NCBI GenBank assembly: GCA_025351485.1
Contig: JANXVU010000089.1
Location: forward strand, 6,513-70,512
Direction of reading: 5' to 3'
Source of the DNA: Candidatus Eiseniibacteriota bacterium
Lineage (GTDB): Bacteria; Eisenbacteria; RBG-16-71-46; JACRLI01
Length of the DNA stretch: 64,000 bases
Each line of letters opens with the position of its first letter. The stretch's first letter is position 1. Position numbers and translations under genes: made by a program. Below are positions 1-64,000 of the stretch, piece by piece. The notes under the pieces were generated by a model. It did no database searches, was not told the DNA's origin, and was given only the letters and a program-made list of their open reading frames with translations.

Positions 1-534
1 GACAACTCCACCGTGCTCAAGCGACTGGGCCTGGAGCCGAAGAAGTACGCCGCCCTCACGCTCCACCGCCCCGCGAACGTGGACGACGAGAAATCGCTGG
101 GCGCGCTGCTGGATGCCATCGGACAACTGCCCGCCGAGCTTCCCGTGGTGTTCCCGGTGCATCCCCGCACGCGCGAACGCCTGGCCGCTTACGCCGCGGC
201 CGGCCCCGCCAACCTGCGCCTGCTGGATCCGCTCGGCTACCTGGACTTCATGAAGCTCATCAAGGACGCCCGCCTGGTGCTGACCGATTCCGGGGGCATC
301 CAGGAGGAGACCACCGTCCTCGGAGTTCCATGCCTCACGCTCCGGTCCAACACCGAGAGGCCGGTGACCGTCACCGAAGGAACCAACATCCTGGTGGGCA
401 GCGACACCGCTCTCATGTTGGAGGAGTGCCGCAAGATCCTGGCTGGCCAGGGCAAGCAAGGCCGGATCCCCCGGCTGTGGGACGGCCACGCCGCCGAGCG
501 CATTGCCGCGATCCTGGAAAACCAGCTGGCATGA
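1..534 (+). CDS. wecB: UDP-N-acetylglucosamine 2-epimerase (non-hydrolysing), C-terminal fragment; the gene starts upstream of the window
   Basis: The translated frame (…VFPVHPRTRERL…LVLTDSGGIQEETTVLGVPCLTLRSNTERPVTV…) matches the conserved C-terminal half of WecB/MnaA epimerases. The ORF is open to position 1. Confidence 0.8.
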   Translation, partial: DNSTVLKRLGLEPKKYAALTLHRPANVDDEKSLGALLDAIGQLPAELPVVFPVHPRTRERLAAYAAAGPANLRLLDPLGYLDFMKLIKDARLVLTDSGGIQEETTVLGVPCLTLRSNTERPVTVTEGTNILVGSDTALMLEECRKILAGQGKQGRIPRLWDGHAAERIAAILENQLA

Positions 535-1538
535 CCGCACCGGACAGATTCGATGAACTGCGCTGCCCCGGGTGCGCCGGGGCGCTGCTGCGCGCGCAAG
601 ACGCCCTCCAGTGTCCGAACTGTTCCGAGAGCTTTCCCGTGGTGGACGGCATTCCACGCATGCTGCTGCCGCCGCTTCGGGAAGCGCTCCTGGGCGGGGC
701 CGGTGGGGGCTCGGCTTCGGAGCGGCGCAAGGTGGAGACGGCGCTCAGCTTCGGCTACGAGTGGAGCCGGTTCAACACCATGTACGCCGAGTGGGAAAAG
801 TCCTTCCTGGATTACATGCAGCCGCACGGCCGCGAATATTTTTCCGGCAAGAGCGTGCTGGACGCCGGCTGCGGCAGCGGTCGCCATGCCCACTACGCCG
901 CCCGGTTCGGAGCCCGCGTGTGGGCGGCCGACCTGGGCCCGGCGATCGAGGTGGCGCGCCGGAACGCGGGATCGGCGGGGGACATCGCGTTCGTGCAGTC
1001 GGACCTCTACCGGCTGCCCTTCGCGCCCGAGAGTTTCGACATGGTCTACTCGCTGGGGGTGCTGCACCACCTGCCCGATCCCGAGGCCGGCTTCCGGAGC
1101 CTGCTCCGCCTCGTCAAGCCCGGCGGCGAAGTGCAGATCTACCTTTACTGGAAACCCGAGGGCCAGCCGGTCAAGGCCGCCCTGCTCGCCCTGGTCGGCG
1201 GCATGCGCGAGATCACCCGGCGGATGCCGCATCCGCTGTTGCATGCGCTTTCCTACCCGCTGGCGACGGCTGCGTTTCTGTTCTTTGTGTGGCCCTACAA
1301 CTTGCTTCGGGCCATCCCCGCCACCCGCTCCATCGCCGAGAAGCTCCCCATGAAACAGTACGCCGCCTATCCCTTTCGCGTGTGCGTGAACGACCAGTTC
1401 GACCGGTTTTCCGCGCCCATCGAGAACCGCTACACGCAGGGCGAAGTGCGCGGATGGCTCGAGCGGGCGGGGCTCGAGAACATCCAGGTGCTGCCCAACT
1501 TCGGGTGGCTGGGGACGGGCCGCAAGCCGCTGCGCTAG
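531..1538 (+). CDS. Class I SAM-dependent methyltransferase with N-terminal Trm112-like zinc-ribbon (CPGC…CPNC)
   Basis: Motif I VLDAGCGSGRH and the rest of the MTase fold (…SFDMVYSLGVLHHLPDP…) are present. The ATG overlaps the wecB stop (ATGA). The C-terminal portion is hydrophobic. Confidence 0.7.
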   Translation: MTAPDRFDELRCPGCAGALLRAQDALQCPNCSESFPVVDGIPRMLLPPLREALLGGAGGGSASERRKVETALSFGYEWSRFNTMYAEWEKSFLDYMQPHGREYFSGKSVLDAGCGSGRHAHYAARFGARVWAADLGPAIEVARRNAGSAGDIAFVQSDLYRLPFAPESFDMVYSLGVLHHLPDPEAGFRSLLRLVKPGGEVQIYLYWKPEGQPVKAALLALVGGMREITRRMPHPLLHALSYPLATAAFLFFVWPYNLLRAIPATRSIAEKLPMKQYAAYPFRVCVNDQFDRFSAPIENRYTQGEVRGWLERAGLENIQVLPNFGWLGTGRKPLR

Positions 1539-1721
1539 TTCCCCTGGCCCCCCCGGGCGCGGCTTACGGATTCCTACCGTCAGGCGTAGAGTTATGAGCG
1601 TCAGGGAGCGGGGAATTTCAGATTTCTTCCATGCAATCACCGGCACAAGGAGGTCGCCCAGCTGACGTTCCATGCTTTGGGGAACGCTCGTTTCAAGCGA
1701 TGGACCCGAAGAGGACGTGTC

Positions 1722-2411
1722 ATGAACCGATGGCTAGCACTCGCCGCAGTTACTTTCCTCGTGCAGCTTGGCTCCGCTGATCCCGCTCCGGCAGGACCGA
1801 ACGCCGCCGCGTCCGCGCGCATTTACTGGCAGACCGGGATCAACGGCGCCGGGTCGCCCAACAACGGCTCCGCCAGCCCCAATCCCCAGTTCGTGGTTAC
1901 CTGCAAGGGCGTCCAGAATCTTCGCGGGGCCGAAGTGCAAGTATTGCTCAGCGGAGGCTTCGGTCCGCTCACGCCCGCTTGGCAATTTGAGCCGGGAGGA
2001 TGCGCCGAAGGCAGCGCCCAGTTCTACCTGGGCGGGCGGGGCGGTACCTATCCGAATGTGTTTACCGCAACCCCGGCCGTCCCCGGGCTGGTCATCGCCC
2101 AGAACTCGGCTCTGTTCAACACCGGCGACTGTCGCACTCCGCATGGCGTTGAAATGCTCTGGCTCTCCTGCATTGGCGATTCCGGAAGGGTCCGGGATGC
2201 GAGCAAGGAATACGCAGTGTGGGCGGTCCAGTTTGACGCCAACACCCATTCCCCGGTGGATGGAACGCCCTGCCCGCGAGCGCTCGACGACCTGGAAGTC
2301 CAGAACCTGGTCTGCGTCTTCCCGAATTTCAGGATCCCCTGCACGCAGCCCGGTCATGGGGCGGCCATGTCCCTGATCGGCCGATGGAACCGCCGACTAC
2401 GTCCCGTTTGA
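1722..2411 (+). CDS. Secreted hypothetical protein (paralog A of a tandem pair)
   Basis: N-terminal signal peptide MNRWLALAAVTFLVQLGSA. It shares conserved blocks (ARIYWQ…, …CKG…LRG.EVQ…, GGRGG.YPNVF, AVPGL, GDCRT.HG, REYA.W) with the downstream ORF 2523-3185. Confidence 0.55.
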   Translation: MNRWLALAAVTFLVQLGSADPAPAGPNAAASARIYWQTGINGAGSPNNGSASPNPQFVVTCKGVQNLRGAEVQVLLSGGFGPLTPAWQFEPGGCAEGSAQFYLGGRGGTYPNVFTATPAVPGLVIAQNSALFNTGDCRTPHGVEMLWLSCIGDSGRVRDASKEYAVWAVQFDANTHSPVDGTPCPRALDDLEVQNLVCVFPNFRIPCTQPGHGAAMSLIGRWNRRLRPV

Positions 2412-2522
2412 ATCCGGCCATACGCTCCTCATCTGGTCCCTCAACAGTATCGGAGGTTGCGAGTGCTCCGACTGCTTCCCGGTTGTCCCAAAGACGTGGG
2501 GTTGGTTGAGGCGGAGCTATAG

Positions 2523-3185
2523 GTGAGCCGGCCCGGCGGGCCGGGCCGCACCGCGGCTCTGGCCATGCCGCTGTTGCTGGGCGTGGCCGCGTTCGCCCAC
2601 GCCGGCCTCAACGCCGGCGCCGAGGCGCGGCTGTATTGGCAGAGTACATCCAATGGGACAGGGCTGGCCGCGCGAGACAACACTTCCAGCGCACCCAATC
2701 TGCTGGTTACGGTCAAAGGCCTCAAGAGCCTCCGGGGCGTGGAAGTTCAACTCTTCATCAACTCGTTCGACGGTGCAGGAGTTCCAGCCGCCTGGCACAT
2801 GGAATCCGGCGGTTGCGCCGATGGGTTTGCTACCTTCAACCCGGGTGGGCGTGGCGGACTCTATCCGAACGTTTTCAATGATTCGGTCGCTGTACCGGGG
2901 TTGCATGTCGTCGAAAACACCATGCTTCTTGGAACCGGTGATTGTCGCACGCACCACGGGATCGGCCAGTTTCACCTGGCCGCGGTTGGGGAAGCCGGCT
3001 CGGCGAGGAATCCATCCCGGGAATATGCGATCTGGTCGATCAACTTCGATCTAGCCAACTCCACCGACTCCCTCGGCGTTCCCTGTGCCGGTGGGCAGCG
3101 GCGATCTTGTGGGCCCCCGGGGTGTGTGTTTTGGCCCCGCCATCAATCCGTTTTGTGGCGGGGTGCGGGATTTCTACGCGATTGA
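2523..3185 (+). CDS. Secreted hypothetical protein (paralog B), possibly frameshifted with the coding sequence continuing in ORF 3085-3357
   Basis: GTG start, signal peptide (AMPLLLGVAAFAHA), and the same conserved blocks as paralog A. The C-terminal similarity to paralog A (…DDLEVQNLVCVFPNFRI… versus …ADMLDIACLSPGFQDL…) appears in a different frame (3085-3357). Confidence 0.5.
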   Translation: MSRPGGPGRTAALAMPLLLGVAAFAHAGLNAGAEARLYWQSTSNGTGLAARDNTSSAPNLLVTVKGLKSLRGVEVQLFINSFDGAGVPAAWHMESGGCADGFATFNPGGRGGLYPNVFNDSVAVPGLHVVENTMLLGTGDCRTHHGIGQFHLAAVGEAGSARNPSREYAIWSINFDLANSTDSLGVPCAGGQRRSCGPPGCVFWPRHQSVLWRGAGFLRD

Positions 3186-3524
3186 ACCCATCGATGGGGC
3201 GGATATGCTGGACATCGCCTGCCTGTCGCCGGGATTCCAGGACCTGACATGGAATTGGGCGAGCGGGACCTACTCGTATCCTAGGGGCTGCTGCCCATTC
3301 GGCTGCCCTGCTGTCGCACCCACCACCTGGGGGAAGCTCAGGAAAACCTACCACTAGCGCGCCGATCTGCCCCTTGGAACCCCCGGCCGCCCTTGGCGGT
3401 ACCCGATTTGACCGGCCTCCTCTTCTCGCTTCGAAATTTCTTTAAGTTATTTAATTACAATTGTTTAAACATACTCCAAAAACCCATTAGATTCAATTTA
3501 TGTAAGAGTCTCCGCCCCCTGCCG

Positions 3525-3533
3525 TGGTATAAT
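3525..3533 (+). promoter_or_regulatory. Extended -10 promoter element TGGTATAAT inside an AT-rich island, about 100 nt upstream of wza
   Basis: TGnTATAAT matches the extended -10 consensus exactly. It is embedded in an unusually AT-rich 200 nt stretch within a 70% GC genome. Confidence 0.4.
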
Positions 3534-3630
3534 TCCCTCTCTGGAACATCGCTACCGAGCAGGGCTTAACGCGGCCGAGTGGGGCCCGTGCCGGCCCGAA
3601 ATCCGTGCCCCCTCGGAGGTCATCCGCCTC

Positions 3631-5190
3631 TTGCGTTCCATCCGATCCAGCTTCCTCGCGTGGCTCCTGGTATTTTCATCCGTCCTCCTTGGCTCGCGCC
3701 CGGCCGGCGCCGCGGGCGTGTTCAGCGCGTCCGAAGAGCGGCCGGCCCCAAGGGAGCCGCTGCCGTCCATGCCGCTGGATCGTGCTCTCGATCCCCTCAC
3801 CTACCGGCTGGGGCCGGGGGACCAGCTGGGGCTCAGCGCCGGTGGGATTTCCGATTTCAACGTGAACCTCACCGTGAGCCCCGAAGGCACCATCCGCGTG
3901 CCCAACCTGGGAGTTCGCCGGGTGGCGGGGCAGACCCTGGAGTCCACGCGGCGCATGATCGCCGCCGACCTGCAGAAGTTCTTCACCCGGGGGCCGGTCG
4001 AGGTGGTGCTGCTGCGCCCGCGCAGCTACAAGGTGGTGGTCGCGGGAGATCTCGATCGCCCCGGCACGGTGGTGCTGGCGGGTCCGGGCCGCGTGTACGA
4101 CGCCATCTCGCTTGCAGGCGGACTGCGCGGCAGCCCGCGCCGCAACATCGTGCTGAAGCGCGGCGGCCGCGAGATGCTGCTCGATCTGGTCGCGTTCCAG
4201 CGCCTGGGCGACATCTCGCAGAACCCGATGCTGGAAGACGGCGACGTGCTGGTGGTGCGTGCGCCCCTTGGCGTGGTGCGGATCTACGGCGGCGTGAACT
4301 ACCCCGGCGAATACGAGTACCGTGAGGGCGAAAGCCTGGGCCGGCTGGTGGAGGTGGCGGGCGGGTTCGAGCCTTCGGCCGATACTTCGCGCATCCGGCT
4401 GCTGCGCTTTCGCGGGCCTGAGTCTTCCGATACGCTTACGCTGGGCGCGACTTCCGTGGCCGGTGCCATGACCCTGCGCGACGGGGACCGGGTGTTTATT
4501 TCCCAGGACGCCGGCTTCCACGCGTCGTCCCAGGTCCAGATCTCGGGCCAGGTGCGCCGGCCCGGCATCTACCCGATCGAGACGGGCAGGAGCCGGCTCT
4601 CGGAGATCCTCGCGCTCGCCGGGGGCCTCGCGCCGGACGCGGACTCGGAGCGCGTGGCGCTGCTGCGGCCCACCGAGAACCCGCCCCAGGACACCGCCTA
4701 CGTCAGTTACCTGCTCCGCGGCCAGGACCTGAAGGGCTTCGAGCGCGAGTATGCCAAGATGCGCTCGCGCACCCGCGCCCAGATGTCGCTCCAAGTGAGG
4801 GACGCCCTGCGCTCGCCCGGCTCCTCCGCCGATCCGGTGCTCGTGGACGGCGATATCCTGCTGGTGCCGCGTCAGGCCACCTCCATCCTGGTGCAGGGCG
4901 AAGTGGTCCGGCCCGGCCTGGTGCCGTTCCAGGCGGGGGGCGATCTATCCGTCTACGTGCGCGCCGCGGGCGGATACACCGGCGCGGCCGACAAGGGCAG
5001 CCTGTGGGTGACGCTGGGCACGACCCGGCAGATGGTGCCAGCGTGCGACGCGCCGCCGCTGCGCGCGGGCGACGTGGTGTGGGTGCCCGCGAAGGAGCAC
5101 GGCAACTTCTGGAACACCTTCAAGGACGTGCTGCTGGTGGCGGCCCAGCTCAGCACGCTCTACCTCGTCGTCCACGACGCGACCAAGTGA
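3631..5190 (+). CDS. wza: Polysaccharide export outer-membrane protein (Wza/GumB family, SLBB domains)
   Basis: Signal peptide, then the polysaccharide-export motif (PLTYRLGPGDQLGLS…VSPEGTIRVP…G.T..E) and repeated SLBB-like segments (GDVLVV…, GDRVFI…, GDILLVP…). Confidence 0.8.
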   Translation: MRSIRSSFLAWLLVFSSVLLGSRPAGAAGVFSASEERPAPREPLPSMPLDRALDPLTYRLGPGDQLGLSAGGISDFNVNLTVSPEGTIRVPNLGVRRVAGQTLESTRRMIAADLQKFFTRGPVEVVLLRPRSYKVVVAGDLDRPGTVVLAGPGRVYDAISLAGGLRGSPRRNIVLKRGGREMLLDLVAFQRLGDISQNPMLEDGDVLVVRAPLGVVRIYGGVNYPGEYEYREGESLGRLVEVAGGFEPSADTSRIRLLRFRGPESSDTLTLGATSVAGAMTLRDGDRVFISQDAGFHASSQVQISGQVRRPGIYPIETGRSRLSEILALAGGLAPDADSERVALLRPTENPPQDTAYVSYLLRGQDLKGFEREYAKMRSRTRAQMSLQVRDALRSPGSSADPVLVDGDILLVPRQATSILVQGEVVRPGLVPFQAGGDLSVYVRAAGGYTGAADKGSLWVTLGTTRQMVPACDAPPLRAGDVVWVPAKEHGNFWNTFKDVLLVAAQLSTLYLVVHDATK

Positions 5191-5204
5191 GGGGACAACT
5201 TCCG

Positions 5205-6311
5205 ATGCGGCCTTTCCCGGAACCCGAGCCCCTGCGTTCTTCCCAGTCGTTCACGGCGCTGGTGATGGAGCTGCTGCGCAGCCGCCGGCGCGCCTGGCTC
5301 ACGAACTGGCTGGTGGTGGTGGTGCTGGCCGCCGGGGTGAGCCTGCTGCTGCCCAAGTGGTACGTGGCCACCGCCACGCTGCTTCCGCCCTCCAGCGAGT
5401 CGGACCTGTCGTTTAATTTTTCCATGCTGCTGCGGGGCGGCGACCTCTCCCGCGGGGCGCTTCCGCGCACCACCAGCCCCGAGGACAACTTCACCGCCAT
5501 CCTGACCAGCCGGGCGCTCTCTCGCGCGGCCGTCCAGAAATTCGACCTGGCCGGGGAGTACCACTCGAAGCGCGAGAGCGAGGCCATTGCCGAGTTCGCC
5601 GAACACCTGCACGTCGGGACCACCCGGGAAGGGGTGGTGTTCATCTCGGTGGAGGACCGCTCGGCGCGCCGCGCGGCGGACCTGGCCAACTTCCTGGTGG
5701 ACGAGCTGGACCGCTTCAACAAGGACGTGCGCATGACCGCCGGCAAGAGCGCCCGGCTGTTCGTGGAGACGCGCCTGAAGGAGACCGAGCAGGCGCTTCG
5801 CCGGGCCGAGGACAACTTGAAGGCGCTGGGCGTCCGCGACGCGCTTCCGGTGACCTCCGGATCTTCGGACGCCACGGCCGGCACCGGCGTGATGGCCCAG
5901 CGAATCGCGCTTCAGGTAAGGCTCCAGACATTGCTCCAGACCCAGAGCGAGGGGAGCGAGGAAGTGCGCCGCACCCGCGCCGAGCTGGACGCGCTGGACC
6001 GCGAGCTGCGCCGGCTGCCGCAGAGCGGCACCGAGGCCGCCCGCCTGATCCGGGAGGTCAAGATCCAGGACCAGGTGTATACCTTGCTCACCCAGCAGTT
6101 CGAGGAGGCCAAGGTCCGCGAGCACAAGGACACGCCCACGGTGCAGGTGCTGGACCGCGCCGAGGCGCCCGACCGCAAGGCCCGCCCCAAGAGAGGCCTG
6201 ATCGTGATCGCCGCCGCGCTGCTCGGGCTCGTGGAAAGCACCTTGTGGGTGCTGTACCTGGAGCGCCGCCGCGTGCTTCCGTGGCTGCCGGGCGCGCGGT
6301 CGATTTCTTGA
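5205..6311 (+). CDS. Polysaccharide co-polymerase / chain-length determinant (Wzz/GumC-like), with no kinase domain
   Basis: N-terminal TM helix (WLVVVVLAAGVSLLL), a long coiled-coil periplasmic region and a C-terminal TM helix (GLIVIAAALLGLVESTLWVLY). Architecture and position after wza fit a Wzz-like PCP. Confidence 0.65.
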   Translation: MRPFPEPEPLRSSQSFTALVMELLRSRRRAWLTNWLVVVVLAAGVSLLLPKWYVATATLLPPSSESDLSFNFSMLLRGGDLSRGALPRTTSPEDNFTAILTSRALSRAAVQKFDLAGEYHSKRESEAIAEFAEHLHVGTTREGVVFISVEDRSARRAADLANFLVDELDRFNKDVRMTAGKSARLFVETRLKETEQALRRAEDNLKALGVRDALPVTSGSSDATAGTGVMAQRIALQVRLQTLLQTQSEGSEEVRRTRAELDALDRELRRLPQSGTEAARLIREVKIQDQVYTLLTQQFEEAKVREHKDTPTVQVLDRAEAPDRKARPKRGLIVIAAALLGLVESTLWVLYLERRRVLPWLPGARSIS

Positions 6312-6339
6312 GGGGCTCCGAGCCCTGGAGCATCGACCA

Positions 6340-7740
6340 GTGAGCCAAGTCGCCTCGAGCCGCGAACTGCCTGCATCCCGCGGCCTCCTCGCGGCCTTCC
6401 TGGGCGTGGCGCTGGCGGTCGTGTTTGCCGCCACCGCACCCAGGGGTATCTTCCTGGCGATCGGGGCCGCCGCCGTGTGCATGGCCGCCCTTTCACCGTG
6501 GTGGGGCACGCTGTTCGCAGCCGCCCTGCCGCTCGCCCTGCACGCGGACTTCATCAATCAGTACAAATTGCCTTTCTTCGGTTTCTCGCTCTACCCGCCG
6601 GACGTGGTGGCGCTGCTCCTGCTCTGGGCGCTCGTCATGTTCCACCTCACCGGCGCGCGCTACGGCCGGTCCGCCCGGCCCTCGGCGCTGCTCACCACGT
6701 TTCTCATGTACGCCTACCTGATGGGGGTGGTGGCGCTCTTCCGCGGCCTGGACCGGCGCGAGGTGCTCGCGGACGTGCGCCCGTTCGCGCAGTACGCCGT
6801 GGCGCTGCTCGTGCCCACCATGCTGTGCTCCAGGGAGCGGCTGCGCACGTTGCTGTGGGTGCTGCTGGCGGCCAGCGCGGCGGGCTCGGCGTACGGCGTG
6901 TACCACTCGCTCTCCAATCCCGGCCTGGTGGTCTACTCCCTCAGCCTGGGCTTCGCGCGCCTGACCGGCGGCAGCGAGGGCACGTACGCCCCGATGGCTT
7001 GCTTCGGGATCGCGGTCCTGGCGCTCAGCCGCTCCCGTGGACTGAGGACGATGGCGCTGGTGCAGGTGCCGCTGGCCGCGGCCGCCACCGTGCTCACCTA
7101 TTCCCGGGGTTCGTGGCTGGCCCTGATCGGGGGAGTGCTGGTGGTGGTGGGAGGCGTCGCGCTGCGCAATCCGAAGCGGGTACTCCCGGTGCTCGGCTCG
7201 ATCGCGGCCATGAGCGGGCTGGTGTTCGGCTGGCTGGTGTGGCGCGGCATTCCGCTCGGCGAGGCCGTGGCGGCGCGCAGCTCCGCCGCCGGCGCCGGCC
7301 GGGTGGACCTGGCGGTGGTCCAGCGACTCCTGGAATACCAGCAGGTGGCCTCGGCGTTCCTGGCCAATCCGTTTTTCGGGGCCGGGCCGGGGACGCTCTT
7401 TCACTACTTCATGCCCGGCCGCGGGTGGATGACCACCTCGTACACGCACAACTCGTTCTTCTACATCGCCTCCAAGTGGGGCGGGATCGGAATCGCCCTG
7501 TTCCTGGGCTTCTTCGCGCTTTTCCTGCTGCGCGCCGTCCCGGCGCTGCGGCGGGCGGTGCTGGAAGACCGCGCCGTGGCGCTGCTGGCGCTCAGCTCGG
7601 CGCTGGTCGCCCTGGGCATCAAGGCGCTCAGCACCTGGTTCCTGAACGAGTACACGGTGAGCCTGTGGGTCGGGGTGATGTTCGGCGCGCTGGACTGGAT
7701 GGGCCGGCCGGACCGCGACCTGCCCCCGGAGCTGCGATGA
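6340..7740 (+). CDS. O-antigen ligase/Wzy-like polymerase (multi-pass membrane protein)
   Basis: At least 10 predicted TM helices. Wzy_C/O-antigen-ligase-like loop (…LTYSRGSWLALIGG…). GTG start. Confidence 0.65.
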   Translation: MSQVASSRELPASRGLLAAFLGVALAVVFAATAPRGIFLAIGAAAVCMAALSPWWGTLFAAALPLALHADFINQYKLPFFGFSLYPPDVVALLLLWALVMFHLTGARYGRSARPSALLTTFLMYAYLMGVVALFRGLDRREVLADVRPFAQYAVALLVPTMLCSRERLRTLLWVLLAASAAGSAYGVYHSLSNPGLVVYSLSLGFARLTGGSEGTYAPMACFGIAVLALSRSRGLRTMALVQVPLAAAATVLTYSRGSWLALIGGVLVVVGGVALRNPKRVLPVLGSIAAMSGLVFGWLVWRGIPLGEAVAARSSAAGAGRVDLAVVQRLLEYQQVASAFLANPFFGAGPGTLFHYFMPGRGWMTTSYTHNSFFYIASKWGGIGIALFLGFFALFLLRAVPALRRAVLEDRAVALLALSSALVALGIKALSTWFLNEYTVSLWVGVMFGALDWMGRPDRDLPPELR

Positions 7741-9170
7741 GGCCGGGCTCGCGCCTGGCCCGCAACGTGGGACTGATGTCCGCCTCCGAAGTGGTCATCA
7801 AGCTCTTCACGCTGTCCTTTTTCATGCTCCTGGCACGGCGCCTGGGCGTGGAGGGGATGGGGCGCTGGACCTACGCTTTCACGTTCGTCAGCCTGTTCAT
7901 GAACTTTTTCAATTTTGGCCTGGCCATGCTCTATACCCGGGAAGCCGCCTCCCGGCCGGAGCAGGCGCAGTCGCTGCTGGACCGTTTTCTCCCGCTGCGG
8001 CTCCTGCTGGCGGGGGCCGGGCTGGCGCTGCTCATCCCGGTGGCCATGCTGGGGCGCAAGGCGGCCTCTCCGCTGCTGGTGGGTGTGTTTGGCGTGGCCC
8101 TGGCGGGCTCCCTGCTCAGCGACCTGGTCCGCTCGGTTTTCCGGGCGCGTCAGCGCATGGAGTACGACGCGGCGCTGAATGTTGCCGAGCGCGGCCTGGC
8201 TTCGCTGATGGGCGTGGCTGCCCTGGCGTTGGGGTTCCACGTGCTGGGCACGGCCGCGGCGTGGGCCCTGGGCACGCTCGCGGCCGTGGGGCTCGCGGTG
8301 TTCTGGACCGGCAAGTCCGGCCTGCGCTGGCAGCCCCGGCTGGACCGGGCCGCGGCGGCGGCAATCCTGAAGCAGGCCGCCCCGCTCTTCTTCCTGGGCG
8401 TGCTGGCCACGCTGTACTTTCGCCAGGACGTGCTGTTCCTGAGATGGCTACGTACCGAACACGAGCTGGGGCTCTATGGAGCGGCCTACCGGGTCATCGA
8501 CATGCTGGTGTTCCTGCCGGGGAGCATGGCCCTGGCGTACTTGCCGGCCGCATCCAGCGCGCTGGCGCAATCCCCGGACGTGTTCCGGGCGCTGTGCCGC
8601 CGCTCGCTGGCCATCACCTTCACGCTGAGCGTGCCGCTGGCGGTGGTGCTGTGGTTCCGGGCCGACGACGTGGTCCGGATCCTGTTCGGCCCGCAGTTCG
8701 CGGGGGCCGCGGGCGCGGTGAGGGTGCTGGTCGGAACACTGCTGTTCTTCTTCGCGAACCCGATCCTGGGAAACACCCTGATCGCCGGCAACCTCCAGAA
8801 GCTGCCTGCCATCTCGGTCGGGATCGGCGTGGTGGTGAACGCGGGGCTCAATCTGTTCCTGATTCCGCGCATGGGGATCCTGGGCGCCGCCTGGGCCACG
8901 CTCCTGACCGAGGCCATGCTGTTCCTGGTGCAGGGCGCCTTCGTGGTGACCCGCCTGGTGCCCATGAACCTGTTCGCGCCCATGGCCCGGCCTATCCTTG
9001 CGGGCGCCGGCCTCGCTCTGGTGATGTGGTTGCTGCGCGGCATGCCGTTCTTCGTGGCGCTGGGATTGGCCGTGGCGAGCTACGTCGGCCTCGGGGCCCT
9101 GCTGCGCCTGTGGTCCCGGAGCGAGTTCCTGGCGCTGATCCCTCGCCGCACCGGAGGAGGCCTGCCGTGA
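7737..9170 (+). CDS. wzx: Wzx-type polysaccharide flippase (MOP superfamily)
   Basis: Polytopic membrane protein with the typical PST-family N-terminus (…SEVVIKLFTLSFFMLLARRLGVEGMGRWTY…). ATG overlaps the upstream stop (ATGA). Confidence 0.75.
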   Translation: MRPGSRLARNVGLMSASEVVIKLFTLSFFMLLARRLGVEGMGRWTYAFTFVSLFMNFFNFGLAMLYTREAASRPEQAQSLLDRFLPLRLLLAGAGLALLIPVAMLGRKAASPLLVGVFGVALAGSLLSDLVRSVFRARQRMEYDAALNVAERGLASLMGVAALALGFHVLGTAAAWALGTLAAVGLAVFWTGKSGLRWQPRLDRAAAAAILKQAAPLFFLGVLATLYFRQDVLFLRWLRTEHELGLYGAAYRVIDMLVFLPGSMALAYLPAASSALAQSPDVFRALCRRSLAITFTLSVPLAVVLWFRADDVVRILFGPQFAGAAGAVRVLVGTLLFFFANPILGNTLIAGNLQKLPAISVGIGVVVNAGLNLFLIPRMGILGAAWATLLTEAMLFLVQGAFVVTRLVPMNLFAPMARPILAGAGLALVMWLLRGMPFFVALGLAVASYVGLGALLRLWSRSEFLALIPRRTGGGLP

Positions 9171-10111
9171 AGCCCGAGGTGGCGGTGATCGTGGTGATCT
9201 ATCGGCCCGGCGCGGAACTGGATACCTGCCTGGCCTCGGTGGAGCGCGAGCTCCGTGAGGTGAGCCACGAGCTGTGGGTGGTGGACAACGCCTCCGGCGA
9301 CGGCTCCCCCGATCGCGTGCGCGGCTCCTTTCCCACCGCGCGCGTGGAACAGATGTCCTCCAACCTGGGTTTTGCTTCCGCCAACAACGTGGCCCTGGAG
9401 CGCTCCGAGGCGGAGGCCTTCTTGCTGATCAATCCCGACGCCGAACTCCTGCCCGGATCGTACGGGGCATTTTGCCGCGCCGCCGCCGAGCATCCCGAGG
9501 CGGGGGCCGTGGCGCCGCAGATCGTGGAAGAGGATGGCAGCATCGCACGCAGCTGCCGCACCGCGCCCTCGGCCCTTTCGCTGTTATGGGAGAACACGCT
9601 GCTCGATTTCGCATTTCCAGGGAACCCGCTGTTCGACGCGCACCGGCTGGGACAATTCGATCACGCGTCGGCGCGCGCGGTGGACGCGGCGAGCGGCGCA
9701 TGCCTGTACGTCCCGCGGTCCTGCGTGCAGCGGGTGGGGGCCATGGACCCAGCATTCTTCATGTACAGCGAGGAAATGGATTGGTGCCGCCGCATGTGGA
9801 AGGCCGGCCTCGCGGTGTGGTTCGATCCTCGCGCGCGCGTGCGGCACCTGGGGCAGCGCAGCAGCGCGAACCATCAGGACATCCTGATCCCCGCGTACTA
9901 TCGAAGCCAGCGGCGCTATTTCAGCAAGCACGGCAGCCCGGCGGCGCGCGTGCTGTTCGGCCCGCTGACCCTGCTGGGAGTGCTGCTCCGGCTGGCGGTA
10001 TTCACCGTGCGCCGCATCTCGGGGCGACTGGACGGCCCGGCGTTCCGTACCCGCGTGCGCGCCTACACCCGCGCCGGCATGGAAGCTTTCGGCGGAGGGG
10101 GCGCCCGATGA
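9167..10111 (+). CDS. Glycosyltransferase family 2
   Basis: GT-A fold motifs (VAVIVVIYRPG…, VVDNASGDGS, and a DxD-like region); 'rhamnosyltransferase-like' GT2 architecture. GTG overlaps the wzx stop. Confidence 0.75.
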   Translation: MKPEVAVIVVIYRPGAELDTCLASVERELREVSHELWVVDNASGDGSPDRVRGSFPTARVEQMSSNLGFASANNVALERSEAEAFLLINPDAELLPGSYGAFCRAAAEHPEAGAVAPQIVEEDGSIARSCRTAPSALSLLWENTLLDFAFPGNPLFDAHRLGQFDHASARAVDAASGACLYVPRSCVQRVGAMDPAFFMYSEEMDWCRRMWKAGLAVWFDPRARVRHLGQRSSANHQDILIPAYYRSQRRYFSKHGSPAARVLFGPLTLLGVLLRLAVFTVRRISGRLDGPAFRTRVRAYTRAGMEAFGGGGAR

Positions 10112-11412
10112 GACTGTTGCTGATCGCCTACTACTTTCCGCCCTGCGGCGGCGCCGCGGCGCTGCGTGCGCTCCACTGGGCCAAGTACCTTCCGCAGCAC
10201 GGGCTGGACCTGACCGTGATCGCGCCCGAGGACGGCGTCTACCCCATGCAGGACGGGACGCTGCTCGGCTCCATCCCTGCCGGGGTCGCGGTGCACCGGG
10301 TGCGGGGTTTCACTCCCAGCGCCCACCCGGCCCTGCGCAGGGTGCGCGGCGGCTCGTTTTCCGAGGGAGGAGTCGCGCACGATGGCCTGCTTCGCCGCGC
10401 CCTGCGCGGGGTGCGCGATCTGTTCTTTGTGCCGGATGAGTTCGTGGGATTCGTGCCGGCGTCGGTCCGTCGCGCGCTGGAGTTGCACGCGGAGCGGCCG
10501 TTCGACGTGGTGCTTACGCTTTCGCATCCGCTCAGCGTGCATCTCGCGGGGCTGGAACTGAAGCGCCGCCTGGGCATTCCCTGGGCCACCGAGTTCGGGG
10601 ACCCGTGGACCGAGAACTGGCAGGCTTCGGGGCGAAGTTTATCCAGGAAGGTACTGGAGCCGCGCATGGAGCGTTCCGTGCTGACCGAATGCTGCCTGGC
10701 CGTGGCCACCACCGAGGGCCTGCGCGACCGCTGGCGCTCGCGCTTTCCGCAGCTCGATCCGGAGCGCTTCCAGGCCGTGCCCATCGGATACGACGAGGCG
10801 GGCTTTGCCGGGCTCCAGCCGGAGCGCCATGACCGCTGGACGCTGGGCTACGCGGGCGCTCTGTACCACGACCGCCGCGCCGACTCCTTCCTGGAAGGGT
10901 TGGGTCGCTACCTGGAGCGTCAGCCCGCGGAGCGAGAAGCGATCCGCGTCGTCTTCATCGGCGCCAAGGACGAGCCCAACAAGCGCTCCTTCCGCGAAGC
11001 GGTGGAGCGCCACCGGCTGGAGGGCGTGGTGGAGGACCTGGGCTTTCGCTCGCATCGCGAGGCGTTGGCCATGCTCATCGGTTCCGATGCGCTCCTTTAC
11101 GTGGGCGGCTTGCCGCCCGAAGGCGATCTGACCGTGCAATCCAAGGTCTACGAGTACCTGCGGGCGTGGAAGCCGGTGCTGGCCATCTCGCGCGAGGTGG
11201 AGGCGCTGCGCATCCTGAGGCGCGGCCCCGGAGTGTTCCGGGCCGACCAGAGCGATCCCCAGGGCGCCTGCCTCGCCATCGCCCAGATTCGAGCTGCCAC
11301 GCCCCGGCAGAACCTTCCGGCCGCGGCCCGCGACTACGAGGTCGCCGCCCTGGCCGGACGCCTGGCAGGTTACCTGCGCCGCCACGCCGTGCCTTCGGAG
11401 GCCCGCCCATGA
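10108..11412 (+). CDS. Glycosyltransferase (GT4-like, N-terminal YYFPP motif)
   Basis: N-terminus MRLLLIAYYFPPCGGAAALRALHWAKYL is typical of the GT4/'Glyco_trans_4_4' N-domain. It is translationally coupled (ATGA) on both sides. Confidence 0.6.
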   Translation: MRLLLIAYYFPPCGGAAALRALHWAKYLPQHGLDLTVIAPEDGVYPMQDGTLLGSIPAGVAVHRVRGFTPSAHPALRRVRGGSFSEGGVAHDGLLRRALRGVRDLFFVPDEFVGFVPASVRRALELHAERPFDVVLTLSHPLSVHLAGLELKRRLGIPWATEFGDPWTENWQASGRSLSRKVLEPRMERSVLTECCLAVATTEGLRDRWRSRFPQLDPERFQAVPIGYDEAGFAGLQPERHDRWTLGYAGALYHDRRADSFLEGLGRYLERQPAEREAIRVVFIGAKDEPNKRSFREAVERHRLEGVVEDLGFRSHREALAMLIGSDALLYVGGLPPEGDLTVQSKVYEYLRAWKPVLAISREVEALRILRRGPGVFRADQSDPQGACLAIAQIRAATPRQNLPAAARDYEVAALAGRLAGYLRRHAVPSEARP

Positions 11413-12512
11413 ACCCCGTGAAACTCGGCATCGTCCTGGTGTCCGCGCGTCCCGGTGGCACCGAACTTTCGGTGCTGCGGCTGTTGCGCGCCCTGGACCC
11501 CGCCTGTTTCGAGCCGCACGTGTGCGTGCTCACTGGGGAGGGCCCGCTGGTGGCCGACTACCGCGCGGCGGGTTTACCGGTCACGGTGCTGGGCGCCGAC
11601 CGGGGCCCGGGACTGCTCAAGATGCTCGGCCTGCGCGACTGGATCCGCCGCACCGATCCCGACCTCCTCCACGGCTTTCTTTACGCCGGCAACCTGCTGG
11701 TGCGCGCTTTCGGGCGCGAGGGGCGTAAGCGGCCCGTGGTGGTCTCGATTCACGGGATCGAAGAGTGGCGCGCGCCCATCCTGGACGCCCTGGAGCGCCC
11801 GACGTGGGCGCGCGCGGACGCCGTGCTGGCCAACTCGCAAGCCGCCCGCAAAGTGATGCTACGGAAGTTCGGGAGCGGCGTCCCGGTCCACGTGGTGCGC
11901 AACGGCAGCGACCCCATGCCGCGGCCCGCGCGCGAGGTGGCCCGCGCCCGGCTCGGCCTGCCTGGCGGCCCGCTGGCCTTGTGCGTGGCGAATTTCATCC
12001 GCTACAAGCGCCACCTGGAACTCATATTCGCATTCCAGCAGGTGCGGCTGGCCGTGCCTTCGGCGCGACTCGTGCTCACCAGCGAGGGTCCGGAGCGGGC
12101 GCGCTGCGAGCGCTCGGCGCGGGAACTCGGCATCCAGGACGCCGTGCTGTTCCTGGGCCGGCAGTCGGATCTTTCGATGCTGTATGCCGCCTGCGACGTG
12201 GTGACGCTCGCCTCCAGCGAAGAGAGCTATCCCGGCGTGCTGCTGGAAGCCGCGTGGGCCGGCCGGCCGGTGGTGGCCACCGCCGTGGGCGGGGTGCCGG
12301 AGCTGGTCGTGGAAGGCGTGACCGGGCATCTGGTCCCGCCGCTGGAAGCGCGCCCGATGGCCCAGGCGCTGATCGGGATCCTCGAGGACCGCGAACGTCG
12401 CGAAGCCATGGGCGAGGCGGCGCTCAGCCGCGCCCGGAAGCATTTCACCATGGCCGAGGAAGCGCGCCTGACGACGGAGTTCTACGACGCGGTGATGGAG
12501 GGCCGGGCCTGA
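11409..12512 (+). CDS. Glycosyltransferase family 4 (group 1)
   Basis: C-terminal GT-B motif (…CDVVTLASSEESYPGVLLEAAWAGRPVVATAVGGVPELVVEGVTG…) with the EX7E-like signature. Confidence 0.75.
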   Translation: MNPVKLGIVLVSARPGGTELSVLRLLRALDPACFEPHVCVLTGEGPLVADYRAAGLPVTVLGADRGPGLLKMLGLRDWIRRTDPDLLHGFLYAGNLLVRAFGREGRKRPVVVSIHGIEEWRAPILDALERPTWARADAVLANSQAARKVMLRKFGSGVPVHVVRNGSDPMPRPAREVARARLGLPGGPLALCVANFIRYKRHLELIFAFQQVRLAVPSARLVLTSEGPERARCERSARELGIQDAVLFLGRQSDLSMLYAACDVVTLASSEESYPGVLLEAAWAGRPVVATAVGGVPELVVEGVTGHLVPPLEARPMAQALIGILEDRERREAMGEAALSRARKHFTMAEEARLTTEFYDAVMEGRA

Positions 12513-15500
12513 TGTGCGGAATCGCGGGCATTTACACGCCGGGCCGACCGGTGGAAGAGGGCGCGCTGCACGCGATGCTCTCCAGGCTGCAGCACCGCGG
12601 TCCCGACGACGAGGGCGCCCACTTTTCTCCGGGTCTCGCGATGGGCGCGCGGCGCCTTTCCATCATCGACATCGCCGGCGGCCACCAGCCGATGGAGGCC
12701 GGCGAAGGGATCACCGTTTCCCAGAACGGCGAGATCTACAACTTCCCGGAGTTGCGCGAGGAGCTGGAACGCGCCGGAGAACGGTTCCGTACCCGGTCCG
12801 ACACCGAAGTGATCGGGAGGCTTTACCGCGCGCGCGGCCCGCAGGGCTTCACCCGGCTCTCGGGGATGTTCGCGGCCGCGGTCTTCGACGCGCGCTCGGG
12901 AGAGCTGGCGCTGGCGCGCGACCGCTCCGGCATCAAGCCGCTCTACGTGGCGGAGATCCCGGGTGGCATCGCGTACGCCTCGGAACTCTCGGCGCTGCTC
13001 GCATCCGGATTGGTGCAGGCCTCGCCCAACCCGGAGGCGCTGCGCTCCTTTGCCATGTTCGGCTTCATCGCCGGCGGGCCGTCGTCCATCCACGGGGTGG
13101 AGCGGCTCGCTCCCGGCGAGTGCCTGGTGTTCGGCCCCCAGGGCAGCCGGCGCTCCCGCTTTGCCGCGGCCTACGAGCCACGCGTGGGCGCTCCGGCCGG
13201 CGTGCCTGGAACACCGGATGTGCTCGCGCGCCTGAGCTCCTCGGTGGAGCGCCACATGCTGAGCGACGTCCCGGTGGGAGTATTCCTGTCGGGCGGGCTC
13301 GACTCCTCTGCCATCGTGGCCACGCTGGCCGGCCGCGGGGTGCGGGTGCGCACCTTTTCAATCGGCCCGGAAGGCGGGGCGCACCTGGACGAGCGTCCCC
13401 TGGCGCGCCGGGTGGCGGACCGCTTTCACATGGAGCACCACTCGGTGGCGCTGGCGACGCCCAACGAGGCTTCCATGCGCGAGCTGGCGAGGGCCTTCGA
13501 CGAGCCGTTCGCCGACTCCTCGGCGTTCGCCACGCTGCAGTTGTCGAGGCTCGCGCGGCAGTTCGTCACGGTGGCCCTGTCCGGCACCGGGGGCGACGAG
13601 ACGCTCTCGGGCTACGAGCGCTACGGCCTGCCGGCCATGCTCCGCCGGGCACGGGTGCTTCCGCCGCACCTGGCCGGGCAGCTCTCCCGGGGGATCGACC
13701 GGCTTCGCCCCAACCGCCGCAGCGCCCAGGGCGAGCTGATGCTGCGGGCCCAGAAGCTGCTCTCGGCGCGTTCCCGCCGCCGCCCGGCGCACGGCTACGT
13801 GGAGAGCGTGGCGGTCTCGCGAAACCTGTGGGGCCCGCTTTTCCATGGCACGCGCGCCGAGGGCGAGGAGCTGGTGGAGCGGCTGCTGGAAGAGGTGGGC
13901 CTCGCCGGCCGGCCGTTCGATTCCGCCTTCGGGCCGGCGTTCGACCATCGCATGTACTTGCCTGACGATCTGCTGGTGAAGGAGGACCGCGCCTCCATGG
14001 CAGTCTCCCTGGAGTCGCGCGTGCCGTTTCTGGACGTGGATTGGCTGCGCTGGACCGAGCAGATCGGGGAAGGGCGCAAGCGCCCTGGCGGCCGCCCCAA
14101 GGGCATCCTGAGGGACGCCATGGCGGATCTGCTTCCGCCTTCGATCACCGCGCGCCCCAAGCACGGCTTCGCCATGCCCGTCTCGGGATGGATGCGCTCG
14201 GAATCCATGCGCTGGGTGGAGGACCTGTTCCAGCCCGGCGGAGTGGAGACCGGTCTCGACCTGCGAGAGGCCCGCTCCCGTTTCCTGGACCACCGCGCCG
14301 GGCGGCTGGAGGCCGGGGAGGAGCTGTGGGCCGCCGCCATGATCCAGCTGTGGGCAAGCGAGCACGTGGCCCAGGCCTCGCCGGGCCTGGCCCCTGAAAT
14401 CTCCGCCATGCCTCTGCCGCCGGGACCCCCGGCTCCGTTCCGCGTGGCTCCCGCGCGGGCCAGCCGGGTCAGGGTGGTTCGAATCATCAGCCGCATGAAC
14501 GTGGGCGGGCCCGCCATCCACGTGAGCCTGCTCACTTCGGGCCTGCAGGAGTTCGGCTTCGACACCATGCTGGTGCGCGGCCAGGAAGGCCCGCACGAGG
14601 GCAGCATGGACGACGTGGCCCGGCGCTACCGGGTGACCCCGGTGAGCGTGCCCGGGTTGCGGCGCGAGATGCAGCCCATGGACGATGCACGCGCCCTGAT
14701 GAGCCTGGTGGAGCTGCTGCGCCGCGAGCGCCCGGACATCGTGCACACCCACACCAGCAAGGCCGGCATGCTGGGCCGGATCGCGGCCGCCCGGGTGGGC
14801 GTTCCGATCGTGCTGCACACCTTCCACGGGCACGTGCTGGACGGCTACTTCAACCCCATCATGGTGCGCGGGATCATGGCGGTGGAGCGCCAGCTGGCAC
14901 GCCGCAGCACCCGGCTGATCGCCGTCAGCCAGGCCACCCTGGAAGACATGGTCGGGATCGGCATCCCACGGGAAAAGCTGGTGCACATACCGCTGGGCCT
15001 ACCCATCGACGACCTGTTCCAGGTTGAGCGGGGCCGCGGAAACTTCCGGGCCTCCATCGGGGTTCCTACAGGAGTACCCCTCATCGGCATCCTGGCGCGG
15101 CTGGCCGAGGTCAAGCGGCACGAGATCTTCCTCAAGGCGGCCGCCCTGCTCAAAATGCGCGACCCCTACATGCACTTTGCCGTGGTGGGCGGCGGCGACC
15201 GAGAATGGGAGCTCCGGCGGCAAGCCGTTCGGCTGGGACTCGGGCAATCAGTCCATTTCACTGGGTTCCGACGGGACCTGGGGGAGGTGCTCTCGGACCT
15301 CGATGTGAGCGTCCTGTGCTCCCGCAGCGAGGGCCTGCCGGTGGCCCTGATCGAGTCCATGGCGGCCTCCCTCCCCGTGGTGGCCAGCGAGGTGGGCGGG
15401 GTACGCGAGTTGCTAGGGAATGACGAGGCCGGGCTGCTGGTCCGGTCCGAGGACCCCGAGGGACTGGCCTCTTCCGTCTACCGCCTGCTCAAGGACCGGG

Positions 15501-15631
15501 ACCTTCGCGCCCGGCTGACCGCCGCGGGCCGGCTCCGGGCCGAGCGCTACCGCGAGCGCCGGCTGCTGGTGGACATGGCCTCCCTTTACCACGAATTGCT
15601 GGGTTCCCGGACACCCCCCCGGTCCATGTAA
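12512..15631 (+). CDS. Fusion protein: asparagine synthetase (glutamine-hydrolysing)-like amidotransferase (N-terminal, about 620 aa) + GT4 glycosyltransferase (C-terminal, about 400 aa)
   Basis: N-terminus MCGIAGIY… carries the Ntn Cys2 and the AsnB PP-loop (VGVFLSGGLDSS). After a Pro-rich linker (…MPLPPGPPAPF…) comes a complete GT4 domain (…HTHTSKAGMLGR… EGLPVALIESMAASLPVVASEVGGVRELL…). No stop codon separates the two halves in the given sequence. Confidence 0.65.
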   Translation: MCGIAGIYTPGRPVEEGALHAMLSRLQHRGPDDEGAHFSPGLAMGARRLSIIDIAGGHQPMEAGEGITVSQNGEIYNFPELREELERAGERFRTRSDTEVIGRLYRARGPQGFTRLSGMFAAAVFDARSGELALARDRSGIKPLYVAEIPGGIAYASELSALLASGLVQASPNPEALRSFAMFGFIAGGPSSIHGVERLAPGECLVFGPQGSRRSRFAAAYEPRVGAPAGVPGTPDVLARLSSSVERHMLSDVPVGVFLSGGLDSSAIVATLAGRGVRVRTFSIGPEGGAHLDERPLARRVADRFHMEHHSVALATPNEASMRELARAFDEPFADSSAFATLQLSRLARQFVTVALSGTGGDETLSGYERYGLPAMLRRARVLPPHLAGQLSRGIDRLRPNRRSAQGELMLRAQKLLSARSRRRPAHGYVESVAVSRNLWGPLFHGTRAEGEELVERLLEEVGLAGRPFDSAFGPAFDHRMYLPDDLLVKEDRASMAVSLESRVPFLDVDWLRWTEQIGEGRKRPGGRPKGILRDAMADLLPPSITARPKHGFAMPVSGWMRSESMRWVEDLFQPGGVETGLDLREARSRFLDHRAGRLEAGEELWAAAMIQLWASEHVAQASPGLAPEISAMPLPPGPPAPFRVAPARASRVRVVRIISRMNVGGPAIHVSLLTSGLQEFGFDTMLVRGQEGPHEGSMDDVARRYRVTPVSVPGLRREMQPMDDARALMSLVELLRRERPDIVHTHTSKAGMLGRIAAARVGVPIVLHTFHGHVLDGYFNPIMVRGIMAVERQLARRSTRLIAVSQATLEDMVGIGIPREKLVHIPLGLPIDDLFQVERGRGNFRASIGVPTGVPLIGILARLAEVKRHEIFLKAAALLKMRDPYMHFAVVGGGDREWELRRQAVRLGLGQSVHFTGFRRDLGEVLSDLDVSVLCSRSEGLPVALIESMAASLPVVASEVGGVRELLGNDEAGLLVRSEDPEGLASSVYRLLKDRDLRARLTAAGRLRAERYRERRLLVDMASLYHELLGSRTPPRSM

Positions 15632-15640
15632 TTGGCAGTC

Positions 15641-15669
15641 TTGACAGGACTTTTGCCTTGTCGGTATGG
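15641..15669 (+). promoter_or_regulatory. Sigma-70-like promoter candidate TTGACA-N17-TATGGT upstream of the epimerase/dehydratase gene
   Basis: Perfect -35 hexamer TTGACA (15641-15646), 17 nt spacer, -10 TATGGT (15664-15669), about 100 nt upstream of the ATG at 15766. An AGGAGC RBS precedes the start codon. Confidence 0.4.
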
Positions 15670-15765
15670 TGCCCGGACGGTGTGCAAGGTCGGGCAGACG
15701 CCCCATTCGTGGCCCCCGGCCCCGGGCATCGGAAGGATTTCCCAAGCGCTAGGAGCGGTGAACCC

Positions 15766-16749
15766 ATGCGGATTTTGGTGACCGGCGGAGCCGGTTTCAT
15801 AGGATCACACCTGGTCGAAAGCCTGCTGGCCCGCGGTGACGAGGTGTGGGCTTTGGACGACCTGTCCACGGGTCGCCTCTCGAATTGTGCCTCATTTGAG
15901 AAGAATTCCCGGTTCCATTTCGTCAAGGGCACCGCCACCGAGATGGCCACGGTGGCCCCGCTGGTGGACGGTGTGGACCAGGTGTTCCACCTGGCCGCGG
16001 CCGTGGGCGTCAAGTACGTGGTGGAGCACCCGCTGCAGTCCCTGATCACCAACATCCGGGGCGCCGAGGTGGTGCTGGAAGCCGCCGCCAAAAAGGGCAC
16101 CCGGACCATCATGTTTTCCAGCTCCGAGGTGTACGGCAAGGGCACCGGCGCCCCGCTCCGGGAGGATGACGACCAGCTCCTGGGTCCGACTTCCATTTCC
16201 CGCTGGAGCTATGCCACCGGCAAGGCCGTGGACGAGTTCCTGGCATTCGCCTACTGGGCGGAAAAGCGGCTCCCGGTGGTGATCGTGCGCTGCTTCAACA
16301 CCTGCGGCCCCCGACAGAGGGGGGAGTACGGCATGGTGATCCCGCGCTTCATCGAGTCCTCGCTGCGCGGAGAGCCGATCTCGGTGTACGGCACCGGCGA
16401 GCAGAGCCGCTGCTTTTCCTACGTGGGGGATGTGGTGCGCGGGGTGCTGATGCTGGCCGACGATCCGGCCACCAGCGGTCAGGTGTTCAACATCGGCACC
16501 ACCGAAGAGATCAACGTGATGAACTTGGCCCGCAAGATCAAGGATCTCACCCGCTCCGAATCCCCGATCATCACTATTCCCTATGAGGAAGTGTACGGAA
16601 AGGCGTTCGAGGACATGAACAAGCGGGTGCCGGACCTGGCCAAGATCCACTCGTACGTGGGCTACACCCCGGAAGTGTCCCTGGAAGAGCTGCTGAAGAA
16701 GACCATCGCCGAGGTGGCGAGCCAGCTGGGGATCAAAGCGCCGGCGTAG
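15766..16749 (+). CDS. NAD-dependent nucleotide-sugar epimerase/dehydratase (UDP-glucuronate decarboxylase / UDP-glucose 4-epimerase family)
   Basis: Rossmann motif VTGGAGFIGSHL and catalytic YxxxK (YATGKAV). Overall SDR-extended family architecture. Confidence 0.85.
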   Translation: MRILVTGGAGFIGSHLVESLLARGDEVWALDDLSTGRLSNCASFEKNSRFHFVKGTATEMATVAPLVDGVDQVFHLAAAVGVKYVVEHPLQSLITNIRGAEVVLEAAAKKGTRTIMFSSSEVYGKGTGAPLREDDDQLLGPTSISRWSYATGKAVDEFLAFAYWAEKRLPVVIVRCFNTCGPRQRGEYGMVIPRFIESSLRGEPISVYGTGEQSRCFSYVGDVVRGVLMLADDPATSGQVFNIGTTEEINVMNLARKIKDLTRSESPIITIPYEEVYGKAFEDMNKRVPDLAKIHSYVGYTPEVSLEELLKKTIAEVASQLGIKAPA

Positions 16750-16954
16750 CTCCGGGAAATCGAAAGGCGAGGCGGCTCGAGTAGAAGAGGCCGTTCTCCA
16801 ATGAGAACCAGCACCCCAGGGCCGGGACGGCTTTGGGGTGTTGTTGTTTGGGGGGATGGAGTGAATCAGAAGAGGGGAGCGCAAACGAAGATGGCGCTGC
16901 GAGTGGGGAAGCTTACGCCTCGCCCCCGCGCCGCCCTCCAGCTAATATCCCCCC

Positions 16955-19945
16955 ATGATCGATACCGGCACCCGGCTTGGCCCCTACGTCGTCGTCCGCC
17001 GCCTCGGAGCGGGGGGGATGGGCGAGGTCTATTTGGCCAGCGACCCGCGCCTGGAGCGCGAGGTCGCGATCAAGGTCCTGCCGTTCGAGTTCTCCTTCGA
17101 CCCTGAACTCCTGGAGCGCTTTCAGCGCGAAGCCAAGCTGCTGGCTTCGGTGAACCACCCCAACATTGCCACCATCTACGGGCTGGAAGAAGGCGTCGGG
17201 GGCGTGCGTTGCCTGATCATGGAGCGCATCGAGGGCGTGACCCTCACCGAGCGCATCATGCTCAAGCCGATGCCGGTGGAAGCGGCCCTGGACATGGCGG
17301 TGCAGCTGGCCGAGGCACTGGAGGCGGCCCACGAGCGGGGCGTGATCCACCGCGACCTCAAGCCCAGCAACGTGATGATCACTCCGCGCGGGCAGGTCAA
17401 GGTGCTGGATTTTGGCCTGGCCAAGCGCTCCGACGATCTGGCCGACCAGGCGGCGAGGTCGGTCCTGGACGCCGGAAACCTGGGGGAGGACGACGCGCCC
17501 ATGGGGCTCACCCTGGCCGGCGACGTGCTGGGCACTCCCGGCTACATGAGCCCCGAGCAGATCCTGGCCCTGCCGCAGGACCTTCGCACCGACATCTTTT
17601 CTTTCGGCAGCGTGCTGTACGAGTGCCTCACGCGCAAAGCCGCCTTCCCCGGCAAGGGCACGCTGGAAATCACCGCGGCCACGGTGCACGACGAGCCCGA
17701 CTGGCAGGCGCTACCGGCGGAGCCTCGCGCAAAGCTCAAGCAAATCCTCTCGGACTGCCTTGAAAAGGACCCCGAGAAACGTCCCCCCAACATGGGGTTG
17801 GTGCGCGCGGCGCTGCGCGAGATGCTGGCGCCCGCCGCGGCCGTGGCGGTGGCGGCCCCGGTGGCCGCGCCCAACAATCTGCCGAGGCAGATCTCGAGCT
17901 TCGTGGGCCGCGAGGAAGAGGCCTCGAGCTGCGCTGCGCTTCTGCTGGAATCCCGCCTGCTCACGCTGACCGGCCCGGGCGGCTGCGGGAAGACCCGCCT
18001 AGCGCTCAACGTGGCCGAACGGTTCCTTCCTCAGAACACCGGCGGGACCTGGTTCGTGGACCTGGCGCCACTCTCCGAACCCAAGCGCGTTCCGCAGGCG
18101 CTGGCCGCCGCGCTGGGAGTGCGCGAGGAAACCGGGCGCGAACTGGTGGCGCAGCTGGCCGAGCACCTGGGCGCTCAGCCCACGCTGGTGGTGCTGGACA
18201 ACTGCGAGCACCTGCTGGAGGCGTGCGCCGCCCTGGTGAGCGTGCTGCTGGACGCCTGCCAGGGCGTGCGAGTCCTGGCCACCAGCCGGGAAGCGCTGGG
18301 CCTGGGCGGGGAACAGACCTACGTGGTGCCGTCGCTTTCGGTGCCCGATCCGCGGCGCGCGGCCAACGCCGCCGCGGTCATGGCATCCTCGGCAGGCCGG
18401 CTCTTCGCCGAGCGGGCCTCGCTGGTCAACGCATCCTTCGAGGTCAACGAATCCAACGCCCGGGGCGTCGCGGAAATATTGCAGCGGCTGGATGGAATCC
18501 CGCTCGCCATCGAGCTGGCCGCCGCGCGCATCAAGCTGCTCTCGGTGGACCAGATCCGCGCCAAGCTGGACGACCGCTTCCGGCTGCTCACATCCGGTAG
18601 CCGCGACGCGCTGCCGCGCCAGCAGACGCTGCGGGCCACCATCCAGTGGAGCTACGACCAGCTGGTAGAAGAAGAGCAGCGGCTCATGCGCGCCCTGTCG
18701 GTGTTCGTGGGCGGCTGGACGCTGGAGGCGGCCACGGCCATCTGCGGGGAAGACCTGGACGAGTTCGAAGTGCTGGACACCATCGGCCGGCTGGCCGACA
18801 AGTCGCTGGTGGTCGTCGAGCGATCCGCGTCCGCGGACGCCCGGTACCGGTTCCTGGAAACCGTGCGCCAGTACGCGCAGGGCGAGCGCGAGGCGAAAAA
18901 GGAAAGCCCGGCCCTGCGGGCCCGGCACCTCTCGTACTTCCTGGCGCTGGCCGAGCAGGCCGCGCCGCTCCTGCGCGGGGGGAAGCAGTCCGAGTGGCTC
19001 GCCCGGCTCGATTCGGACAATGCCAATCTGCTGGCGGCGCATGTCTGGTGCGGCGAGCCGCCGGAGCACGTGGAAGAGGACCTGCGCCTGGTGGGCGCCC
19101 TGTGGCGGTTCTGGTACAACCGGGGACACTTCCGAGACGGCAGCGAGGCGCTGCACGCCGCGCTCTCGCGCCCCGGCGCCGAGCGGGCGGGCGCGCTGCG
19201 CGCCGGCGCGCTGGGGGCCGCGGCCGGCATGGCGTTTCTCCAGAGCGAATTCGACCGGTCGCGGTTGCTCTACGAGGAGCTGGCCCGGTTGTGCGAGGAG
19301 CTCGGCGACCGCCTGGGGCTGGCCCGTGCGTTCAACGGGCTGGGCATCGTGGCGTTGGCCATGCAGGACTACCGGGCCGCGGAGCAGGACTTCGAGAAGG
19401 CCCTCGCGATCTACCGGGAGCTCGGGGACCAGGCCAACGCCGCGGTGGCCCTGGGAAACCTGGGCAACGTGTCGCTGGAAGAGGGCGATTACTCGGCGGC
19501 CGGTCCCCGGATCGAGGCGGCGCTGGAACTGGCCCGCACCCTCGGCGACGAGCAGGGCGTGGCCAAGGCCTACCTCAACGGGGCGATGGTGTGCACCCAC
19601 TCCGGCAATCCGGATGGTGCGCGCGAACGGTTGCGCGCCGGACTGCCGCTGGTGCTGCAACTGGGGGAGCGGCGCTATGCCGCCTACGCCCTGGAGACTT
19701 CCGCCGAACTGGCGGCGCTTCTATCCGAGCATCCCCTGGCGGCACGCCTCAGCGGGGCCGCGGCGGGGCTGCGCGAAGAGCTGGGAGCGCCCCTTCCGGA
19801 AACGGAAATGGAAAAGCACGAGCTGGCCATGCAACTCGTGCGTGAGGGCCTGGGCGGGGACGGCTTTGCCCGGGAATGGAACGAGGGCCGCTCCATGAAC
19901 TATGAAGCGGCCCTCGATTCGGTGCTGCGCTGGCTATCCGGCTGA
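16955..19945 (+). CDS. Multidomain Ser/Thr protein kinase – P-loop NTPase (AAA/NB-ARC-like) – TPR repeat signalling protein
   Basis: Hanks kinase motifs: GAGGMGEVY, AIK, HRDLKPSNV, DFG, SPE. A P-loop (LTGPGGCGKTRLA) follows at about residue 340, and the C-terminal half holds multiple TPR-like repeats. Confidence 0.8.
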   Translation: MIDTGTRLGPYVVVRRLGAGGMGEVYLASDPRLEREVAIKVLPFEFSFDPELLERFQREAKLLASVNHPNIATIYGLEEGVGGVRCLIMERIEGVTLTERIMLKPMPVEAALDMAVQLAEALEAAHERGVIHRDLKPSNVMITPRGQVKVLDFGLAKRSDDLADQAARSVLDAGNLGEDDAPMGLTLAGDVLGTPGYMSPEQILALPQDLRTDIFSFGSVLYECLTRKAAFPGKGTLEITAATVHDEPDWQALPAEPRAKLKQILSDCLEKDPEKRPPNMGLVRAALREMLAPAAAVAVAAPVAAPNNLPRQISSFVGREEEASSCAALLLESRLLTLTGPGGCGKTRLALNVAERFLPQNTGGTWFVDLAPLSEPKRVPQALAAALGVREETGRELVAQLAEHLGAQPTLVVLDNCEHLLEACAALVSVLLDACQGVRVLATSREALGLGGEQTYVVPSLSVPDPRRAANAAAVMASSAGRLFAERASLVNASFEVNESNARGVAEILQRLDGIPLAIELAAARIKLLSVDQIRAKLDDRFRLLTSGSRDALPRQQTLRATIQWSYDQLVEEEQRLMRALSVFVGGWTLEAATAICGEDLDEFEVLDTIGRLADKSLVVVERSASADARYRFLETVRQYAQGEREAKKESPALRARHLSYFLALAEQAAPLLRGGKQSEWLARLDSDNANLLAAHVWCGEPPEHVEEDLRLVGALWRFWYNRGHFRDGSEALHAALSRPGAERAGALRAGALGAAAGMAFLQSEFDRSRLLYEELARLCEELGDRLGLARAFNGLGIVALAMQDYRAAEQDFEKALAIYRELGDQANAAVALGNLGNVSLEEGDYSAAGPRIEAALELARTLGDEQGVAKAYLNGAMVCTHSGNPDGARERLRAGLPLVLQLGERRYAAYALETSAELAALLSEHPLAARLSGAAAGLREELGAPLPETEMEKHELAMQLVREGLGGDGFAREWNEGRSMNYEAALDSVLRWLSG

Positions 19946-19960
19946 TCCCGCGGATTCGGG

Positions 19961-21055
19961 CTAGCGGTAGGCTCTCTTCAGGCTTCCCCACGAGGTCGGC
20001 TTGGACGGCGTGGTAAGGCACTGTCCCGGACCGATCAGCCCGTTGTTGAAGTCCCCGAGCAGTTGGATCAGGTCCAGGCCCACGCCCTCCGGCAGGAAAT
20101 CGGTTCCCACCGGCGGCACGACGCGGGGTCCGATCAGGGCGTCGGCGTCCCGGATCGCCTGCCGGATGTTCGCGGGCACACTTGCTCCGTTGAAAAGATT
20201 CAGCTTGGCCGCGATCAGCTGATGGGCCAGCGCGATGAGCGTGGCCGAAGGGTCGACGATGACGGCCTGCCCCAGGCTGCCGTTGACCGGCACGGGCCGC
20301 ACCGGCTCGCTGATACCCGAGGGCTTGGTCAGGATGTTCTGCGTCTGGGTCTTGGTGTAGGTAATGCTTCCGAGCGGCATCTGCCAGGCAACCGTGTCCA
20401 CCGCCTGCGGGCGCGGGTTCGAGCCCAGGCGGGAGCGCTGCGGCAGCGGCATGTCGTCGTCGTCCCCATCGTCGTCGCCGGGCGGGATCTGCGGCCACTT
20501 GCTGGGATCGATCGCCCACTGGGTGCGGTTGAACGTGCAGTTGGTCTGGGCCATGGTGCGCTGGCGCGACATCGGAGACAGCGGCGAAGCCGCCTGGCCC
20601 TGCACGTCGAGCGCGTACGCCGTAAACACGTACGCCTCTCCGGGAGTCAGTTCGTTGGGAGCGTTGGAAATCACGCCGCTCTCGTCGTACAGGTCGCCGA
20701 TCTCCACCATGCCCGACGCGTTCGGGCCCAGTAGGAACGTCGTGTACTGGCCGCCGTACACGTGAATCAAGGGCGCTCCCACGAAGTACGCTTCGCCCTG
20801 GCGCGGGTCGGGCGCGGCGCTGAACCACTGCAAGCCATTGTTCGCAAAGTCGGAGTACTTCATCCACCAGACTCCAAAACCGGCCGGCGCGCCGGAGGCG
20901 CCCGCGGTCACGGTCATGACCACTTTGCCGTGGCCCGCGCGCACCATGCTGAGAGCGGGCGTATCGAGCGCCGGGAGCTGGGCCCAGCCGAACGAGGCGG
21001 TGACCGCAAGGATGGCCACGGAGGCCATAAAGATCTTCAAGATATGAGCTTTCAC
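19961..21055 (-). CDS. Secreted hypothetical protein
   Basis: Signal peptide (MASVAILAVTASFGWAQ). No recognisable catalytic motifs. Contains an acidic run DDDGDDDD. Confidence 0.5.
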   Translation of the reverse strand: MKAHILKIFMASVAILAVTASFGWAQLPALDTPALSMVRAGHGKVVMTVTAGASGAPAGFGVWWMKYSDFANNGLQWFSAAPDPRQGEAYFVGAPLIHVYGGQYTTFLLGPNASGMVEIGDLYDESGVISNAPNELTPGEAYVFTAYALDVQGQAASPLSPMSRQRTMAQTNCTFNRTQWAIDPSKWPQIPPGDDDGDDDDMPLPQRSRLGSNPRPQAVDTVAWQMPLGSITYTKTQTQNILTKPSGISEPVRPVPVNGSLGQAVIVDPSATLIALAHQLIAAKLNLFNGASVPANIRQAIRDADALIGPRVVPPVGTDFLPEGVGLDLIQLLGDFNNGLIGPGQCLTTPSKPTSWGSLKRAYR

Positions 21056-21189
21056 GTCTTCCTCCGGATTGAATTGGATGGATATTGGAAACGTGGCTTG
21101 GAATTGACGGCGGCCGTTATCGATTGTTTCGCGATTATAGTATGGGCGCAGGTCGCCCGGGGGTCAAGAGAATAGCGGCTGAAACAGGC

Positions 21190-21651
21190 CTATTCCCAGC
21201 GGTGGTAGGCCGGATGACCTTCCTTGACCGCTACGAACGTGCCCCGGCAGGTGGCGGTGACCACGCCGCCCGAAGACAGGGTAGCTTCCACCACGGCGCG
21301 GTCTTCCGTGGATTCCACCACTTTGGCCCGGATCTCGAGCGGCACCCGGCTCGGGGTGGGCCGCTTGAACTTCACGTGAAAGTCGGCGGTCACGGTGCTG
21401 GGTGGGGCGTCCTGGCCGGCCTTGTTCATCAGGTGCCAGGCGGCGGTCCAGTTGCTGTGGCAATCCAGGAGCGCCCCGCAGATACCCCCGTTGACCACGC
21501 CGTCAAAGGCTTCGTGGTACTTCTCGGGCTGCCAAGAGCACACCAGCTCCTCGCCCTCGGGAAAGCTGCGGATCCGAAGGCCCCTCCCGTTGGCCGGGCC
21601 GCAACCGAAGCACCGGTTGTTGGGCGCGTACTGCTCTTGGACGGATTTCAT
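21190..21651 (-). CDS. PaaI/YbgC-type hotdog-fold thioesterase
   Basis: Zinc-ribbon-like CFGCGP motif, then hotdog-fold signature (…HGGAL… analogue: GVVNGGICGALLD). About 153 aa. Start chosen at the internal ATG 21651. Confidence 0.65.
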   Translation of the reverse strand: MKSVQEQYAPNNRCFGCGPANGRGLRIRSFPEGEELVCSWQPEKYHEAFDGVVNGGICGALLDCHSNWTAAWHLMNKAGQDAPPSTVTADFHVKFKRPTPSRVPLEIRAKVVESTEDRAVVEATLSSGGVVTATCRGTFVAVKEGHPAYHRWE

Positions 21652-21743
21652 GAGACGGAGGGTATGACGGGAGGCCTGCCGGGGGCAAGCGAAGAGGGGC
21701 GGCCGGTGGGCCGCCCCTCGAGACTGCGCTTCGTCTGCCGGGC

Positions 21744-22499
21744 CTACTTGTACTTCTTGCGCAGGTCGGTGTAGGTCATGTGGATCACCGGCGTGATGCC
21801 GATGGCATGGACCTCGAACACCAGGTCGTTGAAGTCGTTGTCGGTCTGGCTGCAGCACGGCGTCGGGTTCGGGCCGCTGTCCAGGTCCTCGAAGCACACC
21901 AGCCAGGTGTTGGGCTGGTGCTTGATGACCGAGATGTCGAACACGAGCGCCTGCACGTCGCCGTCGAAGGGCGCGTGGACGGCGACGCCGTTCGGGCCCT
22001 TGTCGTTGAAGAACCGGTTGGTGAAGAAGAGCTCGGGCTCCGGGGCGTTGGTGGCGTTGCCCGTGCCGTTCGGGTTCATGTAGAAGCCGAAATGCGTGTG
22101 GGCGCCCGAAAAATTGACGCTCTTGACCGCGCCCGGATTGGCCGGCCCGTCGAACACCACGCCGTCGTGGATGTTGTCGTTCAGGAGGCTCGCCGGCTTG
22201 ACGCCGGTTTCAAGGTACCAGCCAACCGTGTTGCGGTCGCGGTTCCCGGCGACTTCCTTCACCAGCAGGGATGAGAACCCGGCGTCCGACCAGTAGAACG
22301 GATCGGGCTGGAACGGGTGCGCGCCAATGAAGTCGGTCGTGATGTGAATTCCCGGCCCGTACACGGCGTCAACGATGCTCTGAAGATCGTTTCCGGCGCC
22401 GTCCCACGAGGTGCCGAATACCACCGTCACCGGGGACACGGCCTGCGCAACACCCGCAGTCAAGATGAGTGCAAGGAAGATCGCGGTAGCAGTGCGCAT
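21744..22499 (-). CDS. Secreted protein, DUF4114-like C-terminal domain
   Basis: Signal peptide (MRTATAIFLALILTAGVAQA). C-terminal motif …FEDLDSG…DNDFNDLVFEV is characteristic of DUF4114. Confidence 0.55.
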   Translation of the reverse strand: MRTATAIFLALILTAGVAQAVSPVTVVFGTSWDGAGNDLQSIVDAVYGPGIHITTDFIGAHPFQPDPFYWSDAGFSSLLVKEVAGNRDRNTVGWYLETGVKPASLLNDNIHDGVVFDGPANPGAVKSVNFSGAHTHFGFYMNPNGTGNATNAPEPELFFTNRFFNDKGPNGVAVHAPFDGDVQALVFDISVIKHQPNTWLVCFEDLDSGPNPTPCCSQTDNDFNDLVFEVHAIGITPVIHMTYTDLRKKYK

Positions 22500-22798
22500 T
22501 CAAAATCTCCTGGGCCATGTGGGGGCCGAAATAAAATTAAAAGAACACGGGACCCCGCAGCACTCGAGCCGCGGCGCACCCTGAACCTGTTCTTCAAGTG
22601 TTTGTAAATGTACGTTATTCCAGGGCAACTGTCAATGGTTTACTTGCAAATACTTCTATCAGCATTCATTTCAGTATAGGCGCATATTTGCATTGATTTC
22701 TTCCCCCAAAGAGCCCCCCTTGCCCCGGCTGCCGGTCGGTGCTAACTTCCAATCTTTCATAGTCTAACCGCCTTCAGTCCCTAGCTTTTGGAGATGCC

Positions 22799-24799
22799 AT
22801 GCCTCGCAAGCGTCCGATGCAGCTCGATGACCTGTTTCGCCTTCGGGCCCTTGGCCGGGTCGCGATGTCGCCGGACGGGCGACAGGTGGCCTTCGAAGTG
22901 AAGAGATTCGATTCCTCCGAAAACCAGAATTTCACGCAGCTGATGCTGGTCGATGCCGATGGCACGCAGATACGTCCGCTCACCGATGGCAAGCACAACG
23001 ACCACCACCCGCGCTGGTCGCCCGACGGCACCCGCCTGGGCTTTCTCTCCGACCGGGACAAGGGCACCACCCTGTGGGTGCTGTCCATGGCGGGCGGCGA
23101 GCCGGAGCGCATCACCGAGCCCGACGGCTCAGTGAAGGACTTTGCCTGGTCGCCCGACGGGCGCCGGCTGGCTCTCACCTGGCAGGCCATGAGCGAACGC
23201 GAGATCCTGGAGCGCGACGGCAAGACCGACCAGATCAAGAAGGGCCCCCAGTTCAAGCACATCACGCGGCTGTTCCACAAACTGGACGGCGCGGGCTGGT
23301 GGAACGGGAACTACACCCACGTGTACGTGGTGCCCGCCGCGGGCGGCCGCATGAAGGCGCTCACGACCGGGGAATTCGACCACTCCGAGCCCACCTGGAG
23401 CCCCGACGGCACGCGGGTCTCGTTCGTCTCCAACCGCGACGAGAATCGCGACGTGTACCTGGAAAAGTCCGACATCTACGTGGTCAGCCCCAAAGGCGGC
23501 CGCGCGCGCCGGGTGACCCTGAAGGAAGGCAGCGCCCGATCCCATTCCTGGTCGCCCGATGGCAAGACCATCGCATTCGTCGGGGACTCCGCACGGCTGG
23601 GACAGGGATGGAAGCACAACACCCGCATCTGGCTGGTGCCGTCCCGGGGCGGGGCTCCGACCGAGCTCAACCGGGAATTGGACACCGACTGCATGAACAT
23701 GACCCTCGGGGACGTGGCCTCGGCCGGCTTCGAAGCCATGGCCCCGATCTGGACCGAGGACGGCTCGCGGGTCTACTTCCAGGCCAGCATCCAGGGTGCG
23801 GTGGTGCTGCTCAGCCGCTCGGTCAAGCGCCGCGAGGCCCGGATCGAGCTGGCCGGCGACATCAACCTGATGTACGCGCATCGCTGCGGAAACTCCGGCC
23901 CCATGGCGCTGGCGATCGGCGAGTCCACCAATCCCGGCGACGTGTTCCTGTTCGATCCTGCCAAGCCGGGCCGCGCCCGCCGCCTGACCCGTCTCAACGC
24001 CGCCCTGTTCGAAAAGATCGAGGTGGTGGAGCCCCAGGCTTTCCAGGTGAAGTCGGGCGCCGCCACGGTGAACGGCTGGGTGCTCAAGCCGCCCGGATTC
24101 CGCAAGGGCCGGCGCTACCCGGCCATCATGGAGGTCCACGGTGGGCCGCACGCGCAGTACGGCTACTCGTTCTTCCACGAGCTGCAGTGGCTGGCGGCCC
24201 AGGGCTACGTGGTGGTCTACTCCAATCCACGGGGCAGCACCAGCTACGGGCTCAAGTACCGCAACTGCATCCAGGCCGCCTGGGGAAACCTGGACTACAA
24301 GGACTGCATGAAGGTGGCCGACTGGATCTCCTCCCGATCCTACGTGGACCGCAAGCGGGTGGGCCTGACCGGTGGCTCCTACGGCGGCTATATGACCAAC
24401 TGGATGGTGAGCCACACCGACCGGTTCCGCGCGGCGGTGACCCAGCGCAGCGTGTACAACATGGAGTCCATGTTCGGCACCAGCGACGTGGGATACCTCT
24501 TCGAGTGGGAGTTCGGCGGGAACCCGTGGCGAAATGTGAAGGCCCTGCGCCGGCAGTCGCCCTACACGTTCGCGAAGAACATCCGCACCCCGCTCCTGAT
24601 CGAGCACGAGGAACAGGACTATCGTTGCCCGATCGAGCAGGGCGAACAGCTGTTCACGGCGCTCAAGCTGCTGGGGCGCGAAGTCGAGATGGTGCGCTTC
24701 GAGGGCGAGTCTCATGGACTCTCCCGCGGCGGCCGGCCCCAGAACCGGGCCGAGCGGCTGCGCCGCATCAAGGGCTGGTTCGACAAGCACATGCGGTGA
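22799..24799 (+). CDS. S9 family serine peptidase (prolyl oligopeptidase/acylaminoacyl-peptidase-like; beta-propeller + alpha/beta-hydrolase)
   Basis: N-terminal WD40-like propeller repeats (…SPDG…). C-terminal catalytic nucleophile motif GGSYGGYM plus the Asp/His region (…EEQDYRCP… ESHG…). Confidence 0.85.
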   Translation: MPRKRPMQLDDLFRLRALGRVAMSPDGRQVAFEVKRFDSSENQNFTQLMLVDADGTQIRPLTDGKHNDHHPRWSPDGTRLGFLSDRDKGTTLWVLSMAGGEPERITEPDGSVKDFAWSPDGRRLALTWQAMSEREILERDGKTDQIKKGPQFKHITRLFHKLDGAGWWNGNYTHVYVVPAAGGRMKALTTGEFDHSEPTWSPDGTRVSFVSNRDENRDVYLEKSDIYVVSPKGGRARRVTLKEGSARSHSWSPDGKTIAFVGDSARLGQGWKHNTRIWLVPSRGGAPTELNRELDTDCMNMTLGDVASAGFEAMAPIWTEDGSRVYFQASIQGAVVLLSRSVKRREARIELAGDINLMYAHRCGNSGPMALAIGESTNPGDVFLFDPAKPGRARRLTRLNAALFEKIEVVEPQAFQVKSGAATVNGWVLKPPGFRKGRRYPAIMEVHGGPHAQYGYSFFHELQWLAAQGYVVVYSNPRGSTSYGLKYRNCIQAAWGNLDYKDCMKVADWISSRSYVDRKRVGLTGGSYGGYMTNWMVSHTDRFRAAVTQRSVYNMESMFGTSDVGYLFEWEFGGNPWRNVKALRRQSPYTFAKNIRTPLLIEHEEQDYRCPIEQGEQLFTALKLLGREVEMVRFEGESHGLSRGGRPQNRAERLRRIKGWFDKHMR

Positions 24800-25266
24800 A
24801 GAAGCTTCCTCCCAGGCATCTGCGGCCCTCGGTCCGGCCGCTCCCCGAGCAACAGGGCGATGGGGCCCGCTGGAATCCGGTGGGCCGGTGGCTGCGCCGC
24901 GAGGGTTCCGGCGCGCCGGAGGCCCTGGCGGAGTGGAGCGAGCGATGGGACGAACTCGAGTCCCTGATTCTCCGGGTCTATCGCTCCGACCGGGCCGAGC
25001 CCGGGGACGAATCGGAGTTCCTGGCGCTGCGGATGTGGCTGTGGGATCGCTACCCGTCGTGGTCGGAATGGCTCGAGCCGCTGTGGCGCGAGTCCAGGGA
25101 AGCGGGGGAGCCGTGCTCGCAGGATCCGTTCGACCGGTTGCTCCGAATGGCGAGCGCCTCGGACTTCCGCGGCAACTGGGAAGCGCTGCAGGCGCTGCCG
25201 CCCGCGCGCGAAGCGCTGAATCGGCTGCTCCTGGAGGGCCCGGCCCGGCCCCCGGAGGCTCCATGA
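24796..25266 (+). CDS. Hypothetical protein (about 157 aa)
   Basis: GTG overlapping the peptidase stop (GTGA). W/E-rich sequence with no recognisable domain. Coding status uncertain. Confidence 0.3.
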   Translation: MKKLPPRHLRPSVRPLPEQQGDGARWNPVGRWLRREGSGAPEALAEWSERWDELESLILRVYRSDRAEPGDESEFLALRMWLWDRYPSWSEWLEPLWRESREAGEPCSQDPFDRLLRMASASDFRGNWEALQALPPAREALNRLLLEGPARPPEAP

Positions 25267-25350
25267 CCGGGGCGCCGGAAGCGTTGTATTTGGCCATGCG
25301 GCTGTGCTAGTCTTCATGTTTGCGCCCAAACCGGGCTCGCCCCACCCCTT

Positions 25351-26367
25351 ATGTGGCCTTTGCTTAAGTCCTTAGGCGTTGCCCTCGCGGGGGCGGCTGT
25401 CCTTACACCTGTCGCCCGTAAGTTATCTTGGCACTTGGGCTTCCTGGATCAGCCGGCAGCCCGGAAAGTGCACGTCAAGGTCACCCCCCTTCTGGGTGGG
25501 GCTGCCGTGGCGGCGGGCATGTTCCTCGCACTGGCGGTTGCTCCAGGCTTTCCGGCGGGCACAAGACCGGGGCCAGGCACCTGGCTGGGGCTTTTGTGCG
25601 CCCTGTTTTTGGGGTTGTGGGACGATCGACGGGGCATGGGACCCATGCCCAAGATGGCCGGGCAGCTCCTGGTGGGCGCGTGCCTGCTGATGGATGGGTT
25701 TTCGGCTCCGGTGTTCGGATGGGCGCCGGCCAACGCGGCCGTGACGCTCTTCTGGGTCGTCGCCCTGATGAACGCCGTCAATTTTCTGGACAATATGGAC
25801 GGGATCGCCGCGGGGATCGGGGCAGTGGCGGGGTTGGGATTTGCGGCGCTCGGGCTGGTGACGGGGCGCATGACGGAAGCGCTGCTGGGGACGGCACTCG
25901 CCGGCGCGTGCGCGGGCTTCCTGTTCTTCAATTTCAGTCCGGCTTCCATATTTCTGGGGGATGCCGGCAGCCTCCTGGTGGGGGCCACGCTGGCGCGGCT
26001 CTCCCTGGGCGCCGCGGATTCGGGACGTGGGGCGAGCGGCGTGCTGGCCGCCCTCATCGTGCTGGCCTACCCGGTGTTCGACATCACGTTCGTGACGTCG
26101 GTGCGCCTGCTGGAAGGGCGCAAGGTCTACCAGGGCGGACGGGACCACTCGTCGCACCGGTTCGACCGGCTCCTGAAGAATGGCCGCCGCACCGCCCTGG
26201 CCGTGTACCTGCTGAGCGCGCTTCTCTCGGTCGCCGGCTGGACGGCATATTCTTCGGCCCGCGTGGGCGTGGCATGGCTCGTCACGGCGATGGTGTTGCT
26301 GTTCTTTGTCGGGCTGGGGTTATCCCTGGCCCGAGTACCCGTTGGATCCCCCGGAAAGGGAGCCTGA
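25351..26367 (+). CDS. Polyprenyl-phosphate sugar-1-phosphate transferase (WecA/MraY family, 'glycosyltransferase family 4' in Pfam sense): candidate priming enzyme
   Basis: Multi-pass membrane protein with the family motifs …NAVNFLDNMDGIAAG… and …FLGDAGS…. Confidence 0.8.
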   Translation: MWPLLKSLGVALAGAAVLTPVARKLSWHLGFLDQPAARKVHVKVTPLLGGAAVAAGMFLALAVAPGFPAGTRPGPGTWLGLLCALFLGLWDDRRGMGPMPKMAGQLLVGACLLMDGFSAPVFGWAPANAAVTLFWVVALMNAVNFLDNMDGIAAGIGAVAGLGFAALGLVTGRMTEALLGTALAGACAGFLFFNFSPASIFLGDAGSLLVGATLARLSLGAADSGRGASGVLAALIVLAYPVFDITFVTSVRLLEGRKVYQGGRDHSSHRFDRLLKNGRRTALAVYLLSALLSVAGWTAYSSARVGVAWLVTAMVLLFFVGLGLSLARVPVGSPGKGA

Positions 26368-26372
26368 TCTCG

Positions 26373-26612
26373 ATGGATGCGAACTCCGAACTGATTTTGT
26401 TCATGGCCAGGAACCTGGTCGAAGAGCCCGCCGAAGTGAAAGTCAGCCGGCAGGAGCGCGAAAGAGGCGTGGTGTACGAGCTGCAGGTGGGAGCTCGCGA
26501 CCTGGGCAAGGTCATCGGCCGCAACGGCAAGACGGCCCGCTCCATGCGCGCGGTGCTGAGCGCGTTCCTCTCCAAGTCCGGAGAGCGGGCGCAGCTCGAA
26601 ATCCAGGGTTGA
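26373..26612 (+). CDS. KH-domain RNA-binding protein (UPF0109/YlqC-like)
   Basis: 79 aa with the KH GxxG motif (VIGRNGKTARSMRAV). Sits in the usual position upstream of rimM-trmD-rplS. Confidence 0.75.
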   Translation: MDANSELILFMARNLVEEPAEVKVSRQERERGVVYELQVGARDLGKVIGRNGKTARSMRAVLSAFLSKSGERAQLEIQG

Positions 26613-27157
26613 TCTCCCCGGACGATTATCTGTCCGTGGGCGTGGTGACGCGTTCTCACGGCCTCAAGGGTGAGGTGGTGGTGGACACCGAGCCCGGCGC
26701 GACCGACTTTCTCACGGCGCTCCCGCCGCTCTGGATCCTGGACGGTGAAGAGCCCGTCCGGCTGGAGCTGAAGAAGATCCAGCAGGTGAGCCGCCGGTTC
26801 GTGTTCCGGTTCGAGGGCTACCGCAAGCGCGAGGTGGGCGACCGGCTGATCGGCAAGCGCCTGTGGGCCAAACGGTCCGACCTGGAAATGCCCGAGGGGG
26901 CCTACGCCGTCCATGACCTGCTCGGGATCGCGGTGCGGCTCGAGGACGGCGCCGCGCTTGGAACGCTCGCGGACGTGCTTCTGACCGGGGCCAACGACGT
27001 GTACGTGGTTCGCGGCGAGCGCGGCGAATGGTACCTGCCGGCCACCGACCAGGTGGTGCTGGAAATGGACCTGGAGGCGCGCACCATGACCGTGAAGCTC
27101 CTGCCCGGGATGGAGCCGCAGACACCGACCGGGGCAGCCGGGACCGATGGCGAATGA
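26609..27157 (+). CDS. rimM: 16S rRNA processing protein RimM
   Basis: Motifs …VGVVTRSHGLKGEVVV… and the PRC-barrel C-terminus. Candidate TTG start overlaps the KH-gene stop; the exact start is uncertain. Confidence 0.7.
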   Translation: MISPDDYLSVGVVTRSHGLKGEVVVDTEPGATDFLTALPPLWILDGEEPVRLELKKIQQVSRRFVFRFEGYRKREVGDRLIGKRLWAKRSDLEMPEGAYAVHDLLGIAVRLEDGAALGTLADVLLTGANDVYVVRGERGEWYLPATDQVVLEMDLEARTMTVKLLPGMEPQTPTGAAGTDGE

Positions 27158-27899
27158 AACAGCGAGGCCGCTCCGGATCTCCGTCGTGACGATCTTTCCG
27201 GAGCTGGTAAAGGCTTTTTCGAGCGAAGGCGTGCTGCGCCTGGCGGTGGAAAAAGGCGCCATGGAGATCCACCCGGTGGACCTCCGCGATTTCACGCACG
27301 ATCGGCACCGCACCGTGGACGACTCGCCCTTTGGCGGCGGCCCCGGAATGGTGCTCAAGCCCGAGCCCTTGTTCGATGCGCTGGAGAGCCTGCCGGAGGA
27401 GTCGCGCCGGCGGATCATTCTGTTGAGCCCCCAGGGGCGTACGTTCCACCAGGAGCGGGCCCGGGAGCTGGCCGAGGGCGGGGACTTCACCATGATCGCC
27501 GGGCACTACAAGGCCCTGGACGAGCGGGTGGTGGAGCACTTCCAGCCAGAGGAACTGTCGCTGGGCGACTACGTGCTCTCGGGTGGGGAGATGGCGGCCG
27601 GCGTGGTCATGGACTGCGTCGCGCGGCTGTTGCCGGGAGTTCTGAACGATTTTGACAGCGCGGCCGGGGATTCCTTCTACGAAGGCCTTCTCGACTGCGC
27701 CTACTACACCCGTCCCGCGGAATTTCGCGGAATGCGGGCTCCCGAGGTGCTGCTTTCGGGCAATCACGCCCTGATCGAGCGGCACCGAAGGAAGGAAGCG
27801 TTACGCCGAACACTGGAACGGCGGCCGGATCTGCTTGAATCCAGAAAACTGACCCCGGAGGAGAGGCGGTTGCTCGCGGAGATCCGCGGCGGGCAGTAG
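27147..27899 (+). CDS. trmD: tRNA (guanine37-N1)-methyltransferase
   Basis: SPOUT-fold TrmD signature (…[12 protein letters not shown]… [10 protein letters not shown]… LSGGE…). Confidence 0.9.
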
Positions 27900-27931
27900 C
27901 AGCGCCTCGTGCACTAAGGAGAGAGAGAGTC

Positions 27932-28357
27932 ATGGAACTCGTCAAGACGGTTGAAAGCCCGCACTACCAGAAGCACTTCTCGGAATTCGGCCCGGGGGAC
28001 ACGATCAAGGTCCACGTGCGCGTGATCGAGGGTGAAAAAGAGCGTTCGCAGATTTTCCAGGGCATCGTTTCGAACCGGCGTGGCGGTGGTCTTTCGGAGA
28101 CCTTCACCGTGCGCAAGATGAGCCTGGGCGTCGGGGTCGAGCGAATTTTCCCGATCCACTCGCCGAGCATCGCGCGCATCGAACTGGTCCGCAAGGGCAA
28201 GGTCCGCCGCGCCAAGCTGTACTACCTGCGCAAGCAGAAGACCGACCGCCTGTCCGCCTCGCGCGAGACGCTGGTGCGCGAGACTTCCCAGGCGTCCAAG
28301 AAGGTCAAGAAGGTCGAAGTCCCGGTCACGCCGGACGGCGAGGCCGTTCCGGAGTAG
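27932..28357 (+). CDS. rplS: 50S ribosomal protein L19 (with a short basic C-terminal extension)
   Basis: Conserved L19 core (…[28 protein letters not shown]… SPSI… [17 protein letters not shown]…). Confidence 0.9.
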
Positions 28358-28367
28358 CGGAAAAGCC

Positions 28368-29051
28368 ATGGCCAGCGCGGGAAAGGATTCCCGTTCCGCC
28401 GGCGGGCCACGGCCCGCCCGGACGGCCGATGCGCGGTACGCCTACGAGCGCGAGCTCGCGGGAAGCCCATCGGGCCTGGTGTGCGGAGTGGACGAGGCCG
28501 GACGGGGACCCCTGGCCGGTCCGGTGGTGGCCGCCGCGGTGATCCTGCGGCCCGAGTGCCGGCTGAGCGCCCGGGTGACCGATTCCAAGATGCTGGACCT
28601 CCCGGGGCGGAGGCGCGCGATGGATGAAATCGCCGCCTCCGCCCTGTCTTTTTGCTGGCGCGCCATTTCGGCCGCCCACATCGACCGGATCAATATCCGG
28701 CAGGCCAGTTTCGCGGCCATGCGCGGCGCGGTGGAAGGGTTGGGCCTCCTGCCCGACGTGATCGTCACCGACGGCGAGCCCTGCCCCGGAATGCCGGCGC
28801 GCACGGTCGGTTTTCCCAGGGCCGACTTTCTGGTGCCCGCGGTTTCCGCCGCGAGCGTCGTGGCCAAGCTGGTCCGCGACGTGATCATGGAAGACCTGGC
28901 CCGGCTCCACCCCGAGTTCGGCTTCGAGCGCCACAAGGGCTACCCCACGCCCGAGCACCTGGCGGCGCTGCGGCTCCACGGTCCATGCCGCGAACACCGC
29001 CGGAGCTACGCGCCGGTGCGCGAGTGCGTGGAGCTGACCCTGGGTCTGTAG
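28368..29051 (+). CDS. rnhB: Ribonuclease HII
   Basis: Catalytic DEAGRGPLAGPVV motif and the SK…DS…KGY region. Confidence 0.85.
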   Translation: MASAGKDSRSAGGPRPARTADARYAYERELAGSPSGLVCGVDEAGRGPLAGPVVAAAVILRPECRLSARVTDSKMLDLPGRRRAMDEIAASALSFCWRAISAAHIDRINIRQASFAAMRGAVEGLGLLPDVIVTDGEPCPGMPARTVGFPRADFLVPAVSAASVVAKLVRDVIMEDLARLHPEFGFERHKGYPTPEHLAALRLHGPCREHRRSYAPVRECVELTLGL

Positions 29052-29137
29052 CGGTTCACGGCAGAGCTGCCGCGCCCCTCAATCCTGCAACACCGTGCAC
29101 GGCCCCTCGAGTTCCTCCCCCGCACGAAAGTCCCATC

Positions 29138-29506
29138 ATGGACAGGCAACACACCGGCCGGGCGGCCGAGGACCTGGCGCTGGCCTACCTGACGCTTCGG
29201 GGCTACGCGTTCCTGGCGCGCGGATTTCGCTCCGGCAAGGCGGAAGTGGATCTGGTCATGCAGGACGATCAGACGGTTGTATTCGTGGAGGTGAAGTACC
29301 GCGGCCCGGGCTCGCTCGGACGGAGCTCCGAGGTGGTGCATGCGGGCCAGCGGTCCCGGATCGAGTCCGCGGCCGCGGACTGGCTGGCACGGTTCGGGCT
29401 CGCGGACGCGCGGTTTGACGTGGTGGCGATCGACGACGGTCCGGGAGGGCTGCGCCTGGCGCACCATCGCGGGGCATTCGGGGCGAGCGGAAGGAGGCCC
29501 GGCTGA
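29138..29506 (+). CDS. yraN: YraN-family (UPF0102) endonuclease-like protein
   Basis: Conserved …GEVDLV…V.VEVK.R… core. Usual position after rnhB. Confidence 0.7.
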   Translation: MDRQHTGRAAEDLALAYLTLRGYAFLARGFRSGKAEVDLVMQDDQTVVFVEVKYRGPGSLGRSSEVVHAGQRSRIESAAADWLARFGLADARFDVVAIDDGPGGLRLAHHRGAFGASGRRPG

Positions 29507-29848
29507 CCGCAGGGCACAAGAAGAGCGCCCGCAAAGGGTTCCCCGCGGGCGCCGTGAATCCAGAGATCCTGGTGCTCTCTAGCCAGGTGGTAGTCCCGGG
29601 ACCGCTTCAGGAATCTCCCGAAGGAGTTTCACACCACGGCCGCGAAAAGGACCCCGACACAAGAGTTCGTTAGCCCAAGATCAATCGGACGACACGGGCG
29701 CGGCAGGGAATCCTCCCCGGGCGCTCGGATCCGGGCCCGTACCGGCCCCGGCTGCATCTCCCCCACCCATTTCACACCTATGCCCTGCATATCGGCACGC
29801 CCGGCGCGACCTTGAGTGAAAAATGCTTCGTCCGCGGAGGTTTTCCGG

Positions 29849-30763
29849 TTATCGGCTCCAGCTCAACGCCAGTCGCGCCGTGCCTTTCTCCGACTGGATC
29901 CCGTTGAGCCTGGAGGCCAACGGGAGTTGCACGATCAGGTCCAGGGTGAGCGGGGCCAGCGCGGTGCACCGGACGCTGGGAGTGAGGAACAGCACCCCGC
30001 CGCCGGTGTTGGGATCCCGGCCGTCCGGCCCGGTCAGGTCAAAGTCGGCGACCCGGCCATTCAACTCCGCGGCCAGCTGCCACTCGGGGCTGAGGGCGCG
30101 CGCATAGCCGGCGTTGAAGAGAGCGGCATTCCCGTAGTGGTAGCCGTGGGAGTTGGTGGCGTTGAACCGGCCGAGCAGACTGACGCTGAGCGCGGCCCGG
30201 CCCTCGATGTGGTCCAGGGCAAGTCCCAGCGACCACGCCGCGGCTCCCGTTCCGGGCTGCAGGTGGGCATCCAGGCGGCCGCCGTCGTCGTCCATGGCCT
30301 CGTTGGAGCCGGTCGGCAGAGTCACCGATCCGGTCAGGGCCAGCGCCCCGGTTCGCTGCATCAGACCCTCGAAGGAAGAGATGTCCAGCCGGGCCTGAAG
30401 ATCCGCGTCCCCAAAGCCGTGGCTGCGGGCCTCGCTGTCCGGCTCGCCCTGCGGGGAGCGGGTATTGCTCTTGATCGCGTACGGCGCGCGGGCCCGAAAG
30501 CTCCAGCGCTGGTCGGGCCGGAACAGGACGAACGCCGCCAGCCGGTGCTCGCGCTGCGACTCCTCGCCCGGTCCGTCGTCCAGCGCATTGGACTTGGACA
30601 GATACTGGTCCTCGAACCCGTAGCTCCACCCGGGCTCACCGGAGCCGAGCAGGTAACCGGCCGGCGTGGGGCTTCCGCACAGGCACTGGCTGCACGCCCG
30701 GGTGGTTCCGGGCGCAGCCAGCGCCAGTGCCGCCAGAGCAGCGGCCAGCATATGGCGTTGCAT
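29849..30763 (-). CDS. Putative outer-membrane beta-barrel protein (transporter/'MetA-pathway'-like), hypothetical
   Basis: Signal peptide (MQRHMLAAALAALALAAPG). Alternating amphipathic strands and a C-terminal aromatic residue (…LALSWSR end). Confidence 0.45.
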   Translation of the reverse strand: MQRHMLAAALAALALAAPGTTRACSQCLCGSPTPAGYLLGSGEPGWSYGFEDQYLSKSNALDDGPGEESQREHRLAAFVLFRPDQRWSFRARAPYAIKSNTRSPQGEPDSEARSHGFGDADLQARLDISSFEGLMQRTGALALTGSVTLPTGSNEAMDDDGGRLDAHLQPGTGAAAWSLGLALDHIEGRAALSVSLLGRFNATNSHGYHYGNAALFNAGYARALSPEWQLAAELNGRVADFDLTGPDGRDPNTGGGVLFLTPSVRCTALAPLTLDLIVQLPLASRLNGIQSEKGTARLALSWSR

Positions 30764-30921
30764 GATGTGTCCTCCTGGATCCACGCCGGGGCCACCTCGG
30801 ACGGACGTTGCGGGCGGGGAAAGTTAACCCCGGGAGCATAACGCCGCCCGCGGCGATCGTCCCTAGCGCGCGCCCGAAACGACCTTGAGGACGTAACGCC
30901 GCTCTGCCACACTGCCCAGTC

Positions 30922-32064
30922 ATGCCTCCTCGCAAGATATTAGTCCTGCACGCGTCCGCGGGAGCCGGCCACACCCAGGCGGCCATGGGCGTGGCCGACG
31001 CCCTCGGGGCCCAGGATCCGTCCCTGGAAGTGATCGTGGCCGACACGCTGCAGTTTTCCACCACCATGTTTCGACGCGGCTACGTGGCGTCCTACAACAG
31101 CATGGTTCGGCGCGCCCCGGGACTGTGGGGGTTCCTGTACGCCAGGACCGCCAATCGCCGGATCGACCGCATCACCACGCCGCCGCGGCTCACGTTCGAC
31201 AAGCTGAGCGTGCGCCGGATGAAGGACTTCCTGAAGCGCGAGCGGCCCGATGCCGTGGTGTCCACCCACTTCCTGCCGCTGGCCCTTCTTTCGGACCTCC
31301 GGATGAACCACCCCGACCAGTTTCCGTGGCCCCTCTACTGCGTGATCACCGATTTTACCGCCCACCCGTTCTGGGTGGTGGAGGGGATCCATCGCTACTT
31401 CGTTTCCTCCGACAACGTGGTGGATGAACTCGCCGAGCAGGACGTGCCACGGGAAAAAGTGGTGGTTACCGGGATCCCTGTGAATCCCCGGTTCGCGCTC
31501 CGCGGAAACCAGGCGGAGGCCCGCGCCCGAGTGGGGCTTCACACCGACCGTCCGACGGTCCTGGTGATGGGCGGAGGAGTCGGGATGGGGCGCCTCGGAG
31601 AGGTCGTGGAACGGGTGCTGAACGCCGGGCCGGAGTACCAGTGCATCGCGGTGTGCGGCCGGAACGCGCGGCTCCGCCGCTCGCTCCAGGCGCGCTACGA
31701 GGACGCGGAGGAGCGGGACGGCCGCATCGCCATTCGCGGCTTCGTCAAGGACGTGGACCGGCTCATGGACGCGGCCTTGCTGGTGATCAGCAAGGCCGGC
31801 GGCCTGACCAGTTCCGAGACCCTGGCCAAGGGCCTGCCCATGCTGATCCTGGATCCGATTCCCGGCCAGGAGGAACACAACTGCAACTTCCTGGAGCGGG
31901 TCGGCGCCGGGATACGCCTCAAGAGCGTGGACGAGGTGGGCGAGCGAGTGAGAGAGGTGCTGGGGCCGGACGGGCGCTGGAAGGACATGTCGAAGGCGGC
32001 CGAGGGCGCCGGGCGTCCGCTGGCGGCGGAGACGGTGGCCCGACTGGTGCTGGCGGGGCCCTAG
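30922..32064 (+). CDS. Monoglycosyl-diacylglycerol synthase-like glycosyltransferase (GT28/MGDG-synthase/UgtP family)
   Basis: N-terminal MGDG_synth-like domain (…ILVLHASAGAGH…) and C-terminal GT-B motif (…VISKAGGLTSSETLAKGLPMLILDPIPGQEEHN…). Confidence 0.75.
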   Translation: MPPRKILVLHASAGAGHTQAAMGVADALGAQDPSLEVIVADTLQFSTTMFRRGYVASYNSMVRRAPGLWGFLYARTANRRIDRITTPPRLTFDKLSVRRMKDFLKRERPDAVVSTHFLPLALLSDLRMNHPDQFPWPLYCVITDFTAHPFWVVEGIHRYFVSSDNVVDELAEQDVPREKVVVTGIPVNPRFALRGNQAEARARVGLHTDRPTVLVMGGGVGMGRLGEVVERVLNAGPEYQCIAVCGRNARLRRSLQARYEDAEERDGRIAIRGFVKDVDRLMDAALLVISKAGGLTSSETLAKGLPMLILDPIPGQEEHNCNFLERVGAGIRLKSVDEVGERVREVLGPDGRWKDMSKAAEGAGRPLAAETVARLVLAGP

Positions 32065-32727
32065 ATGGAACATCCCATGCCCGTGAAGCCCATATCCGAC
32101 GGCGCGCCGGGGCGCGAAGATCTCCGCCGCCGCGGCCGGGCGTTGGAATGGCTCACGCTGCTCTTTTGCGCGGTGGAAGCGGGCGTGGGGATCTTCGAGG
32201 GGCGGGCTTCTTCCAGCGTGGCGCTGCTCGGCTTCGGATTGCAGAGCCTGATCGAAGGGGCCTCCGGGGCCACCATCCTGTGGCGCCTTCGCGGCGGGCA
32301 GGCGGGGGGCGGCCGCGCCAGTGAACTGCGCGCGCTCCGGCTGATCGGGTTCTCGCTGCTGGCGGTGGCGGCCTACATCCTGTGGGAGGCCGTCCGGGAC
32401 TTGTACTTGAGCGAACGTCCGGGCCACAGCGTGGTGGGCATCGCGCTCGCGGTTTTCTCGCTGGTGTCCATGCCGCTGCTGGCCCACGCCAAGCGGGCGG
32501 TGGCCCGCGGGCTGCACAGCGCCGCCATGCGCGCCGACGCGGTGCACACCGACGTCTGCACCTGGCAGGCCGCGATCATGCTCGCGGGCCTGGGTCTTCA
32601 CGTGGGCCTGGGGTGGTGGTGGGCGGACCCGGTGGCCGCGCTGCTGATGGTGCCGCTCATCGCGCGCGAGGGTGTCCGCGCGCTGCGGGGCGAGAGCTGC
32701 GGTTGCGTGGAATGTATCGACGACTAA
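32065..32727 (+). CDS. Cation-diffusion-facilitator-like membrane protein (transmembrane domain only)
   Basis: CDF TM2/TM5-like motifs (…AMRADAVHTDVCTW…). About 220 aa with no cytoplasmic C-terminal domain. The ATG directly abuts the upstream stop. Confidence 0.45.
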   Translation: MEHPMPVKPISDGAPGREDLRRRGRALEWLTLLFCAVEAGVGIFEGRASSSVALLGFGLQSLIEGASGATILWRLRGGQAGGGRASELRALRLIGFSLLAVAAYILWEAVRDLYLSERPGHSVVGIALAVFSLVSMPLLAHAKRAVARGLHSAAMRADAVHTDVCTWQAAIMLAGLGLHVGLGWWWADPVAALLMVPLIAREGVRALRGESCGCVECIDD

Positions 32728-32731
32728 GCGG

Positions 32732-34663
32732 CTAGTAGCTTCCGGAGGACGAATCCGGCGGCGCGTCGGACGAAGAGTCCGAGGCCTCCGTCGGCGGCGT
32801 TTCCTGCTCGGGGGCCGGGGCCGGCTCCGGCGCCGCCACGGGCTCGGGTAGGGCCGGCTCGGCCGCCACCGGCTCTTCCACCGGCTCCGGCTCCTTCAAT
32901 CCTTCCAGCACCGCCCTGGCCCACGCCGGTGCATTCTTCTTCCGGATGATGCCGCGAAAGCCCCTCGACTCGCTCCGGAGGTCGGGCGATGCCCCGGCCC
33001 TGAAACTGCATGTGATCCCGGTCTCTCCCGAATTGAACGCGCCGCCCCGCGCGGAGTACCGCGCGCCCGGACGCGTCACGCCCTCGGCCAATTCTTCCGC
33101 CGTGCCCGCGCCGCCCGCGATCATCTCGAAGATCTCCTTCACGAACTTGTCGCGGCAGATCTCGGAGACGTTGCCGTTCATGTCCACGAGCCCCCACGGG
33201 TTGGGCTTCTTCTGGCCCACCGGGTGGGTGACGCCATTCGAATTGTCGCTGAACCAGGCGCGCTCGGGGTCCTTGGAGTCGCCCCACGGGTAGCGGGTGC
33301 GGGTGCCGGCGCGGCAGGCGTATTCCCATTCGGCTTCGGACGGGAGCTCGGCGCCCACGGCGTCGCAGTACTTGCGCATTTCGTTCCAGCTCAGGTACAC
33401 CGCCGGGTTTTTTTCACCGCCGTCCAGGGAGATGGCATCGTTCAGGGCGCCGTGGCGGACTTCGATGTCGGTCAGGCCGTGCGGGTCGCGCTCCTTCTTG
33501 GGGGTGGGCATGTAGCGGGACGGCAGCACCTGCGCGCGCACCGAACAGAACTCGCAGCTCTTGTCGTGCCCGGTGTGCTGGGCCAGGAAACGCTCCCAGG
33601 TGATGGGAGTCTTGTCGATCAGGAACGTGTCGAGCGTCACTTCCACGGGCGGCTGTTCGGCCGGTGTGCCGTCCGCATCGCCCATCAGGAACGTGCCGGC
33701 CGGGACCAGCACCATCACCGACCCATCGGTGGTGCGGCGGAACTCCGGCAGGCCCTGCTCGTTCGTCCCCAGCGGCTCCAGGCGCGGGCCGGTCTCCTTG
33801 GCCGGGCCGGCGGCGGCGGTCGACCCGCCCGCTCCAGCCGGGGCGCTCCACGAGCCGGCGCCGATTTCGGGCATGGAACCGGACGAGCCGCCCAGCAGGG
33901 AAGAGAGCTCCGCGAGGCTGCTCATGCGCTGGTCGGGCTCGCGCGCCAGCAGCCTGGAGAGCAGCGCCCGGGCCGCTTCAGGGGCCGGGGACAGGTCGGC
34001 ATCCCGGGTCATGATGGCGGCGATGACCTGGCGCGGCGATCCCGTGAACGGCGGGCGTCCGGTGAGCATTTCGAAAAACACCGCGCCCAGGGAAAAGAGC
34101 GTGGCGCGCGAGCTGGCGCCGATCTCTTCGTATTCCGGAGCGGTGTAGGCCGAGAGCGTGAAGTTGGGGGGCAGCTTGCGAGTGGCGAACAGCGACGGCA
34201 GGAAGTAGTCGTCCAGCTTGGCGCCGTCATCCCGCAGGCACACCGCGTCCGGGTACAGCACCGGCATCGGGACGCCGCGGTCTTCCATGGTCTTCAGGGC
34301 CCGCGCCAGGTCGCGCAGGTAGCCCAGCGCCGCGTCAGCCCCCAGCGATCCGCCGGAGGCGATCCGGTCGCGCAGGGTGGTGCCCGCGGCTTCGGTCACC
34401 ACCAGCAGATCGCCGCCCTCGCTGTCGTTCAGCTTGAAATCCAGGATGCCCAGGAGCCCCACGGAAAAGGGCTCCGCGATGGTCTCCAGGTCCGAGGTCT
34501 GCGGGGAATGTTCCGGTGAAACCGACTTCAGGCTCGCCTTGACCCCGGACTGGCCGCGCACGCTGTACTGTTCGTAGATCTCGTTGCGGCGCAGCCCCAG
34601 CTCGACGGTCCAATCGCCGAGCGGGCTCTTGTCGGGGCTGTAGCGAAACCCGTCGCTAGACAA
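32732..34663 (-). CDS. Pseudokinase-like domain fused to a formylglycine-generating-enzyme (FGE/SUMF1) family domain
   Basis: The N-terminal about 270 aa has a kinase-like fold with an APE motif, but the Gly-loop, VAIK Lys, HRD and DFG motifs are degenerate. The C-terminal about 250 aa match the FGE-sulfatase domain (…FLMGD… NPWGL.DM.GNV.E…). It overlaps the upstream ClpB/V-like gene by 8 nt, so the two are probably co-transcribed. Confidence 0.65.
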   Translation of the reverse strand: MSSDGFRYSPDKSPLGDWTVELGLRRNEIYEQYSVRGQSGVKASLKSVSPEHSPQTSDLETIAEPFSVGLLGILDFKLNDSEGGDLLVVTEAAGTTLRDRIASGGSLGADAALGYLRDLARALKTMEDRGVPMPVLYPDAVCLRDDGAKLDDYFLPSLFATRKLPPNFTLSAYTAPEYEEIGASSRATLFSLGAVFFEMLTGRPPFTGSPRQVIAAIMTRDADLSPAPEAARALLSRLLAREPDQRMSSLAELSSLLGGSSGSMPEIGAGSWSAPAGAGGSTAAAGPAKETGPRLEPLGTNEQGLPEFRRTTDGSVMVLVPAGTFLMGDADGTPAEQPPVEVTLDTFLIDKTPITWERFLAQHTGHDKSCEFCSVRAQVLPSRYMPTPKKERDPHGLTDIEVRHGALNDAISLDGGEKNPAVYLSWNEMRKYCDAVGAELPSEAEWEYACRAGTRTRYPWGDSKDPERAWFSDNSNGVTHPVGQKKPNPWGLVDMNGNVSEICRDKFVKEIFEMIAGGAGTAEELAEGVTRPGARYSARGGAFNSGETGITCSFRAGASPDLRSESRGFRGIIRKKNAPAWARAVLEGLKEPEPVEEPVAAEPALPEPVAAPEPAPAPEQETPPTEASDSSSDAPPDSSSGSY

Positions 34664-37163
34664 GCTTCACCACCACCTGTCCGTTCTCGGCGGTCACCAG
34701 GGCCTTTTTCCCCTCGGTCGAGTCCTCGCCGATCAGCAGGCGCGCCAGCGGGCTCATCACGCGCTCGTCGATCACTCGCGCCACCGGGCGGGCGCCCATC
34801 TCCGGGTCGTAGCCGTCGTGGGCCAGGATGTCGCGGGCGTCCTTGCTGATCTCGAACTTCACGCTCTGCTCGTCGAGCAGCTTCTGCACACCCTTGAGCT
34901 GCAGATCCACGATCTTGCCCACCTGCGGCTCGGTCAGCTGGTGGTAGACCACCAGCTTGTCGAAACGGTTGAGCAGCTCGGGACGCAGCCCCGCGCCGAT
35001 GAGCCGCTCGCGCAGTTCCTTGTCGTCCACCTGGACGCCGCGGGCGTCGTGCTCCGCGATCCAGGTGCCCGAGAGGTTGCTGGTCAGGATCACCACGGTG
35101 TTGGAAAAGTCCACCAGCCGGCTCTGCCCATCGGTGAGGCGCCCGTCGTCCAATACTTGCAGGAGCGGGTCCAATACCTGGGGATGCGCTTTTTCGATTT
35201 CGTCGAACAGGATCACCGAGTACGGCCGGCGCAGCACCGCGTTGGTGAGCGCGCCGCCGGCTTCGTAGCCAACGTAGCCCGGCGGGGGGCCAGTCATGCG
35301 CTGCACGGTGTGCTCGCCCTTGAACTCGGACATGTCGAACCGGATCATGGCCTTCTCGTCGTTGAACAGGAAGGCGGCCAGCGCCTTGGCCAGCTCGGTC
35401 TTTCCGGTGCCGGTCGGTCCCAGGAACAGGAAACGTCCCACCGGCAGGTTCTTCTTCTTCAGCCCGGTCCGCCCGCGCCGCACCGCGTCGCCCACCGCGG
35501 CCACCGCGTCCTCCTGGCCGATCACGCGCTCGTGCAGGTACTCTTCGATGTGCTGCAGCCGCTCTCGCTCGTCGCCCATCATGCGGTGCACCGGGATGCC
35601 GGTGCGGATGGAAACGCGGCGCGCCACTTCCACGTCGGTCACTTCCTTTTTCAAATCCGCGATGTGGCGGAGCATCTCCTTGTGGAGATTTTCAGCGGCC
35701 ACGTCCTCTTTGATCAGCCCGCGGTCGCGCAGGGCCCGCTCCAACTGCTGCACCGGTCCCTCGGGGGGCTCCACGCCGTCGGGGCCGGCCACGGGGGGGG
35801 CGGCTCCGCTTTCCAGCGCCGGCTTGGCCAGCTCGGCCATCTCGCACAGGATCCGCACGTCGGCCGCGGCCTCGTCCAGCAGGTCCACGGCCTTGTCGGG
35901 CAGGAAGCGGTCCGGGATGAACTTCTTGGACAGCTTCACCGCCGAGTCCAGCGCGCCCTCGGCGATGGTGACGCCGTGGTGCTTCTCGTACTTGGGCTTC
36001 ACGCCCTTCATGATCTTCAGGCACGCCTCGAAATCCGGTTCCTCGATGTCCACTCGCACGAACCGGCGCGCGAATGCCGCGTCGGCCTCGATGTGCTTGC
36101 GGTACTCGCCCACCGTGGTCGCGCCCAGCACCCGCAGCTCGCCACGCGCCAGGGCGGGCTTCAGGATGTTGGCCGCGTCCATGCCGCCGCCGCCGCCGCC
36201 GGCGCCCAGCAGCATGTGGATCTCGTCTACAAACAGCACCACGTTGCTCTGGGCGGCGAGGTCCGCGAGCAGCTTCTTGAGCCGCTCCTCGAACTCGCCC
36301 TTGTACTTGGCGCCGGCCACCATGCCGGACAGGTCCAGCGCCAGCACCCGGGCGCCCTGCAGGAAGCTGGGCACGGTCTTCTGGACGATCGCCAGTGCCA
36401 GGCCCTCGGTGATGGCGGTCTTGCCCACGCCGGGCTCTCCGACCAGCACCGCGTTGTTCTTGCGGCGCCGGGCGAGCACCTCGATGGTCATCAGGATCTC
36501 TTTTTCGCGCGCGATCACCGGGTCGAAATGGCCCAGGCGGGCCTCGGCGGTGATGTCCTGGCAGTAGAGGACCGTGCTGGAAGCTCCGCCCGCGCGGGCG
36601 CCGCCTGGGGCCGCGCCCTCGGCCGCGCCTCCGCCTGAGGCTTCGCCGCCCACCATGGCGGCAGTGCTGCGGATCCTGGTGATGGCGTCCTTCACTCCCT
36701 TGGCCTTTAAGCCGATGGCATCGCGGGTCGCCGCGGGGATTCCGCCATCCCCGGAACACAGGGCTATGAGCAGATGCTCCTCGCCCACCTCCCGGTCCTC
36801 CAGCACCCCGCGCTCGGTTTCCGCCACCTCCAGCGCGCCGCTGAGGGCCGTGGAGACAGGCGGATCGAACGCCGGGCGCGAGGGTCGGTCCTCGTCATCC
36901 AGGCATTCTTCCACGATGGCGCGCGTGAGCACGATGTCCTTGCCCATCTGCGAGAAGATCTCAGGAAGAATGCCGTCCTCGGGCACCAGCAGCGAGAAGA
37001 ACAGGTGCAGCGGGTGCACCTCGGAGTGCCCGTGCTCCTTGGCGATCTCCTTGGCGCGGGCCAGTGCATCGGAAGCGCGTGGGCTCCAGCGGGTAATCGG
37101 CATGGTTGGGACTTCCCCCGGGAAGATTATGGTCAAGGGCGCGCGTAAGCCGCGCAGAGGCAC
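34656..37163 (-). CDS. ClpB/ClpV-family double-ring AAA+ ATPase (candidate T6SS TssH/ClpV; short middle domain)
   Basis: Clp N-domain, two AAA modules (GEPGVGKTAI… and FLFLGPTGTGKTELAKA…), sensor/ClpB_D2-small region. The inter-NBD M-domain is only about 75 aa, shorter than in canonical ClpB. It lies about 6 kb from the tssBC block. Confidence 0.8.
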   Translation of the reverse strand: MPLRGLRAPLTIIFPGEVPTMPITRWSPRASDALARAKEIAKEHGHSEVHPLHLFFSLLVPEDGILPEIFSQMGKDIVLTRAIVEECLDDEDRPSRPAFDPPVSTALSGALEVAETERGVLEDREVGEEHLLIALCSGDGGIPAATRDAIGLKAKGVKDAITRIRSTAAMVGGEASGGGAAEGAAPGGARAGGASSTVLYCQDITAEARLGHFDPVIAREKEILMTIEVLARRRKNNAVLVGEPGVGKTAITEGLALAIVQKTVPSFLQGARVLALDLSGMVAGAKYKGEFEERLKKLLADLAAQSNVVLFVDEIHMLLGAGGGGGGMDAANILKPALARGELRVLGATTVGEYRKHIEADAAFARRFVRVDIEEPDFEACLKIMKGVKPKYEKHHGVTIAEGALDSAVKLSKKFIPDRFLPDKAVDLLDEAAADVRILCEMAELAKPALESGAAPPVAGPDGVEPPEGPVQQLERALRDRGLIKEDVAAENLHKEMLRHIADLKKEVTDVEVARRVSIRTGIPVHRMMGDERERLQHIEEYLHERVIGQEDAVAAVGDAVRRGRTGLKKKNLPVGRFLFLGPTGTGKTELAKALAAFLFNDEKAMIRFDMSEFKGEHTVQRMTGPPPGYVGYEAGGALTNAVLRRPYSVILFDEIEKAHPQVLDPLLQVLDDGRLTDGQSRLVDFSNTVVILTSNLSGTWIAEHDARGVQVDDKELRERLIGAGLRPELLNRFDKLVVYHQLTEPQVGKIVDLQLKGVQKLLDEQSVKFEISKDARDILAHDGYDPEMGARPVARVIDERVMSPLARLLIGEDSTEGKKALVTAENGQVVVKLV

Positions 37164-37312
37164 ATCCGAGGCATTGTAGGGCCCCCGGGGAGGCCGGTCA
37201 AATGGTGGAGTGGCCCCGGATCGGAGGTTGCAGACGCGGCCGGGAAGGCCCTACACTGCCAATCCAGATTCCGGACCCCAAATGTTCCGATTCCAATCAA
37301 GAGGAGGTCGCC

Positions 37313-37753
37313 GTGGCAGTCAATCTGAACGTACCCCTGGTGGCCACGATCAGCCATGCCAAGAGCTGGCACGCCGCCGCGAGCATGGTGAACTTCTACT
37401 TCCGCCCCGGAGCCCGGTTCTGGTCCCCGGACCAGGAAGGCGCCGGCGGCGGGGTCATCGACAACGAGGACTTCGTCCTGGCCCGCAAGCAGGGCCTGAT
37501 GCCGTTCTACTTCACCGGCAAGTGGGAGCCCAAGCTGATCGAAAGCGTGCTGCTCTCTCGCGGCCCCATGTGGTGCGTGGGCCGGTGGTACGGGCCGGTG
37601 GGCGTGATCGTCATCACCGGAGTGGACGGCGACCGCATATTCTTCAACGATCCGGTCGAGCCGGCGGTCAAGGCCGAGAAGATCACCTGGTTCAACCAGA
37701 ACCTGGCCCGCCAGGCCAACGCCGTCATGGTCAAGGATCCCTCCTCGCTGTAG
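37313..37753 (+). CDS. Small hypothetical protein with a Peptidase_C39-like (papain-fold) C-terminal signature; catalytic residues not clearly conserved
   Basis: Strong RBS GAGGAGG, then GTG. The motif …GVIVITGVDGDRIFFNDP… resembles the '…HYVVVTGYDxxxVYVNDP' block of C39-like peptidases. Coding potential (GC3) is good. Confidence 0.4.
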   Translation: MAVNLNVPLVATISHAKSWHAAASMVNFYFRPGARFWSPDQEGAGGGVIDNEDFVLARKQGLMPFYFTGKWEPKLIESVLLSRGPMWCVGRWYGPVGVIVITGVDGDRIFFNDPVEPAVKAEKITWFNQNLARQANAVMVKDPSSL

Positions 37754-37810
37754 GCGGGACCGGTTCGCCCCATGTCCTTGGATCACCTGATCTCCGGGAG
37801 GGAAACCCCA

Positions 37811-38466
37811 TGAGCGAACACCTTGCCGCGCCCGGCGAGTGCCTGGCGAGCCTCAGCGAGACGTTCGGCTTTCCGGACTTCCACACCATCCTGGACCACC
37901 CGGAAAACAGCGCGCTCAAGACCGCCCGCCCCAATCCCAACATGCTGGTGCCGGGCGACCTGGTGCATATTCCCGACCCGGCGCCCAAGAAGGCCAGCCT
38001 TTCGGAAGACCTGCAGCACGAGATCCGGATCAAGCAGCCGGAGGCCCGCTTCAAGCTCAAGCTGATGGATGACCAGGGAGTGGTGTTCGCGGGAAAGAAG
38101 TTCAACCTGAAGATCGGCTCCACCGAGATCACCGGGAACACCGACGGCGACGGGATGATCAACGAGATCATCCCGCCGGGGTTGACTTCGGGCGAACTGA
38201 CCTTCTTTCCCGAGGGGCGCGATGACGTGCTGGAGGGCTACTTGATCCCGCTCAGCCTGGGGAATCTCAGACCTCCCGATACCACCGACGGCCAGAAGAT
38301 GCGTCTCCAGAATCTGGGCTACCCGATCGGCCCCCTGGGAACGACCGTGGACGAGAGGACCCAGCGCGGCATTCGCATGTTCCAGCGCGACCAGGCCCTG
38401 ACTGCCAACGCCACGCTGGACGCTCCCACCACGGCCAAGCTCAAGCAAGTCCACGACGGCAACTGA
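37811..38466 (+). CDS. LysM domain + peptidoglycan-binding (PG_binding_1-like) domain protein, paralog 1
   Basis: N-terminal LysM-like segment (…GECLASLSETFGF…ILDHPENSALKTARPNPNMLVPGDLVHIPD). C-terminal PG_binding_1-like segment (…RLQNLGYPIGPLGTTVDERTQRGIRMFQRDQALTANATLDAPTTAKL). GGAGGG RBS. Confidence 0.6.
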
Positions 38467-38484
38467 CCCGAGGATTCGAGGCGC

Positions 38485-38961
38485 ATGCCATCCTTCGCGC
38501 GATCCAGCCCAGGAACCAACCACCACAACACCCTGATCCTGCCCCGGGTGAAAGTCTTCTTTCAGCGGTTTCCCGGCACCCTGGGAAGCGACGCGGACCG
38601 GGGTATCGCCAACGTGCCCTTCGTGTTCAAAGTGGACGGCCGCCTGGTGGGCAAGGGAACGACCGCCGCGGACGGGAGCATCACCGTGTTCACCCTGCCG
38701 GCGGTGGGGCTCGCGGTGCTCAATATTTTCGGCACGGACTACAACCTGATCCGGGTGCCGCTCGAGCCGGCCCCGGATATCGCCGGCGCCCAGCGCAGGT
38801 TGCAGCTCCTGGGCTACATGTCCGCCTCGGTCACGAATACGCTGGAGATCAATGCCGGCGAGGCGCTCTTCCAGTTCCAGGCAGACAACCCGCCGCTCGA
38901 CCCGCAGGGCGACCTGCCGGATCCGACCACCACCAAGCTCAAATCGGTTTTCGGGGAATAG
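38485..38961 (+). CDS. Hypothetical protein with a C-terminal PG_binding_1-like domain
   Basis: C-terminus …AQRRLQLLGYMSASVTNTLEINAGEALFQFQADNPPLDPQGDLPDPTTTKL fits the peptidoglycan-binding repeat consensus. The middle region resembles that of the LysM paralogs. Confidence 0.45.
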   Translation: MPSFARSSPGTNHHNTLILPRVKVFFQRFPGTLGSDADRGIANVPFVFKVDGRLVGKGTTAADGSITVFTLPAVGLAVLNIFGTDYNLIRVPLEPAPDIAGAQRRLQLLGYMSASVTNTLEINAGEALFQFQADNPPLDPQGDLPDPTTTKLKSVFGE

Positions 38962-38964
38962 GCC

Positions 38965-40065
38965 ATGACGATCGACATCACTTATCACAAGCGCAAGCGG
39001 CTCAGCCTGGTGCGGTTCTCCCGCGCCACCACGGGCAACCCGGTGATCGACAAGCCCGATCCGGATACCCGCGGGTTCGCCACGCCGGAGTTTGGCGCGG
39101 TGTTGCCGGTGACGGAGAACAAGACCGTGTTCGTGCGGCTGAATCGCGACAACGTGGACCCGGGCGCCGACCTGTTCGTGAAGTCTTCGGACGAGACCAT
39201 CTTCACCGTGGCGGGCCTCACCGGGGGCAAACTTCCCACCGGCGCGACGCAGGACATCCAGGTGGCGGCCAAGGGGGGCGGCACGCCCAAGAAGGCCTCG
39301 CTGGAGGTGCGGTTCGGGGCCCTCGACGGACCGATCATTTCGAAACTCGCGGTGTTCGTGTTCATCAAGCGCACCCTGCGGATCACCCCGCACAACCTGA
39401 GCATCAAGTCGGCCTCCGCGGCCGCGATCCCCAGCGCCGTGGACATCAATTCGGTGATCGGCCTGGTGCGGGCCATCTGGGCGCAGTGCGGCCTGGAGCT
39501 CACCGTTTCGGCCACCGTGACGGATGCGCATACTTTCGCGGTTGCCGGCCGGGTGGGCCGGGGCATTGAGCGGAACAAGGTCCTGAGCGCCCGATTCATC
39601 CCCAACACCATCAACGCCTATTTTGCGCACCAGCTGGAAGGATCCACCCCCGGAACGCTGGGCCTTGGATTCAGCCGAAAATTCATCACCGACAACGGGT
39701 TGCCCAACCCGGGCATCCTCCTTGGGGACGGGAACGTGGCGGGAACCGACCGGAGCACCGACAACATGTGGCTGGCCAACGACCTGGCCCACGAGATCGG
39801 ACACTTCCTGAGGCTCGACCACACCGAGAGGAAGGAGCCGCCCGACAATCGCACCGACCTGTGGTCCAGGCGCCGGCTCATGCACAATTTCAACACCCAG
39901 GGCAGTTCCGGCGACTTCCACGACCAGGTTGGATACGGGGACCGCGCGCCCGGCGACGTGCGGCGCGGCTGCTTCGTGAGCATGAAGGACCTGTCGCAAC
40001 TCACGACCGACGGCGAGGTCGCCGTGGTGCGCAGCACCATCGAGTCCGCGGCCGGGCCCTACTGA
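38965..40065 (+). CDS. Metzincin-like zinc metallopeptidase (HEIGHFLRLDH motif): candidate secreted effector/toxin
   Basis: HExxH…H zinc-binding motif at residue about 290 (HEIGHFLRLDH) with a downstream Met (…RRRLMHNF…). No signal peptide. Sits between the ClpV-like and PAAR/tssB genes. Confidence 0.55.
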   Translation: MTIDITYHKRKRLSLVRFSRATTGNPVIDKPDPDTRGFATPEFGAVLPVTENKTVFVRLNRDNVDPGADLFVKSSDETIFTVAGLTGGKLPTGATQDIQVAAKGGGTPKKASLEVRFGALDGPIISKLAVFVFIKRTLRITPHNLSIKSASAAAIPSAVDINSVIGLVRAIWAQCGLELTVSATVTDAHTFAVAGRVGRGIERNKVLSARFIPNTINAYFAHQLEGSTPGTLGLGFSRKFITDNGLPNPGILLGDGNVAGTDRSTDNMWLANDLAHEIGHFLRLDHTERKEPPDNRTDLWSRRRLMHNFNTQGSSGDFHDQVGYGDRAPGDVRRGCFVSMKDLSQLTTDGEVAVVRSTIESAAGPY

Positions 40066-40087
40066 GCCCGAGGGAGAGGGGATCGAA

Positions 40088-40855
40088 ATGTCCACGCTGG
40101 TCGAACTGGTCCGAGCCAAGGACTACACCGCCTGCCTCGCCGTGCGCGAGGAGGGAGCGGCTGCCGTGCCCGCGCTGCTCGGGTTTGCCAACGACCGCGA
40201 CCCCGAAGTGCGCGAGCTTGCGCTTCACTGCCTGGACGAGATCGGGGGACCGGAGGCCGAACGCGCTTTCTGCGTGGGGCTCCTGGATCGAGACGCCCAG
40301 GTGCGCTCGGCGGCCATGAAGGGCGCCGGCCACCACTGCACCACGGCTTCGGTGGAGGCCCTGAATCACGCCTACGAGCAGAGCCCGGAGCCGGTGGTGC
40401 GCGAAAACGTGATGCTCATCCTGGGCGCGCTGCCGGGCATGGAAGCCGCGAAGCTGCGGGGCCGCTGGGAGCGCGAGAAGCTGCCGCTGGCCCACGACGG
40501 CGGGCGCGCCGCGATGGCCCGGCTCGGGGATCCGAAGGCCCAGGAAGAGTTTTCGGCGCGGCTCCTGGCTTCGGCCGGGACCGAGCGCGTCCGGCTCTTC
40601 GAATACGCGGGCTTCATCCGCCAGCCGTTCTTGCTGAAAACGCTCCTGCCGATCCTGGACGATGGTTCGGATGGGATCCGGATCGGCGCCGATGGAGTCA
40701 CGGAATGTCCCTACGCCCTGAAGTTCCGCGACATGGCCGTCAACCTGGCCGCCGCCATCAGCGGTCAGCGGTTCAGTTTCGAGATCCGGCCCAACATCAA
40801 CTACACCGACTCCCAGGTGTCCGAAGTCCGGCAGTACCTCGCCGGGCTGCGATGA
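40088..40855 (+). CDS. HEAT-repeat (PBS-lyase-type) protein, cytoplasmic paralog
   Basis: Repeated …DPEVRELALHCL… / …DAQVRSAAMKG… HEAT-like units. Shares a C-terminal block (…IRIGADG…) with the next gene. Confidence 0.55.
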   Translation: MSTLVELVRAKDYTACLAVREEGAAAVPALLGFANDRDPEVRELALHCLDEIGGPEAERAFCVGLLDRDAQVRSAAMKGAGHHCTTASVEALNHAYEQSPEPVVRENVMLILGALPGMEAAKLRGRWEREKLPLAHDGGRAAMARLGDPKAQEEFSARLLASAGTERVRLFEYAGFIRQPFLLKTLLPILDDGSDGIRIGADGVTECPYALKFRDMAVNLAAAISGQRFSFEIRPNINYTDSQVSEVRQYLAGLR

Positions 40856-41742
40856 GCCCGCGGGGCCGGCTCGCGCTGCTGGCGGCCATCGCCCTCGGGC
40901 TGGCCGCCTGCGGCGCATCTCCGCGCGGGGCCTCCGCCCCGAATTCCTCGCCCGCCCGCGTCTCCTCCGACAGCCTGCTCCAGTCGATCGAGGCCAAGGT
41001 CCGCGCGCACGACTACTCCGCGCAGAACGACGCGCGGGGACTCGGCGACGGGGCCTTTCCGCTGCTGGCGCGGCTCGCCACGGACCGCGATCCCGACGCC
41101 CGATCGCTGGCGCTGCTGTGCCTCGAGAGCGCTGGCGGTAGCCGCGGTGGCCGGGTGCTGGGTGCGGCGCTGAACGATTCTTCCGCCGACGTTCGCATGG
41201 TCGCCTCCCAGGCGCTGGGCCGGCGCCCATTCCCGGACGCCCTGCCGTACCTGCTATCCGCCGTACGAACGTCGGCCGATCCCGCGATCCGACGCAACTG
41301 CGCGCTGGCGGCGGGAATGATTCCCGGGGCCAGCGCCTCGAAGCTGCGCGAGAGCAGCCGCGCCGAGAAGGATCCCGATGTGCAAATGGCCCTGGTCCAG
41401 GCGCGCGCGCGCCTTGGCGACGGGGAAGCGCGCCGGGAGTTCCAGGCCGGGCTCACGTCCGCCCAGGGCCAGGTCCGCGTTTTATGGCTGGAACGCTGCA
41501 GGTACGTCGGAGAGCCCTGGGTTCTGTCCCCGCTGGCGCCATGGCTGGACGATACGCACCCCGCGGTGCGCATCGGGGCCGACGGCCTTCCGGGCCCGCA
41601 GTACCTTCGCGTGTGCGACGTGGTGATCAACCTGGCGGCTGAATTAGGGAAGCCCAGGTGGAGTTTCAAGACCGGGCCGGCGAAGAACTATTCGGAGGAA
41701 GAACGTAAGGAAGCCCGGCGGGTCCTGGGCTCCATTCGTTGA
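40852..41742 (+). CDS. HEAT-repeat lipoprotein (paralog of the preceding gene)
   Basis: Signal peptide with lipobox (LALLAAIALGLAACG). HEAT-like repeats (…DPDARSLALLCL…, …SADVRMVASQAL…, …DPAIRRNCALAAG…). ATGA overlap with the upstream gene. Confidence 0.55.
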   Translation: MSPRGRLALLAAIALGLAACGASPRGASAPNSSPARVSSDSLLQSIEAKVRAHDYSAQNDARGLGDGAFPLLARLATDRDPDARSLALLCLESAGGSRGGRVLGAALNDSSADVRMVASQALGRRPFPDALPYLLSAVRTSADPAIRRNCALAAGMIPGASASKLRESSRAEKDPDVQMALVQARARLGDGEARREFQAGLTSAQGQVRVLWLERCRYVGEPWVLSPLAPWLDDTHPAVRIGADGLPGPQYLRVCDVVINLAAELGKPRWSFKTGPAKNYSEEERKEARRVLGSIR

Positions 41743-41773
41743 GGACCGATCGCCTCCGGAGGGTGGAGACGAC

Positions 41774-41808
41774 AAAGAGGCCGGGGCCCAGGGGGCACCG
41801 GCCTCTTT
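41774..41808. terminator. Bidirectional stem-loop (11 bp perfect stem AAAGAGGCCGG / CCGGCCTCTTT) between convergent genes
   Basis: A perfect inverted repeat can be read directly. It lies between the + strand HEAT lipoprotein gene and the - strand DUF1795-like gene. Confidence 0.5.
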
Positions 41809-41843
41809 CGTGTCGTGGGAGCGCCGCTGCTGCGAAGTCGCGG

Positions 41844-42320
41844 CTACTTCAAAGAAATCGTGAACGCCTTGACGATCTCGTCGAACTGCTCCTCCAGCCG
41901 CGCGAAGGCCGATTCCGGGGCGCTGGCGGTGATGATGAACATCACCGGGTCCTTGTAGACGTACCACTGCGCCTGGCGCACGACCACGTCCTTGGGGTTC
42001 TTCCAGGCGTACTGGACGTAGTTTGCGGAGCGCCCCGCGAGGCTGCGGCGCTCCTTCTTGATCTCCTTGTAGTCGGGCAGCTGGCCCTGCAGATCGAGCA
42101 TCAGTCCCTGCGCGAAGCCTTCCACATCCTTGAGCCCGGGAATATTGTCCTGGGTCACGGCCAGCGAGGGCTGCATGTCCTGGATGGTCTCCGGGAGCGC
42201 CGCCAGGTAGACGGAGCGGTCGGTCCAGCCTTCGGGCAGGGCCATCTTGAAACATGCGCCCCTGAGCTCGGGAATCACGGGCTTGGTGGGCGGGTGCGCG
42301 GGCGCCTTGGCATCGGCCAT
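41844..42320 (-). CDS. DUF1795/DcrB-like protein: candidate Eag-type T6SS effector chaperone
   Basis: About 158 aa. Pattern …VYLAALPE…LAVTQDNIP… …YVQYAWKNP… …FIITASAPESAF… resembles the DUF1795 fold. Located immediately downstream of a PAAR protein that carries hydrophobic segments. Confidence 0.5.
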   Translation of the reverse strand: MADAKAPAHPPTKPVIPELRGACFKMALPEGWTDRSVYLAALPETIQDMQPSLAVTQDNIPGLKDVEGFAQGLMLDLQGQLPDYKEIKKERRSLAGRSANYVQYAWKNPKDVVVRQAQWYVYKDPVMFIITASAPESAFARLEEQFDEIVKAFTISLK

Positions 42321-42330
42321 GGAATCTCCG

Positions 42331-43017
42331 TTAGGACTCGACGGTCCAGGAATCCTTGTCGAGGTCGGTCAGTGTGAGTTCGCAGTTGCCGGCGGGCAGG
42401 CCGAATTCCACCACCATGCCGTCGTTCCGCGAGTGGCCCTTGCGGATCTTGCCGTCGGGCAGTTTCAAGTCGTAGGCCACGGCCACGGCGGGGTCTCCGC
42501 TTGCCAGGGTCAGCTTGGCCTTGAAGAAGTGGCGCTGCATGGGGCAGGGGGGTGGCGGTCCGAGCCCGCCGCCGGCAGCCGCCCCGGCTGTTCCGGCCGC
42601 ACACACCGGGGCCGCGCCCGCCAGGGCGCCGCTCACCGCGCTCGAAGGGATCGCGGCGAGATCCAGGAGCCCCAGCAGAATGGCGACGAGCGCCATGAGC
42701 ATGTCCAGGATGGAAACCCCGATGTCCCCGATCAGGACGGCCGGAAATCCCATCACGATGGTCCCGCCGTGCCCGTGCAGGCTGGTCATGCGGGCGGCCG
42801 GCATGCCGCCGAAGAATACTCCCATGGATCCCATCATGATGGGCGCGGGCGGGCCCGTGGCGCACGCGCACATGCCGCCCACCACGGCCGCAGGCTGGCC
42901 CCCGATCATGACCGTCGGGCACCCCGGCGGCATGACGACGCCGCCCACGTGGGGCACCAGCACGGTGAACATCGGGCACACGTGGGGATCGCCAACTCGA
43001 GCGGCGGGGAATCCCAT
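42331..43017 (-). CDS. PAAR-domain protein with hydrophobic (TM-like) region and small C-terminal domain: candidate T6SS spike-tip/effector
   Basis: PAAR-like repeats (…ARVGDPHVCPM… GCPTVMIGGQPAAVVGGMCAC… GGMPAARMTSLHGHGG… VLIGD). Then a hydrophobic stretch (…SILDMLMALVAILLGLLDLAAIP…) and an about 70 aa C-terminal domain. Confidence 0.65.
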   Translation of the reverse strand: MGFPAARVGDPHVCPMFTVLVPHVGGVVMPPGCPTVMIGGQPAAVVGGMCACATGPPAPIMMGSMGVFFGGMPAARMTSLHGHGGTIVMGFPAVLIGDIGVSILDMLMALVAILLGLLDLAAIPSSAVSGALAGAAPVCAAGTAGAAAGGGLGPPPPCPMQRHFFKAKLTLASGDPAVAVAYDLKLPDGKIRKGHSRNDGMVVEFGLPAGNCELTLTDLDKDSWTVES

Positions 43018-43304
43018 GGGGCGCTTCCTCCGGGTGAGTGCGGGGTCAGGATCGGAAAATTACTTCGCCTAGACTGCACCAAATCGGGCCGGACTGCAAC
43101 GGCGCGTTCGGCCGATTCCGGGGGGCCGGGGCCGGGCAACAGGCGGATCAAAAATAAATCGTCAACCCACCCCCTATATAGAATGATCCCGCGATTTGTC
43201 GCTTGGCAAAGACGGGCCGCTGCCTTACGTTCACCCCCTGTAAAATTGTCCTATATCCAGCCTCGCGGCTGGTGCGTTCGAGCCCGCAACCACGGAGGAG
43301 TATC

Positions 43305-43754
43305 GTGCCGAAGCAGAAATTCATCGGCGCTCAGCACGAGCGAGAAGCGGATCTCACCATGGGGGTGGAGATCCTCGACACGAACAAGACCCTTTTCGTC
43401 GCGGCCATGAATGAGCAGGCCGGAGACAACCCCGAGCCGATCCAGTGCCGGACCATGGGCGAGGTGTTCGACACCTTCAAGCCCAAGGTCGAGATCACCG
43501 TGGAAGGCGAGGACGGAGCCAACTCGGACGCCGAGATCAAGTTCAACCGTGTGGGCGACTTCCTGCCGGAATCCGTCATCGAGCAGTCCCCGGAACTTCG
43601 CGCGCAGCACACCGAGCTCCTGCTGCTCAAGGACCTCATGAACCAGCTGCGCAACAACAAGAGCCTGCGCAAGGCGGTGGACTCTCCCGACCGGGAAGTT
43701 CTCATCAAGGGTATCCAGGCGGCGCGCGCGGCCATCGGCGTGAAGGAGAGCTAG
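43305..43754 (+). CDS. tssB: T6SS contractile sheath small subunit TssB (VipA-like)
   Basis: About 150 aa, GGAGGAG RBS + GTG. Sits immediately upstream of the large sheath subunit. Sequence features are typical of TssB (…KQKFIGAQ…EREADLTMGVEILD…). Confidence 0.75.
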   Translation: MPKQKFIGAQHEREADLTMGVEILDTNKTLFVAAMNEQAGDNPEPIQCRTMGEVFDTFKPKVEITVEGEDGANSDAEIKFNRVGDFLPESVIEQSPELRAQHTELLLLKDLMNQLRNNKSLRKAVDSPDREVLIKGIQAARAAIGVKES

Positions 43755-43757
43755 TCC

Positions 43758-45179
43758 ATGGCAAACGAACAGGAACGCGCGCAAGAGCAGGCCGGAGCGG
43801 CCTACGCGGAACCGGCCAAGCCGGAAGACTTCACCTCGCAGCTCGCGGAGCTCAACGCTCCCAAGGCGGCGGGCAAGGCCGACGCCGCCATCGCGTGGCT
43901 GGGCAAGGCCATGCCGAGCGCTTCGGTGGAGGGCGCCAAGCTTCCGCCCATCGATCTGCTGGACCCGACCAAGAAGAAGCAGTACGAGGACCTGGTCAGG
44001 AACAAGAACTTTTCCGAGACCAAGGACCTGCTCGCCAAGCGGCTGAACGTCTGGAACGGCGCGCTCACGTCCTCCGAGGACCTTGAGACCCTCATCGAGA
44101 ACACCCAGCAGCGGCTGGAGAAGCTCGAGGAGCTGCTGAACAAGAACCTCAAGAAGGCGTTCGAGGTGATCCGCCCGCTGGAGACCAACTACCGCGCCGT
44201 GGACGGGTTCTTCATGAACGCCGCCGTGGAGGCGGGCGACAAGGTCGAGGTGAGCTTCCTGAACGCCTCCGCCGAGCAACTCCTGAACCCCGACGACCGC
44301 TCCATCTTCGAGGAAGGCCTTGCCGGCGCCATCCAGACGCGTTTCCGCGACTGGACGCTGAAGGAGACCTACTCGAACCTGTGCGTGCCGGGCTGGGTCG
44401 GCACGGTCCAGAACATCGACCGGCTGGGAATCCTGGGATCGCAGAACAAGGTCCAGGTGTTCTCGGACGCCGAGAACTACGAGAGCTTCAAGCAGCTCCA
44501 GGACAACCTGGACCAGCGGGCGTTCGAAGGCCTGCGTGGCGCCGGCCTGGAAAAGCAGTACGTCTCCCTGTTCGGCAACTGGCTGCTCGGGCGCAAGAAG
44601 TACGACTGGGAAGAAGACGACCTGTGGCTGCCGCCGTCGGCGCTGATGACCGGCGTGGTCTACAAGACCGACGAGACCAAGGGCATCCAGGAGGCCGCGG
44701 CCGGTTACCGCAAGGGCAAGATCCAGGGCTCGACCGGCGTGCGTTTCCGCGTCGATCGTCCCACCGGCGGCAAGATGCTGTTCCAGTACGGAGTCAGCCC
44801 GGTGGTGGACTGGGACGGCTACCCGATCGCCATGGGCGACGCCAACCTCTCGAGCAAGGAAGGCGTGGACGCTTACCCGCGCATCCGGACCGAGGACTGG
44901 CTGCTCAAGAACGTGTGCCACTACCTGAACAAGCAGGCCTACCAGAACATCACCGACACGTTCCGTTCGGCGGTGAAGGCCGACCTGCACGACTTCCTTT
45001 CCAAGTGCACCGGCCCGGACAGCGAAGTGAAGAGCTTCGACATCCAGGTGCAGGCCACCCCGGAAATGGAAAAGCGGCACGAAGTGGACGTGGTGCTGAC
45101 GGTGAAGTTCCAGAACTCGGTGCGTTCGTTCAACGTGAAGGTCAAGGAGGCCGACGCCCAGGTCCAGCAGGGCGCTTAG
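43758..45179 (+). CDS. tssC: T6SS contractile sheath large subunit TssC (VipB-like)
   Basis: 473 aa with the typical TssC length and conserved C-terminal sheath-domain blocks (…GYPIAMGDANLS…, …DVVLTVKFQNSV…). The tssB-tssC pairing is T6SS-specific. Confidence 0.8.
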   Translation: MANEQERAQEQAGAAYAEPAKPEDFTSQLAELNAPKAAGKADAAIAWLGKAMPSASVEGAKLPPIDLLDPTKKKQYEDLVRNKNFSETKDLLAKRLNVWNGALTSSEDLETLIENTQQRLEKLEELLNKNLKKAFEVIRPLETNYRAVDGFFMNAAVEAGDKVEVSFLNASAEQLLNPDDRSIFEEGLAGAIQTRFRDWTLKETYSNLCVPGWVGTVQNIDRLGILGSQNKVQVFSDAENYESFKQLQDNLDQRAFEGLRGAGLEKQYVSLFGNWLLGRKKYDWEEDDLWLPPSALMTGVVYKTDETKGIQEAAAGYRKGKIQGSTGVRFRVDRPTGGKMLFQYGVSPVVDWDGYPIAMGDANLSSKEGVDAYPRIRTEDWLLKNVCHYLNKQAYQNITDTFRSAVKADLHDFLSKCTGPDSEVKSFDIQVQATPEMEKRHEVDVVLTVKFQNSVRSFNVKVKEADAQVQQGA

Positions 45180-45256
45180 CCGGATTTCCATCGAACGTCC
45201 TCGGGTCCGCGGGTTGCCGCGGGCCTTCAAGGCAACCGTAACTCCAGGGAGCAATC

Positions 45257-45655
45257 ATGGCGCAGGAACCCAAGCTCAAGGTGGATGGAACCGCGGTTCC
45301 CAACCTGCTCTCGGTCTCCTACGGCCTCCGGGCCGGCGTGGACCGTGACGGGCGTCCCACCCGCATGCTCATCTTCGACGGAATCACCATTCGCCGAATC
45401 GGCGATGCCAAGACGACCCTCGCCAACTGGGCGAAGGACCCCAAGGAAAAGAACCGCAAGAGCGGGGAGATCGAGTTCTTCGGGGACGCCGGCAAGGCCA
45501 TCAAGAAACTGACCTGGAAGAACGGGTTCGTGAAGCACTACGACCTCCGTTACAATCCCGAGGCTGACCATGTGGAAGAGACTGTCGTGATCCAGGCCGA
45601 AGAGATCAACTCCGGCGGGATGAAGATCGAATGCCACTGGGCCGACAAGCAATAG
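45257..45655 (+). CDS. hcp: Hcp-like inner tube protein (paralog 1)
   Basis: 132 aa, located between tssC and vgrG. Sequence is β-rich, similar in size to Hcp family members. Assignment rests mainly on size and synteny. Confidence 0.55.
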   Translation: MAQEPKLKVDGTAVPNLLSVSYGLRAGVDRDGRPTRMLIFDGITIRRIGDAKTTLANWAKDPKEKNRKSGEIEFFGDAGKAIKKLTWKNGFVKHYDLRYNPEADHVEETVVIQAEEINSGGMKIECHWADKQ

Positions 45656-45669
45656 CGGAGGAATAGAAC

Positions 45670-46089
45670 ATGCCGATTCGTCAAATCAAGGTGGAGATCG
45701 ACGGCAAGCACATTTCCAACGTGCTCGCCGTGGACTACGGCCTGGAAGTGAGCCACGACGCCGACGGCAGCCCGAGCGATGCCCGCCCGCGCCTTGCCCG
45801 CATCTGCGTCACCCGCAAGACCGATGATTCGACGCAGCTGGGGGACTGGGCCTGCAAGCCCTTCCGCGGCCACTTCAAGTCCGGCAAGATCAGCTTCTTC
45901 GCGCCGGACGAAGAGACCAAGGTGCAGTCCACCATGTCATGGACCGATGGGTTCGTGACCCTGTACCGCGAATGGGTGCCGGACGTGCAGACGCACCGCG
46001 GGGATCCGATGGTGGAGTACATCGAGATCTCGGCCCAGAAGATCAAGATCAACGATACGGAAGTGGACGCGGACACCTGGACCACCTAG
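45670..46089 (+). CDS. hcp: Hcp-like inner tube protein (paralog 2, divergent)
   Basis: 139 aa. Shares the N-terminal pattern (…I.V.IDG…VS..YGL…) with paralog 1. GGAGGA RBS. Confidence 0.5.
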   Translation: MPIRQIKVEIDGKHISNVLAVDYGLEVSHDADGSPSDARPRLARICVTRKTDDSTQLGDWACKPFRGHFKSGKISFFAPDEETKVQSTMSWTDGFVTLYREWVPDVQTHRGDPMVEYIEISAQKIKINDTEVDADTWTT

Positions 46090-46189
46090 CCGAGGTGGCC
46101 CACGGAGGCTGATCGCGGAGTCGTCCGATGGGGCGTGCGCTTGATCCGGCGCACGCCCCGTCCGATTTTTTGAGGCCGGGAGAAAAATC

Positions 46190-48151
46190 ATGTCAGCGCA
46201 TGCGGATATCGACGTCAAGATCGGCGGCAAGACCGCCGTCGACCTGGGAATCAAGCTCGGGCGGCTGGTGCTGAATGAAGCCCTCGGGGCGCACGCCACG
46301 TTCTCCCTGGAGTGCCACGCGCTGGACGAGGGCCAGGCCGTGCAGGTTTCGGGCAGCCAAGCCAAGCTGGACGACCTGTTCAAGCAGCTGGGCAAGGACC
46401 TGGAGATCACCGTCCTGTCGCCCGACCGAAACACCACCCGCCATTCGCTGCAGTTCGTCGGCCTGGTCACCGACGTGCACAGCCAGCGCCTGCGCGGGGG
46501 CGGCTATACGGTGTTCCTGGACGGCAAGAGCCACACCATCCTGATGGACATGGAAACCCACTACCGGTACGGCCCGCTGGACGACTCTGCCCGCCACCTG
46601 CGCACCTTCCTTGAAGTGATCACCGGCGAGTACGGAACCCTGTGCGCCCTGCAACTCAGCGCCAACCCGGTGGTGGACTACGGCATGCAGTCGGCCGAGA
46701 CCGATTTCAATTTCGTGAACCGCCTGGCTCAGCGCGAAAAGGCGTGGTGCTTCTACGACGGCGTGAAACTCCAGATCACCGACCAGCTCCCGTCCCAGGT
46801 GGTGGATCTGACCATGGGCCCGAACCAGGCCGAGGACGCCCTGGACGCATTCCGCATCCGCACCGCTCTGGCGGTGGGCTCCGTGGGCGTGGCCACCGAG
46901 GACTGGAAGACCGGAACGTTCATGGCGGTCAAGACCGACACCCTGGCGCTGCCGGCGGCCATCCACCCGTGGGCGCAGCAGACCCGCTCGGTGTACGAGG
47001 CCAAGAAGACCCACATCCAGGCCGAGTTCGCCGAGCGGCACATGGCCAGCCAGAGCGAGCTCGAGGGATACCTCACCGCCCGCAAGGCCGCGTGGGCCAG
47101 TCACCTGGTCCAGGTCGAGGGCAACTCGTCCAACGCCGACGTGCGGATCGCGCGCAAGGTCAACCTGACCGCCCTGGGCGTGGGCCAGGCCTCCAAGTAC
47201 GTGGTCTCGAGCGTGTCCCACACCATGGACATCTTCCGGGGCACCTACGAGAACCACTTCGAGGCGTTCCCCGAGGAGGGCGCGACCCCGCGCCAGTCCC
47301 ATCACCGCGAGCAGGCGCTGGAACTGTGCGAAGCCCGGGTGATGACCCAGGGCGACGACGACCACGTGGGCCAGGTGCAGGTGCAGTTCTTCGGCGCCGG
47401 CCAGCGCGGCCAGATGTGGGCCCGGGTGGCCCAGCCCATCGCGGGCAAGGGCGCGGGCATGTTCGTGATCCCCGAGACCGGCGACAGCGTGATGGTCTCG
47501 TTCCTGGACGGCGATCCCAGCCGGCCCGTGGTGGTGGGCAGCGTCTATCGCGGCCAGGCCGCGGGCAAGCCCAAGACCTGGGACGACGTGGACAACGTCG
47601 CCAAGAACACCAAGAAGATCTGGCACACCCGCAGCGGCCACAAGATCGTGTTCGAGGACGACCCGGACGGCAGCAAGACCGACGGGACCATCCTGATCAT
47701 CACCGGCGACGGCAAGAACGAGATCAAGCTCACCGGCAAGGGCGGAACCGAAAAGATCGAGATCCGCACCAAGGGCAACATCGCGATCGGCGCCGACGGT
47801 TCGATCAGCATGAGCGCCGGGGGTGATATCCACCTGGAAGCCGGCGGCGAAATCGGGCTCAAGTCCAAGAAGAAGACCACCGTGGACGCGACCGAGGACG
47901 CGATCGTGAAGTCCAAGAAGAACATCACCTTGAGTGCGACCGAGGACGGCAAGTTCGAGGCCACCAAGAACCTGGAGCTTTCGGCCACGCTGAAGCTGGC
48001 TGCTTCGGGAAAGACGGGCGCCAAGGTGTCCACGCCCGCGCAGCTGGAGGTTTCGGGAACGGCGTCGGCCAAGCTCTCCGGCGGGACCGGTTCGGTCACC
48101 TGCGATCCGGCCGGAGTGACGGCCATGGGCCCGATGATCAAGCTGAACTAG
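46190..48151 (+). CDS. vgrG: VgrG spike protein (gp27/gp5-like, with C-terminal β-helix repeats)
   Basis: Phage baseplate-V/gp5 OB-fold signature (…VIPETGDSVMVSFLDGDPSRPVVVGSVY…). N-terminal gp27-like region. C-terminal repetitive β-helix (…KIEIRTKGNIAIGADGSISMSAGGDIHLEAGGEIGLKSKK…). Confidence 0.85.
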   Translation: MSAHADIDVKIGGKTAVDLGIKLGRLVLNEALGAHATFSLECHALDEGQAVQVSGSQAKLDDLFKQLGKDLEITVLSPDRNTTRHSLQFVGLVTDVHSQRLRGGGYTVFLDGKSHTILMDMETHYRYGPLDDSARHLRTFLEVITGEYGTLCALQLSANPVVDYGMQSAETDFNFVNRLAQREKAWCFYDGVKLQITDQLPSQVVDLTMGPNQAEDALDAFRIRTALAVGSVGVATEDWKTGTFMAVKTDTLALPAAIHPWAQQTRSVYEAKKTHIQAEFAERHMASQSELEGYLTARKAAWASHLVQVEGNSSNADVRIARKVNLTALGVGQASKYVVSSVSHTMDIFRGTYENHFEAFPEEGATPRQSHHREQALELCEARVMTQGDDDHVGQVQVQFFGAGQRGQMWARVAQPIAGKGAGMFVIPETGDSVMVSFLDGDPSRPVVVGSVYRGQAAGKPKTWDDVDNVAKNTKKIWHTRSGHKIVFEDDPDGSKTDGTILIITGDGKNEIKLTGKGGTEKIEIRTKGNIAIGADGSISMSAGGDIHLEAGGEIGLKSKKKTTVDATEDAIVKSKKNITLSATEDGKFEATKNLELSATLKLAASGKTGAKVSTPAQLEVSGTASAKLSGGTGSVTCDPAGVTAMGPMIKLN

Positions 48152-48170
48152 GCCGGGGTCCGCGAGTTCG

Positions 48171-49031
48171 ATGGCCCTTCCATTCCCGGTCCGGCGGTCC
48201 ATGTCCGGCGGCGCCGGCGGTTCGGCGCTGCCGCCCCTGCGTCTGCCCTTCACCATCGTGAGCACCGCCTCCAGCGGGCGCGCGCCCGCCGCGGGCCGGC
48301 GCAGCTGGGGCAACCGGCTGGGGCTCTGGTGGACCGATGCCGAGGAGGGCGAACCGGGCGTGGTGGTGACCGGCCTGCTGCCGCACGGGCCCGCATCCGC
48401 GGGCGGCGCGGTCAAGGTTGGCGACCTGGTGGTGGAAGTGGAAGGGGCGCGCGTCACGACCCTGGGAGACATCACCCGTTTTCTGGAAAACCAGGGCCCC
48501 GGACCGCTCCGCATGACCGTCAAGCGCGGCCCGCACGAGGAGCACACGGTGGTGCTGGACGTCCCGCCCGAGCCCGGAGAGGCCGCCGCGTCTGCCGCGG
48601 GGCCCGCCGGGGGCTACTCGGCCCGTGTTCCCACGACCGACCTCCTCGACTCGCTCAAGCGCAACATCGAGTGGATCCTGGGCAACCCGGTGCAGAGCGA
48701 GATCACCCACCCGGGAGTCTCCGCCGATCCCGAATTTGGCTGCCTGGGGGCGGACCTTGAATTCAGCCTGCGCACGGTGGGCCTGTCGGAAATCCGAAAC
48801 GCCATCGTGCAGTGCGAGCCCCGGCTCAAGGAAGTGGAAGTGGAGTCGGCCGAGTTCGAGGTGCGCGAAGAGGGCGAGGTCTCGCTCAAGCCGGGGATCC
48901 GCGTTCACGCCCTGATGTCCGGCACCGGGGAAAAGATCAAGATCGAATTGGAAGTCGCGGGCCTGGCCCGGGCGCGGTTCACCAACCGCCGCCGCACATC
49001 GGTGGAAGACGCGGGACTGGAGGGGCGGTAG
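48171..49031 (+). CDS. tssE: PDZ domain fused to gp25-like baseplate wedge protein (TssE-like)
   Basis: The N-terminal about 140 aa contain a PDZ-like fold (…GVVVTGLLPHGPASAGGAVKVGDLVVEVEGARVTTLGDI…). The C-terminal about 130 aa match the GPW/gp25 family (…LLDSLKRNIEWILGNPVQSEI…AIVQCEPRL…). High GC3 across both parts. Confidence 0.6.
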   Translation: MALPFPVRRSMSGGAGGSALPPLRLPFTIVSTASSGRAPAAGRRSWGNRLGLWWTDAEEGEPGVVVTGLLPHGPASAGGAVKVGDLVVEVEGARVTTLGDITRFLENQGPGPLRMTVKRGPHEEHTVVLDVPPEPGEAAASAAGPAGGYSARVPTTDLLDSLKRNIEWILGNPVQSEITHPGVSADPEFGCLGADLEFSLRTVGLSEIRNAIVQCEPRLKEVEVESAEFEVREEGEVSLKPGIRVHALMSGTGEKIKIELEVAGLARARFTNRRRTSVEDAGLEGR

Positions 49032-50759
49032 ATGGCGAGTGGATCCATGAGCCGAGGATGGGGCTGGCTCAAGCCCGAGGAGCGCGACTTTGAGGCCGTG
49101 CTCCGGCGGCTGCACAAGGAAGCCTCCGAATCCATCCCCGGCCTTTCGCCCGACCCCAAGCAGGCCGACCCGGTGATCGTGATGCTCCTGCGCGCGTTCG
49201 CGCGCGAATACGTGGAGCTCTACCATCTGCTGGACGACTCGGTGGGCATGGCCTACCGAACCCTGGTTTCCCGCCTGGTGGCGTTCCCGCACGCTCCCGA
49301 GCCCGCCACCACCGCCCTGCAGCTGGTGGTGAAGGACGCCGGCGCCAAGGTGCCGATCGACTTCGAGGCCATCTCCTCCCAGCCCGTGATCCTGGCAGGC
49401 AGGCGCAGCGTGCAGGCCCACTTTTCGCCCTACGACGAGGGCGTGGTGTCCAGCTTCGAAGCGGGACCGGTGGCGCTGGTGGAGCCTTCGGGCGTGGCCT
49501 GGCGGATGAGCCTGAACCCCAATGAGACTTCCGCGGGCCGCTGGCAGGCGCCGCCTCGCAACTACGCTTCGCTGTTCCTGGCCCTGGATTCACCCTCGCC
49601 CTCGGCCACCGACCCGGTCACGGTGTTCGTGCACGGGGGCGACCGCGCGGTGCAGCAGTGCCTGTGGTCGCGCTGGGTGATTCCGGCCTCCCAGGGGGGG
49701 CCGGCCATCCGGATCCACGACAACGTGCCGGAGCCGTTCGTGCCGGGGAAGGTGTTCTACGAGGGCGCCCCGTTCGAGCCCCCGATGTTCACCTTCCGCA
49801 GCGACGCGCGGCGCATCCGCAGCCCCTACGAGCCGCAGTTCGTGAAGGTCGGCGGCGAGGCGCTGCTCTCCCAGGCGTGCCCGTTCCCCAGGGAACTGGG
49901 GTCCCCGGGAGTGGCGCTTTCGCAGCCCCACGGCACGCGCCACTGGGTGCGGGTCGACCTGCCGCCCGACGTGGACCTGACGGCGCTGCGGCAGGTGCGC
50001 TTCGCCACCAATGCCGTGCTGGCCGCCAACCGCGAGCTGCGCACCTCGGGCGCGATCAACGTGGACGCCACACCCATCCACACCTGGCTCTTCCCCGAGA
50101 CCGTCGATTTCGATTCGCTGCTGCGCCTGGAACGGGTGATCGACCTGAAGTCGGGGCACCTGTACCAGTCGTCGGACTCGCACGAAGGCCTGGAGTCCCC
50201 GCGCGCCTACCGCCTGGTGGAGTGGCTGGACGGCGAGCGGCGGGCGCTCAAGGTGGAATTGCTGAACCGCGAGGACACTCCGCGGGCGAGCCAGGTGGAA
50301 ATCGTGTACTCGCTCACGCTGGGCACGGCCGCCAACGGGCTGGAGCCGGGCACGATCAGCCAGGTGTTCACGCCGCCCCAGGTGTTTCCGGGTCTCCTGT
50401 CCGTCAATAACCTGGTCCCGGCGATCGGCGGACGCCCGGCGCGCACCGCGGACCTGCAGGAAGACGAACTCCGCGCCGCGCTGCGCCACCGCGGCCGCAC
50501 GGTGGTCGCGAGCGACTACCTGGAGTCCGCGCGCGCGTTCGATCCGGATCGCGTCACGTCCGTTTCCCTGGGCCGGGGCGTGGCCCGTGGCCCGCGGGGG
50601 CTCCGCAGCACGGTGCGCCTGGACGTGGAGCTGAACGCCGCGGCGTTCGTAAGCGCCATGGAGCGCGAGTCGTTCCGTCTGCGCCTCGAAGGCTACCTGC
50701 AAGACCGGTCTGCGATGGGCGAGTGCGTCGAGGTGCGGCTGGCCGGAGGGCCCGCTTGA
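49032..50759 (+). CDS. tssF: Baseplate protein TssF-like (gp6-like)
   Basis: 575 aa. The N-terminal block (…DPVIVMLLRAFAREYVELYHLLDDS…) fits the TssF N-terminal consensus. Position after tssE. Confidence 0.6.
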   Translation: MASGSMSRGWGWLKPEERDFEAVLRRLHKEASESIPGLSPDPKQADPVIVMLLRAFAREYVELYHLLDDSVGMAYRTLVSRLVAFPHAPEPATTALQLVVKDAGAKVPIDFEAISSQPVILAGRRSVQAHFSPYDEGVVSSFEAGPVALVEPSGVAWRMSLNPNETSAGRWQAPPRNYASLFLALDSPSPSATDPVTVFVHGGDRAVQQCLWSRWVIPASQGGPAIRIHDNVPEPFVPGKVFYEGAPFEPPMFTFRSDARRIRSPYEPQFVKVGGEALLSQACPFPRELGSPGVALSQPHGTRHWVRVDLPPDVDLTALRQVRFATNAVLAANRELRTSGAINVDATPIHTWLFPETVDFDSLLRLERVIDLKSGHLYQSSDSHEGLESPRAYRLVEWLDGERRALKVELLNREDTPRASQVEIVYSLTLGTAANGLEPGTISQVFTPPQVFPGLLSVNNLVPAIGGRPARTADLQEDELRAALRHRGRTVVASDYLESARAFDPDRVTSVSLGRGVARGPRGLRSTVRLDVELNAAAFVSAMERESFRLRLEGYLQDRSAMGECVEVRLAGGPA

Positions 50760-51787
50760 CCGCCGCCCTTCAACTGATCATGCCGGACCTGCTGGCCGAG
50801 CGGCCGGGGGATGCGGTGGAGAGTGCGATCCTGTCCCTGGTGGAGATGGGCGCAGACCGCCAGCAGATCGAACTCATCCCGGTGGGCATCTTTCGCCGCT
50901 ACCGCGGCCAGCTGCTGGGCTTCTACCCCGCGCTGGGCGTCGAGGTCCGGCAGGGCGACACCATCCGCCTCTACGTGGCCGAGCGGGGCCTGGCCGACCG
51001 GCTGCCCGAGGGGCTGCTCGCCCCGCTCCCCGACGAGGGCCGGCCCGAAAGCGTGTTCGACACCCAGAACGGCGGGATCATTCCTCCGACCGGGTGGGAG
51101 GCGCCTCCGGATGGGGCGCCGGGGCAGGGCTACGACCCGGAGGAACTGTTCCACCGCCAGCTGGACGGCGGCCGCAAGCTGCTTCGCCTGCTGGACCGGG
51201 CGCTGCGACGGGCCCGCCGGGACGTGATCTTGCAGCGGCAGTCGCTGAAGTTCCTGGTCAATGATCCTCGATTTGCCCGGAACCTCCTGGGCCTCCTGCA
51301 CCTGGAGGCGCTGGATTCGGGGGATGCGGCGGCCGTTTATGCAGCGGCCTCGCTGGCGGGCTTCCAGGACGCCGTGGGCACGCTGGAAGAGGCTGCCGCC
51401 TTCCTGGCCCAGCTGTTCCAGGTGGAGGTGCGGGCCGAGGAGGCCCGCGCGGGAATGCTGCCCATTCCCAAGCCGCTGCACATGAAGCTCGGCGGCCCCA
51501 ATGCCCGGCTGGGGCAGGGCAGCGTGCCGGGACGGAACTTCCGCGACCCCCGGCCGGCGGTCAAGCTGCTCGTGGGCCCCATGGGCGCCGAAAATGCCGC
51601 GCGCCGCTACCGGGACGAGTGGGCCCGGCGCTCGTTCGAAAACGCGGCCGCTGCCATGGTGCCGGCTTCCCGACCTTTCAAGGTGATCTATGACGTGGTC
51701 CGGGAGGAGCGCAAGGCGCGCCCCGGGCTTCTGCCGCACGCGCTGCTGGGGCAGACGATGTACCTGGGACGCCCCCGAACCGCCTGA
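50756..51787 (+). CDS. tssG: Baseplate protein TssG-like
   Basis: About 340 aa, translationally coupled to tssF (candidate TTG overlapping TGA). Assignment rests on size and synteny; sequence is weakly diagnostic. Confidence 0.45.
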   Translation: MTAALQLIMPDLLAERPGDAVESAILSLVEMGADRQQIELIPVGIFRRYRGQLLGFYPALGVEVRQGDTIRLYVAERGLADRLPEGLLAPLPDEGRPESVFDTQNGGIIPPTGWEAPPDGAPGQGYDPEELFHRQLDGGRKLLRLLDRALRRARRDVILQRQSLKFLVNDPRFARNLLGLLHLEALDSGDAAAVYAAASLAGFQDAVGTLEEAAAFLAQLFQVEVRAEEARAGMLPIPKPLHMKLGGPNARLGQGSVPGRNFRDPRPAVKLLVGPMGAENAARRYRDEWARRSFENAAAAMVPASRPFKVIYDVVREERKARPGLLPHALLGQTMYLGRPRTA

Positions 51788-51901
51788 CCGGACGCGCGGG
51801 GCACGAGTCCTGCACAACCGCCGGACGGTGTGGTAGAGTCCTGCTGGAATTGATCTTTCCCCGCCCGGCGGGGACCTAACCCAACGGAGAAATTGAGGCC
51901 C

Positions 51902-53335
51902 ATGCCCTTCGATCGCCGCGGATCCGTGAACTGGCAGGACGGGATGCTCATTGAATCGTCCCACCTCACGGCCGAGACGGAGTTCCTGCGTTCCCTGGCG
52001 GCCCGCTCCGCCCGGACCGCCCTGGGTTCGTTCGGCCTGTACGCCGACCCGGGCGAGACCGCCCCGCTGGACTTGCAAGTAAGCGCCTCCGGCGGGGAGT
52101 GCACGGCCGAGCTGCGCCGCTTCCGTGGATTTTTTCCGGACGGCACCTGGGTGGACTTCGACTCGCCCGAGGCCGGCACGGTGCTCGGCCGCACCATGCT
52201 GGAAGGCTCCGGCCCCAGCTCGGTGGGTGTGTTCCTGTACGCGCACGAGGATGAATTCCTGGGGATCGGCGAGCCCGACCCCGCCGACGACCCGCCGCGC
52301 AGCCCCTACCGGCTTCCCCGCCTGGAGCTCCGGCTCGGCGAGGACCCCAAATGGCCCCGGGGACGCAGCCTGCGCCTGGCCACCGTGCAGGTGAACGGAG
52401 GCGTCGCCGTGATGGATGGCGCGCACGTGCCGCCGTCCGCCACGCTGGCCTCGTGGCCGGCGCTGCGGGAGCTGGGGGAGCGCTACGGCGAATACCTGGA
52501 GCGGTGGCGCCGGCTGGCGATCGGCAACTTCATCACGCTGCTTCCCATCGCCACGGCGCCCGCGGGCGGGCTGGGGCGCGAGATCGCCTACGCCAAGCGC
52601 GAAACGGCTTTCCAGCTGGCGGTCGAGATTTCCCGCAACCAGTCGGCCCAGCCGCTGCTCACCCGGGTGGGATCGCCCGCCGAGTGGTTCGCCTCGGTGC
52701 AGACCAACGCCCGCCTGATCGCGACGCTGCTGGAGCTGAACCGCGACCTGGCCGGAGCCATGCAGGACGGCGCCAATTTTGCAGCGGCCATGGGCACGCT
52801 GCGCGACACCTCCACGTTCGACGTGTACCAGGAATCGCTGCGGGCGATGGTCCAGCAGGTGGAAGTGTTCATCGACGCGGTGGAGACGCTCCTGACCGGT
52901 CTGTTCGAGGCGCGCGAGGGCGAGAAGGACGTGCTGCGCTACCGCGACAAGGAGTACGCGTTCACTCCGTACGCCAAGAGAGTGTACCGGCGCGAGTCCG
53001 ACCGCGAATACCTCGAGATCCAGGGGCTCTCGGCCTCCGAGGTGGAGGACTACGTCGTGCTCATGAAGGGCGGCATCGGCGCGGCGGTACGCAAGTCGCC
53101 GCCCAACACCCACGTGGGGCCCAACGAGCGCTCCACCTGGCCCCAGGCCGACCCGGCGTTCGTCGACCACACCTTCATGGACGGCGCGGCCCTGTTTCAC
53201 CCCCATGGATTCCAGCCGCAGCGCGAGATCAACCGCCTGACCCTTATCTGCATCGGCGGCGGCGACCTCTCGATCTTCGAGCAGGGCGATGACCAGGACG
53301 TGCGAGTGTTCATTCGCAGGAAGGCGAGTTCGTAG
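51902..53335 (+). CDS. tssK: Baseplate protein TssK-like
   Basis: About 477 aa. The N-terminus …VNWQDGMLIESSHL… resembles the TssK 'W.EGM.L.PQHFQ' start. Position after tssG. Confidence 0.55.
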   Translation: MPFDRRGSVNWQDGMLIESSHLTAETEFLRSLAARSARTALGSFGLYADPGETAPLDLQVSASGGECTAELRRFRGFFPDGTWVDFDSPEAGTVLGRTMLEGSGPSSVGVFLYAHEDEFLGIGEPDPADDPPRSPYRLPRLELRLGEDPKWPRGRSLRLATVQVNGGVAVMDGAHVPPSATLASWPALRELGERYGEYLERWRRLAIGNFITLLPIATAPAGGLGREIAYAKRETAFQLAVEISRNQSAQPLLTRVGSPAEWFASVQTNARLIATLLELNRDLAGAMQDGANFAAAMGTLRDTSTFDVYQESLRAMVQQVEVFIDAVETLLTGLFEAREGEKDVLRYRDKEYAFTPYAKRVYRRESDREYLEIQGLSASEVEDYVVLMKGGIGAAVRKSPPNTHVGPNERSTWPQADPAFVDHTFMDGAALFHPHGFQPQREINRLTLICIGGGDLSIFEQGDDQDVRVFIRRKASS

Positions 53336-53343
53336 GACCACCT

Positions 53344-54288
53344 ATGCCCACGCTAGTCGAAAACATCGACAACCTGTTTGCGGAGATCGGCGCGCTCGAA
53401 AAGGGCGGCGCCTTTTCCCCGGATTCGTTCAACCAGAACCTGAAGGGCATCCTTTCGGCGTTCGAGCTGCTCCGCAACCAGCAGGAGCTGGGCTCGATGG
53501 CCGACGACGCCCTGTACACGCGCATCCGCGAGGTGGAGCCCACCGAGTCGCAGCTGCGCTTCCTGACCTCCCACATCCTGGGGATGTACCTGGAAGCGTG
53601 GGCCCACGGACCTTCGGGCTACCGCCGCTCCTACCAGGACCTGCTGCGCTTCCGGCCCGACGACGCGCGAGTGGACGGCGACTTCATCGAGATCGTGCTC
53701 ATGCCGCGCCTGCTGGTGCTGCGCGACCTGGGCGGCCAGGCCGACCTGGGCTACCACCTGTTGATGCACCTGGCCGACTATCTGCAAACGTTCGGCGCTC
53801 CCTCCGGCCTGCCCGCCAGGCCCACGCGCGCCGACCTGGAGGCGATGGGCCCGTCCAGGCTGCTGCTGGGTTTCGCGCGGCGCCGGCTGGCGTTCCCGGG
53901 CAAGCGCCTGGTGGACATGCCGGACGCCTGGGAATACGGGCTGGCCCGCGAAAAGTACTTCGAGTCGCTGCGGGTCCGGGGCAAGAAGCTGCAGCTGGAC
54001 CTGGAAGCCTACCTGCTCCGGCTGGACCTGCTGAGCAAAGTGCCCTGGTGGAAGCGCCTGCTGGATGCCATCGGGCGCTTCTTCCGCGCGATCGGCACGT
54101 GGCTGGGAGCCAGGCTGGAAAAGCTGCCGGCCGGCGGAGTGTTCTGGTCGGCGTTCTGGGTGGTTTTTTCGCTCGCGGTGATGGTGGGCGTGACCCTGCT
54201 GTGGCTCTCCTTCTATGAACATCGCCTGCGGGACTTCCGCGGCAAGGGCCTGAACGCGCAGACGCGCGACATGGAGGTGGTCAAGTGA
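53344..54288 (+). CDS. Cytoplasmic protein with single C-terminal TM anchor: candidate TssL/DotU-like membrane-complex component
   Basis: 314 aa. One predicted TM helix near the C-terminus (…GVFWSAFWVVFSLAVMVGVTLLWLSF…) with a short tail. Topology and position after tssK resemble TssL; there is no sequence-level proof. Confidence 0.35.
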   Translation: MPTLVENIDNLFAEIGALEKGGAFSPDSFNQNLKGILSAFELLRNQQELGSMADDALYTRIREVEPTESQLRFLTSHILGMYLEAWAHGPSGYRRSYQDLLRFRPDDARVDGDFIEIVLMPRLLVLRDLGGQADLGYHLLMHLADYLQTFGAPSGLPARPTRADLEAMGPSRLLLGFARRRLAFPGKRLVDMPDAWEYGLAREKYFESLRVRGKKLQLDLEAYLLRLDLLSKVPWWKRLLDAIGRFFRAIGTWLGARLEKLPAGGVFWSAFWVVFSLAVMVGVTLLWLSFYEHRLRDFRGKGLNAQTRDMEVVK

Positions 54289-56528
54289 GCGGCTTGATTG
54301 GAACCTTCATGGCCAACGCGCAGAATGCCGCCGACACCGCCAAGCAGGCGCGCGAAATGGGCAAGAACGCCAGGAAGACCCAGGACGGGCGGCGCATCTA
54401 CAAGATCGCCTGCCTGGGCCACGCCCGCAGCGGCAAGACCACCTACTGGAGCGTGTTCCACGAGGCCAGCCGCGGCCGCATGGACGAATTCAACATCCAG
54501 ACGGGCGACAACACCACCGCGGCCTACCTGGTGCGGCAGCGGGAAGCCATGCAGTCGGGCGCGTTCTACATCCCCGCGCCCGGCGAAAAACCCGCCGACT
54601 ACGAGCCGGGGTATCCGCCCGAATCCGACCTGCTGGTGAATCTGTTGTTCATGGCGCGCGAAGGCGGCGGCCGCGAGATTCCGATCATGGTGCAGGACTA
54701 TCCGGGACGGGCCATCAGCATCGAGGACACCGATGGGCGCGCCCAGGAAGTGGTGGAATTTCTCAAGGGCGCGGACGGGATCCTGTTCTTCGTGGACGCC
54801 TACTCCACCCGCGAAAGCCCGCACAAACTCACCGAGCAGCTGCTGGGATTCAACTCGCTTCTGAAGCACCTCGAGGACCGGCACGGCCGCATCAACAGGC
54901 CGGTGGGCCTGGTGCTGACCAAGGCGGACATGCTGGACGAGTACCGGCCGGCCAACCCGTCGGAGCTCATCTCGGACGCCGACCAGCGCCGCCGTGGCGA
55001 GATCTACAGCAAGTTCCTGGCGCAGCTCCTGAAGGGCAACGTGTTCGCCCAGGACGCCGCGTGGAAGACCCGCGTGGAAAAGACGCTCACGCGACTTCGC
55101 TCGTTCGCCGACGCGCTGCTCAAGAAGACCCAGGCCACCCAGTTCTTCGTGGTCTCGGCGGTCGGCGACAAGCGCCGGAGGCCCATCGAGCCCGCCGCGG
55201 CCGGGGACAGCATCGCCAACACCAGCATGGCCGCCAGCAGCAGCTCCATGGCGTTTGCCGTGGGGCGCCACGAGACCGGCATGGAAGAGCCGCTGCGCTG
55301 GATGATCCACCAGCTCCTGGTCAAGAACCAGGTGCGCAAGGCCGACCGGCTGCGCAACGGCGCCCTGGCGGCCGCGGCCGTCTACTCGCTCGCCCTGACG
55401 CTTCCGTTCCTGCTCTACCTGGGATGCGCGGTGCCGCGCCTGGAGGCAGACCTGCGCAAGGAGCCGCTGCCGGCCCTGCAGATCCTTAAGGACACCCGGG
55501 GGTTCGAGGAGAACCACCTGGTGAAGCTGTGGTCGGTGATGACCCGCCACCACGATTTCCTGCCGTCCGCGCAGGCCATTCGCACCCGGGTGGCCGACCG
55601 GGTGGTGGAAGAGGGCCGCAACGCGCTCCTGACCGTGCTCAGCCACAACAAGGCACGCGGCGTGAACCCGGACCCGGAAGCTTCGGAGTTCTGCTCCCGG
55701 TGGGGGTTCTTCCTGGAGACCTGCACCCAGGAGCTCCGGGATTCCACGGCCGACTACCGCGACTCGCGGGCCAAGATGTACTGCCTGCGAAAGGTCTTCA
55801 TCCAGGCCGGCACCAACTTCAAGCTGGCCAGCACCAACGACCGGCGCGACGCGTTCCTGAACCTGACGCGCCTCGCCGGCACCCAGTTGTGCATGGAGGA
55901 TACGGTCAAGCTGGCGGCCCAGGCCCTGGCCGACGGCATCACCAAGGACGACCGGATCGCCCCGGCCCCGGTGCCCAGCGCTGCGGCCGGCGGCGGCGGT
56001 GGCGGTGGCGGGCCCTCGCTCAAGGACTCCTACAACACCGCGGTGGCCCAGTTCGGGCCGGGCAGCCCGCCGGAGTCGCGCGTCAGCCTGAAGCTGATTT
56101 CGGACCTGGAAGGCCTGCTCGCCTCGCGCTACCCCCACGACGCCGTGTCGGTGGAGGTGGAAAAACGGATCCACGCCTACCTCTCGGCGGTGGAGAAGTT
56201 CAAGAACGGCACGCCGCTCAAGCTCAAGGTCACGCAGCTGTCCAGCCCGGCGCGGCTCAAGCTTCCGGAAGTCAGCGGGGAGAGGGAGTACCTGCCGGAC
56301 GACGAGATCTCGATCCCTCGCTGGAAGCTGAACAGCAAGGTGCGGTTCGTGTTCTACGCCAACCTGAACTCCGCGCCGCTGGTGCTGGACGACCTGGTGG
56401 GCAAGCAGAACCAGCCGCTGCAGGTGAACCTGCCGGCCAAGGCCGGAGGCAACGTGGTGTTCCAGTTCGAGGTCAGCTCGCCGCCGGTGACGGATGAAAC
56501 CGTGCCGCCGCTGTCGAAGATTCCCTAG
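54285..56528 (+). CDS. P-loop GTPase/NTPase domain membrane protein (747 aa): possible non-canonical TssM-like component
   Basis: Walker A (ACLGHARSGKTTYW) at residue about 40, Walker B-like (ILFFVDA) and NKxD-like (LVLTKAD). One predicted TM at about residue 385 (…AAAVYSLALTLPFLLYLGCAV…) followed by about 350 aa. The GTG start overlaps the upstream stop (GTGA). Confidence 0.55.
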   Translation: MSGLIGTFMANAQNAADTAKQAREMGKNARKTQDGRRIYKIACLGHARSGKTTYWSVFHEASRGRMDEFNIQTGDNTTAAYLVRQREAMQSGAFYIPAPGEKPADYEPGYPPESDLLVNLLFMAREGGGREIPIMVQDYPGRAISIEDTDGRAQEVVEFLKGADGILFFVDAYSTRESPHKLTEQLLGFNSLLKHLEDRHGRINRPVGLVLTKADMLDEYRPANPSELISDADQRRRGEIYSKFLAQLLKGNVFAQDAAWKTRVEKTLTRLRSFADALLKKTQATQFFVVSAVGDKRRRPIEPAAAGDSIANTSMAASSSSMAFAVGRHETGMEEPLRWMIHQLLVKNQVRKADRLRNGALAAAAVYSLALTLPFLLYLGCAVPRLEADLRKEPLPALQILKDTRGFEENHLVKLWSVMTRHHDFLPSAQAIRTRVADRVVEEGRNALLTVLSHNKARGVNPDPEASEFCSRWGFFLETCTQELRDSTADYRDSRAKMYCLRKVFIQAGTNFKLASTNDRRDAFLNLTRLAGTQLCMEDTVKLAAQALADGITKDDRIAPAPVPSAAAGGGGGGGGPSLKDSYNTAVAQFGPGSPPESRVSLKLISDLEGLLASRYPHDAVSVEVEKRIHAYLSAVEKFKNGTPLKLKVTQLSSPARLKLPEVSGEREYLPDDEISIPRWKLNSKVRFVFYANLNSAPLVLDDLVGKQNQPLQVNLPAKAGGNVVFQFEVSSPPVTDETVPPLSKIP

Positions 56529-56581
56529 CGGGACTGCGCGACCGGGTGGGAAGGCCGTCTCCGGACCTTCATGAAAGTAGA

Positions 56582-56618
56582 AGAGGAGCCTTCCACCAGG
56601 AAGGCTCCTCTCTTTTTG
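56582..56618 (+). terminator. Rho-independent terminator (13 bp stem AGAGGAGCCTTCC / GGAAGGCTCCTCT, loop ACCA, T-run)
   Basis: Perfect hairpin followed by CTTTTT. It sits 54 nt after the stop of the P-loop protein gene and closes the tssB…cluster transcription unit. Confidence 0.7.
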
Positions 56619-56652
56619 CATCCCGGCGAATACGCCGGGCCGATCCTTGAAA

Positions 56653-57151
56653 CTACCAGCGCGCCGACTTGGTCACTTCGATGTTCAGGTCCGAGCCTTC
56701 GCCCGGCGTGCTGCTGTCGTGCCAGATCAGGAAGCCCAGGAGCGGCGGAAGCAGCAGCTTCTTGATGATGCTCGCGCTCTGGCTCTTGGCGATCCCCGCG
56801 GCCGGGTCGGCCAGGTGGGCCGGCACCACCACGTGCTTGCCCTTGTACATGAACGTGAACTGGGTGACGTCGAACTTGGCTCCGTCCCCCGTCTTTTCGC
56901 CCATCTTCAGCGTGATGAAGCCCGCCACTCCGGCGGCCAGCACCGGGGGGCCCTTGGGGTCGGCCTGGAAGGCCTCCGGCAGGGTGACCGAGATCGTGTC
57001 GCCATTGGAGTTCGAGCCCGAAATTCCGTACCCCAGGCGCACCTTGAAGGAATCGCCTTCGCGCAGCGCGGCGGCGCCGGCAACCACCGACAGGACCGAC
57101 GATGCGGCCAGGGAAACTGCTACCACCAAGCTCAGGGTTTTTCTCATCCAT
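56653..57151 (-). CDS. Secreted hypothetical protein (about 166 aa)
   Basis: Signal peptide (MRKTLSLVVAVSLAASSVLSVVAGAAA) with no lipobox Cys. No recognisable domain. Confidence 0.45.
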
Positions 57152-57211
57152 GCCTCCGGGGTGACGTTCAAAGGCCGCGTGCTCCGGCCGGGTTGACCTT
57201 CCTTGTATCCG

Positions 57212-58501
57212 CTATTTCCTGGTCGTGGCGCCCTTGCGGCCGGGAGCCAGGCGATTCTTCCCGGGGGACTTCACGCCGCCCCGGGAGTGGGCGCCGTTCC
57301 TGCCGCCGTTCTTCGTTTCCGCCAGCTTCGCCGGTTTGCCGTGGCCGTGCTCCCGCCAGCTGGTGGGGTAGCCCTGGTCGTCGTACTTGAGGGCCGCGGC
57401 CGTCATGTGCAGCGGCTGGAACGTGTCCAGCATCACCGCCAGTTCCTCGGTGGACTCCTTGCCCAGGGATGCTTCCACGGTGCCCGGGTGCGGACCGTGG
57501 GGGATGCCCTGCGGGTGCACCGTGAAGGACGCCACGTCGATGCCGCGCCGGCTCATGAAGTTGCCGTTCACGTAATAGATGATCTCGTCGCTGTCGATGT
57601 TGCTGTGGTTGTAGGGCACCGGGATGGACAGCGGGTGGTAGTCGTACTTGCGCGGGCAGAACGAGCAAACCACGAAGTTGTGCCCTTCGAAGTTCTGGTG
57701 CACCGGGGGCGGCTGGTGGATCCGACCGGTGATCGGCTCGAAATCCTCGATGTTGAAGATCCACGGGTACAGATAGCCGTCCCAGCCCACCACGTCGAGA
57801 GGGTGGAAGTCGAAGTGGTAGGACGTGAGCTCGTCGCGGGCTTTCACCCGCACCTCGTATTCGCCCTTTTCCACGTGGGTCTCGAGCTTCTCGGGGCGGC
57901 GGAAGTCGCGCTCGCAGAACGGCGAGTGCTCCATCTGCTGGCCATAGGGGTTGCGGTAGCGCCGGGGCGTCTCGATCTGGCTGACCGATTCGATCACCAG
58001 CCAGCGCTGCTCGCCCTTGTCGGCCACCACCTTGTAGGTCGTGCCGCGCGGAAGGATCACGTAGTCGCCTTCGCGGTAGGGCAGCGTGCCGAATACCGTC
58101 TCGAACCGCCCGGTTCCCTGGTGGATGAAGTAGAGCTCGTCACCCATGCCGTTGCGGTAGAAGTAGTCCATGGGCCGGGCCGGGCGGCAGATGCCCATGT
58201 TCACATCGGTGTTCCACAGCAGCACCTCCCGCGCCTCGATGGGGTCGCCCATGGCCTTCACCGGCCTGGTGAGCAGGTGGTGGTGCCGGAGCGGCTCGCG
58301 CGGGGCGAGCTGGACGGTCATGTCGCGCACGTCGCCGATCCGCTGGACCATGGTGGGCGGGTTGTGGTGATAGAGCAGGGAACTCATGCCGGAGAAGCCC
58401 TTGCTTCCCATGAGTTGCTCGCTGAACAGCTTGCCGTCCGGCCGGCGGAACTGGGTGTGCCGCTTGTGCGGGATCAGGCCGAGTGAATGGTACATGGGCA
58501 T
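57212..58501 (-). CDS. hmgA: Homogentisate 1,2-dioxygenase (with a basic C-terminal tail)
   Basis: Conserved HGD cupin motifs (…NGMGDELYFIHQGTG…, …PHGPHPG…, …FESVSQIETPRRYRNPYGQ…). Confidence 0.85.
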   Translation of the reverse strand: MPMYHSLGLIPHKRHTQFRRPDGKLFSEQLMGSKGFSGMSSLLYHHNPPTMVQRIGDVRDMTVQLAPREPLRHHHLLTRPVKAMGDPIEAREVLLWNTDVNMGICRPARPMDYFYRNGMGDELYFIHQGTGRFETVFGTLPYREGDYVILPRGTTYKVVADKGEQRWLVIESVSQIETPRRYRNPYGQQMEHSPFCERDFRRPEKLETHVEKGEYEVRVKARDELTSYHFDFHPLDVVGWDGYLYPWIFNIEDFEPITGRIHQPPPVHQNFEGHNFVVCSFCPRKYDYHPLSIPVPYNHSNIDSDEIIYYVNGNFMSRRGIDVASFTVHPQGIPHGPHPGTVEASLGKESTEELAVMLDTFQPLHMTAAALKYDDQGYPTSWREHGHGKPAKLAETKNGGRNGAHSRGGVKSPGKNRLAPGRKGATTRK

Positions 58502-58576
58502 GGAACGCACTCCGACTTTCTTTGGGGCCGCTGCCGCGGGCCCGCTCCGGGAACGAATGGCGCGACGGCCGCGCCG

Positions 58577-59671
58577 CTAAAGATTTCCGCGCAGGGCCTG
58601 CTCGCGCTCGATCGCTTCGAACAGCGCCTTGAAGTTGCCCTTGCCGAAACCACGGCTGCCCTTGCGTTCGATCACTTCGAAGAAGAGCGTGGGACGGTCC
58701 TCCACCGGCTTGGTGAACAGCTGCAGCAGGTAGCCTTCCTCGTCTCGGTCCAGCAGGATGCCCAGTTTTTCCAGGTCCTTGAGGTCTTCGTCGATCTTGC
58801 CCGCGCGCAGCGGCAGGTCGTCGTAGTACTCCTTGGGCACGCGCAGGAATTCCACGCCCGAATCCTTGAGCCCCGAGACCGTCTGCACGACGTCGTTGGT
58901 GAGCATGGCGATGTGCTGGGCGCCCGGGCCGTTGTAGAATTCGAGATACTCGTCGATCTGCGACTTGCGCTTGCCCTCGGCAGGCTCGTTGATCGGGAAC
59001 TTGATCGAGCCGGAGCCGTCCGACATGACCTTGGACATCAGGGCCGAGTACTCGGTGGAGATGTCCTTGTCCTCGAAGCTCTGGAACTGCGAAAAGCCCA
59101 TCACGTCGCGGTAGAAATCCACCCAGTGGTTCATCTTGCCCAGCTCCACGTTGCCCACGATGTGGTCCACGCGCAGCAGGCCGTGCCCGCCGTTGCCCAC
59201 GGAGCGCGCCTCGAAGCCGGGGGCAAACGCGCCCTTGTAGTTCCGGCGCTCCACGAAGGTGTGGATGGTATCGCCGTAGGTGTGGATGGCGGAGGTCTTG
59301 TAGACGCCGTGGTCGTCCTTCACCTCGCGCGGCTCGGAGGCGGGCCTGGCGCCGCGCTTGACCGTCTCCTTGAAGGCGGATTCGGCGTCGTCCACCCACA
59401 GGGCGATGTCGCGCACCCCGTCGCCGTGGCGGGCGACGTGGTCGGCGATCGGGCCCTCCGAGCGGATCGGGCTGGTGAGGACGAAGCGGATCTTGCCCTG
59501 CTCCATCAGGTAGCAGGCGCGGTCCCGGACGCCGGTTTCGGGGCCCAGGTAGCCGGTCAGCTTGAAGCCGAAGGCATTGCGGTAAAAGTGGGAGGCCTGC
59601 TTGGCGTTGCCCACCCAGAATTCGAGGTGATCGATGCCCTTCAACTGCAAGAAATCGCCGTGGTTCGACAT
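58577..59671 (-). CDS. hppD: 4-hydroxyphenylpyruvate dioxygenase
   Basis: Two VOC/glyoxalase-like modules with the HPPD iron-ligand regions (…IDHLEFWV…, …[18 protein letters not shown]…, …[10 protein letters not shown]…, C-terminal …[14 protein letters not shown]…). Confidence 0.9.
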
Positions 59672-59751
59672 GGGTCCTCCGGGAGAAATATGGCTGGATT
59701 CCCTGCGAGATTAGGGGCGAAAGACTTGGAAATCAAGGCCCCTCGGAGGCT

Positions 59752-60408
59752 TCAGCTGCCGTGGACGTCCCGCAGCTTGTTCCGGGTCACGGGGCCGGCC
59801 ACCCCGTCCACCTTGAGGCCGTGGTCGCACTGGAATTCCTCGATGGCCGAGTGGAGCCTGCGTTCGTCCACCTTGTCCCCGGGGCCCGCCTTTTCCGCCA
59901 GGCCCGCGTCGTAGCCCAGATTATTGAGCCGGGCCACCATGCCGGACGGGGTGTCCGGGGGATCCAGGTGCCCGACCCGGATCGGAAGCTCGATCTGCAG
60001 GGCGGGAAAGACAATCGAGCCGACCTCGGCTTCCACCGGGATCACCAGTTCCACCTGGCCCTTGCCGTCGGTGGTGACCTCGCGCGGCTCGCCGCCCACG
60101 GCAATCTTGCCCTTGGCGCTCGCGATGGGCTTCAGGTTCCAGTCCTGAAAGACCAGCCGCAGGTGGAGCTCTACCCGGTGGACCTTGAACTTGTGCTGCT
60201 GGCCGGTCTTGAGCGAGACGACCTTCTGGCGCTTCGGATCGGGAATAAACACCACGTCCCCGGGCGCCAGCACGTTGGGATTCTGCCGAAGGGAGCGCAG
60301 GTTCGAGTTCTGGGGATGGTCCCAGATGGGGTTGATGCCGTCGAACCCGTGGCTCTTGGCGATGCGGGAGAGGTGCTCGCCCTGCTGGACGGTGTGGCTG
60401 GCCGACAT
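59752..60408 (-). CDS. LysM domain + PG_binding_1-like domain protein, paralog 2 (homolog of 37811-38466)
   Basis: N-terminal LysM (…HTVQQGEHLSRIAKSHGF…IWDHPQNSNLRSLRQNPNVLAPGDVVFIPD) and C-terminal peptidoglycan-binding repeat (…RLNNLGYDAGL…FQCDHGLKVDGVAGPVTRNKL). Same architecture as the protein at 37.8 kb. Confidence 0.6.
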   Translation of the reverse strand: MSASHTVQQGEHLSRIAKSHGFDGINPIWDHPQNSNLRSLRQNPNVLAPGDVVFIPDPKRQKVVSLKTGQQHKFKVHRVELHLRLVFQDWNLKPIASAKGKIAVGGEPREVTTDGKGQVELVIPVEAEVGSIVFPALQIELPIRVGHLDPPDTPSGMVARLNNLGYDAGLAEKAGPGDKVDERRLHSAIEEFQCDHGLKVDGVAGPVTRNKLRDVHGS

Positions 60409-60597
60409 GCCGCTATGCCTCCTGGAAGGGAAGTCCCGCTGGGGTCCGTGAATGAGCCGTCAGGGTATCGGACTTTCCCTTTTCCGGCAACAGGGTGGGA
60501 GAGACCTGGGTGGCAGAGACCGGCCGCGCCGCGGGAACGCGCCGCCGCGCCCGGGATTCGATTGACCTGTCCCTTCGCGTCCCGCGATAATGCCGCC

Positions 60598-61650
60598 ATG
60601 ACAAATGCCCGCCGTTCCGCCGCCCGCTCCCTTCGACTGCTCCTGCCTGCCGCCCTGGCCACCTTGGCGGCCACCTTCGCACTTGCCCTCGCCGGATGCG
60701 GCAGCAGCTCGACCATTCAGCTCGTGTACGGTTTTGTGAATTCCTTCCACGGCCGCGGCCACGAGGCCGACAGCCTGGACCTGCCGACCACCGTGCTGCC
60801 GCTGATGCGGGACGATATCCTGGTCCGCGAAGTGTGGGTGGGAGAGGCGGGCAAGGGCCGCGTGTCGCGGTTCGACTTCCAGGGCGACTTCATCAAGTCC
60901 TTCAGCCTCCAGGGGCCGTCACCGTCGCCTCGAGGCATGACGCTGGGTCGGGACTTGCTCATCTACATCGCGATCGACGATCCGAACCAGCCCGGAAACC
61001 CGGGTCGCATCGCGGCAACGGACACCTCCGGCGCCGTCCTGCGCAGCATTCCACTCGATCCGAAATTCGAGCCCCGGGGCATCGCGGCCACCCAGGGGCT
61101 GCTGTTCGTGACCGAAGTCCATCGCGAGGCCTCCCACGGAGGCGGCCAGGTGGAAGTGTTCAGCGAGACCGGTAACCGCCTGGGAGTGTTCGGGCGGGGA
61201 GGATCGGACTCCCTGGTCTCTCCGCTCGGGATCGCGGCACGGGATTCCTCGATCTGGGTGTGCGACCCGGAGGCCCAGAAGATTCGCGAGTATCGTCCCG
61301 ACGGCCGGCTGGTTTCCACGTTCGGCTCGCCCGGCCTGGCCGGGGAGAAAGGCAAGTGGAACCATCCCCGCAACGTGGCCGTCACCGACGACCGGCACCT
61401 GCTGGTGGTGGACCAGGGGAATTCGAGGGTGCAGGAATACACCGCGGGGGGAGTCTACGTGACGCAGTTCGGGGCGGCCCAGGTGGGCAATCCCGCCACT
61501 TTCGGCATCGACGCCATCGGCGCCGGAGGGTCCAGCATCTACGGTGAATTTCTGTATGTGAGCGAGATCCAATCCAATCGGATCTACGTGGTGCTACGGC
61601 AGTACATCCGCGGCTCGGCCAAGGCGCGGCTCCTGAGTCCCGCTCCCTAG
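60598..61650 (+). CDS. NHL-repeat β-propeller lipoprotein
   Basis: Lipobox (LALAGCGSS). Repeated NHL-like units (…PRGIAAT…LFVTE…, …PLGIAARDSSIWVCD…, …PRNVAVTDDRHLLVVDQGNSRVQEY…). Confidence 0.6.
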   Translation: MTNARRSAARSLRLLLPAALATLAATFALALAGCGSSSTIQLVYGFVNSFHGRGHEADSLDLPTTVLPLMRDDILVREVWVGEAGKGRVSRFDFQGDFIKSFSLQGPSPSPRGMTLGRDLLIYIAIDDPNQPGNPGRIAATDTSGAVLRSIPLDPKFEPRGIAATQGLLFVTEVHREASHGGGQVEVFSETGNRLGVFGRGGSDSLVSPLGIAARDSSIWVCDPEAQKIREYRPDGRLVSTFGSPGLAGEKGKWNHPRNVAVTDDRHLLVVDQGNSRVQEYTAGGVYVTQFGAAQVGNPATFGIDAIGAGGSSIYGEFLYVSEIQSNRIYVVLRQYIRGSAKARLLSPAP

Positions 61651-62318
61651 CGGCCCGGGGCCGTGGCGGCCGCTCCCGCGGGCGCCGGCGTTCCGAAGTG
61701 CCGGGTCAGGGCCCGGCTCACAGCCACCGCGATCCTGCCCGCCTGCGGGTCGCGGTTTCCATCCGGGCGAACCATGATCCGAACCTCGGGAACATCCATT
61801 TGCCCGTGCTCGCGCGCGCCGGAGGTGCCCGGCGGGTGGAGCGTCGCGCGCAGGTCCAGCGCCAGTTCCGCGCTCAGGCAGGCGGCCGCGCGCGCCGCGG
61901 AGCTGTCTCCCAGGGAGCTGCTCACCAGGGGCGCAACCGCCGGAGCGTTCGAGGGTTCCAGGCACAGCATCAGGTCGGCCGGCGGGGCGTCGGGCGCGCG
62001 GAAAGCCTCCGGGGATTCCACGGACGCGCCGGACTCTTCCAGTACGCTCTTCAGCCACACGCCCAGGCTGGGCCCAGCCTGTCCCGGGGCGTAGGGCAGC
62101 TGCGAAGCGAGGACGATGCGGCGCCCCTTCAGCGCGCCGGCCGGGATGCGCGGCAGCGCGGAGAACGCGGGGGTGGCCGGCGCGGGGCGCTGGGGCGCCC
62201 AGGTGAAGGCCCAGCCCAGCGCGCCTCCGAGCAGCAGCCACACGAAGGCGGCCTGGGCTCGGCGGAGCGGCGAATTGCGGCGGCGCTCCAGCAGATGTCG
62301 GCGTGCGTAGGGGTTCAT
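61647..62318 (-). CDS. Hypothetical membrane-anchored protein
   Basis: Internal ATG, followed by one N-terminal TM/signal-anchor (AAFVWLLLGGALGWAF). No domain recognised. Confidence 0.35.
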   Translation of the reverse strand: MNPYARRHLLERRRNSPLRRAQAAFVWLLLGGALGWAFTWAPQRPAPATPAFSALPRIPAGALKGRRIVLASQLPYAPGQAGPSLGVWLKSVLEESGASVESPEAFRAPDAPPADLMLCLEPSNAPAVAPLVSSSLGDSSAARAAACLSAELALDLRATLHPPGTSGAREHGQMDVPEVRIMVRPDGNRDPQAGRIAVAVSRALTRHFGTPAPAGAAATAPGR

Positions 62319-62325
62319 GGCAGGT

Positions 62326-63891
62326 TCAGGCAGCCTCTCGCGGTTCTTCCAGCAAACGGAAACGCCGCAGCTTCTCGTTGAGGGATGCGGCCTCGGTTCC
62401 AAGCGTGCGCGATGCGTCCGCGGCCCAGCCGGCGGACATCGCCGTGTTCTGCGCGATCACCGCGATGTTCTCGATCTTGCTCGCGATCTCGCGGGTGGTG
62501 TCCGCCTGCTCCTGGCTGGCCCGGGCGATCGTCTCGATCTGGCCTTCCACGCCGTTGCTCAGGCGACTGATGTCTTCCAGGCTCTCGCACGCCTCGCGCG
62601 CCAGCGCATGGCGGGAGGACTCGGCAGCCTCGCGCCCCGATTCCATGGCCGTGATCACCTCGGAGGTGCCGTGCTGCACCGCGGCCACCCGTTCCCCGAT
62701 CTCCTTGGTGGCCTGGCGCGTGCGCTCGGCCAGCTTGCGAACCTCGTCGGCGACCACCGCGAAACCCCGGCCCTGGTCGCCTGCGCGCGCCGCCTCGATG
62801 GCCGCGTTCAGGGCCAGCAGGTTGGTCTGGTCGGCGATTTCCTCGATGACGTCCACCACCGCGCCGATCCGGTCGGAGTGGGATCCCAGGTCGATCAGGA
62901 TCACCGACATCCGCGCCACCGCGTCGGCGCTGCGGCTCATGATTTCCGAAGCGTTGCGCACCACCTCCAGCCCCATGCTGGCGGCCTCGCGCGACTCGCG
63001 CGACATTTCCAGGGTCTCCTGGAGCCGGCGCGAGGTCTCCTGGGCGGTGCGGGCCATCTGTTCCACCGAGGCGGAAACGTCCGCGCTGGCCTCCGCCTGC
63101 GCGTGCGCGCCGTCGCCCATGATGCCGCAACTGTTGGCGATTTCCTGCACCGCCGCCCGCACGTCCGAGCCTGCGCGGCCCACCTCGGCCAGGGCCGAGG
63201 AGACGTCGCGGGCCATGGTGTTGATCGCGGTGGAGAGCAGATAGGTTTCCCGGCTGGTGGTCGCGTGGCTCCGCCCGGTGAAGTCGCCCTGGGCCATCTT
63301 CGTGAGGCGGCCCACGACATCCTCCACCGGCCGGCTCATGAAGCGCCCGAGCACCAGTGCGGCCAGCATGCCCATGGCGAGCAGCAGCAGGGAGGCCAGG
63401 GCGGTCAGGCGCCGGTATTCCGAAACAGTGACCTCCGCCTGCCGGGTGGACAGGGCCACCACGATCGATCCGGCGGGCGCGCCCTGGTACACGATGGGCT
63501 GGCTGGCGCGGACCTCCCCATGGCCTTGGCGCAGTGCCGGCGGAGAAGCGGTGGCGGGTCGAGTCATCGGGACGTCCGCGGGAACGCGGCCCACGCTGGC
63601 GATCTGGATCCCGTGCGAATCGAAGAGCTGCGCGAACACCAGGTCCCGCTGGCTTTCCAGGCCGTGCAGCGCCTGCAATCCCGCCTCGGCATCGCACCGC
63701 GCGCTGACCGGGCCGATGCACGCGGCGATGGCATCTGCGAGCGCGCTGGCGCGTGCCTCGAGCGCGGCCTCGGCCGGTTGTCCGAGCTTCTCAGGGAGCA
63801 GCGCGGTGGCGAGCACGGCAAACGTGACCAGCACCGCGACCGTGCACACCAGGAACTGCACGCGCAGAGGCATCCGGCGCAGCCCGGCCAT
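62326..63891 (-). CDS. Methyl-accepting chemotaxis protein (two TM helices, periplasmic sensor, HAMP, MCP signalling domain)
   Basis: Highly conserved MCP signalling hairpin (…[40 protein letters not shown]…) and a HAMP-like region after TM2. The start could be the ATG at 63891 or upstream. Confidence 0.8.
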
Positions 63892-64000
63892 GGGCGGGGA
63901 TTCGTGCCGGAATTCCGGGCGCGGCCCGGCGCCATGATGTTGGGCATCATGGGCGGGCCGGCCGGCGTCCTGCAATCTGGGACGTGCGTTTCGGATTGGG

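Follow-up and report, generated by a model that had tools for sequence, protein, structure and literature searches.

The stretch of DNA analysed here (64,000 nt; the window) carries a two-gene operon that joins a gene for a Clp/Hsp100 ATPase, assigned to the clpV/tssH type, to a gene for a fusion of a kinase-like domain with an FGE/SUMF1-fold domain, both of which have lost catalytic residues. Our favoured reading, held with slightly less than even confidence, is that the pair supplies the recycling ATPase of a rare, divergent T6SS together with a lineage-specific, cytoplasmic, non-enzymatic accessory subunit acting as an adaptor or scaffold. The features are as follows.

37173..37201, minus strand: sigma-70-like promoter match TTGACC-17-TACAAT (10/12 consensus; a match only)
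34656..37103, minus strand: clpV/tssH-type Clp/Hsp100 ATPase, 815 aa (Pfam domains, orthologue starts)
34656..34663, minus strand: 8-nt overlap TTGTCTAG of the clpV stop with the start of the pseudokinase-FGE gene (sequence)
32732..34663, minus strand: pseudokinase-FGE gene, 643 aa, TTG start
33887..34663, minus strand: predicted pseudokinase domain, residues 1-259 (alignments, Foldseek, Pfam)
33797..33886, minus strand: disordered Gly/Ala/Ser-rich interdomain linker, residues 260-289 (pLDDT 40-48; poorly conserved)
32870..33796, minus strand: FGE/SUMF1-fold domain, residues 290-598 (Pfam, Foldseek)
33545..33577, minus strand: candidate structural Zn site H363-x2-H366-x3-C370-x2-C373 (sequence motif)
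32735..32869, minus strand: disordered Pro/Glu/Ala/Ser-rich C-terminal tail, residues 599-643 (pLDDT 42-66)
43203..56528, plus strand: T6SS core operon, the context of the clpV pair (profile matches)

An earlier, sequence-only reading of this DNA had described two co-oriented genes that overlap by 8 nt. The coordinates of the two minus-strand open reading frames (34656..37163 and 32732..34663) and the sequence at their junction agree with it, as clpV ends in AAG CTT GTC TAG and the second gene begins with TTG TCT AGC. Both frames have a coding-type GC3 of 0.89-0.90. Position 37163 marks the start of the longest clpV frame, and the true start is placed at the ATG at 37103 because it matches the database protein P0121 and orthologues of 795-830 aa. 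An identical 8-nt overlap is found in the related contigs L004, L006, L088 and P0008, and the overlap implies that the two genes are probably translationally coupled. The sigma-70-like match lies approximately 70 nt upstream of the clpV ATG and is the sole such site in positions 32000-38000, where shuffled sequence yields a mean of 0.3.

The ATPase and its Clp relatives

Pfam assigns Clp_N, AAA, AAA_lid_9, AAA_2 and ClpB_D2-small to the first protein and kinase-like and FGE domains to the second, which is the domain content originally proposed. The ATPase is laid out as an N-domain, a D1 ring, a vestigial middle region (approximately residues 420-483) and a D2 ring. The Walker A/B motifs of both rings are intact (GEPGVGKT and VDEIH in D1; GPTGTGKT and FDEIEKA in D2), as are both pore loops (KYKGEFE and GYVGYE). 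Neither a UVR motif nor a ClpP loop was seen in the window ATPase; the ClpB family lacks the ClpP-docking loop. In ClpV/TssH proteins the N-domain binds the N-terminal helix of TssC, and the ATPase disassembles the contracted sheath.

Inspection of the middle region reveals a Pro/Ala/Gly-rich, low-complexity and unconserved segment with no conserved coiled coil. In a PDB alignment, residues 420-483 correspond to residues 405-526 of E. coli ClpB, that is to say approximately 63 versus 121 residues, and the middle domain is indeed short, as had been claimed. The step from a short middle domain to a ClpV-like protein fails, given that this region spans 99-130 aa in three annotated proteobacterial (canonical) TssH proteins and 55-60 aa in ClpK and ClpC-like proteins, against 119-125 aa in 13 ClpB proteins. 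By length the window ATPase matches ClpC and ClpK, and it aligns to ClpC structures in one stretch.

The wider claim, that the ATPase is ClpV-like rather than ClpB-like, holds in part. Scores run against it: the protein reaches 822.7 bits on the NCBIfam ClpB model (TIGR03346, cut-off 1232.1) and only 652.6 bits, in a two-stretch match, on the ClpV1 model (TIGR03345, cut-off 884.95), falling below both cut-offs, and its identity is 45% to E. coli ClpB and 34-35% to canonical TssH. In its favour, a neighbor-joining tree (Kimura distances, 772 columns, 200 bootstraps, with no Bacteroidota TssH among the sequences) groups its clade with the three canonical TssH proteins at 92% bootstrap and with ClpB at 1%, a result to which long-branch attraction may contribute. 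The clade itself is discrete, comprising proteins of 795-830 aa at 100% bootstrap, with scores of at least 797 bits inside and at most 661 bits outside, where true ClpB begins. All members that were looked up lie within or beside T6SS genes.

Taken against known families, the window ATPase shares with canonical proteobacterial ClpV/TssH the double-ring Clp/Hsp100 architecture, a T6SS locus with tssBC, intact Walker motifs and pore loops, and a D2 ring that aligns to ClpB without sizeable insertion. In contrast to canonical ClpV/TssH, it combines low identity, a sub-threshold ClpV1 score, a shortened middle region and a higher ClpB score. Its likeness to ClpB lies in the best scores and the 45% identity, whereas its score below the ClpB cut-off, separate clade, T6SS-only context and lack of a coiled-coil middle region distinguish it from ClpB, ClpC and ClpK. 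On these comparisons, the protein is assigned as a T6SS-dedicated, disassembly-type Clp (ClpV/TssH type), distinct from housekeeping ClpB.

Kinase-like and FGE-fold halves of the partner protein

The AF2 model of the partner protein has a mean pLDDT of 86.9. No transmembrane segment, signal peptide or lipoprotein signal is predicted in its 643 residues, and the protein is therefore predicted to be cytoplasmic. Residues 1-259 are predicted to form a complete bilobal kinase fold (pLDDT mostly >85), for which Foldseek returns PknB, PknA and Stk1 at TM scores of 0.73-0.78 over approximately 260-270 columns; the Pfam Pkinase match is partial and covers profile positions 73-254 only. Within this fold the Gly-loop (GxGxxG) is replaced by RRNxxYEQY, conserved as [LV]R[RW]xxxYEQY across all 14 orthologues. 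The HRDxKxxN motif reads M133-P134-V135...Y137...A140, so that the HRD Asp is gone together with the Lys and Asn of the catalytic loop, and the alignment shows the HRD Asp to be absent from every one of the 14 orthologues. Alignment to kinases therefore bears out the proposal that this domain is a pseudokinase, predicted to be catalytically dead.

The accompanying claim that the APE motif alone had survived needs correction. The APE motif is retained and the Gly-loop, HRD Asp and catalytic-loop Lys and Asn are lost as described, but the alignments show that the beta3 VAIK Lys is kept as K46 (16 of 16 aligned sequences, and the 14 orthologues) and that DFG reads D152-Y153-F154, with D152 invariant in a motif that is DDY or DDH in orthologues. 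With these two residues retained, the domain might still bind nucleotide or catalyse in an atypical way. The alphaC Glu is unconserved among distant orthologues, and no conserved phospho-acceptor Thr was found in the activation loop or linker of the orthologue alignments. The bacterial STK atlas lists seven pseudokinase families (MviN/MurJ ActPs3 and six others), presumed to be scaffolds, all of which vary the VAIK Lys. The present family resembles them in its Hanks-type fold and in the degradation of its catalytic triad; it differs in keeping the VAIK Lys and DFG Asp while losing the HRD Asp and the Gly-loop, and falls outside that classification.

For the FGE half, Pfam gives an FGE-sulfatase match of 149 bits (2e-43), and Foldseek returns T. 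curvata FGE, PvdO and CalU17 (5nxl and 5hha among the matches). In the alignment with S. coelicolor FGE (2q17), S545 occupies the place of the first catalytic Cys and a gap that of the second, and the single C-terminal Cys, C552, is unconserved even among close orthologues. The suggestion that this domain is non-catalytic is upheld: it lacks both copper-binding catalytic cysteines of true FGE, and the loss of FGE catalytic residues extends to all 14 orthologues. An insert of approximately 45 aa carries the HxxH...CxxC motif, which does not vary among the 14 orthologues and has no counterpart in active STK-FGE homologues. The motif is a candidate structural Zn site and may bind metal. The C-terminal tail is unconserved and missing from most orthologues.

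Soluble or membrane Ser/Thr kinase-FGE-sulfatase proteins (for example Proteo1 in the bacterial STK atlas) have the same domain order. No other full-length homologues come closer; they share 26-29% identity with the query across 65-83% of its length. The non-T6SS homologues checked all keep HRDxK, all but two keep DFG, and approximately half have a transmembrane segment between the domains. Unlike the present family, other kinase-FGE proteins contain neither the RRNxxYEQY loop nor the HxxH...CxxC insert. PorK, a lipoprotein, belongs to the ring complex of the T9SS. With PorK/GldK and with Tsi3, the window protein shares an FGE fold that lacks the catalytic Cys and that serves in those secretion systems as a non-enzymatic binding or structural scaffold. 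A PorK/GldK-like ring lipoprotein was rejected as an identity for it, as it scores 62.2 bits versus 350 on TIGR03525 in a partial match and carries neither a lipoprotein signal nor a signal peptide.

Distribution of the pair and its possible roles

The pseudokinase-FGE family is extremely rare, with approximately 5 clusters among 1.84 billion representatives. The clpV gene lies immediately upstream of the pseudokinase-FGE gene in nine of the ten lineages with visible context, in most cases with the 8-nt overlap seen in the window, in agreement with the expectation that the pair would be conserved in T6SS loci, and because the pair recurs in this way across independent lineages, the adjacency is not due to chance. 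In the exceptional L007/L101 lineage, the gene follows a PAAR (PAAR-M91) effector gene and a 212-aa gene, not clpV. In L001 and L091 the pseudokinase-FGE gene also overlaps tssK by 8 nt, and in the window, L004 and L088 the pair is intact even though tssK has been relocated, along with its neighbours, to the tssBC operon. tssB and tssC are present in the window (tssB 6 kb away), L001, L004, L089 and L090; the short contigs L088 and P0008 show flanking PAAR and effector genes, and L091 shows tssK-like and GTPase genes downstream. L089 and L090 encode members of the same ClpV clade in T6SS loci without the pseudokinase-FGE protein, and ClpV is therefore not strictly dependent on it. Between the window and L001, identity is 47% for the pseudokinase-FGE protein, 46% for TssF, 38% for gp25, 34% for TssK, 31.5% for VgrG and 27-30% for membrane proteins, and both folds are taken to be under strong purifying selection. 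All family members are known from metagenome-assembled genomes only, and the labels of the related contigs conflict, naming Eisenbacteria, Acidobacteria, Saccharimonadales and Actinomycetia.

The adaptor reading follows from synteny, coupling, TssF-level conservation, lost catalytic residues, confident folds and the predicted cytoplasmic location, from intact ATPase motifs in a clade dedicated to T6SS loci, and from the use of the FGE fold as a pure binding scaffold elsewhere in T6SS, namely in Tsi3 and TagR. The accessory protein would have descended from soluble Ser/Thr-kinase-FGE proteins and lost its phosphotransfer residues and FGE cysteines. Translational coupling would supply it in a fixed ratio to ClpV, and in what is apparently the older gene order it would be coupled to TssK as well. 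One domain would hold ClpV, and the other would bind part of the baseplate or sheath, or else a peptide motif, within the FGE groove; ClpV would in this way be placed at the baseplate or the contracted sheath, or gated there. We infer on these grounds both an adaptor role and physical binding to ClpV or TssK.

A rather unlikely but credible alternative is a signalling pseudokinase in a checkpoint similar to threonine phosphorylation. By docking with an FHA protein, a PP2C phosphatase and a kinase-like sensor in the membrane, it would license the T6SS to assemble at the membrane complex or the baseplate, and its link to clpV would be operonic and nothing more. In L001 and L091, genes for FHA(-), PP2C and a membrane Pkinase-family protein lie just downstream of a clpV-pkFGE-tssK-310aa-GTPase cluster, an arrangement that fits signalling equally well; the sequence-only reading had pointed to the kinase/FHA modules of T6SS loci, and the parallel extends to these sister loci but not to the window, since none of these genes adjoins the cluster there or in L004, L088 and P0008. 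The L001 kinase-like protein looks degenerate itself, with Arg in place of the VAIK Lys, GFG in place of DFG and Thr in place of the catalytic Asn; none of the kinases in view is clearly active, and a conserved phospho-acceptor Thr is lacking. A duplication of this neighbour as the origin of the pseudokinase was rejected, as the two are just 24% identical over 172 aa. Signalling gains from the presumed scaffold role of bacterial pseudokinases and from a fold closest to PknB-type kinases, which signal via dimerisation. It also gains from TagR of Pseudomonas, which is assigned to COG1262 (PMC13584744) and activates the kinase PpkA. COG1262 is the FGE family. The likeness to TagR/PpkA of the H1-T6SS threonine phosphorylation pathway consists in FGE and kinase family domains serving as T6SS accessories, with FHA and PP2C in sister loci. 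In contrast, TagR and PpkA are two proteins, the first periplasmic and the second an active transmembrane kinase, whereas the folds here are fused and predicted to be cytoplasmic and dead (TagR is set apart by its description only). No tagQ, tagS, tagT or ppkA neighbour was found at the window locus, which does not fit a TagR-type regulator.

The protein might still be an enzyme, either a nucleotide-dependent switch or atypical kinase relying on the Lys and Asp that it has kept, or an FGE-fold metalloenzyme that uses HxxH...CxxC to modify a T6SS component. The invariance of the beta3 Lys and DFG Asp, the family-specific His2Cys2 motif and the range of enzymes with an FGE fold (for example EgtB, PvdO, SenA and ToxD) speak for this, yet the entire Gly-loop is missing from every orthologue, as are the Asp that acts as catalytic base and the Lys and Asn of the catalytic loop, the alphaC Glu varies in distant orthologues, neither FGE Cys is present, and the His2Cys2 spacing seems typical of a structural Zn site; we consider an enzyme improbable. 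An immunity or effector-associated protein of the Tsi3 kind is less probable still. Tsi3 is a stand-alone FGE-like immunity protein, encoded in tandem arrays by tse3 in effector-immunity modules of Proteobacteria (preprint), and FGE-like proteins are a widespread T6SS immunity family. The L007/L101 gene placed after a PAAR-M91 effector and a small ORF would suit such a protein, which would merely occupy the variable part of the locus. Unlike Tsi3, the pseudokinase-FGE protein is single-copy, fused to a kinase fold, predicted to be cytoplasmic and linked to clpV, its position after clpV is fixed in nine of the ten lineages, and its conservation exceeds that of VgrG and effector-linked genes; immunity of the Tsi3 kind was rejected because its copy number, position and conservation, and the place where it is predicted to reside, all tell against it. 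Hardly to be credited is a housekeeping ClpB-type chaperone beside an unrelated kinase-FGE protein by chance: the higher ClpB score and identity are what it has to offer, and the shortfall from the ClpB cut-off, the sharp score gap, the vestigial middle domain, the T6SS-only context and an adjacency that recurs across lineages just 47-60% identical led to its rejection.

The surrounding T6SS locus

The plus-strand core operon of the window encodes, in order, TssB, TssC (PF17541), two Hcp proteins (PF17642), VgrG, PDZ-gp25 (TssE), a TssF-like protein and TssG, followed by a TssK-like protein, a 314-aa tail-anchored protein and a DO-GTPase2 protein with one transmembrane segment. Neither TssJLM nor TssNOPQR was recognisable in the locus, and the TssK-like, 314-aa and DO-GTPase2 proteins had no useful match in sequence searches of the PDB. 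A 172-aa gene in the window (56653-57171, minus strand) was rejected as the counterpart of the 172-aa gene that follows the GTPase gene in L001, as the two have no similarity.

To our knowledge, ClpV recruitment and timing are understood for only a few proteobacterial systems, through the TssC helix, TagJ and ClpB in Francisella. A kinase/FGE fusion that is conserved, non-catalytic and co-translated with ClpV would constitute a new solution to both, and the pair points to an undescribed accessory subunit of T6SS; if the protein is an adaptor, it would be a new case of two enzyme folds reused as scaffolds. Literature on T6SS pseudokinases, on a T6SS FGE partner of ClpV and on T6SS in Eisenbacteria yielded no description of the pair. 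We also entertain, as a speculative and on balance doubtful proposal, that the pair marks an unrecognised T6SS class in uncultured bacteria, with a Bacteroidota-like sheath and tube and, instead of TssJLM or TssNOPQR, a tail-anchored protein and a membrane DO-GTPase; there the dead kinase-FGE protein would represent a novel type of Hsp100 adaptor that gates where and when ClpV acts, or would tie firing to a phospho-signalling module that has degenerated. Beyond Proteobacteria and Bacteroidota, the range of T6SS appears to be under-described, and the sheath protein of the window T6SS falls among only 26 database clusters, every one of which is named 'hypothetical'.

A ClpV-type ATPase and its partner in a poorly described T6SS

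The gene pair encodes a T6SS ClpV together with a new, probably accessory partner, and it lies in a poorly described T6SS lineage. An ORF scan places the two genes as follows.

34656-37163, minus strand: longest ORF of the clpV-type ATPase gene (start revised to 37103)
32732-34663, minus strand: pseudokinase-FGE gene

Third-position GC is 0.89-0.90 in both ORFs, which is the coding signature of other genes in the window (GC ~68%). The 8-nt overlap described in the sequence-only reading is real, with the first gene ending in ...AAG CTT GTC TAG and the second beginning TTG TCT AGC GAC. Its ATPase start at 37163 is too far upstream: the GTG there over-extends clpV by 20 codons and would overlap a divergent Peptidase_C70 ORF, while the identical database protein (P0121) and all orthologues, each 795-830 aa, begin at the ATG at 37103. 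A sigma-70-like site (TTGACC-17-TACAAT) is found ~70 nt upstream of this ATG. Because the next gene downstream is convergent with the pair, the operon in the window consists of these two genes only.

The T6SS locus occupies 43203-56528 of the plus strand in the order TssB, TssC (PF17541), two Hcp (PF17642), VgrG, a PDZ-gp25 fusion (TssE), TssF-like, TssG, a weak TssK match, a 314-aa protein and a 747-aa DO-GTPase2 protein. Effector-type genes and two HEAT-repeat proteins lie between clpV and tssB; the first four entries below belong to that stretch, the last three to the T6SS locus.

37106-37753, plus strand: Peptidase_C70 (AvrRpt2-like) protein, effector-type
37783-38466, plus strand: PG_binding_1 peptidoglycan-binding protein, effector-type
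41844-42320, minus strand: PAAR protein with TM segment
42331-43017, minus strand: adjoining DcrB-like gene, which may encode immunity
48171-49031, plus strand: TssE (gp25) with N-terminal PDZ domain
53344-54288, plus strand: 314-aa protein, single C-terminal TM segment (residues 270-288)
54285-56528, plus strand: 747-aa DO-GTPase2 protein, one TM segment (361-379) after an N-terminal NTPase domain

Published T6SS classes i-iv use TssJLM or TssNOPQR membrane complexes, and their accessory genes are catalogued. No TssJ, TssL, TssM or TssN-R family was detected in the window locus. The topologies of the 314-aa and DO-GTPase2 proteins recall TssL and TssM, and both genes are kept after tssK in two related loci (L001 and L091) at 27-30% identity; these proteins may form the membrane anchor. 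PDB sequence searches with them returned nothing. A PDZ-containing gp25 gene is also present in L001, and the sister loci L089 and L090 encode a gp25 of 130-142 aa without PDZ. The TssC found here is represented by only 26 clusters (E <=1e-20) among 5.8 billion proteins; they fall into two groups (67-93% and 45-50% identity) and are all named 'hypothetical protein', such that the lineage is without database annotation. In related loci, a CHAP-domain gene is found upstream of clpV in place of the effector cargo of the window. Separately, a 996-aa protein (16955-19945, plus strand) combines an apparently complete Ser/Thr kinase domain with a STAND NTPase and TPR repeats; its gene, ~13 kb away from the pair, neighbors polysaccharide-synthesis genes, and nothing was found that ties it to the T6SS.

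Assignment of the ATPase

The Pfam domains of the first protein are Clp_N, AAA, AAA_lid_9, AAA_2 and ClpB_D2-small; its two Walker A/B pairs and two pore loops are all intact. Residues 420-483 align to E. coli ClpB 405-526. In a 40-sequence alignment, the M region spans 63 aa in the window protein and 52-77 aa in its clade, compared with 119-125 aa in 13 ClpB, 99-130 aa in three annotated proteobacterial TssH and 55-60 aa in ClpK and ClpC-like proteins. The short middle domain noted from sequence is thus genuine, but it is not the canonical ClpV trait it was taken for. Since the region is also Pro/Ala/Gly-rich and poorly conserved across the clade, it is vestigial.

NCBIfam scores (ClpB 822.7, ClpA 665.6, ClpV1 652.6) are all under their cut-offs, and the ATPase is a member of neither the curated ClpV1 nor the curated ClpB family. 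A search of 5.8 billion proteins resolves a distinct group (P0121-P0139; identity 54-100%, at least 797 bits); after a gap come ordinary ClpB at ~40% identity and at most 661 bits. Every group member with examined context lies in or beside T6SS genes, which are tssB/tssC on longer contigs and PAAR, effector or tssK-like genes on short ones. In a neighbor-joining tree (772 columns, 200 bootstraps), the clade and its subclade linked to the pseudokinase gene each receive 100% support, and the clade groups with canonical TssH at 92% versus 1% with ClpB. Pairwise identity points the opposite way (45% to E. coli ClpB, 34-35% to TssH), which leaves the TssH grouping open to long-branch attraction. 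We read the protein as an unfoldase of ClpV type dedicated to the T6SS, on grounds of its genomic context and probably of its ancestry too.

A pseudokinase fused to a non-catalytic FGE domain

Pfam matches the second protein strongly to FGE-sulfatase (residues 317-570, 2e-43) and weakly to Pkinase, the latter over profile positions 73-254 only. The FGE family corresponds to COG1262. AlphaFold2, run with a 77-sequence alignment, gives a mean pLDDT of 86.9, with confident domains at 1-259 and 290-598; the linker and the tail are disordered. In a Foldseek search of the PDB, the first domain hits complete kinase domains (PknB, PknA and Stk1; TM 0.73-0.78 over ~260-270 columns) and the second hits T. 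curvata FGE, PvdO and CalU17. The protein has neither a predicted TM segment nor a predicted signal peptide.

Alignment of 14 orthologues with active kinase-FGE homologues supports the pseudokinase assignment with a different set of losses. The Gly-loop is replaced by [LV]R[RW]xxxYEQY, HRDxKxxN becomes M133-P134-V135-x-Y137-x-x-A140 with the Asp in no orthologue, and APE is kept, as the sequence-only reading had it; the β3 Lys (K46) and the DFG Asp (in D152-Y/H-F/Y), both read as lost, are in fact invariant. The αC Glu is found only in closer orthologues. A bacterial kinase atlas describes seven pseudokinase families, all varying the VAIK Lys, and an active family with an FGE-sulfatase domain (Proteo1). 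The present pattern, which keeps the Lys and DFG Asp but loses the HRD Asp, is unreported there. Among 25 kinase-FGE homologues checked outside T6SS, HRDxK is kept in every one and DFG in all but two, and roughly half carry an interdomain TM segment.

The suspicion that the FGE domain is also non-catalytic is borne out: of the two catalytic Cys of S. coelicolor FGE, the first is matched by S545 and the second by a gap, while the lone C-terminal Cys (C552) is replaced by Ser, Ala or Val in orthologues. An invariant HxxH-x3-CxxC motif, probably a structural Zn site, sits in an insert of ~45 aa that is not shared with other kinase-FGE proteins.

Conservation of the pair and its possible role

The full-length pseudokinase-FGE family comprises 11 clusters at 90% identity. 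It is found at two loci among 185,579 species-representative genomes, at four among 241 million metagenome records, and, in a set of 1.84 billion 50%-identity representatives, as four entries and a fragment, with family scores reaching down to 190 bits before a gap to ordinary kinases at 127 bits or less. All members come from metagenomes. Contigs with a window-type T6SS (L006, L007, P0393, P0408, P0010) are labelled Candidatus Saccharimonadales, Acidobacteria, Actinomycetia or Candidatus Eisenbacteria; L006 has a GC of 72.7%. These labels conflict with one another, at least some of them probably reflect mis-binning, and taxonomic statements are limited accordingly.

Pairing is conserved in related genomes, with clpV immediately upstream in 9 of 10 lineages with visible context (the window with L086, L006 with L098, L088, L004/L005, the P0008 contigs, L087, L001-3, L091), usually with an 8-nt overlap. 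In the exception, L007/L101, the gene comes after a PAAR-M91 effector plus an ORF of 212 aa. L001 and L091 share the arrangement clpV, pseudokinase-FGE (overlapping tssK by 8 nt), tssK-like, ~310 aa, DO-GTPase2 and ~170 aa; next come an oppositely oriented FHA gene, a PP2C gene and a gene for a membrane protein of the Pkinase family. Two members of the ClpV clade that are more distant (L089, L090) occupy T6SS loci of like type without the pseudokinase-FGE gene. In L087 (4328-5616, plus strand), the pair is directly followed by dnaJ and a MerR-family (HspR-like) gene, so that a T6SS Clp ATPase adjoins heat-shock genes.

Identity between window and L001 proteins
TssC, 71%
TssB, 63%
ClpV, 59%
Hcp, 55-61%
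Pseudokinase-FGE, 47%
TssF, 46%
gp25, 38%
TssK, 34%
VgrG, 31.5%
314-aa protein, 30%
DO-GTPase2, 27%

At 47% identity, close to TssF, the pseudokinase-FGE protein is under constraint comparable to that of a core baseplate subunit.

From these features we infer that the protein would be a non-enzymatic adaptor or scaffold working with ClpV. This reading is favored because the protein is predicted to be cytoplasmic, has lost both enzymatic centers with folds conserved, is co-translated with ClpV, and stays with clpV even where tssK and its neighbors have moved. It could connect ClpV with the baseplate (TssK) or with the sheath, with the FGE groove as a peptide-binding module and the occluded kinase cleft (RRNxxYEQY for the Gly-loop) as a structural or allosteric element. 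No pseudokinase or FGE-fold partner of ClpV was found in the T6SS reviews and primary papers searched.

The main rival is a signaling scaffold in a checkpoint like threonine phosphorylation, for which Pseudomonas offers a precedent in TagR (COG1262), an activator of the kinase PpkA (PMC13584744). The FHA, PP2C and kinase-like genes of L001 and L091 agree with such a role, but they are missing beside the cluster in the window, as in several further lineages, and no conserved phospho-acceptor is evident in the alignment. Moreover, in the L001 'kinase' VAIK reads VLVR (Lys to Arg), HRD reads HLD, KPxN reads RPET (Thr for the catalytic Asn) and DFG reads GFG; that locus may contain a pair of pseudokinases without any kinase that is obviously active. 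Residual enzymatic function is possible given the invariance of K46, D152 and the His2Cys2 motif, against which stand the losses that favor an adaptor. Immunity of the type of Tsi3, an FGE-like T6SS immunity protein, is unlikely in view of gene position, copy number, predicted location and conservation. The membrane 'Pkinase' gene of L001, degenerate-looking and beside FHA/PP2C, lies at 20081-21820 (plus strand), and L091 has a partial equivalent from 11894.

Follow-up and report, generated by a model that had tools for sequence, protein, structure and literature searches.

LysM and PG_binding_1 domain proteins of an atypical T6SS cluster are probable loaders of cargo onto the VgrG spike

Two adjacent genes of an atypical T6SS cluster in Candidatus Eiseniibacteriota, encoding proteins A and B, are linked to the secretion system through its spike (vgrG/PAAR) and cargo, not through its membrane complex. 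Protein A is probably one of a large family of small proteins, made in the cytoplasm, through which toxins are loaded as cargo onto the VgrG spike; these form a LysM-type class of effector loaders or co-effectors. Such loaders are already published, and by analogy the A family matches the LysM proteins, encoded in vgrG loci, that link an effector to VgrG (Wang et al., 2023). A-type genes could serve as a marker for undescribed effectors.

The window, a 64,000-nt stretch of contig JANXVU010000089.1, encodes A, B and a third paralog, C (Table 1), and all three ORFs are real. A and C align over their full length (34% identity, E=1e-36), as the sequence-only reading had recognized, with the start of A misplaced by 1 nt: 37811-38466 is 656 nt long and out of frame, and the start is the ATG at 37810, preceded by a Shine-Dalgarno sequence, GGGAGGGA, at 37795-37803. 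The description of B as an A-like protein without LysM holds as well. A residues 73-215 match B residues 21-156 (30% identity, E=9e-7), the A-family HMM detects B (E=3e-11) and a jackhmmer search seeded with B converges on the A family; the pairwise comparison of C with B alone is below significance.

Table 1. Genes of the window discussed in the text
Feature	Coordinates	Strand	Description
Peptidase_C70-like gene	37106..37753	+	Papain fold, directly upstream of A; Pfam PF12385 E=1.7e-12
Protein A	37810..38466	+	218 aa; LysM-like domain, transthyretin-like β-sandwich, PG_binding_1 three-helix bundle
Protein B	38485..38961	+	158 aa; LysM-less A paralog, β-sandwich and degenerate PG_binding_1-like bundle
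U366	38965..40065	+	366 aa; Ig/PapD-like N-terminal sandwich, metzincin-like zinc metallopeptidase domain
HEAT1	40088..40855	+	255 aa HEAT-repeat protein; Pfam HEAT_2 E=2e-13
HEAT2	40852..41742	+	~296 aa HEAT-repeat lipoprotein; signal MSPRGRLALLAAIALGLAAC
DcrB/DUF1795-family protein	41844..42320	-	Downstream of PAAR gene; Pfam PF08786 E=2.8e-14
PAAR protein	42331..43017	-	228 aa; Pfam PAAR_motif E=3e-19
VgrG	46190..48151	+	Spike protein; Pfam Phage_GPD and Phage_base_V
Protein C	59752..60408	-	218 aa; orphan A paralog, C-type subgroup, canonical PG_binding_1 motif (EEFQCD..VDG..GP)

An architecture of LysM, β-rich middle domain and peptidoglycan (PG)-binding repeat had been suggested, and the AF2 model of A (pLDDT 92.8, pTM 0.79) shows all three parts: a LysM-like β-α-α-α-β domain (residues 2-54), a 7-strand β-sandwich of the transthyretin (TTR)/prealbumin type (79-149) and a three-helix bundle (159-216). 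Pfam scans recover this in part. PG_binding_1 exceeds its curated cut-off in A (23.7 versus 23 bits) and C (40 bits), while LysM is sub-threshold in C (18.4 versus 20.9 bits, residues 5-21 only) and undetected in A, and B has no match. Among 94 family members, PG_binding_1 matches 91 and LysM 59.

A and B lie within the T6SS cluster, with clpV on one side and tssB on the other. The cluster carries Bacteroidota-type TssB/C/D Pfam families and a PDZ-TssE, and Pfam scans gave no matches to TssJLM; they also found no OmpA-like or other PG-binding domain in its candidate membrane proteins, in agreement with the earlier claim that these lack a PG anchor. In the window, the gene for VgrG, on which A presumably docks, lies 7.7 kb from A rather than beside it, and the PDZ-tssE gene comes next after it. 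C lies ~3.2 kb past the last cluster gene, divergent from an NHL-repeat gene, with no adjoining T6SS or cargo-like gene. The three proteins had been said to bracket the cluster; A and B are inside it and C beyond one end, yet this arrangement is purely geometric because C is an orphan copy behind two tyrosine-catabolism genes (hmgA-like and hppD).

Across other genomes, A-type genes often accompany spike and cargo genes. We retrieved 80 loci by a context-blind DNA motif, 69 with a full A-type gene and 80 A-type genes in total. VgrG or PAAR shares the A-type block (8 kb or less) in 31 of 69 blocks (45%), and a VgrG/PAAR-like ORF ends at most 500 nt upstream on the same strand for 25 of the 80 genes (31%), often with a gap of 0-36 nt; by Pfam, 10 of 37 upstream neighbors are full VgrG and 3 more are PAAR. 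For about half of the sampled genes, the 8-kb block, which is truncated, holds no spike gene. The family is multi-copy and often orphan, as in one Polyangiaceae MAG with several separate loci; it is also found in orphan vgrG islands, and solitary copies (L091, and C in the window) sit amid housekeeping genes. Large, hypervariable genes lie downstream (pentapeptide repeats, arginine deiminase, kinases, Metallophos, M19, AbiEii, OTU), most having no Pfam match. Fusions occur at both ends of this arrangement: L019 encodes VgrG with A at its C-terminus as a single 1031-aa ORF, L070 (Plesiocystis pacifica) joins A to ~650 aa more, and L051 and L090 join the LysM module to ~500 aa with HExxH at the end.

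In the window, A leads a tight operon continuing with B, U366, HEAT1 and HEAT2. This operon is conserved across phyla, with VgrG and PAAR flanking it in relatives: in Pyrinomonadaceae, among others, the module A-B-U366-HEAT-HEAT-PAAR is collinear (32% identity) and immediately follows vgrG, and in distant relatives the PAAR gene ends the module on the same strand. B occurs solely in loci with the full module, and its adjacency to A is conserved. The T6SS tie proposed for A and B is real, while no conserved linkage to the cluster was shown for C.

We propose U366 as a candidate toxin cargo. It carries HEIGHFLRLDH at residues 276-286 and a conserved 'RRRLM', and the zinc motif is kept in 14/14 full-length homologs. 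Its AF2 model is confident (pLDDT 94.7), its PDB profile matches are exclusively metzincins, including ADAMTS-5 (E=4.5e-4) and trimerelysin, and Reprolysin_5/_4 matches 17 of 75 family members; Foldseek left the catalytic domain unplaced because the matches are dominated by the Ig-like domain. Like the adamalysin/reprolysin metzincins (M12B), U366 has an HExxHxxxxxH zinc site on the active-site helix and a conserved downstream Met. Unlike them, it falls below Pfam thresholds, has an N-terminal Ig/PapD-like domain and no signal peptide, and occupies a T6SS cargo position next to HEAT-repeat immunity candidates. Its toxicity is predicted.

HEAT1 has neither TM segment nor signal peptide, and its position after U366 is conserved; we propose that it is a cytoplasmic immunity or holding protein. 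The true start of HEAT2, ATG 40852, overlaps the HEAT1 stop as ATGA, coupling the two translationally. All HEAT2 homologs have a signal peptide ending in Cys (LVSC, AIGC, LTFC, FSTC), and we propose HEAT2 as a periplasmic immunity protein, a location suggesting that the prey periplasm is where the toxin works. Imm-HEAT is a recognized immunity class (PMC3482391).

Altogether, the N-terminal LysM-like module of A may dock on VgrG while the TTR-like sandwich, possibly with the PG_binding_1 bundle, holds the cargo; we infer this assignment of domains to partners, under which A would physically bind both VgrG and U366. In the window the cargo would be U366, the product of the next-but-one gene after A, and B could be an accessory subunit in the A complex, which is a guess. 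HEAT1 in the cytoplasm and HEAT2 as a lipoprotein would be the cognate immunity proteins. Should A and B be carried along by the spike, the complex may be kept at the wall of the prey cell by their PG-binding-type domains. C would be an orphan paralog with no cargo gene alongside.

Kalk_10460, a stand-alone LysM protein of Ketobacter alkanivorans, is needed for effector-VgrG co-precipitation (PMC10673891; Wang et al., 2023, Commun Biol 6:1195). Likened by description, not by sequence, Kalk_10460-type proteins and the A family are small and LysM-bearing; their genes come straight after vgrG (in the A family, often) and ahead of a toxin or proposed cargo gene, in the former case a toxin-immunity pair, and both also occur fused to the VgrG C-terminus or the toxin N-terminus. 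The former are non-toxic alone and bridge VgrG and effector in co-IP, the role proposed here for A. Wang et al. described diverse T6SS LysM clades and flagged PG_binding_1, as present in A, as a second such domain family (PMC10673891), but limited it to gamma-proteobacteria, whereas the A family occurs mainly in Acidobacteriota, Myxococcota and Planctomycetota. Unlike Kalk_10460-type proteins, the A family has a fixed LysM, TTR-like sandwich and PG_binding_1 architecture, and A is accompanied by a LysM-less paralog and paired with a metzincin in place of Lyz-like, NlpD or NlpC/P60 toxins.

N-terminal LysM modules on cargo encoded after vgrG are known from BRPE67_05220 (LysM-NlpC/P60), which loses VgrG binding upon LysM deletion (PMC10673891), and from M. 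xanthus TsxE (LysM-amidohydrolase), encoded after vgrG2 (PMC5801462; Troselj et al., 2018). L051, L090 and L070, with an A-type module and a large C-terminal body, are analogous, while in the window module and enzyme are separate genes and polypeptides. TTR domains of VgrG have a role in cargo binding (mentioned in PMC10673891). The TTR/DUF2345 'internal adaptor' extensions at the VgrG C-terminus, where A itself is found in L019, share with A the TTR/prealbumin-like sandwich and a proposed role in recognizing cargo at the tip of the spike; the sandwich of A differs in being provided in trans, between LysM and PG_binding_1.

With two PG-binding-type domains per protein, A, B and C might instead not be loaders but secreted PG-binding subunits or non-catalytic effectors that work in the prey periplasm only, tethering toxin or spike to prey peptidoglycan and reaching the spike by another route. 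A lipoprotein immunity protein implies a toxin active in the periplasm, the conserved cysteines of the C-type subgroup would suit an oxidizing compartment, and LysM and PGB1 have been noted as adhesion modules of toxin polypeptides (PMC3482391). Nevertheless, the position right after vgrG and the LysM-only N-terminal effector fusions (L051, L090) fit the published docking on VgrG by LysM, and we regard this alternative as unlikely. Tethering in the prey is compatible with cargo loading by A, not exclusive of it.

PF01471 is also the fold of the matrix-metalloproteinase (MMP) pro-domain, and the bundle of A and B could conceivably cap U366 in trans, keeping its metzincin site latent until delivery. 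HExxH is enriched among immediate downstream partners (7/55 versus 8/251, Fisher p=0.008), several of which have canonical metzincin motifs, L051 and L090 are LysM-HExxH fusions, and a conserved HG[C] tail ends many family members. However, most partners lack HExxH and PG_binding_1 is kept regardless of partner; A, B and C end in HDGN, FGE and HGS, none with a terminal Cys, and the two HEAT proteins already suit an inhibitor role. We consider such a cap quite improbable.

The sequence-only reading had suggested that A, B and C could, by attaching to peptidoglycan of the producer itself, give the T6SS membrane complex an anchor in trans, in place of TagL or a TssL OmpA-like extension. Both PG_binding_1 and LysM are genuine PG-binding folds, the candidate membrane proteins offer no such domain, and A and B are conserved in the cluster. 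Since the A/B link is real and PG-binding HMMs match, neither of the findings named as counting against the idea, paralogs unlinked to T6SS loci and a lack of PG-binding matches, was obtained. Anchoring is still very unlikely, because ~100 inspected members have no signal peptide, lipobox or TM segment, with LysM beginning at residue 2-5; because the genes directly follow vgrG/PAAR and precede hypervariable large genes, not tssL-like or membrane genes; because they are fused to effector N-termini and to the VgrG C-terminus, an expelled part; and because the family is multi-copy and often orphan per genome, with solitary copies among housekeeping genes. TagL, TagN, TagP and the TssL extension are, like A and B, T6SS-linked with a PG-binding domain, but they are membrane-inserted or exported, have OmpA_C-like domains and are encoded near tssL/tssM, whereas A, B and C lack an export signal, have PG-binding folds of other kinds and track vgrG and cargo.

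The likeness to phage P2 gpX pointed in the right direction, LysM being a protein-protein module of contractile spikes: the LysM baseplate proteins of P2 and eCIS reportedly use this fold, as proposed for A, as a structural module near the spike or hub (Maxwell et al., 2013). There are differences too: gpX is LysM only (~70 aa) and the A family three-domain, Phage_tail_X matches none of A, B and C even at E<=10, no viral fold match (BFVD) was found for A, and T6SS LysM is separate from phage and eCIS LysM in a published phylogeny. That A is a gpX/Afp7-like structural part of the baseplate hub, needed for assembly of a non-canonical T6SS and not for cargo loading, would fit the core hub role of LysM proteins in P2-like phages and eCIS (cited in PMC10673891), the atypical cluster and the retention of A there by close relatives, but it is highly improbable for an accessory, multi-copy family that is paired with variable cargo and also follows vgrG in canonical TssF/G/ClpV-bearing clusters (L026, L045, L063).

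Beyond the operon, the PAAR protein is hydrophobic around residues 85-131 and carries a C-terminal domain of ~90 aa. The DcrB/DUF1795-family gene is also conserved in L003 and L004, and its product is possibly an Eag-type chaperone or an immunity protein for the PAAR protein. The Peptidase_C70-like gene upstream of A is conserved only in the close relatives L003-L005; its true start is probably internal (146 aa are called in L003), and the catalytic Cys of its product appears to be replaced ('KSWHAAASM').

All three ORFs that the sequence-only reading assigned to small LysM/PG_binding_1-type proteins exist, and we refer to them as A, B, and C. For A, the gene held up and its start moved: 37811-38466 spans 656 nt and is out of frame, the real ATG being at 37810, downstream of GGGAGGGA at 37795-37803. 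A and C (both 218 aa) are paralogs that align end to end (34% identity, E=1e-36), and the 158-aa B aligns with A residues 73-215 (30% identity, E=9e-7). The pairwise comparison of B and C alone gave no significant match; the family HMM picks up B (E=3e-11), and a jackhmmer search seeded with B converges on the whole A family.

The domain architecture described from sequence is real according to Pfam, AlphaFold2, and Foldseek, with each module detected to a different extent. In a Pfam scan, the expected PG_binding_1 C terminus exceeded the 23-bit cut-off in A (23.7) and C (40) and was not detected in B, which can be tied to the PG_binding_1 group only through its homology to A. The N-terminal LysM was sub-threshold in C (18.4 versus 20.9 bits) and undetected in A, where the model shows a LysM-like unit; the putative LysM membership of A rests on family-level homology. 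Across the family alignment (94 members), PG_binding_1 is matched by 91 sequences and LysM (PF01476, E<=0.01) by 59. The AlphaFold2 model of A, built from this 94-member alignment, is very confident (pLDDT 92.8, pTM 0.79) and comprises a LysM-like beta-alpha-alpha-alpha-beta unit (residues 2-54), a seven-strand beta-sandwich (79-149), and a three-helix bundle (159-216). Foldseek searches with this model returned domain-level matches only, with transthyretin/5-hydroxyisourate hydrolase and CnaB/Big folds for the sandwich, and the bundle superposes on the N-terminal PG_binding_1 domain of SleB (6tci) with an rmsd of 1.4 A over 53 residues.

No hydrophobic N terminus, lipobox, or transmembrane window was found in A or C. 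B has one marginal hydrophobic window (residues 64-84), inside the region that aligns with the beta-sandwich of A. Likewise, no signal peptide, lipobox, or transmembrane helix appeared among ~100 family sequences inspected, in which the LysM strand begins at residue 2-5.

To map the surroundings of these genes, ORFs were filtered by codon-position GC, since the window has ~68% GC, and then scanned with Pfam and NCBIfam.

Features of the T6SS-like cluster and its flanks
Feature	Coordinates	Strand	Remarks
Ser/Thr protein kinase fused to FGE-sulfatase (SUMF1-like) domain	32732-34666	-	just outside clpV end of cluster
ClpV-like	34656-37163	-	
Peptidase_C70-like (AvrRpt2-like papain fold)	37106-37753	+	directly upstream of A
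A	37810-38466	+	
B	38485-38961	+	
U366	38965-40065	+	
HEAT1	40088-40855	+	
HEAT2	40852-41742	+	
DcrB/DUF1795-like	41844-42320	-	
PAAR	42331-43017	-	
TssB	43203-43754	+	
TssC	43758-45179	+	
Hcp, two copies	45257-45655, 45670-46089	+	
VgrG	46190-48151	+	
PDZ-TssE	48171-49031	+	
TssF-like	49032-50759	+	
TssG	50723-51787	+	
TssK-like	51893-53335	+	
Tail-anchored protein, 314 aa	53344-54288	+	TM at ~261-293
DO-GTPase2 protein, 747 aa	54285-56528	+	one hydrophobic segment
hmgA-like	57212-58510	-	
hppD	58577-59671	-	
C	59752-60408	-	
NHL-repeat/Vgb_lyase-like, 350 aa	~60598-61650	+	source annotation; divergent from C

The genes had been thought to bracket the T6SS-like cluster. Their positions do so, as a geometric coincidence rather than an organization: A and B lie inside the cluster, with A not adjoining vgrG, and C, probably an orphan member of the family, sits on the far side of two tyrosine-catabolism genes. 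Two ORFs were set aside: the 5' half of a 629-aa ORF antisense to C (59761-61650, +) is spurious, the source annotation having the 350-aa gene only, and an ORF at 56525-57151 (-) is probably no gene, its translation being Arg/Gly/Pro-rich junk. Promoter and terminator scans around the A operon and around C performed no better than on shuffled sequences.

A and B are separated by 18 nt, B and U366 (a 366-aa protein) by 3 nt, and U366 and the HEAT-repeat gene HEAT1 by 22 nt, while HEAT1 and the second HEAT-repeat gene, HEAT2, overlap; these genes thus form one tight operon (37810-41742). U366 carries the zinc motif HEIGHFLRLDH. All 14 full-length homologs found in the collected loci keep the HExxH, an H or D as third ligand, and, further on, RRRLM with its invariant Met; one homolog (L087) has the canonical metzincin motif HEIGHYLGLYH. 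In a 75-sequence alignment, H276, E277, and H280 are invariant. When the U366 family profile was searched against the PDB, it matched metzincins exclusively, headed by ADAMTS-5 (4.5e-4) and trimerelysin II (9.6e-4) and followed by ADAMs, serralysins, ulilysin, and fragilysin; Pfam Reprolysin_5/_4 was found in 17 of the 75 family members, and Reprolysin_2/3, M10, and M43 in others. The AlphaFold2 model (pLDDT 94.7, pTM 0.92) shows an N-terminal Ig/PapD-like sandwich and an alpha/beta domain whose helix 267-281 bears the motif. Foldseek matches are dominated by the sandwich, and the catalytic half received no informative placement. By sequence and model, U366 is a predicted metzincin, with the zinc motif on an alpha/beta fold and the conserved downstream Met as a putative Met-turn.

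The true start of HEAT2 is the ATG at 40852, which overlaps the HEAT1 stop as ATGA (40852-40855) and gives the N terminus MSPRGRLALLAAIALGLAAC; the longest-ORF start (40705) adds 49 spurious residues that mask a lipoprotein signal. Every HEAT2-type homolog has a hydrophobic signal ending in Cys, and no HEAT1-type homolog does. U366, HEAT1, and HEAT2, which sit where toxin and immunity genes would follow a loader, are a candidate toxin and its putative immunity proteins.

A single-sequence search had returned 12 proteins, suggesting a rare family; this low count was a word-index artefact, as profile and exhaustive HMM searches showed. At least 407 family proteins came from the profile search. 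Scanned exhaustively with the family HMM, 1.84 billion cluster representatives yielded 33,972 matches with E<=1e-3, of which 4,540 reach E<=1e-30; the latter correspond to about 4,500 family clusters at 50% identity. Among the matches listed in the HMM scan, most are 205-220-aa proteins covering the whole profile; the top matches of the exhaustive search are proteins of 800-1400 aa with 8-17 tandem PG_binding_1-like repeats. By source labels and locus titles, members occur in Acidobacteriota (Pyrinomonadaceae, Bryobacteraceae), Planctomycetota (Phycisphaerae), Myxococcota (Polyangiaceae, Nannocystis, Plesiocystis, Minicystis), Thermodesulfobacteriota, and some Proteobacteria. Several genomes hold many copies, and one Polyangiaceae MAG has several separate loci.

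The gene order of the window is kept in two close relatives, L003 and L004 (83% and 67% identity). At a greater distance, a Pyrinomonadaceae locus (L001, 3.37-Mb contig, 32% identity) encodes TssE, a 321-aa protein, TssF, TssG, ClpV, and VgrG, and directly after VgrG an A-like protein, a B-like protein, a 407-aa U366 homolog, two HEAT proteins, and PAAR. For an unbiased sample, species-representative genomes were scanned with a degenerate DNA pattern for the invariant G-x3-P-x5-G-x3-RLQNLG[YF], which covers only the RLQNLG-bearing part of the family and no C-type members. This yielded at least 80 blocks of <=8 kb each, uncentred on the gene: 69 of 80 contain a full A-type gene (80 genes altogether), and 4 are chance matches. 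Neighbors were labeled with non-iterated phmmer and Pfam, as an iterated jackhmmer search for PAAR had come to include small VgrG/gp5-like ORFs. Of the 69 A-type blocks, 31 encode VgrG or PAAR (phmmer E<1e-4). Of the 80 A-type genes, 25 follow a co-oriented VgrG/PAAR-like ORF within 500 nt, typically at a distance of 0-36 nt; these frequencies are lower bounds, since the blocks are truncated and uncentred. As spike genes account for a fraction of one percent of a genome, their enrichment near A-type genes is very large. By Pfam, the immediate upstream neighbors (n=37) include 10 full VgrG and 3 PAAR, and in 5 blocks TssF, TssG, or ClpV lies just upstream of the VgrG that precedes the A-type gene. 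The U366 module recurs in 10 sampled blocks.

Downstream, the immediate neighbors (48 scanned) are long and heterogeneous, and the majority have no Pfam match; the matches found were pentapeptide/decapeptide repeats, protein-arginine deiminase, kinases, Metallophos, M19 dipeptidase, AbiEii, OmpA, and DcrB. One arrangement (L009, 2440-7908, and likewise L010), in a 68% GC organism, comprises an A-like gene, a gene for a 1070-aa OTU protein, an opposite-strand gene for a 276-aa VgrG/gp5-like protein, and a second A-like gene, and is a candidate deubiquitinase-type T6SS cargo cassette. At two other loci, proteins of 777-791 aa adjoin A-type genes (L078:3078-5411, +; L060:2805-5180, -) and contain B-type (sandwich plus PG_binding_1-like) or repeated PG_binding_1-like segments, plus OmpA-like regions.

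The C-type subgroup shows the same spread of contexts as the A-type: an island with DUF4280, VgrG, a C-type gene, genes for 945-aa and 494-aa proteins, a second LysM/PGB gene, and more (L092); a cassette with two large proteins of no known type and without VgrG (L094); and a solitary gene amid housekeeping genes (L091). C-type members (P0026, P0054, P0057, P0059, P0088, P0104, and others) have three conserved Cys in the C-terminal bundle, in the pattern EEFQCD...VDGxCGP...HGC with one Cys at the extreme C terminus; the window's C retains the first only. The triplet points to disulfide formation or metal coordination, and to a protein that acts outside the cytoplasm.

Natural fusions join the same modules covalently. 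In a Polyangiaceae MAG, a single 1031-aa ORF (L019:91-3186, -) encodes VgrG and a complete A domain (residues 822-1026) with no stop between them, and in Plesiocystis pacifica SIR-1 a complete A domain is joined to ~650 aa of no known function (L070:3166-5859, -). Two further proteins of 573-643 aa (L051, L090) carry only the LysM-like module (HMM positions 1-84) at their head and terminate in PHECGHILGD or PHEAGHVLND, the L090 gene lying directly after vgrG. The module therefore exists stand-alone, on a VgrG C terminus, and on an effector N terminus.

LysM/PG_binding_1 effector loaders of vgrG loci are already published as a kind. In a screen of 130,825 vgrG loci, LysM and PG_binding_1 were among six recurring domain families encoded as stand-alone genes or fused to the VgrG C terminus or to toxin N termini (Wang et al. 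2023, PMC10673891). In that work, the stand-alone LysM protein Kalk_10460 was required for a downstream toxin to co-precipitate with VgrG, deletion of LysM from the LysM-NlpC/P60 effector BRPE67_05220 abolished VgrG binding, and T6SS LysM domains were phylogenetically apart from those of eCIS and phages (PMC10673891). Related reports describe the M. xanthus LysM-amidohydrolase effector TsxE, encoded after vgrG2 (PMC5801462), and catalog Imm-HEAT immunity proteins and LysM/PGB1 as toxin adhesion modules (Zhang et al. 2012, PMC3482391). The A family shares with the 2023 loaders its LysM, its vgrG loci, and its stand-alone or fused occurrence (25/80 directly after VgrG/PAAR); the likeness to Kalk_10460 is one of domain content and gene context. 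What is incremental here is the fixed three-domain architecture, the large family outside Proteobacteria, the LysM-less paralog, the conserved A-B-metzincin-HEAT-lipoHEAT(-PAAR) module, and its occurrence in an atypical T6SS cluster.

On balance, we favor a reading in which A carries the metzincin U366 as cargo and docks on VgrG via its LysM-like module. The cargo surface would be the transthyretin-like sandwich, perhaps with the helical bundle, and B could be an accessory subunit without LysM. HEAT1 would guard the producer cytoplasm and HEAT2 the producer periplasm. Since HEAT2 is predicted to be a periplasmic immunity protein, the toxin would act in the periplasm; on that view, the PG-binding-type domains could plausibly act on the prey wall once the system has fired.

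A purely prey-side role, in which A, B, and C tether to peptidoglycan without docking on VgrG, fits much of the data but does not account for the effectors fused to the LysM module alone, or for the docking on VgrG published for LysM; we consider it unlikely. A less probable possibility, to which we give little credence, is that the PG_binding_1 bundle is not, or not only, wall-binding and is equivalent to an MMP pro-domain acting in trans: A and B would cap the zinc site of the metzincin toxin, with the HG-Cys tail acting like a cysteine switch in many members, and the toxin would ride the spike latent and be activated only after delivery. The bundle shares its fold with MMP pro-peptides, the HG[C] tail is conserved in the family, and HExxH is enriched among partners (7/55 versus 8/251, p=0.008). 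Nevertheless, the majority of partners have no HExxH, which speaks against an exclusive pairing with metallopeptidases, and the window's A, B, and C have no terminal Cys. If true, such T6SS effectors would be kept as a "zymogen in trans," and the bacterial domain would be connected with how the MMP pro-peptide arose.

The sequence-only reading had proposed that A, B, and C anchor the T6SS to peptidoglycan in trans, which now appears highly improbable. Anchors of the TagL or TssL-extension type are exported or membrane-inserted, whereas A and C have no export signal or transmembrane helix and their homologs begin with the LysM strand. TagL-type proteins have an OmpA_C-like domain and are genetically coupled to tssL/tssM, whereas the A family combines LysM and PG_binding_1 and has vgrG, PAAR, and cargo, rather than a membrane complex, as conserved neighbors; the VgrG fusions and the multi-copy or orphan distribution also argue against anchoring. 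Equally hard to credit is a role of A as a gpX-like core hub subunit, as the family behaves as accessory and multi-copy, Phage_tail_X (PF05489) gave no match at E<=10, and Foldseek against BFVD and PDB gave no gpX-like match, in a search where a small domain is hard to detect within a three-domain query.

A role as spike cargo handlers would correct a plausible functional guess for A, B, and C, and would extend the LysM loader class, described in 2023 mainly from Proteobacteria, to a three-domain family of very large size that is found, among others, in Acidobacteriota, Myxococcota, and Planctomycetota. As the downstream genes are large, diverse, and mostly unannotated, the family may be a practical marker in the search for new T6SS effectors, and for the matching immunity proteins, in phyla that have received little study. 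One candidate set is encoded in the window, a metzincin-like toxin with predicted cytoplasmic and lipoprotein HEAT immunity proteins.

The T6SS cluster itself (43203-56528) is atypical. TssC and both Hcp match PF17541/PF17642, models that we take to derive from Bacteroidota-type T6SS, and TssB matches the general PF05591 (VipA). TssE carries an N-terminal PDZ fusion, TssF and TssK are barely detectable, and the cluster scan gave no TssJ/L/M matches. The stop of the tail-anchored protein gene overlaps the start of the DO-GTPase2 gene, and the two proteins could form a different membrane complex. The 228-aa PAAR protein has a strongly hydrophobic stretch (~85-131) past its PAAR domain and a ~90-aa C-terminal domain, and its gene is followed by one of the DcrB/DUF1795 family, the family of Eag chaperones; this pair (41844-43017, -) runs convergently to the A operon and resembles another effector set, one carried on PAAR. 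Finally, the Peptidase_C70-like protein has a seeming Ser for the catalytic Cys (KSWHAAASM), no obvious catalytic His, and no signal peptide, and its gene is kept in the closest relatives only (L003-L005); possibly it is a pseudo-peptidase that serves in immunity or as an accessory protein.

Follow-up and report, generated by a model that had tools for sequence, protein, structure and literature searches.

Several described systems are close to the present locus. Zinc metallopeptidase effectors of the T6SS are known from the Tpe-Tpi pairs, namely the C-terminal domain of VgrG2b with PA0261 in P. aeruginosa and Tpe1-Tpi1 in A. baylyi (PMC6899460). In the SPI-6 cluster of Salmonella, SESEF3709_03438 was proposed as a candidate Reprolysin_4 effector by in silico prediction only (PMC10469887). 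Imm-HEAT proteins, known from polymorphic toxin systems, consist of HEAT repeats with an all-alpha fold; their genes adjoin those of toxins, which they were proposed to neutralise by binding (Zhang et al. 2012, PMC3482391). LysM-containing peptidoglycan hydrolases, Tse4/Tpe4 and Tae17, serve as T6SS effectors in Acinetobacter (PMC6833914).

The locus was analysed within a 64,000-nucleotide stretch of DNA (the window), in which the gene of a 366-residue zinc peptidase, MP (38965–40065, + strand), sits inside a T6SS cluster. As the original prediction stated, MP lies between a ClpV-like ATPase (34656–37163, −) and the genes of a PAAR protein (42331–43017, −; 228 residues; Pfam PAAR_motif, E = 3e-19) and TssB (43203–43754, +), with further genes on both sides that had been missed. 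Three genes on the + strand separate the ClpV-like gene from MP, encoding a C70 (AvrRpt2-like) papain-fold protein of 146 residues (37313–37753; Pfam Peptidase_C70, E = 6e-13), p218 (37810–38466) and p158 (38485–38961), the last ending 3 nt before MP. Downstream of MP were the + strand genes of two HEAT-repeat proteins, HEAT-A (40088–40855; 255 residues; Pfam HEAT_2, E = 2e-13) and the lipoprotein HEAT-B (40852–41742; 296 residues; Pfam HEAT_2, E = 7e-18). HEAT-B was separated from the PAAR gene by the gene of a 158-residue DcrB/DUF1795-like protein (41844–42320, −; Pfam DcrB, E = 2.8e-14). In the interval where the HEAT-B and DcrB-like genes converge lay a GC-rich hairpin followed by UUUC (41775–41807, +). 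It had an MFE of −35.2 kcal/mol with z = −5.2, none of 200 shuffles folded equally well, and it likely marks the operon end. The region 37313–41742 is probably one operon encoding a T6SS cargo-effector module.

The C70-like gene was kept in two related loci, L069 and L070, and was not detected in the other cassette loci. In the alignment, the nucleophile Cys position was Ser in all three sequences, and the catalytic His position was Gly or Ala in the window and L069. The protein is probably a pseudo-peptidase and the first operon gene in the window lineage only, and it is unlikely to be the target of HEAT-B because the catalytic Cys and His are missing. The DcrB-like gene was syntenic in L069 and L070 and was also found 3' of HEAT in L012 and L074; this recurrent neighbour is possibly an Eag-type chaperone. 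Besides its PAAR domain, the PAAR protein, a candidate spike tip for loading, had a hydrophobic segment and, at the C-terminus, a beta domain with weak similarity to those of p158 and p218 (E = 0.003–0.005).

The zinc-binding motif of MP, HEIGHFLRLDH, was located at residues 276–286 (codons 39790–39822, +). The Glu and all three His were in the metzincin register, but the Gly at position 8 of HExxHxxGxxH was Arg in the window, and the consensus of the family (AHEIGHFFxLxH) likewise does not keep this Gly. Residue Met306 (RRLMHNF, codon 39880–39882), located 20 residues past the third His, is a candidate Met-turn and was aligned with the Met-turn region of ADAMTS-5. Residues His276, Glu277, Gly279 and His280 were invariant in the family, and His286 and Met306 were kept in at least 90% of the sequences. 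The family comprised 222 clusters at E ≤ 1e-30, and HExxHxxxxxH together with the candidate Met-turn Met was kept throughout these roughly 220 clusters. The N-terminus of MP (MTIDITYHKRKRLSLVRF...) contained no hydrophobic signal segment, a feature conserved in 107 homologs, and the GC3 of the gene (0.89) was like that of the neighbouring genes.

The AF2 model of MP (pLDDT 95.1, pTM 0.93) was composed of an Ig-like beta sandwich (residues ~40–135), followed by a metzincin catalytic domain (residues ~136–366). The best Foldseek match in the PDB was ulilysin (3lum_A, E = 2.8e-6, probability 1.00), and the N-terminal domain resembled PapD, ASH and Ig folds. The family profile matched ADAMTS-5 (E = 2e-4) and also snake-venom metalloproteinases, so that the metzincin-like assignment made from the motif was borne out by both the model and the profile. 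The catalytic domain was nearer to ulilysin and the adamalysins than to the MMPs. The MP of the window had no Pfam or NCBIfam match at E ≤ 0.01 and scored below every Pfam family threshold, including those of Reprolysin_3, Reprolysin_4, Reprolysin_5 and Peptidase_M43. Thresholds were passed only by distant relatives, including P0107 on Reprolysin_3 (34.6 bits), P0108 and P0110 on Reprolysin_5, and a fusion protein of Burkholderia (L040) on Reprolysin_5 (28.4 bits, with the cut-off at 27). Pfam scans of MP and its homologs gave no match to DUF4157. Judged from sequence and model, MP is a signal-less and apparently intact zinc endopeptidase of the metzincin type.

The upstream protein p158 was predicted to contain a transthyretin-like beta sandwich and a PG_binding_1-like three-helix domain. 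Its model was of moderate confidence (pLDDT 70), and in fold it weakly resembled transthyretin-like domains as well as the PG-binding domains of SleB and phiKZ gp144. No Pfam, NCBIfam or PADLOC match was found for p158 itself, although its homologs carry PF01471. The p158 gene was located directly 5' of MP in 36 of the 44 MP genes surveyed, and p158::MP fusions were found in P0189, P0228, P0248, P0268 and L040, in the contexts PAAR-fusion-HEAT-DcrB and VgrG-fusion-HEAT-like. The order of PG_binding_1 followed by peptidase was thus present both in separate genes and in fusions, and p158 appears to be a dedicated partner or subunit of MP. A split zymogen of the matrixin/MMP type, with p158 as the pro-domain, was rejected because p158 has no cysteine and hence no PRCGxPD switch. 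The p218 protein was predicted to contain a LysM-like domain, a beta domain and PG_binding_1 (residues 164–211), and its residues 73–215 were homologous to p158. PG_binding_1 was present in all 20 members of the p218 family and LysM in 12. The p218 gene was found within 4 kb of MP for 32 of the 44 MP genes, and p218-like genes were also located 5' of other candidate effectors, so p218 appears to be a partner of general use, associated with VgrG islands. A signal peptide was never present on MP, p158 or p218, whereas about two-thirds of the HEAT partners carried a signal peptide or a lipobox.

The cassette was surveyed in 41 loci of at least eight phyla, containing the 44 MP genes, and its conserved order was p218 (LysM and PG_binding_1), p158 (beta domain and PG_binding_1), MP and HEAT. 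The MP family was found in Myxococcota, Acidobacteriota, Gemmatimonadota, Planctomycetota, Bacteroidota, Zixibacteria, Cyanobacteria and Proteobacteria. Linkage to T6SS markers was counted within 10 kb in the 31 long loci (at least 14 kb): VgrG was present in 24, PAAR in 14 and DUF4123 in 6, with at least one marker in 26 and none in 5. A typical orphan island had the order VgrG-PAAR-DUF4123-...-p158-MP-HEAT-VgrG-...-Tae4, and PAAR genes flanked the cassette in many loci. Some loci (L015, L021 and L025) contained two full cassettes or tandem MPs, and some had a VgrG of the canonical proteobacterial type.

A HEAT gene was located directly 3' of MP in 36 of the 41 loci, and the HEAT and MP distances were correlated with a Mantel r of 0.87, a value reached in none of 2000 permutations; the HEAT phylogeny tracks that of MP. 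Neither a housekeeping neighbourhood apart from the T6SS nor a lack of co-variation of HEAT with MP, the two outcomes named as counting against the original prediction, was what the survey found. The trio of one effector and two HEAT proteins that it proposed stood as regards linkage and co-variation; the unit itself is larger, with p218 and p158 as conserved parts. Across the window, L069 and L070, TssB was 95–97% identical and the cassette proteins 55–91%, an effector-like pattern in which the cassette changes much more rapidly than the T6SS core. Literature searches found no description of the p218/p158/MP/HEAT cassette.

HEAT-A and HEAT-B shared 37% identity over 255 residues (E = 1e-47) and the common ...RIGADG... 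block, in agreement with the paralogy originally proposed. Their PDB sequence matches were alphaRep and HEAT proteins, and PADLOC gave generic HEAT-ARM matches only for the two proteins and nothing for MP. The difference in localisation signals was likewise confirmed. HEAT-A, preceded by the ribosome-binding site GAGGGAGAGGGG, had no signal peptide from its own or any upstream start, whereas the N-terminus of HEAT-B (MSPRGRLALLAAIALGLAAC) contained the lipobox LAAC (nt 40900–40911) with the lipidation residue Cys20. The ATGA overlap of the two genes was located at 40852–40855. HEAT-B matched the family at all 26 conserved columns, including an R-V-C-D motif at residues 253–256 (nt 41608–41619), and is a candidate periplasmic immunity protein of the canonical family form. 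HEAT-A deviated at 7 of the 26 columns, with K-F-R-D in place of R-x-C-D and loss of the near-invariant Cys, and appears to be a divergent cytoplasmic paralog. This Cys was also replaced in Burkholderia homologs; a Cys-based HEAT mechanism is thus not general, and the candidate Cys-switch inhibition was weakened for the same reason.

Orthologs of HEAT-A were present in L069 (88% identity) and L070 (55%), together with HEAT-B orthologs containing a lipobox, so that both proteins were retained in three related genomes. A homolog search with HEAT-B was saturated by generic HEAT matches and gave six close relatives. In the neighbour-joining (NJ) tree, HEAT-B grouped with the HEAT proteins that accompany the closest MP relatives and HEAT-A fell in another clade, suggesting that the two are old paralogs of different branches and not a recent duplication.

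Taken together, the cassette fits a T6SS toxin whose site of action is the periplasm or the cell wall, and against which a HEAT protein gives periplasmic immunity, since most HEAT partners are exported, MP, p158 and p218 are signal-less, and the partners carry PG-binding domains. MP with p158, and probably p218, would be mounted on the VgrG/PAAR spike and injected into adjacent bacteria, where the PG-binding domains would hold the MP complex on the target sacculus and MP would cleave either a peptide of the wall or an envelope protein associated with the wall. Metzincins are protein endopeptidases and not classical peptidoglycan hydrolases, so the cell-wall link of MP comes entirely from the domains of its partners. 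The HEAT-B lipoprotein would confer immunity in the periplasm by binding and blocking MP that arrives from outside, possibly through its near-invariant R-x-C-D/Asp element. HEAT-A would most likely bind newly made MP in the producer cytoplasm, serving as a chaperone or as a safeguard before export. This account as a whole, with a wall-held MP as T6SS cargo, HEAT-B as immunity protein and HEAT-A acting before export, is reasonably likely from the sequences and models.

The original prediction differed in taking MP to poison two compartments of the target, cytoplasm and periplasm, with HEAT-A and HEAT-B as equivalent immunity proteins for one compartment each. Two-compartment immunity by this pair is a plausible idea, and the part of the prediction that concerned paralogs with different localisation signals stood; that the two are equivalent is doubtful from the departures of HEAT-A, and their separate branches point to old paralogs rather than a recent duplication. 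Family-wide, both kinds of partner exist, 28 of 42 with a signal peptide or lipobox and 14 without. Outside the window clade, 11 of 36 HEAT partners were signal-less and the sole HEAT present, which implies either that cytoplasmic protection is needed in those lineages or that HEAT has another role; in L001, L002, L008 and L016 the sole signal-less partner even kept R-x-C-D. The pair of HEAT-A and HEAT-B also persisted across three genomes diverged to 61% MP identity. However, seven conserved positions, including the Cys, were lost in HEAT-A of both the window and L069, and p158 and p218 point to the cell wall. Furthermore, no other locus examined paired a cytoplasmic with a periplasmic HEAT protein, and the tandem HEAT pair of Burkholderia had signal peptides on both. 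Equivalent immunity in two compartments is accordingly rather unlikely.

It is less likely still that one of the HEAT genes is an orphan immunity gene from another cassette, directed against the divergent MP of competitors and not against the local MP. The low identity of the paralogs and their separate places in the HEAT tree agree with such an origin, and the double cassettes and tandem MPs imply that cassettes meet and recombine. NJ trees are not robust at such divergence, however, and the different localisation signals would be left unexplained, while the two genes are translationally coupled through the ATGA overlap and were co-retained in three genomes.

That MP, p158 and p218 are T6SS accessory factors remodelling the wall of their own cell for assembly in the manner of TagX or MltE, with HEAT as a regulator, is very improbable. 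The peptidoglycan-binding domains, the place of the window genes inside a core T6SS cluster, and the absence of a recognisable TssJLM membrane complex from that cluster in Pfam and NCBIfam scans would suit such a role. However, the signal-less MP, p158 and p218 would have no Sec route to the producer periplasm. Orphan vgrG islands also harbour the cassette, alongside DUF4123 adaptors and further effectors (Tae4, for example); certain loci contain it in duplicate, and it is also found in loci with canonical proteobacterial-type VgrG. It evolves far faster than TssB, and its inhibitor-like HEAT partner co-diversifies with MP.

Equally remote is a role of HEAT as an adaptor or chaperone for MP loading, comparable to Tla3 for Tle3, with immunity absent or encoded elsewhere: HEAT repeats are general protein-binding scaffolds, one-third of the HEAT partners are signal-less, and a supposed cytoplasmic immunity protein has turned out to be an adaptor (PMC6560169), but loading occurs in the cytoplasm and two-thirds of the partners, as exported proteins or lipoproteins, would be in the wrong location. 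The Tla3 (adaptor) and Tli3 (immunity) proteins of P. aeruginosa were considered as a paralog precedent and set aside, as this is not stated in PMC6560169.

Returning to the wall-held toxin with HEAT immunity, a doubtful extension is that the HEAT proteins are latency factors in trans. The near-invariant R-x-C-D/Asp element would block the zinc site of a metzincin lacking a pro-domain, as pro-peptides do in cis in classical zymogens, and the window lineage would keep two specialised copies, HEAT-A to hold MP inactive until spike loading and HEAT-B to guard the periplasm against sister-cell attack; p218-type proteins would be a general wall anchor for diverse VgrG cargo in at least eight phyla.

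To our knowledge, no metzincin has yet been demonstrated experimentally to be an interbacterial toxin. It is fairly probable that MP is the enzyme of a widespread, undescribed T6SS toxin cassette, which would make it a new family of toxins in a familiar type of bacterial weapon. If confirmed, it would add a T6SS effector family of about 220 sequence clusters, with the predictions of a protease targeted to the wall by separate PG-binding subunits and neutralised by a HEAT-repeat lipoprotein, and of a cytoplasmic HEAT paralog that may handle MP before export. The cassette would also be a marker for T6SS cargo in phyla with almost unexplored T6SS biology. Cultured carriers of its distant versions, including Burkholderia puraquae CAMPA 1040, B. 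lata R-18110, Cupriavidus and Alteromonadaceae XY-R5, would be tractable hosts.

When the cassette was compared with the Tpe-Tpi pairs (PMC6899460), both contained an HExxH zinc metallopeptidase associated with VgrG, and the periplasmic action and periplasm-exposed immunity of those pairs are also proposed for MP. However, the Tpe proteins are DUF4157 zincins without separate PG-binding partner genes and the Tpi proteins are small and not HEAT proteins, whereas MP is a predicted metzincin with the third His and a candidate Met-turn and no DUF4157 match. SESEF3709_03438, like MP, is a predicted M12B-like metzincin in a T6SS cluster and adjoins a gene for a signal-peptide protein, which supports the existence of metzincin-type T6SS effectors; compared by description, it has 243 residues in one domain and lacks the Ig-like domain, p158, p218 and HEAT. 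The catalytic fold of MP is shared with ulilysin/pappalysin (M43B) and adamalysin/ADAM(TS) (M12B), as in the ulilysin match above, and the active-site helix and the spacing to the candidate Met-turn match ADAMTS-5 and BaP1. Unlike the M43B and M12B enzymes, MP has no signal peptide or cis pro-domain, does not conserve the Gly of HExxHxxGxxH, and combines an N-terminal Ig-like domain with a bacterial T6SS context.

The HEAT_2 proteins of the cassette are encoded immediately beside the MP gene, as Imm-HEAT proteins are beside their toxins. Imm-HEAT was described with Tox-REase-7 and Ntox34 toxins (PMC3482391), whereas the cassette proteins accompany a metallopeptidase, are mostly lipoproteins or secreted, and have a specific C-terminal R-x-C-D...N-Y block. 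Like the cassette, the Acinetobacter effectors Tse4/Tpe4 and Tae17 are VgrG-linked cargo that pairs a hydrolase with a LysM or PG-binding module. In those effectors a single polypeptide carries the binding domain together with a catalytic domain of the M23, CHAP or amidase type, whereas the cassette mostly encodes its binding modules as small proteins of their own and has a predicted metzincin as its enzyme.

MP, the 366-aa zinc peptidase (38965–40065, +), was encoded inside a T6SS cluster that included ClpV, PAAR, TssB, TssC, two Hcp, VgrG, a PDZ-TssE, a TssF-like protein, TssG, and a TssK-like protein. The GC content of the window was ~68%, and real genes were told apart by GC3. Residues 276–286 of MP formed the zinc-binding motif HEIGHFLRLDH and an N-terminal hydrophobic segment was absent, as described in the original prediction, which had also located MP between ClpV and PAAR/TssB. 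Three same-strand genes separating ClpV from MP were absent from that account: a C70/AvrRpt2-like protein (146 aa, 37313–37753, +), the PG_binding_1 protein p218 (218 aa, 37810–38466, +), and p158 (158 aa, 38485–38961, +), which stopped 3 nt short of the MP start codon. Downstream of MP were two HEAT_2 proteins, the signal-less HEAT-A (40088–40855) and HEAT-B (40852–41742), which carried a lipobox at its N-terminus (MSPRGRLALLAAIALGLAAC). The two genes overlapped by ATGA at 40852–40855, and the proteins shared 37% identity across 255 aa (E = 1e-47) and a common RIGADG block. The trio of the peptidase and two paralogous HEAT proteins was present as proposed, and the upstream genes p218 and p158 had been missed. 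The operon was probably closed by a strong hairpin (41775–41807) and was neighbored by a DcrB/DUF1795-like protein and PAAR (228 aa) on the other strand (41844–43017, −).

The T6SS cluster (34656–56528) appeared non-canonical. TssC matched PF17541 and both Hcp matched PF17642, which are Bacteroidota-type families, and the PF05591 match of TssB was weak. The tandem Hcp (TssD) pair (132 and 139 aa, 45257–46089, +) was located between TssC and VgrG, and the same pair was found in the relative L070. TssE and a PDZ domain were combined in one gene (48171–49031), and no TssJ, TssL, TssM, or TssA was recognised in the cluster. An FGE-sulfatase and kinase gene (32732–34663) adjoined ClpV, and the cluster ended with an uncharacterised 314-aa gene (53344–54288) and a DO-GTPase2 protein (54285–56528). 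Upstream of the cluster (11765–19945, +), asparagine synthase and glycosyltransferase domains occurred together in a very large ORF of 1288 aa, which may represent two merged genes, and a Ser/Thr kinase of 996 aa also carried STAND-ATPase and TPR domains. The C70-like gene headed the operon and, in cassettes, was confined to the window lineage. A Ser was aligned to its catalytic Cys (KSWHA) in the window and the relatives L069 and L070, and in the window and L069 the catalytic His was replaced by Gly/Ala; judged by these substitutions, it is probably a pseudo-peptidase. In the PAAR protein, a hydrophobic segment was present, and the beta domain at the C-terminus weakly resembled those of p158 and p218. 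The DcrB-like protein beside it is a possible candidate for an Eag-type chaperone, and a DcrB-like gene was likewise located 3' of HEAT in the loci L012 and L074.

A search of 5.8 billion proteins gave 113 MP homologs of 360–414 aa, nearly all without Pfam domains, with Reprolysin_3 or Reprolysin_5 present in the most distant ones. At E <= 1e-30, a profile search of 1.84 billion representatives gave 222 clusters, rising to 368 when the cut-off was relaxed to E <= 1e-10. In an alignment of 107 sequences, His276, Glu277, Gly279, and His280 were invariant, and the third zinc ligand His286 and Met306 were at least 90% conserved. An N-terminal stretch, Arg12–Gly37, was conserved as well, with Asp34 invariant. 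The metzincin Gly of the zinc motif was not conserved in the family. The AlphaFold2 model from this alignment (pLDDT 95.1, pTM 0.93) paired a beta sandwich at the N-terminus with a catalytic domain of alpha/beta type. The top Foldseek match against the PDB was ulilysin (E = 2.8e-6), and the remaining matches were Ig/PapD/ASH-like folds on the N-terminal domain. The family profile matched ADAMTS-5 over the region from HExxH to the Met-turn (E = 2e-4) as well as trimerelysin, and with the MP sequence alone the active-site helix matched that of BaP1, a snake-venom metalloproteinase. Of the families named in the earlier question, these matches favor a metzincin, and we conclude from sequence and model that MP is a predicted intact metzincin-type endopeptidase outside every curated family.

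The genomic context was compared in 41 distinct loci with full-length MP relatives, obtained by exact-protein look-ups and by scanning 185,579 species genomes, and annotated by tblastn with the window proteins as queries. MP was genetically coupled to the PG-binding p158, which lay directly upstream of 36 of the 44 MP genes; p218 was located <=4 kb from 32/44. A HEAT protein was directly downstream of MP in 36/41. Among the loci >=14 kb, VgrG was found within 10 kb of MP in 24 of 31 and any T6SS marker in 26. The expected travelling of MP homologs with T6SS loci was therefore borne out, and a housekeeping enzyme in a non-T6SS neighbourhood is contradicted by the 41-locus context. Linkage extended to VgrG, PAAR, and DUF4123, with typical orders being VgrG-PAAR-DUF4123-x-p158-MP-HEAT-VgrG-...-Tae4 in a Byssovorax-like MAG and VgrG-p218-p158-MP-HEAT-PAAR in Planctomycetota. 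The hosts included Myxococcota, Acidobacteriota, Gemmatimonadales, Bacteroidota, Phycisphaerae and other Planctomycetota, Zixibacteria, one cyanobacterial MAG, Rheinheimera, and Alteromonadaceae, with more distant versions in Burkholderia and Cupriavidus. A Phycisphaerae locus (L015, 9483–11824) had a tandem MP pair ahead of one HEAT. Two Tepidisphaeraceae loci (L021 and L025) each had two full cassettes (p218-p158-MP-HEAT), one after the other; of the two HEAT proteins in L025, the first had a lipobox and the second no signal peptide.

Homologs of p158 carried PF01471. The p158 model (pLDDT 70) showed a beta sandwich and a three-helix bundle, and its local fold matches, all weak, were transthyretin-like domains and the domains by which SleB and phiKZ gp144 bind PG. 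Residues 73–215 of p218 were homologous to p158. In a 20-member p218 alignment, PG_binding_1 was matched in all members and LysM in 12, and the profile matched the PG-binding domains of L,D-transpeptidases, CtpB, and SleB, and also LysM domains. A signal peptide was absent from p158, p218, and their homologs examined. Several MP homologs of 540–670 aa were natural p158::MP fusions. In the fusion P0189, residues 22–168 aligned to p158 (E = 6e-11) and residues 186–536 to MP (E = 4e-36), in the order PAAR-fusion-HEAT-DcrB. In the cultured Burkholderia puraquae CAMPA 1040 (L040, 6574–13111), a canonical VgrG was directly followed by a 645-aa fusion that exceeded the Reprolysin_5 threshold. These fusions indicate that p158 is a putative dedicated subunit of MP. 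In vgrG islands (L029 5189–8751, L030 5019–8817, and L004 12287–17095), p218-like genes also stood ahead of further uncharacterised effector candidates, namely a 683-aa protein, a Peptidase_C39_2 protein, a 368-aa protein, and an OmpA and PG_binding_1 protein followed by a 768-aa protein, which suggests that p218 is a more general VgrG- or cargo-associated module. A second p218 paralog with PG_binding_1 (59752–60408, −; 34% identity) was located 3 kb past the T6SS cluster, where the adjacent genes were similar to those for 4-hydroxyphenylpyruvate dioxygenase and homogentisate dioxygenase, and no effector was recognisable beside it.

HEAT partners were scored from the most upstream start, as gene callers frequently picked internal starts. 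Public calls (L004 11257–12204, L011, L014, and others) often began internally and lost the lipoprotein signal, so that annotation alone would falsely point to a cytoplasmic HEAT. A signal peptide or lipobox was found in 28 of 42 partners (27 scored by script and L030 by eye), and in 25/36 outside the window clade. In the conserved C-terminal block (HEAT-B numbering), Arg253, Cys255, and Asp256 were conserved at 93, 90, and 98%, respectively. The HEAT tree mirrored the MP tree, and the distance matrices were correlated with r = 0.87 (0/2000 permutations as high), so the proposed co-variation held. The prevalence of exported HEAT partners, combined with the lack of signal peptides in the PG-binding partners, suggests that MP acts in the target periplasm, where HEAT would be the periplasmic immunity protein. 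In eleven other lineages the sole HEAT partner was signal-less and kept the motif, which implies that cytoplasmic protection is needed somewhere in the family. In view of these lineages, the original two-compartment idea, with HEAT-A and HEAT-B as equivalent immunity proteins, is a less likely but plausible rival.

The two HEAT proteins of the window differed in conservation. HEAT-B kept 26/26 of the columns that are >=75% conserved across the family and in the tree fell beside the partners encoded with the closest MPs, those of L001 and L071. HEAT-A deviated at 7/26, with K-F-R-D replacing R-x-C-D, and belonged to another clade. With low probability, one of the two could be read as an orphan immunity gene, as this divergence might allow; the whole order ClpV-C70-p218-p158-MP-HEAT-A-HEAT-B(lipobox)-DcrB-PAAR-TssB was kept in two metagenomic relatives, L069 and L070 (MP identity 78 and 61%). 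The kept arrangement and the column and tree differences argue for an old, stably retained pair, in which HEAT-B appears to be the canonical periplasmic form and HEAT-A the derived cytoplasmic form. In Burkholderia L040, two genes for distant HEAT-like proteins lay in tandem; they were 82% identical, and both had signal peptides and R-A-R-D, so duplication of immunity genes is recurrent in the family and the Cys is not essential. The cassette might instead, though this is unlikely, serve T6SS apparatus assembly, given its place in the cluster; among the window, L069, and L070, TssB was 95–97% identical versus 55–91% for the cassette proteins, a rapid divergence of the kind characteristic of effector modules. 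A role of HEAT as an adaptor is a further, unlikely reading; HEAT repeats have a precedent as immunity proteins in Imm-HEAT (PMC3482391).

In the preferred effector–immunity reading, an MP–p158(–p218) complex would be loaded on the spike, possibly via the transthyretin-like beta domains, to which the neighboring PAAR protein shows a weak resemblance in its C-terminal domain. The complex would be delivered into prey and then anchored on the sacculus, where MP would cleave some envelope substrate. HEAT-B would block MP in sister cells, and HEAT-A would handle MP inside the producer cytoplasm.

No description of the p218-p158-MP-HEAT cassette was found in the literature searched. The cassette would represent a new effector–immunity family, unusual in that its architecture is split over several proteins, within a well-known kind of system. 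T6SS specialists would be unsurprised in principle; the cassette is still broad and testable, with the cytoplasmic and lipoprotein HEAT pair as its twist, and B. puraquae is an experimentally tractable carrier, with B. lata as another cultured one. Related elements are known from a predicted Reprolysin_4 effector candidate in Salmonella (PMC10469887) and LysM-fused PG hydrolase effectors in Acinetobacter (PMC6833914). Among T6SS effectors, the metallopeptidases known so far, Tpe, are zincins of the DUF4157 family, and the Tpe–Tpi pairs include a periplasmic immunity protein, similar to the role proposed for HEAT (PMC6899460).
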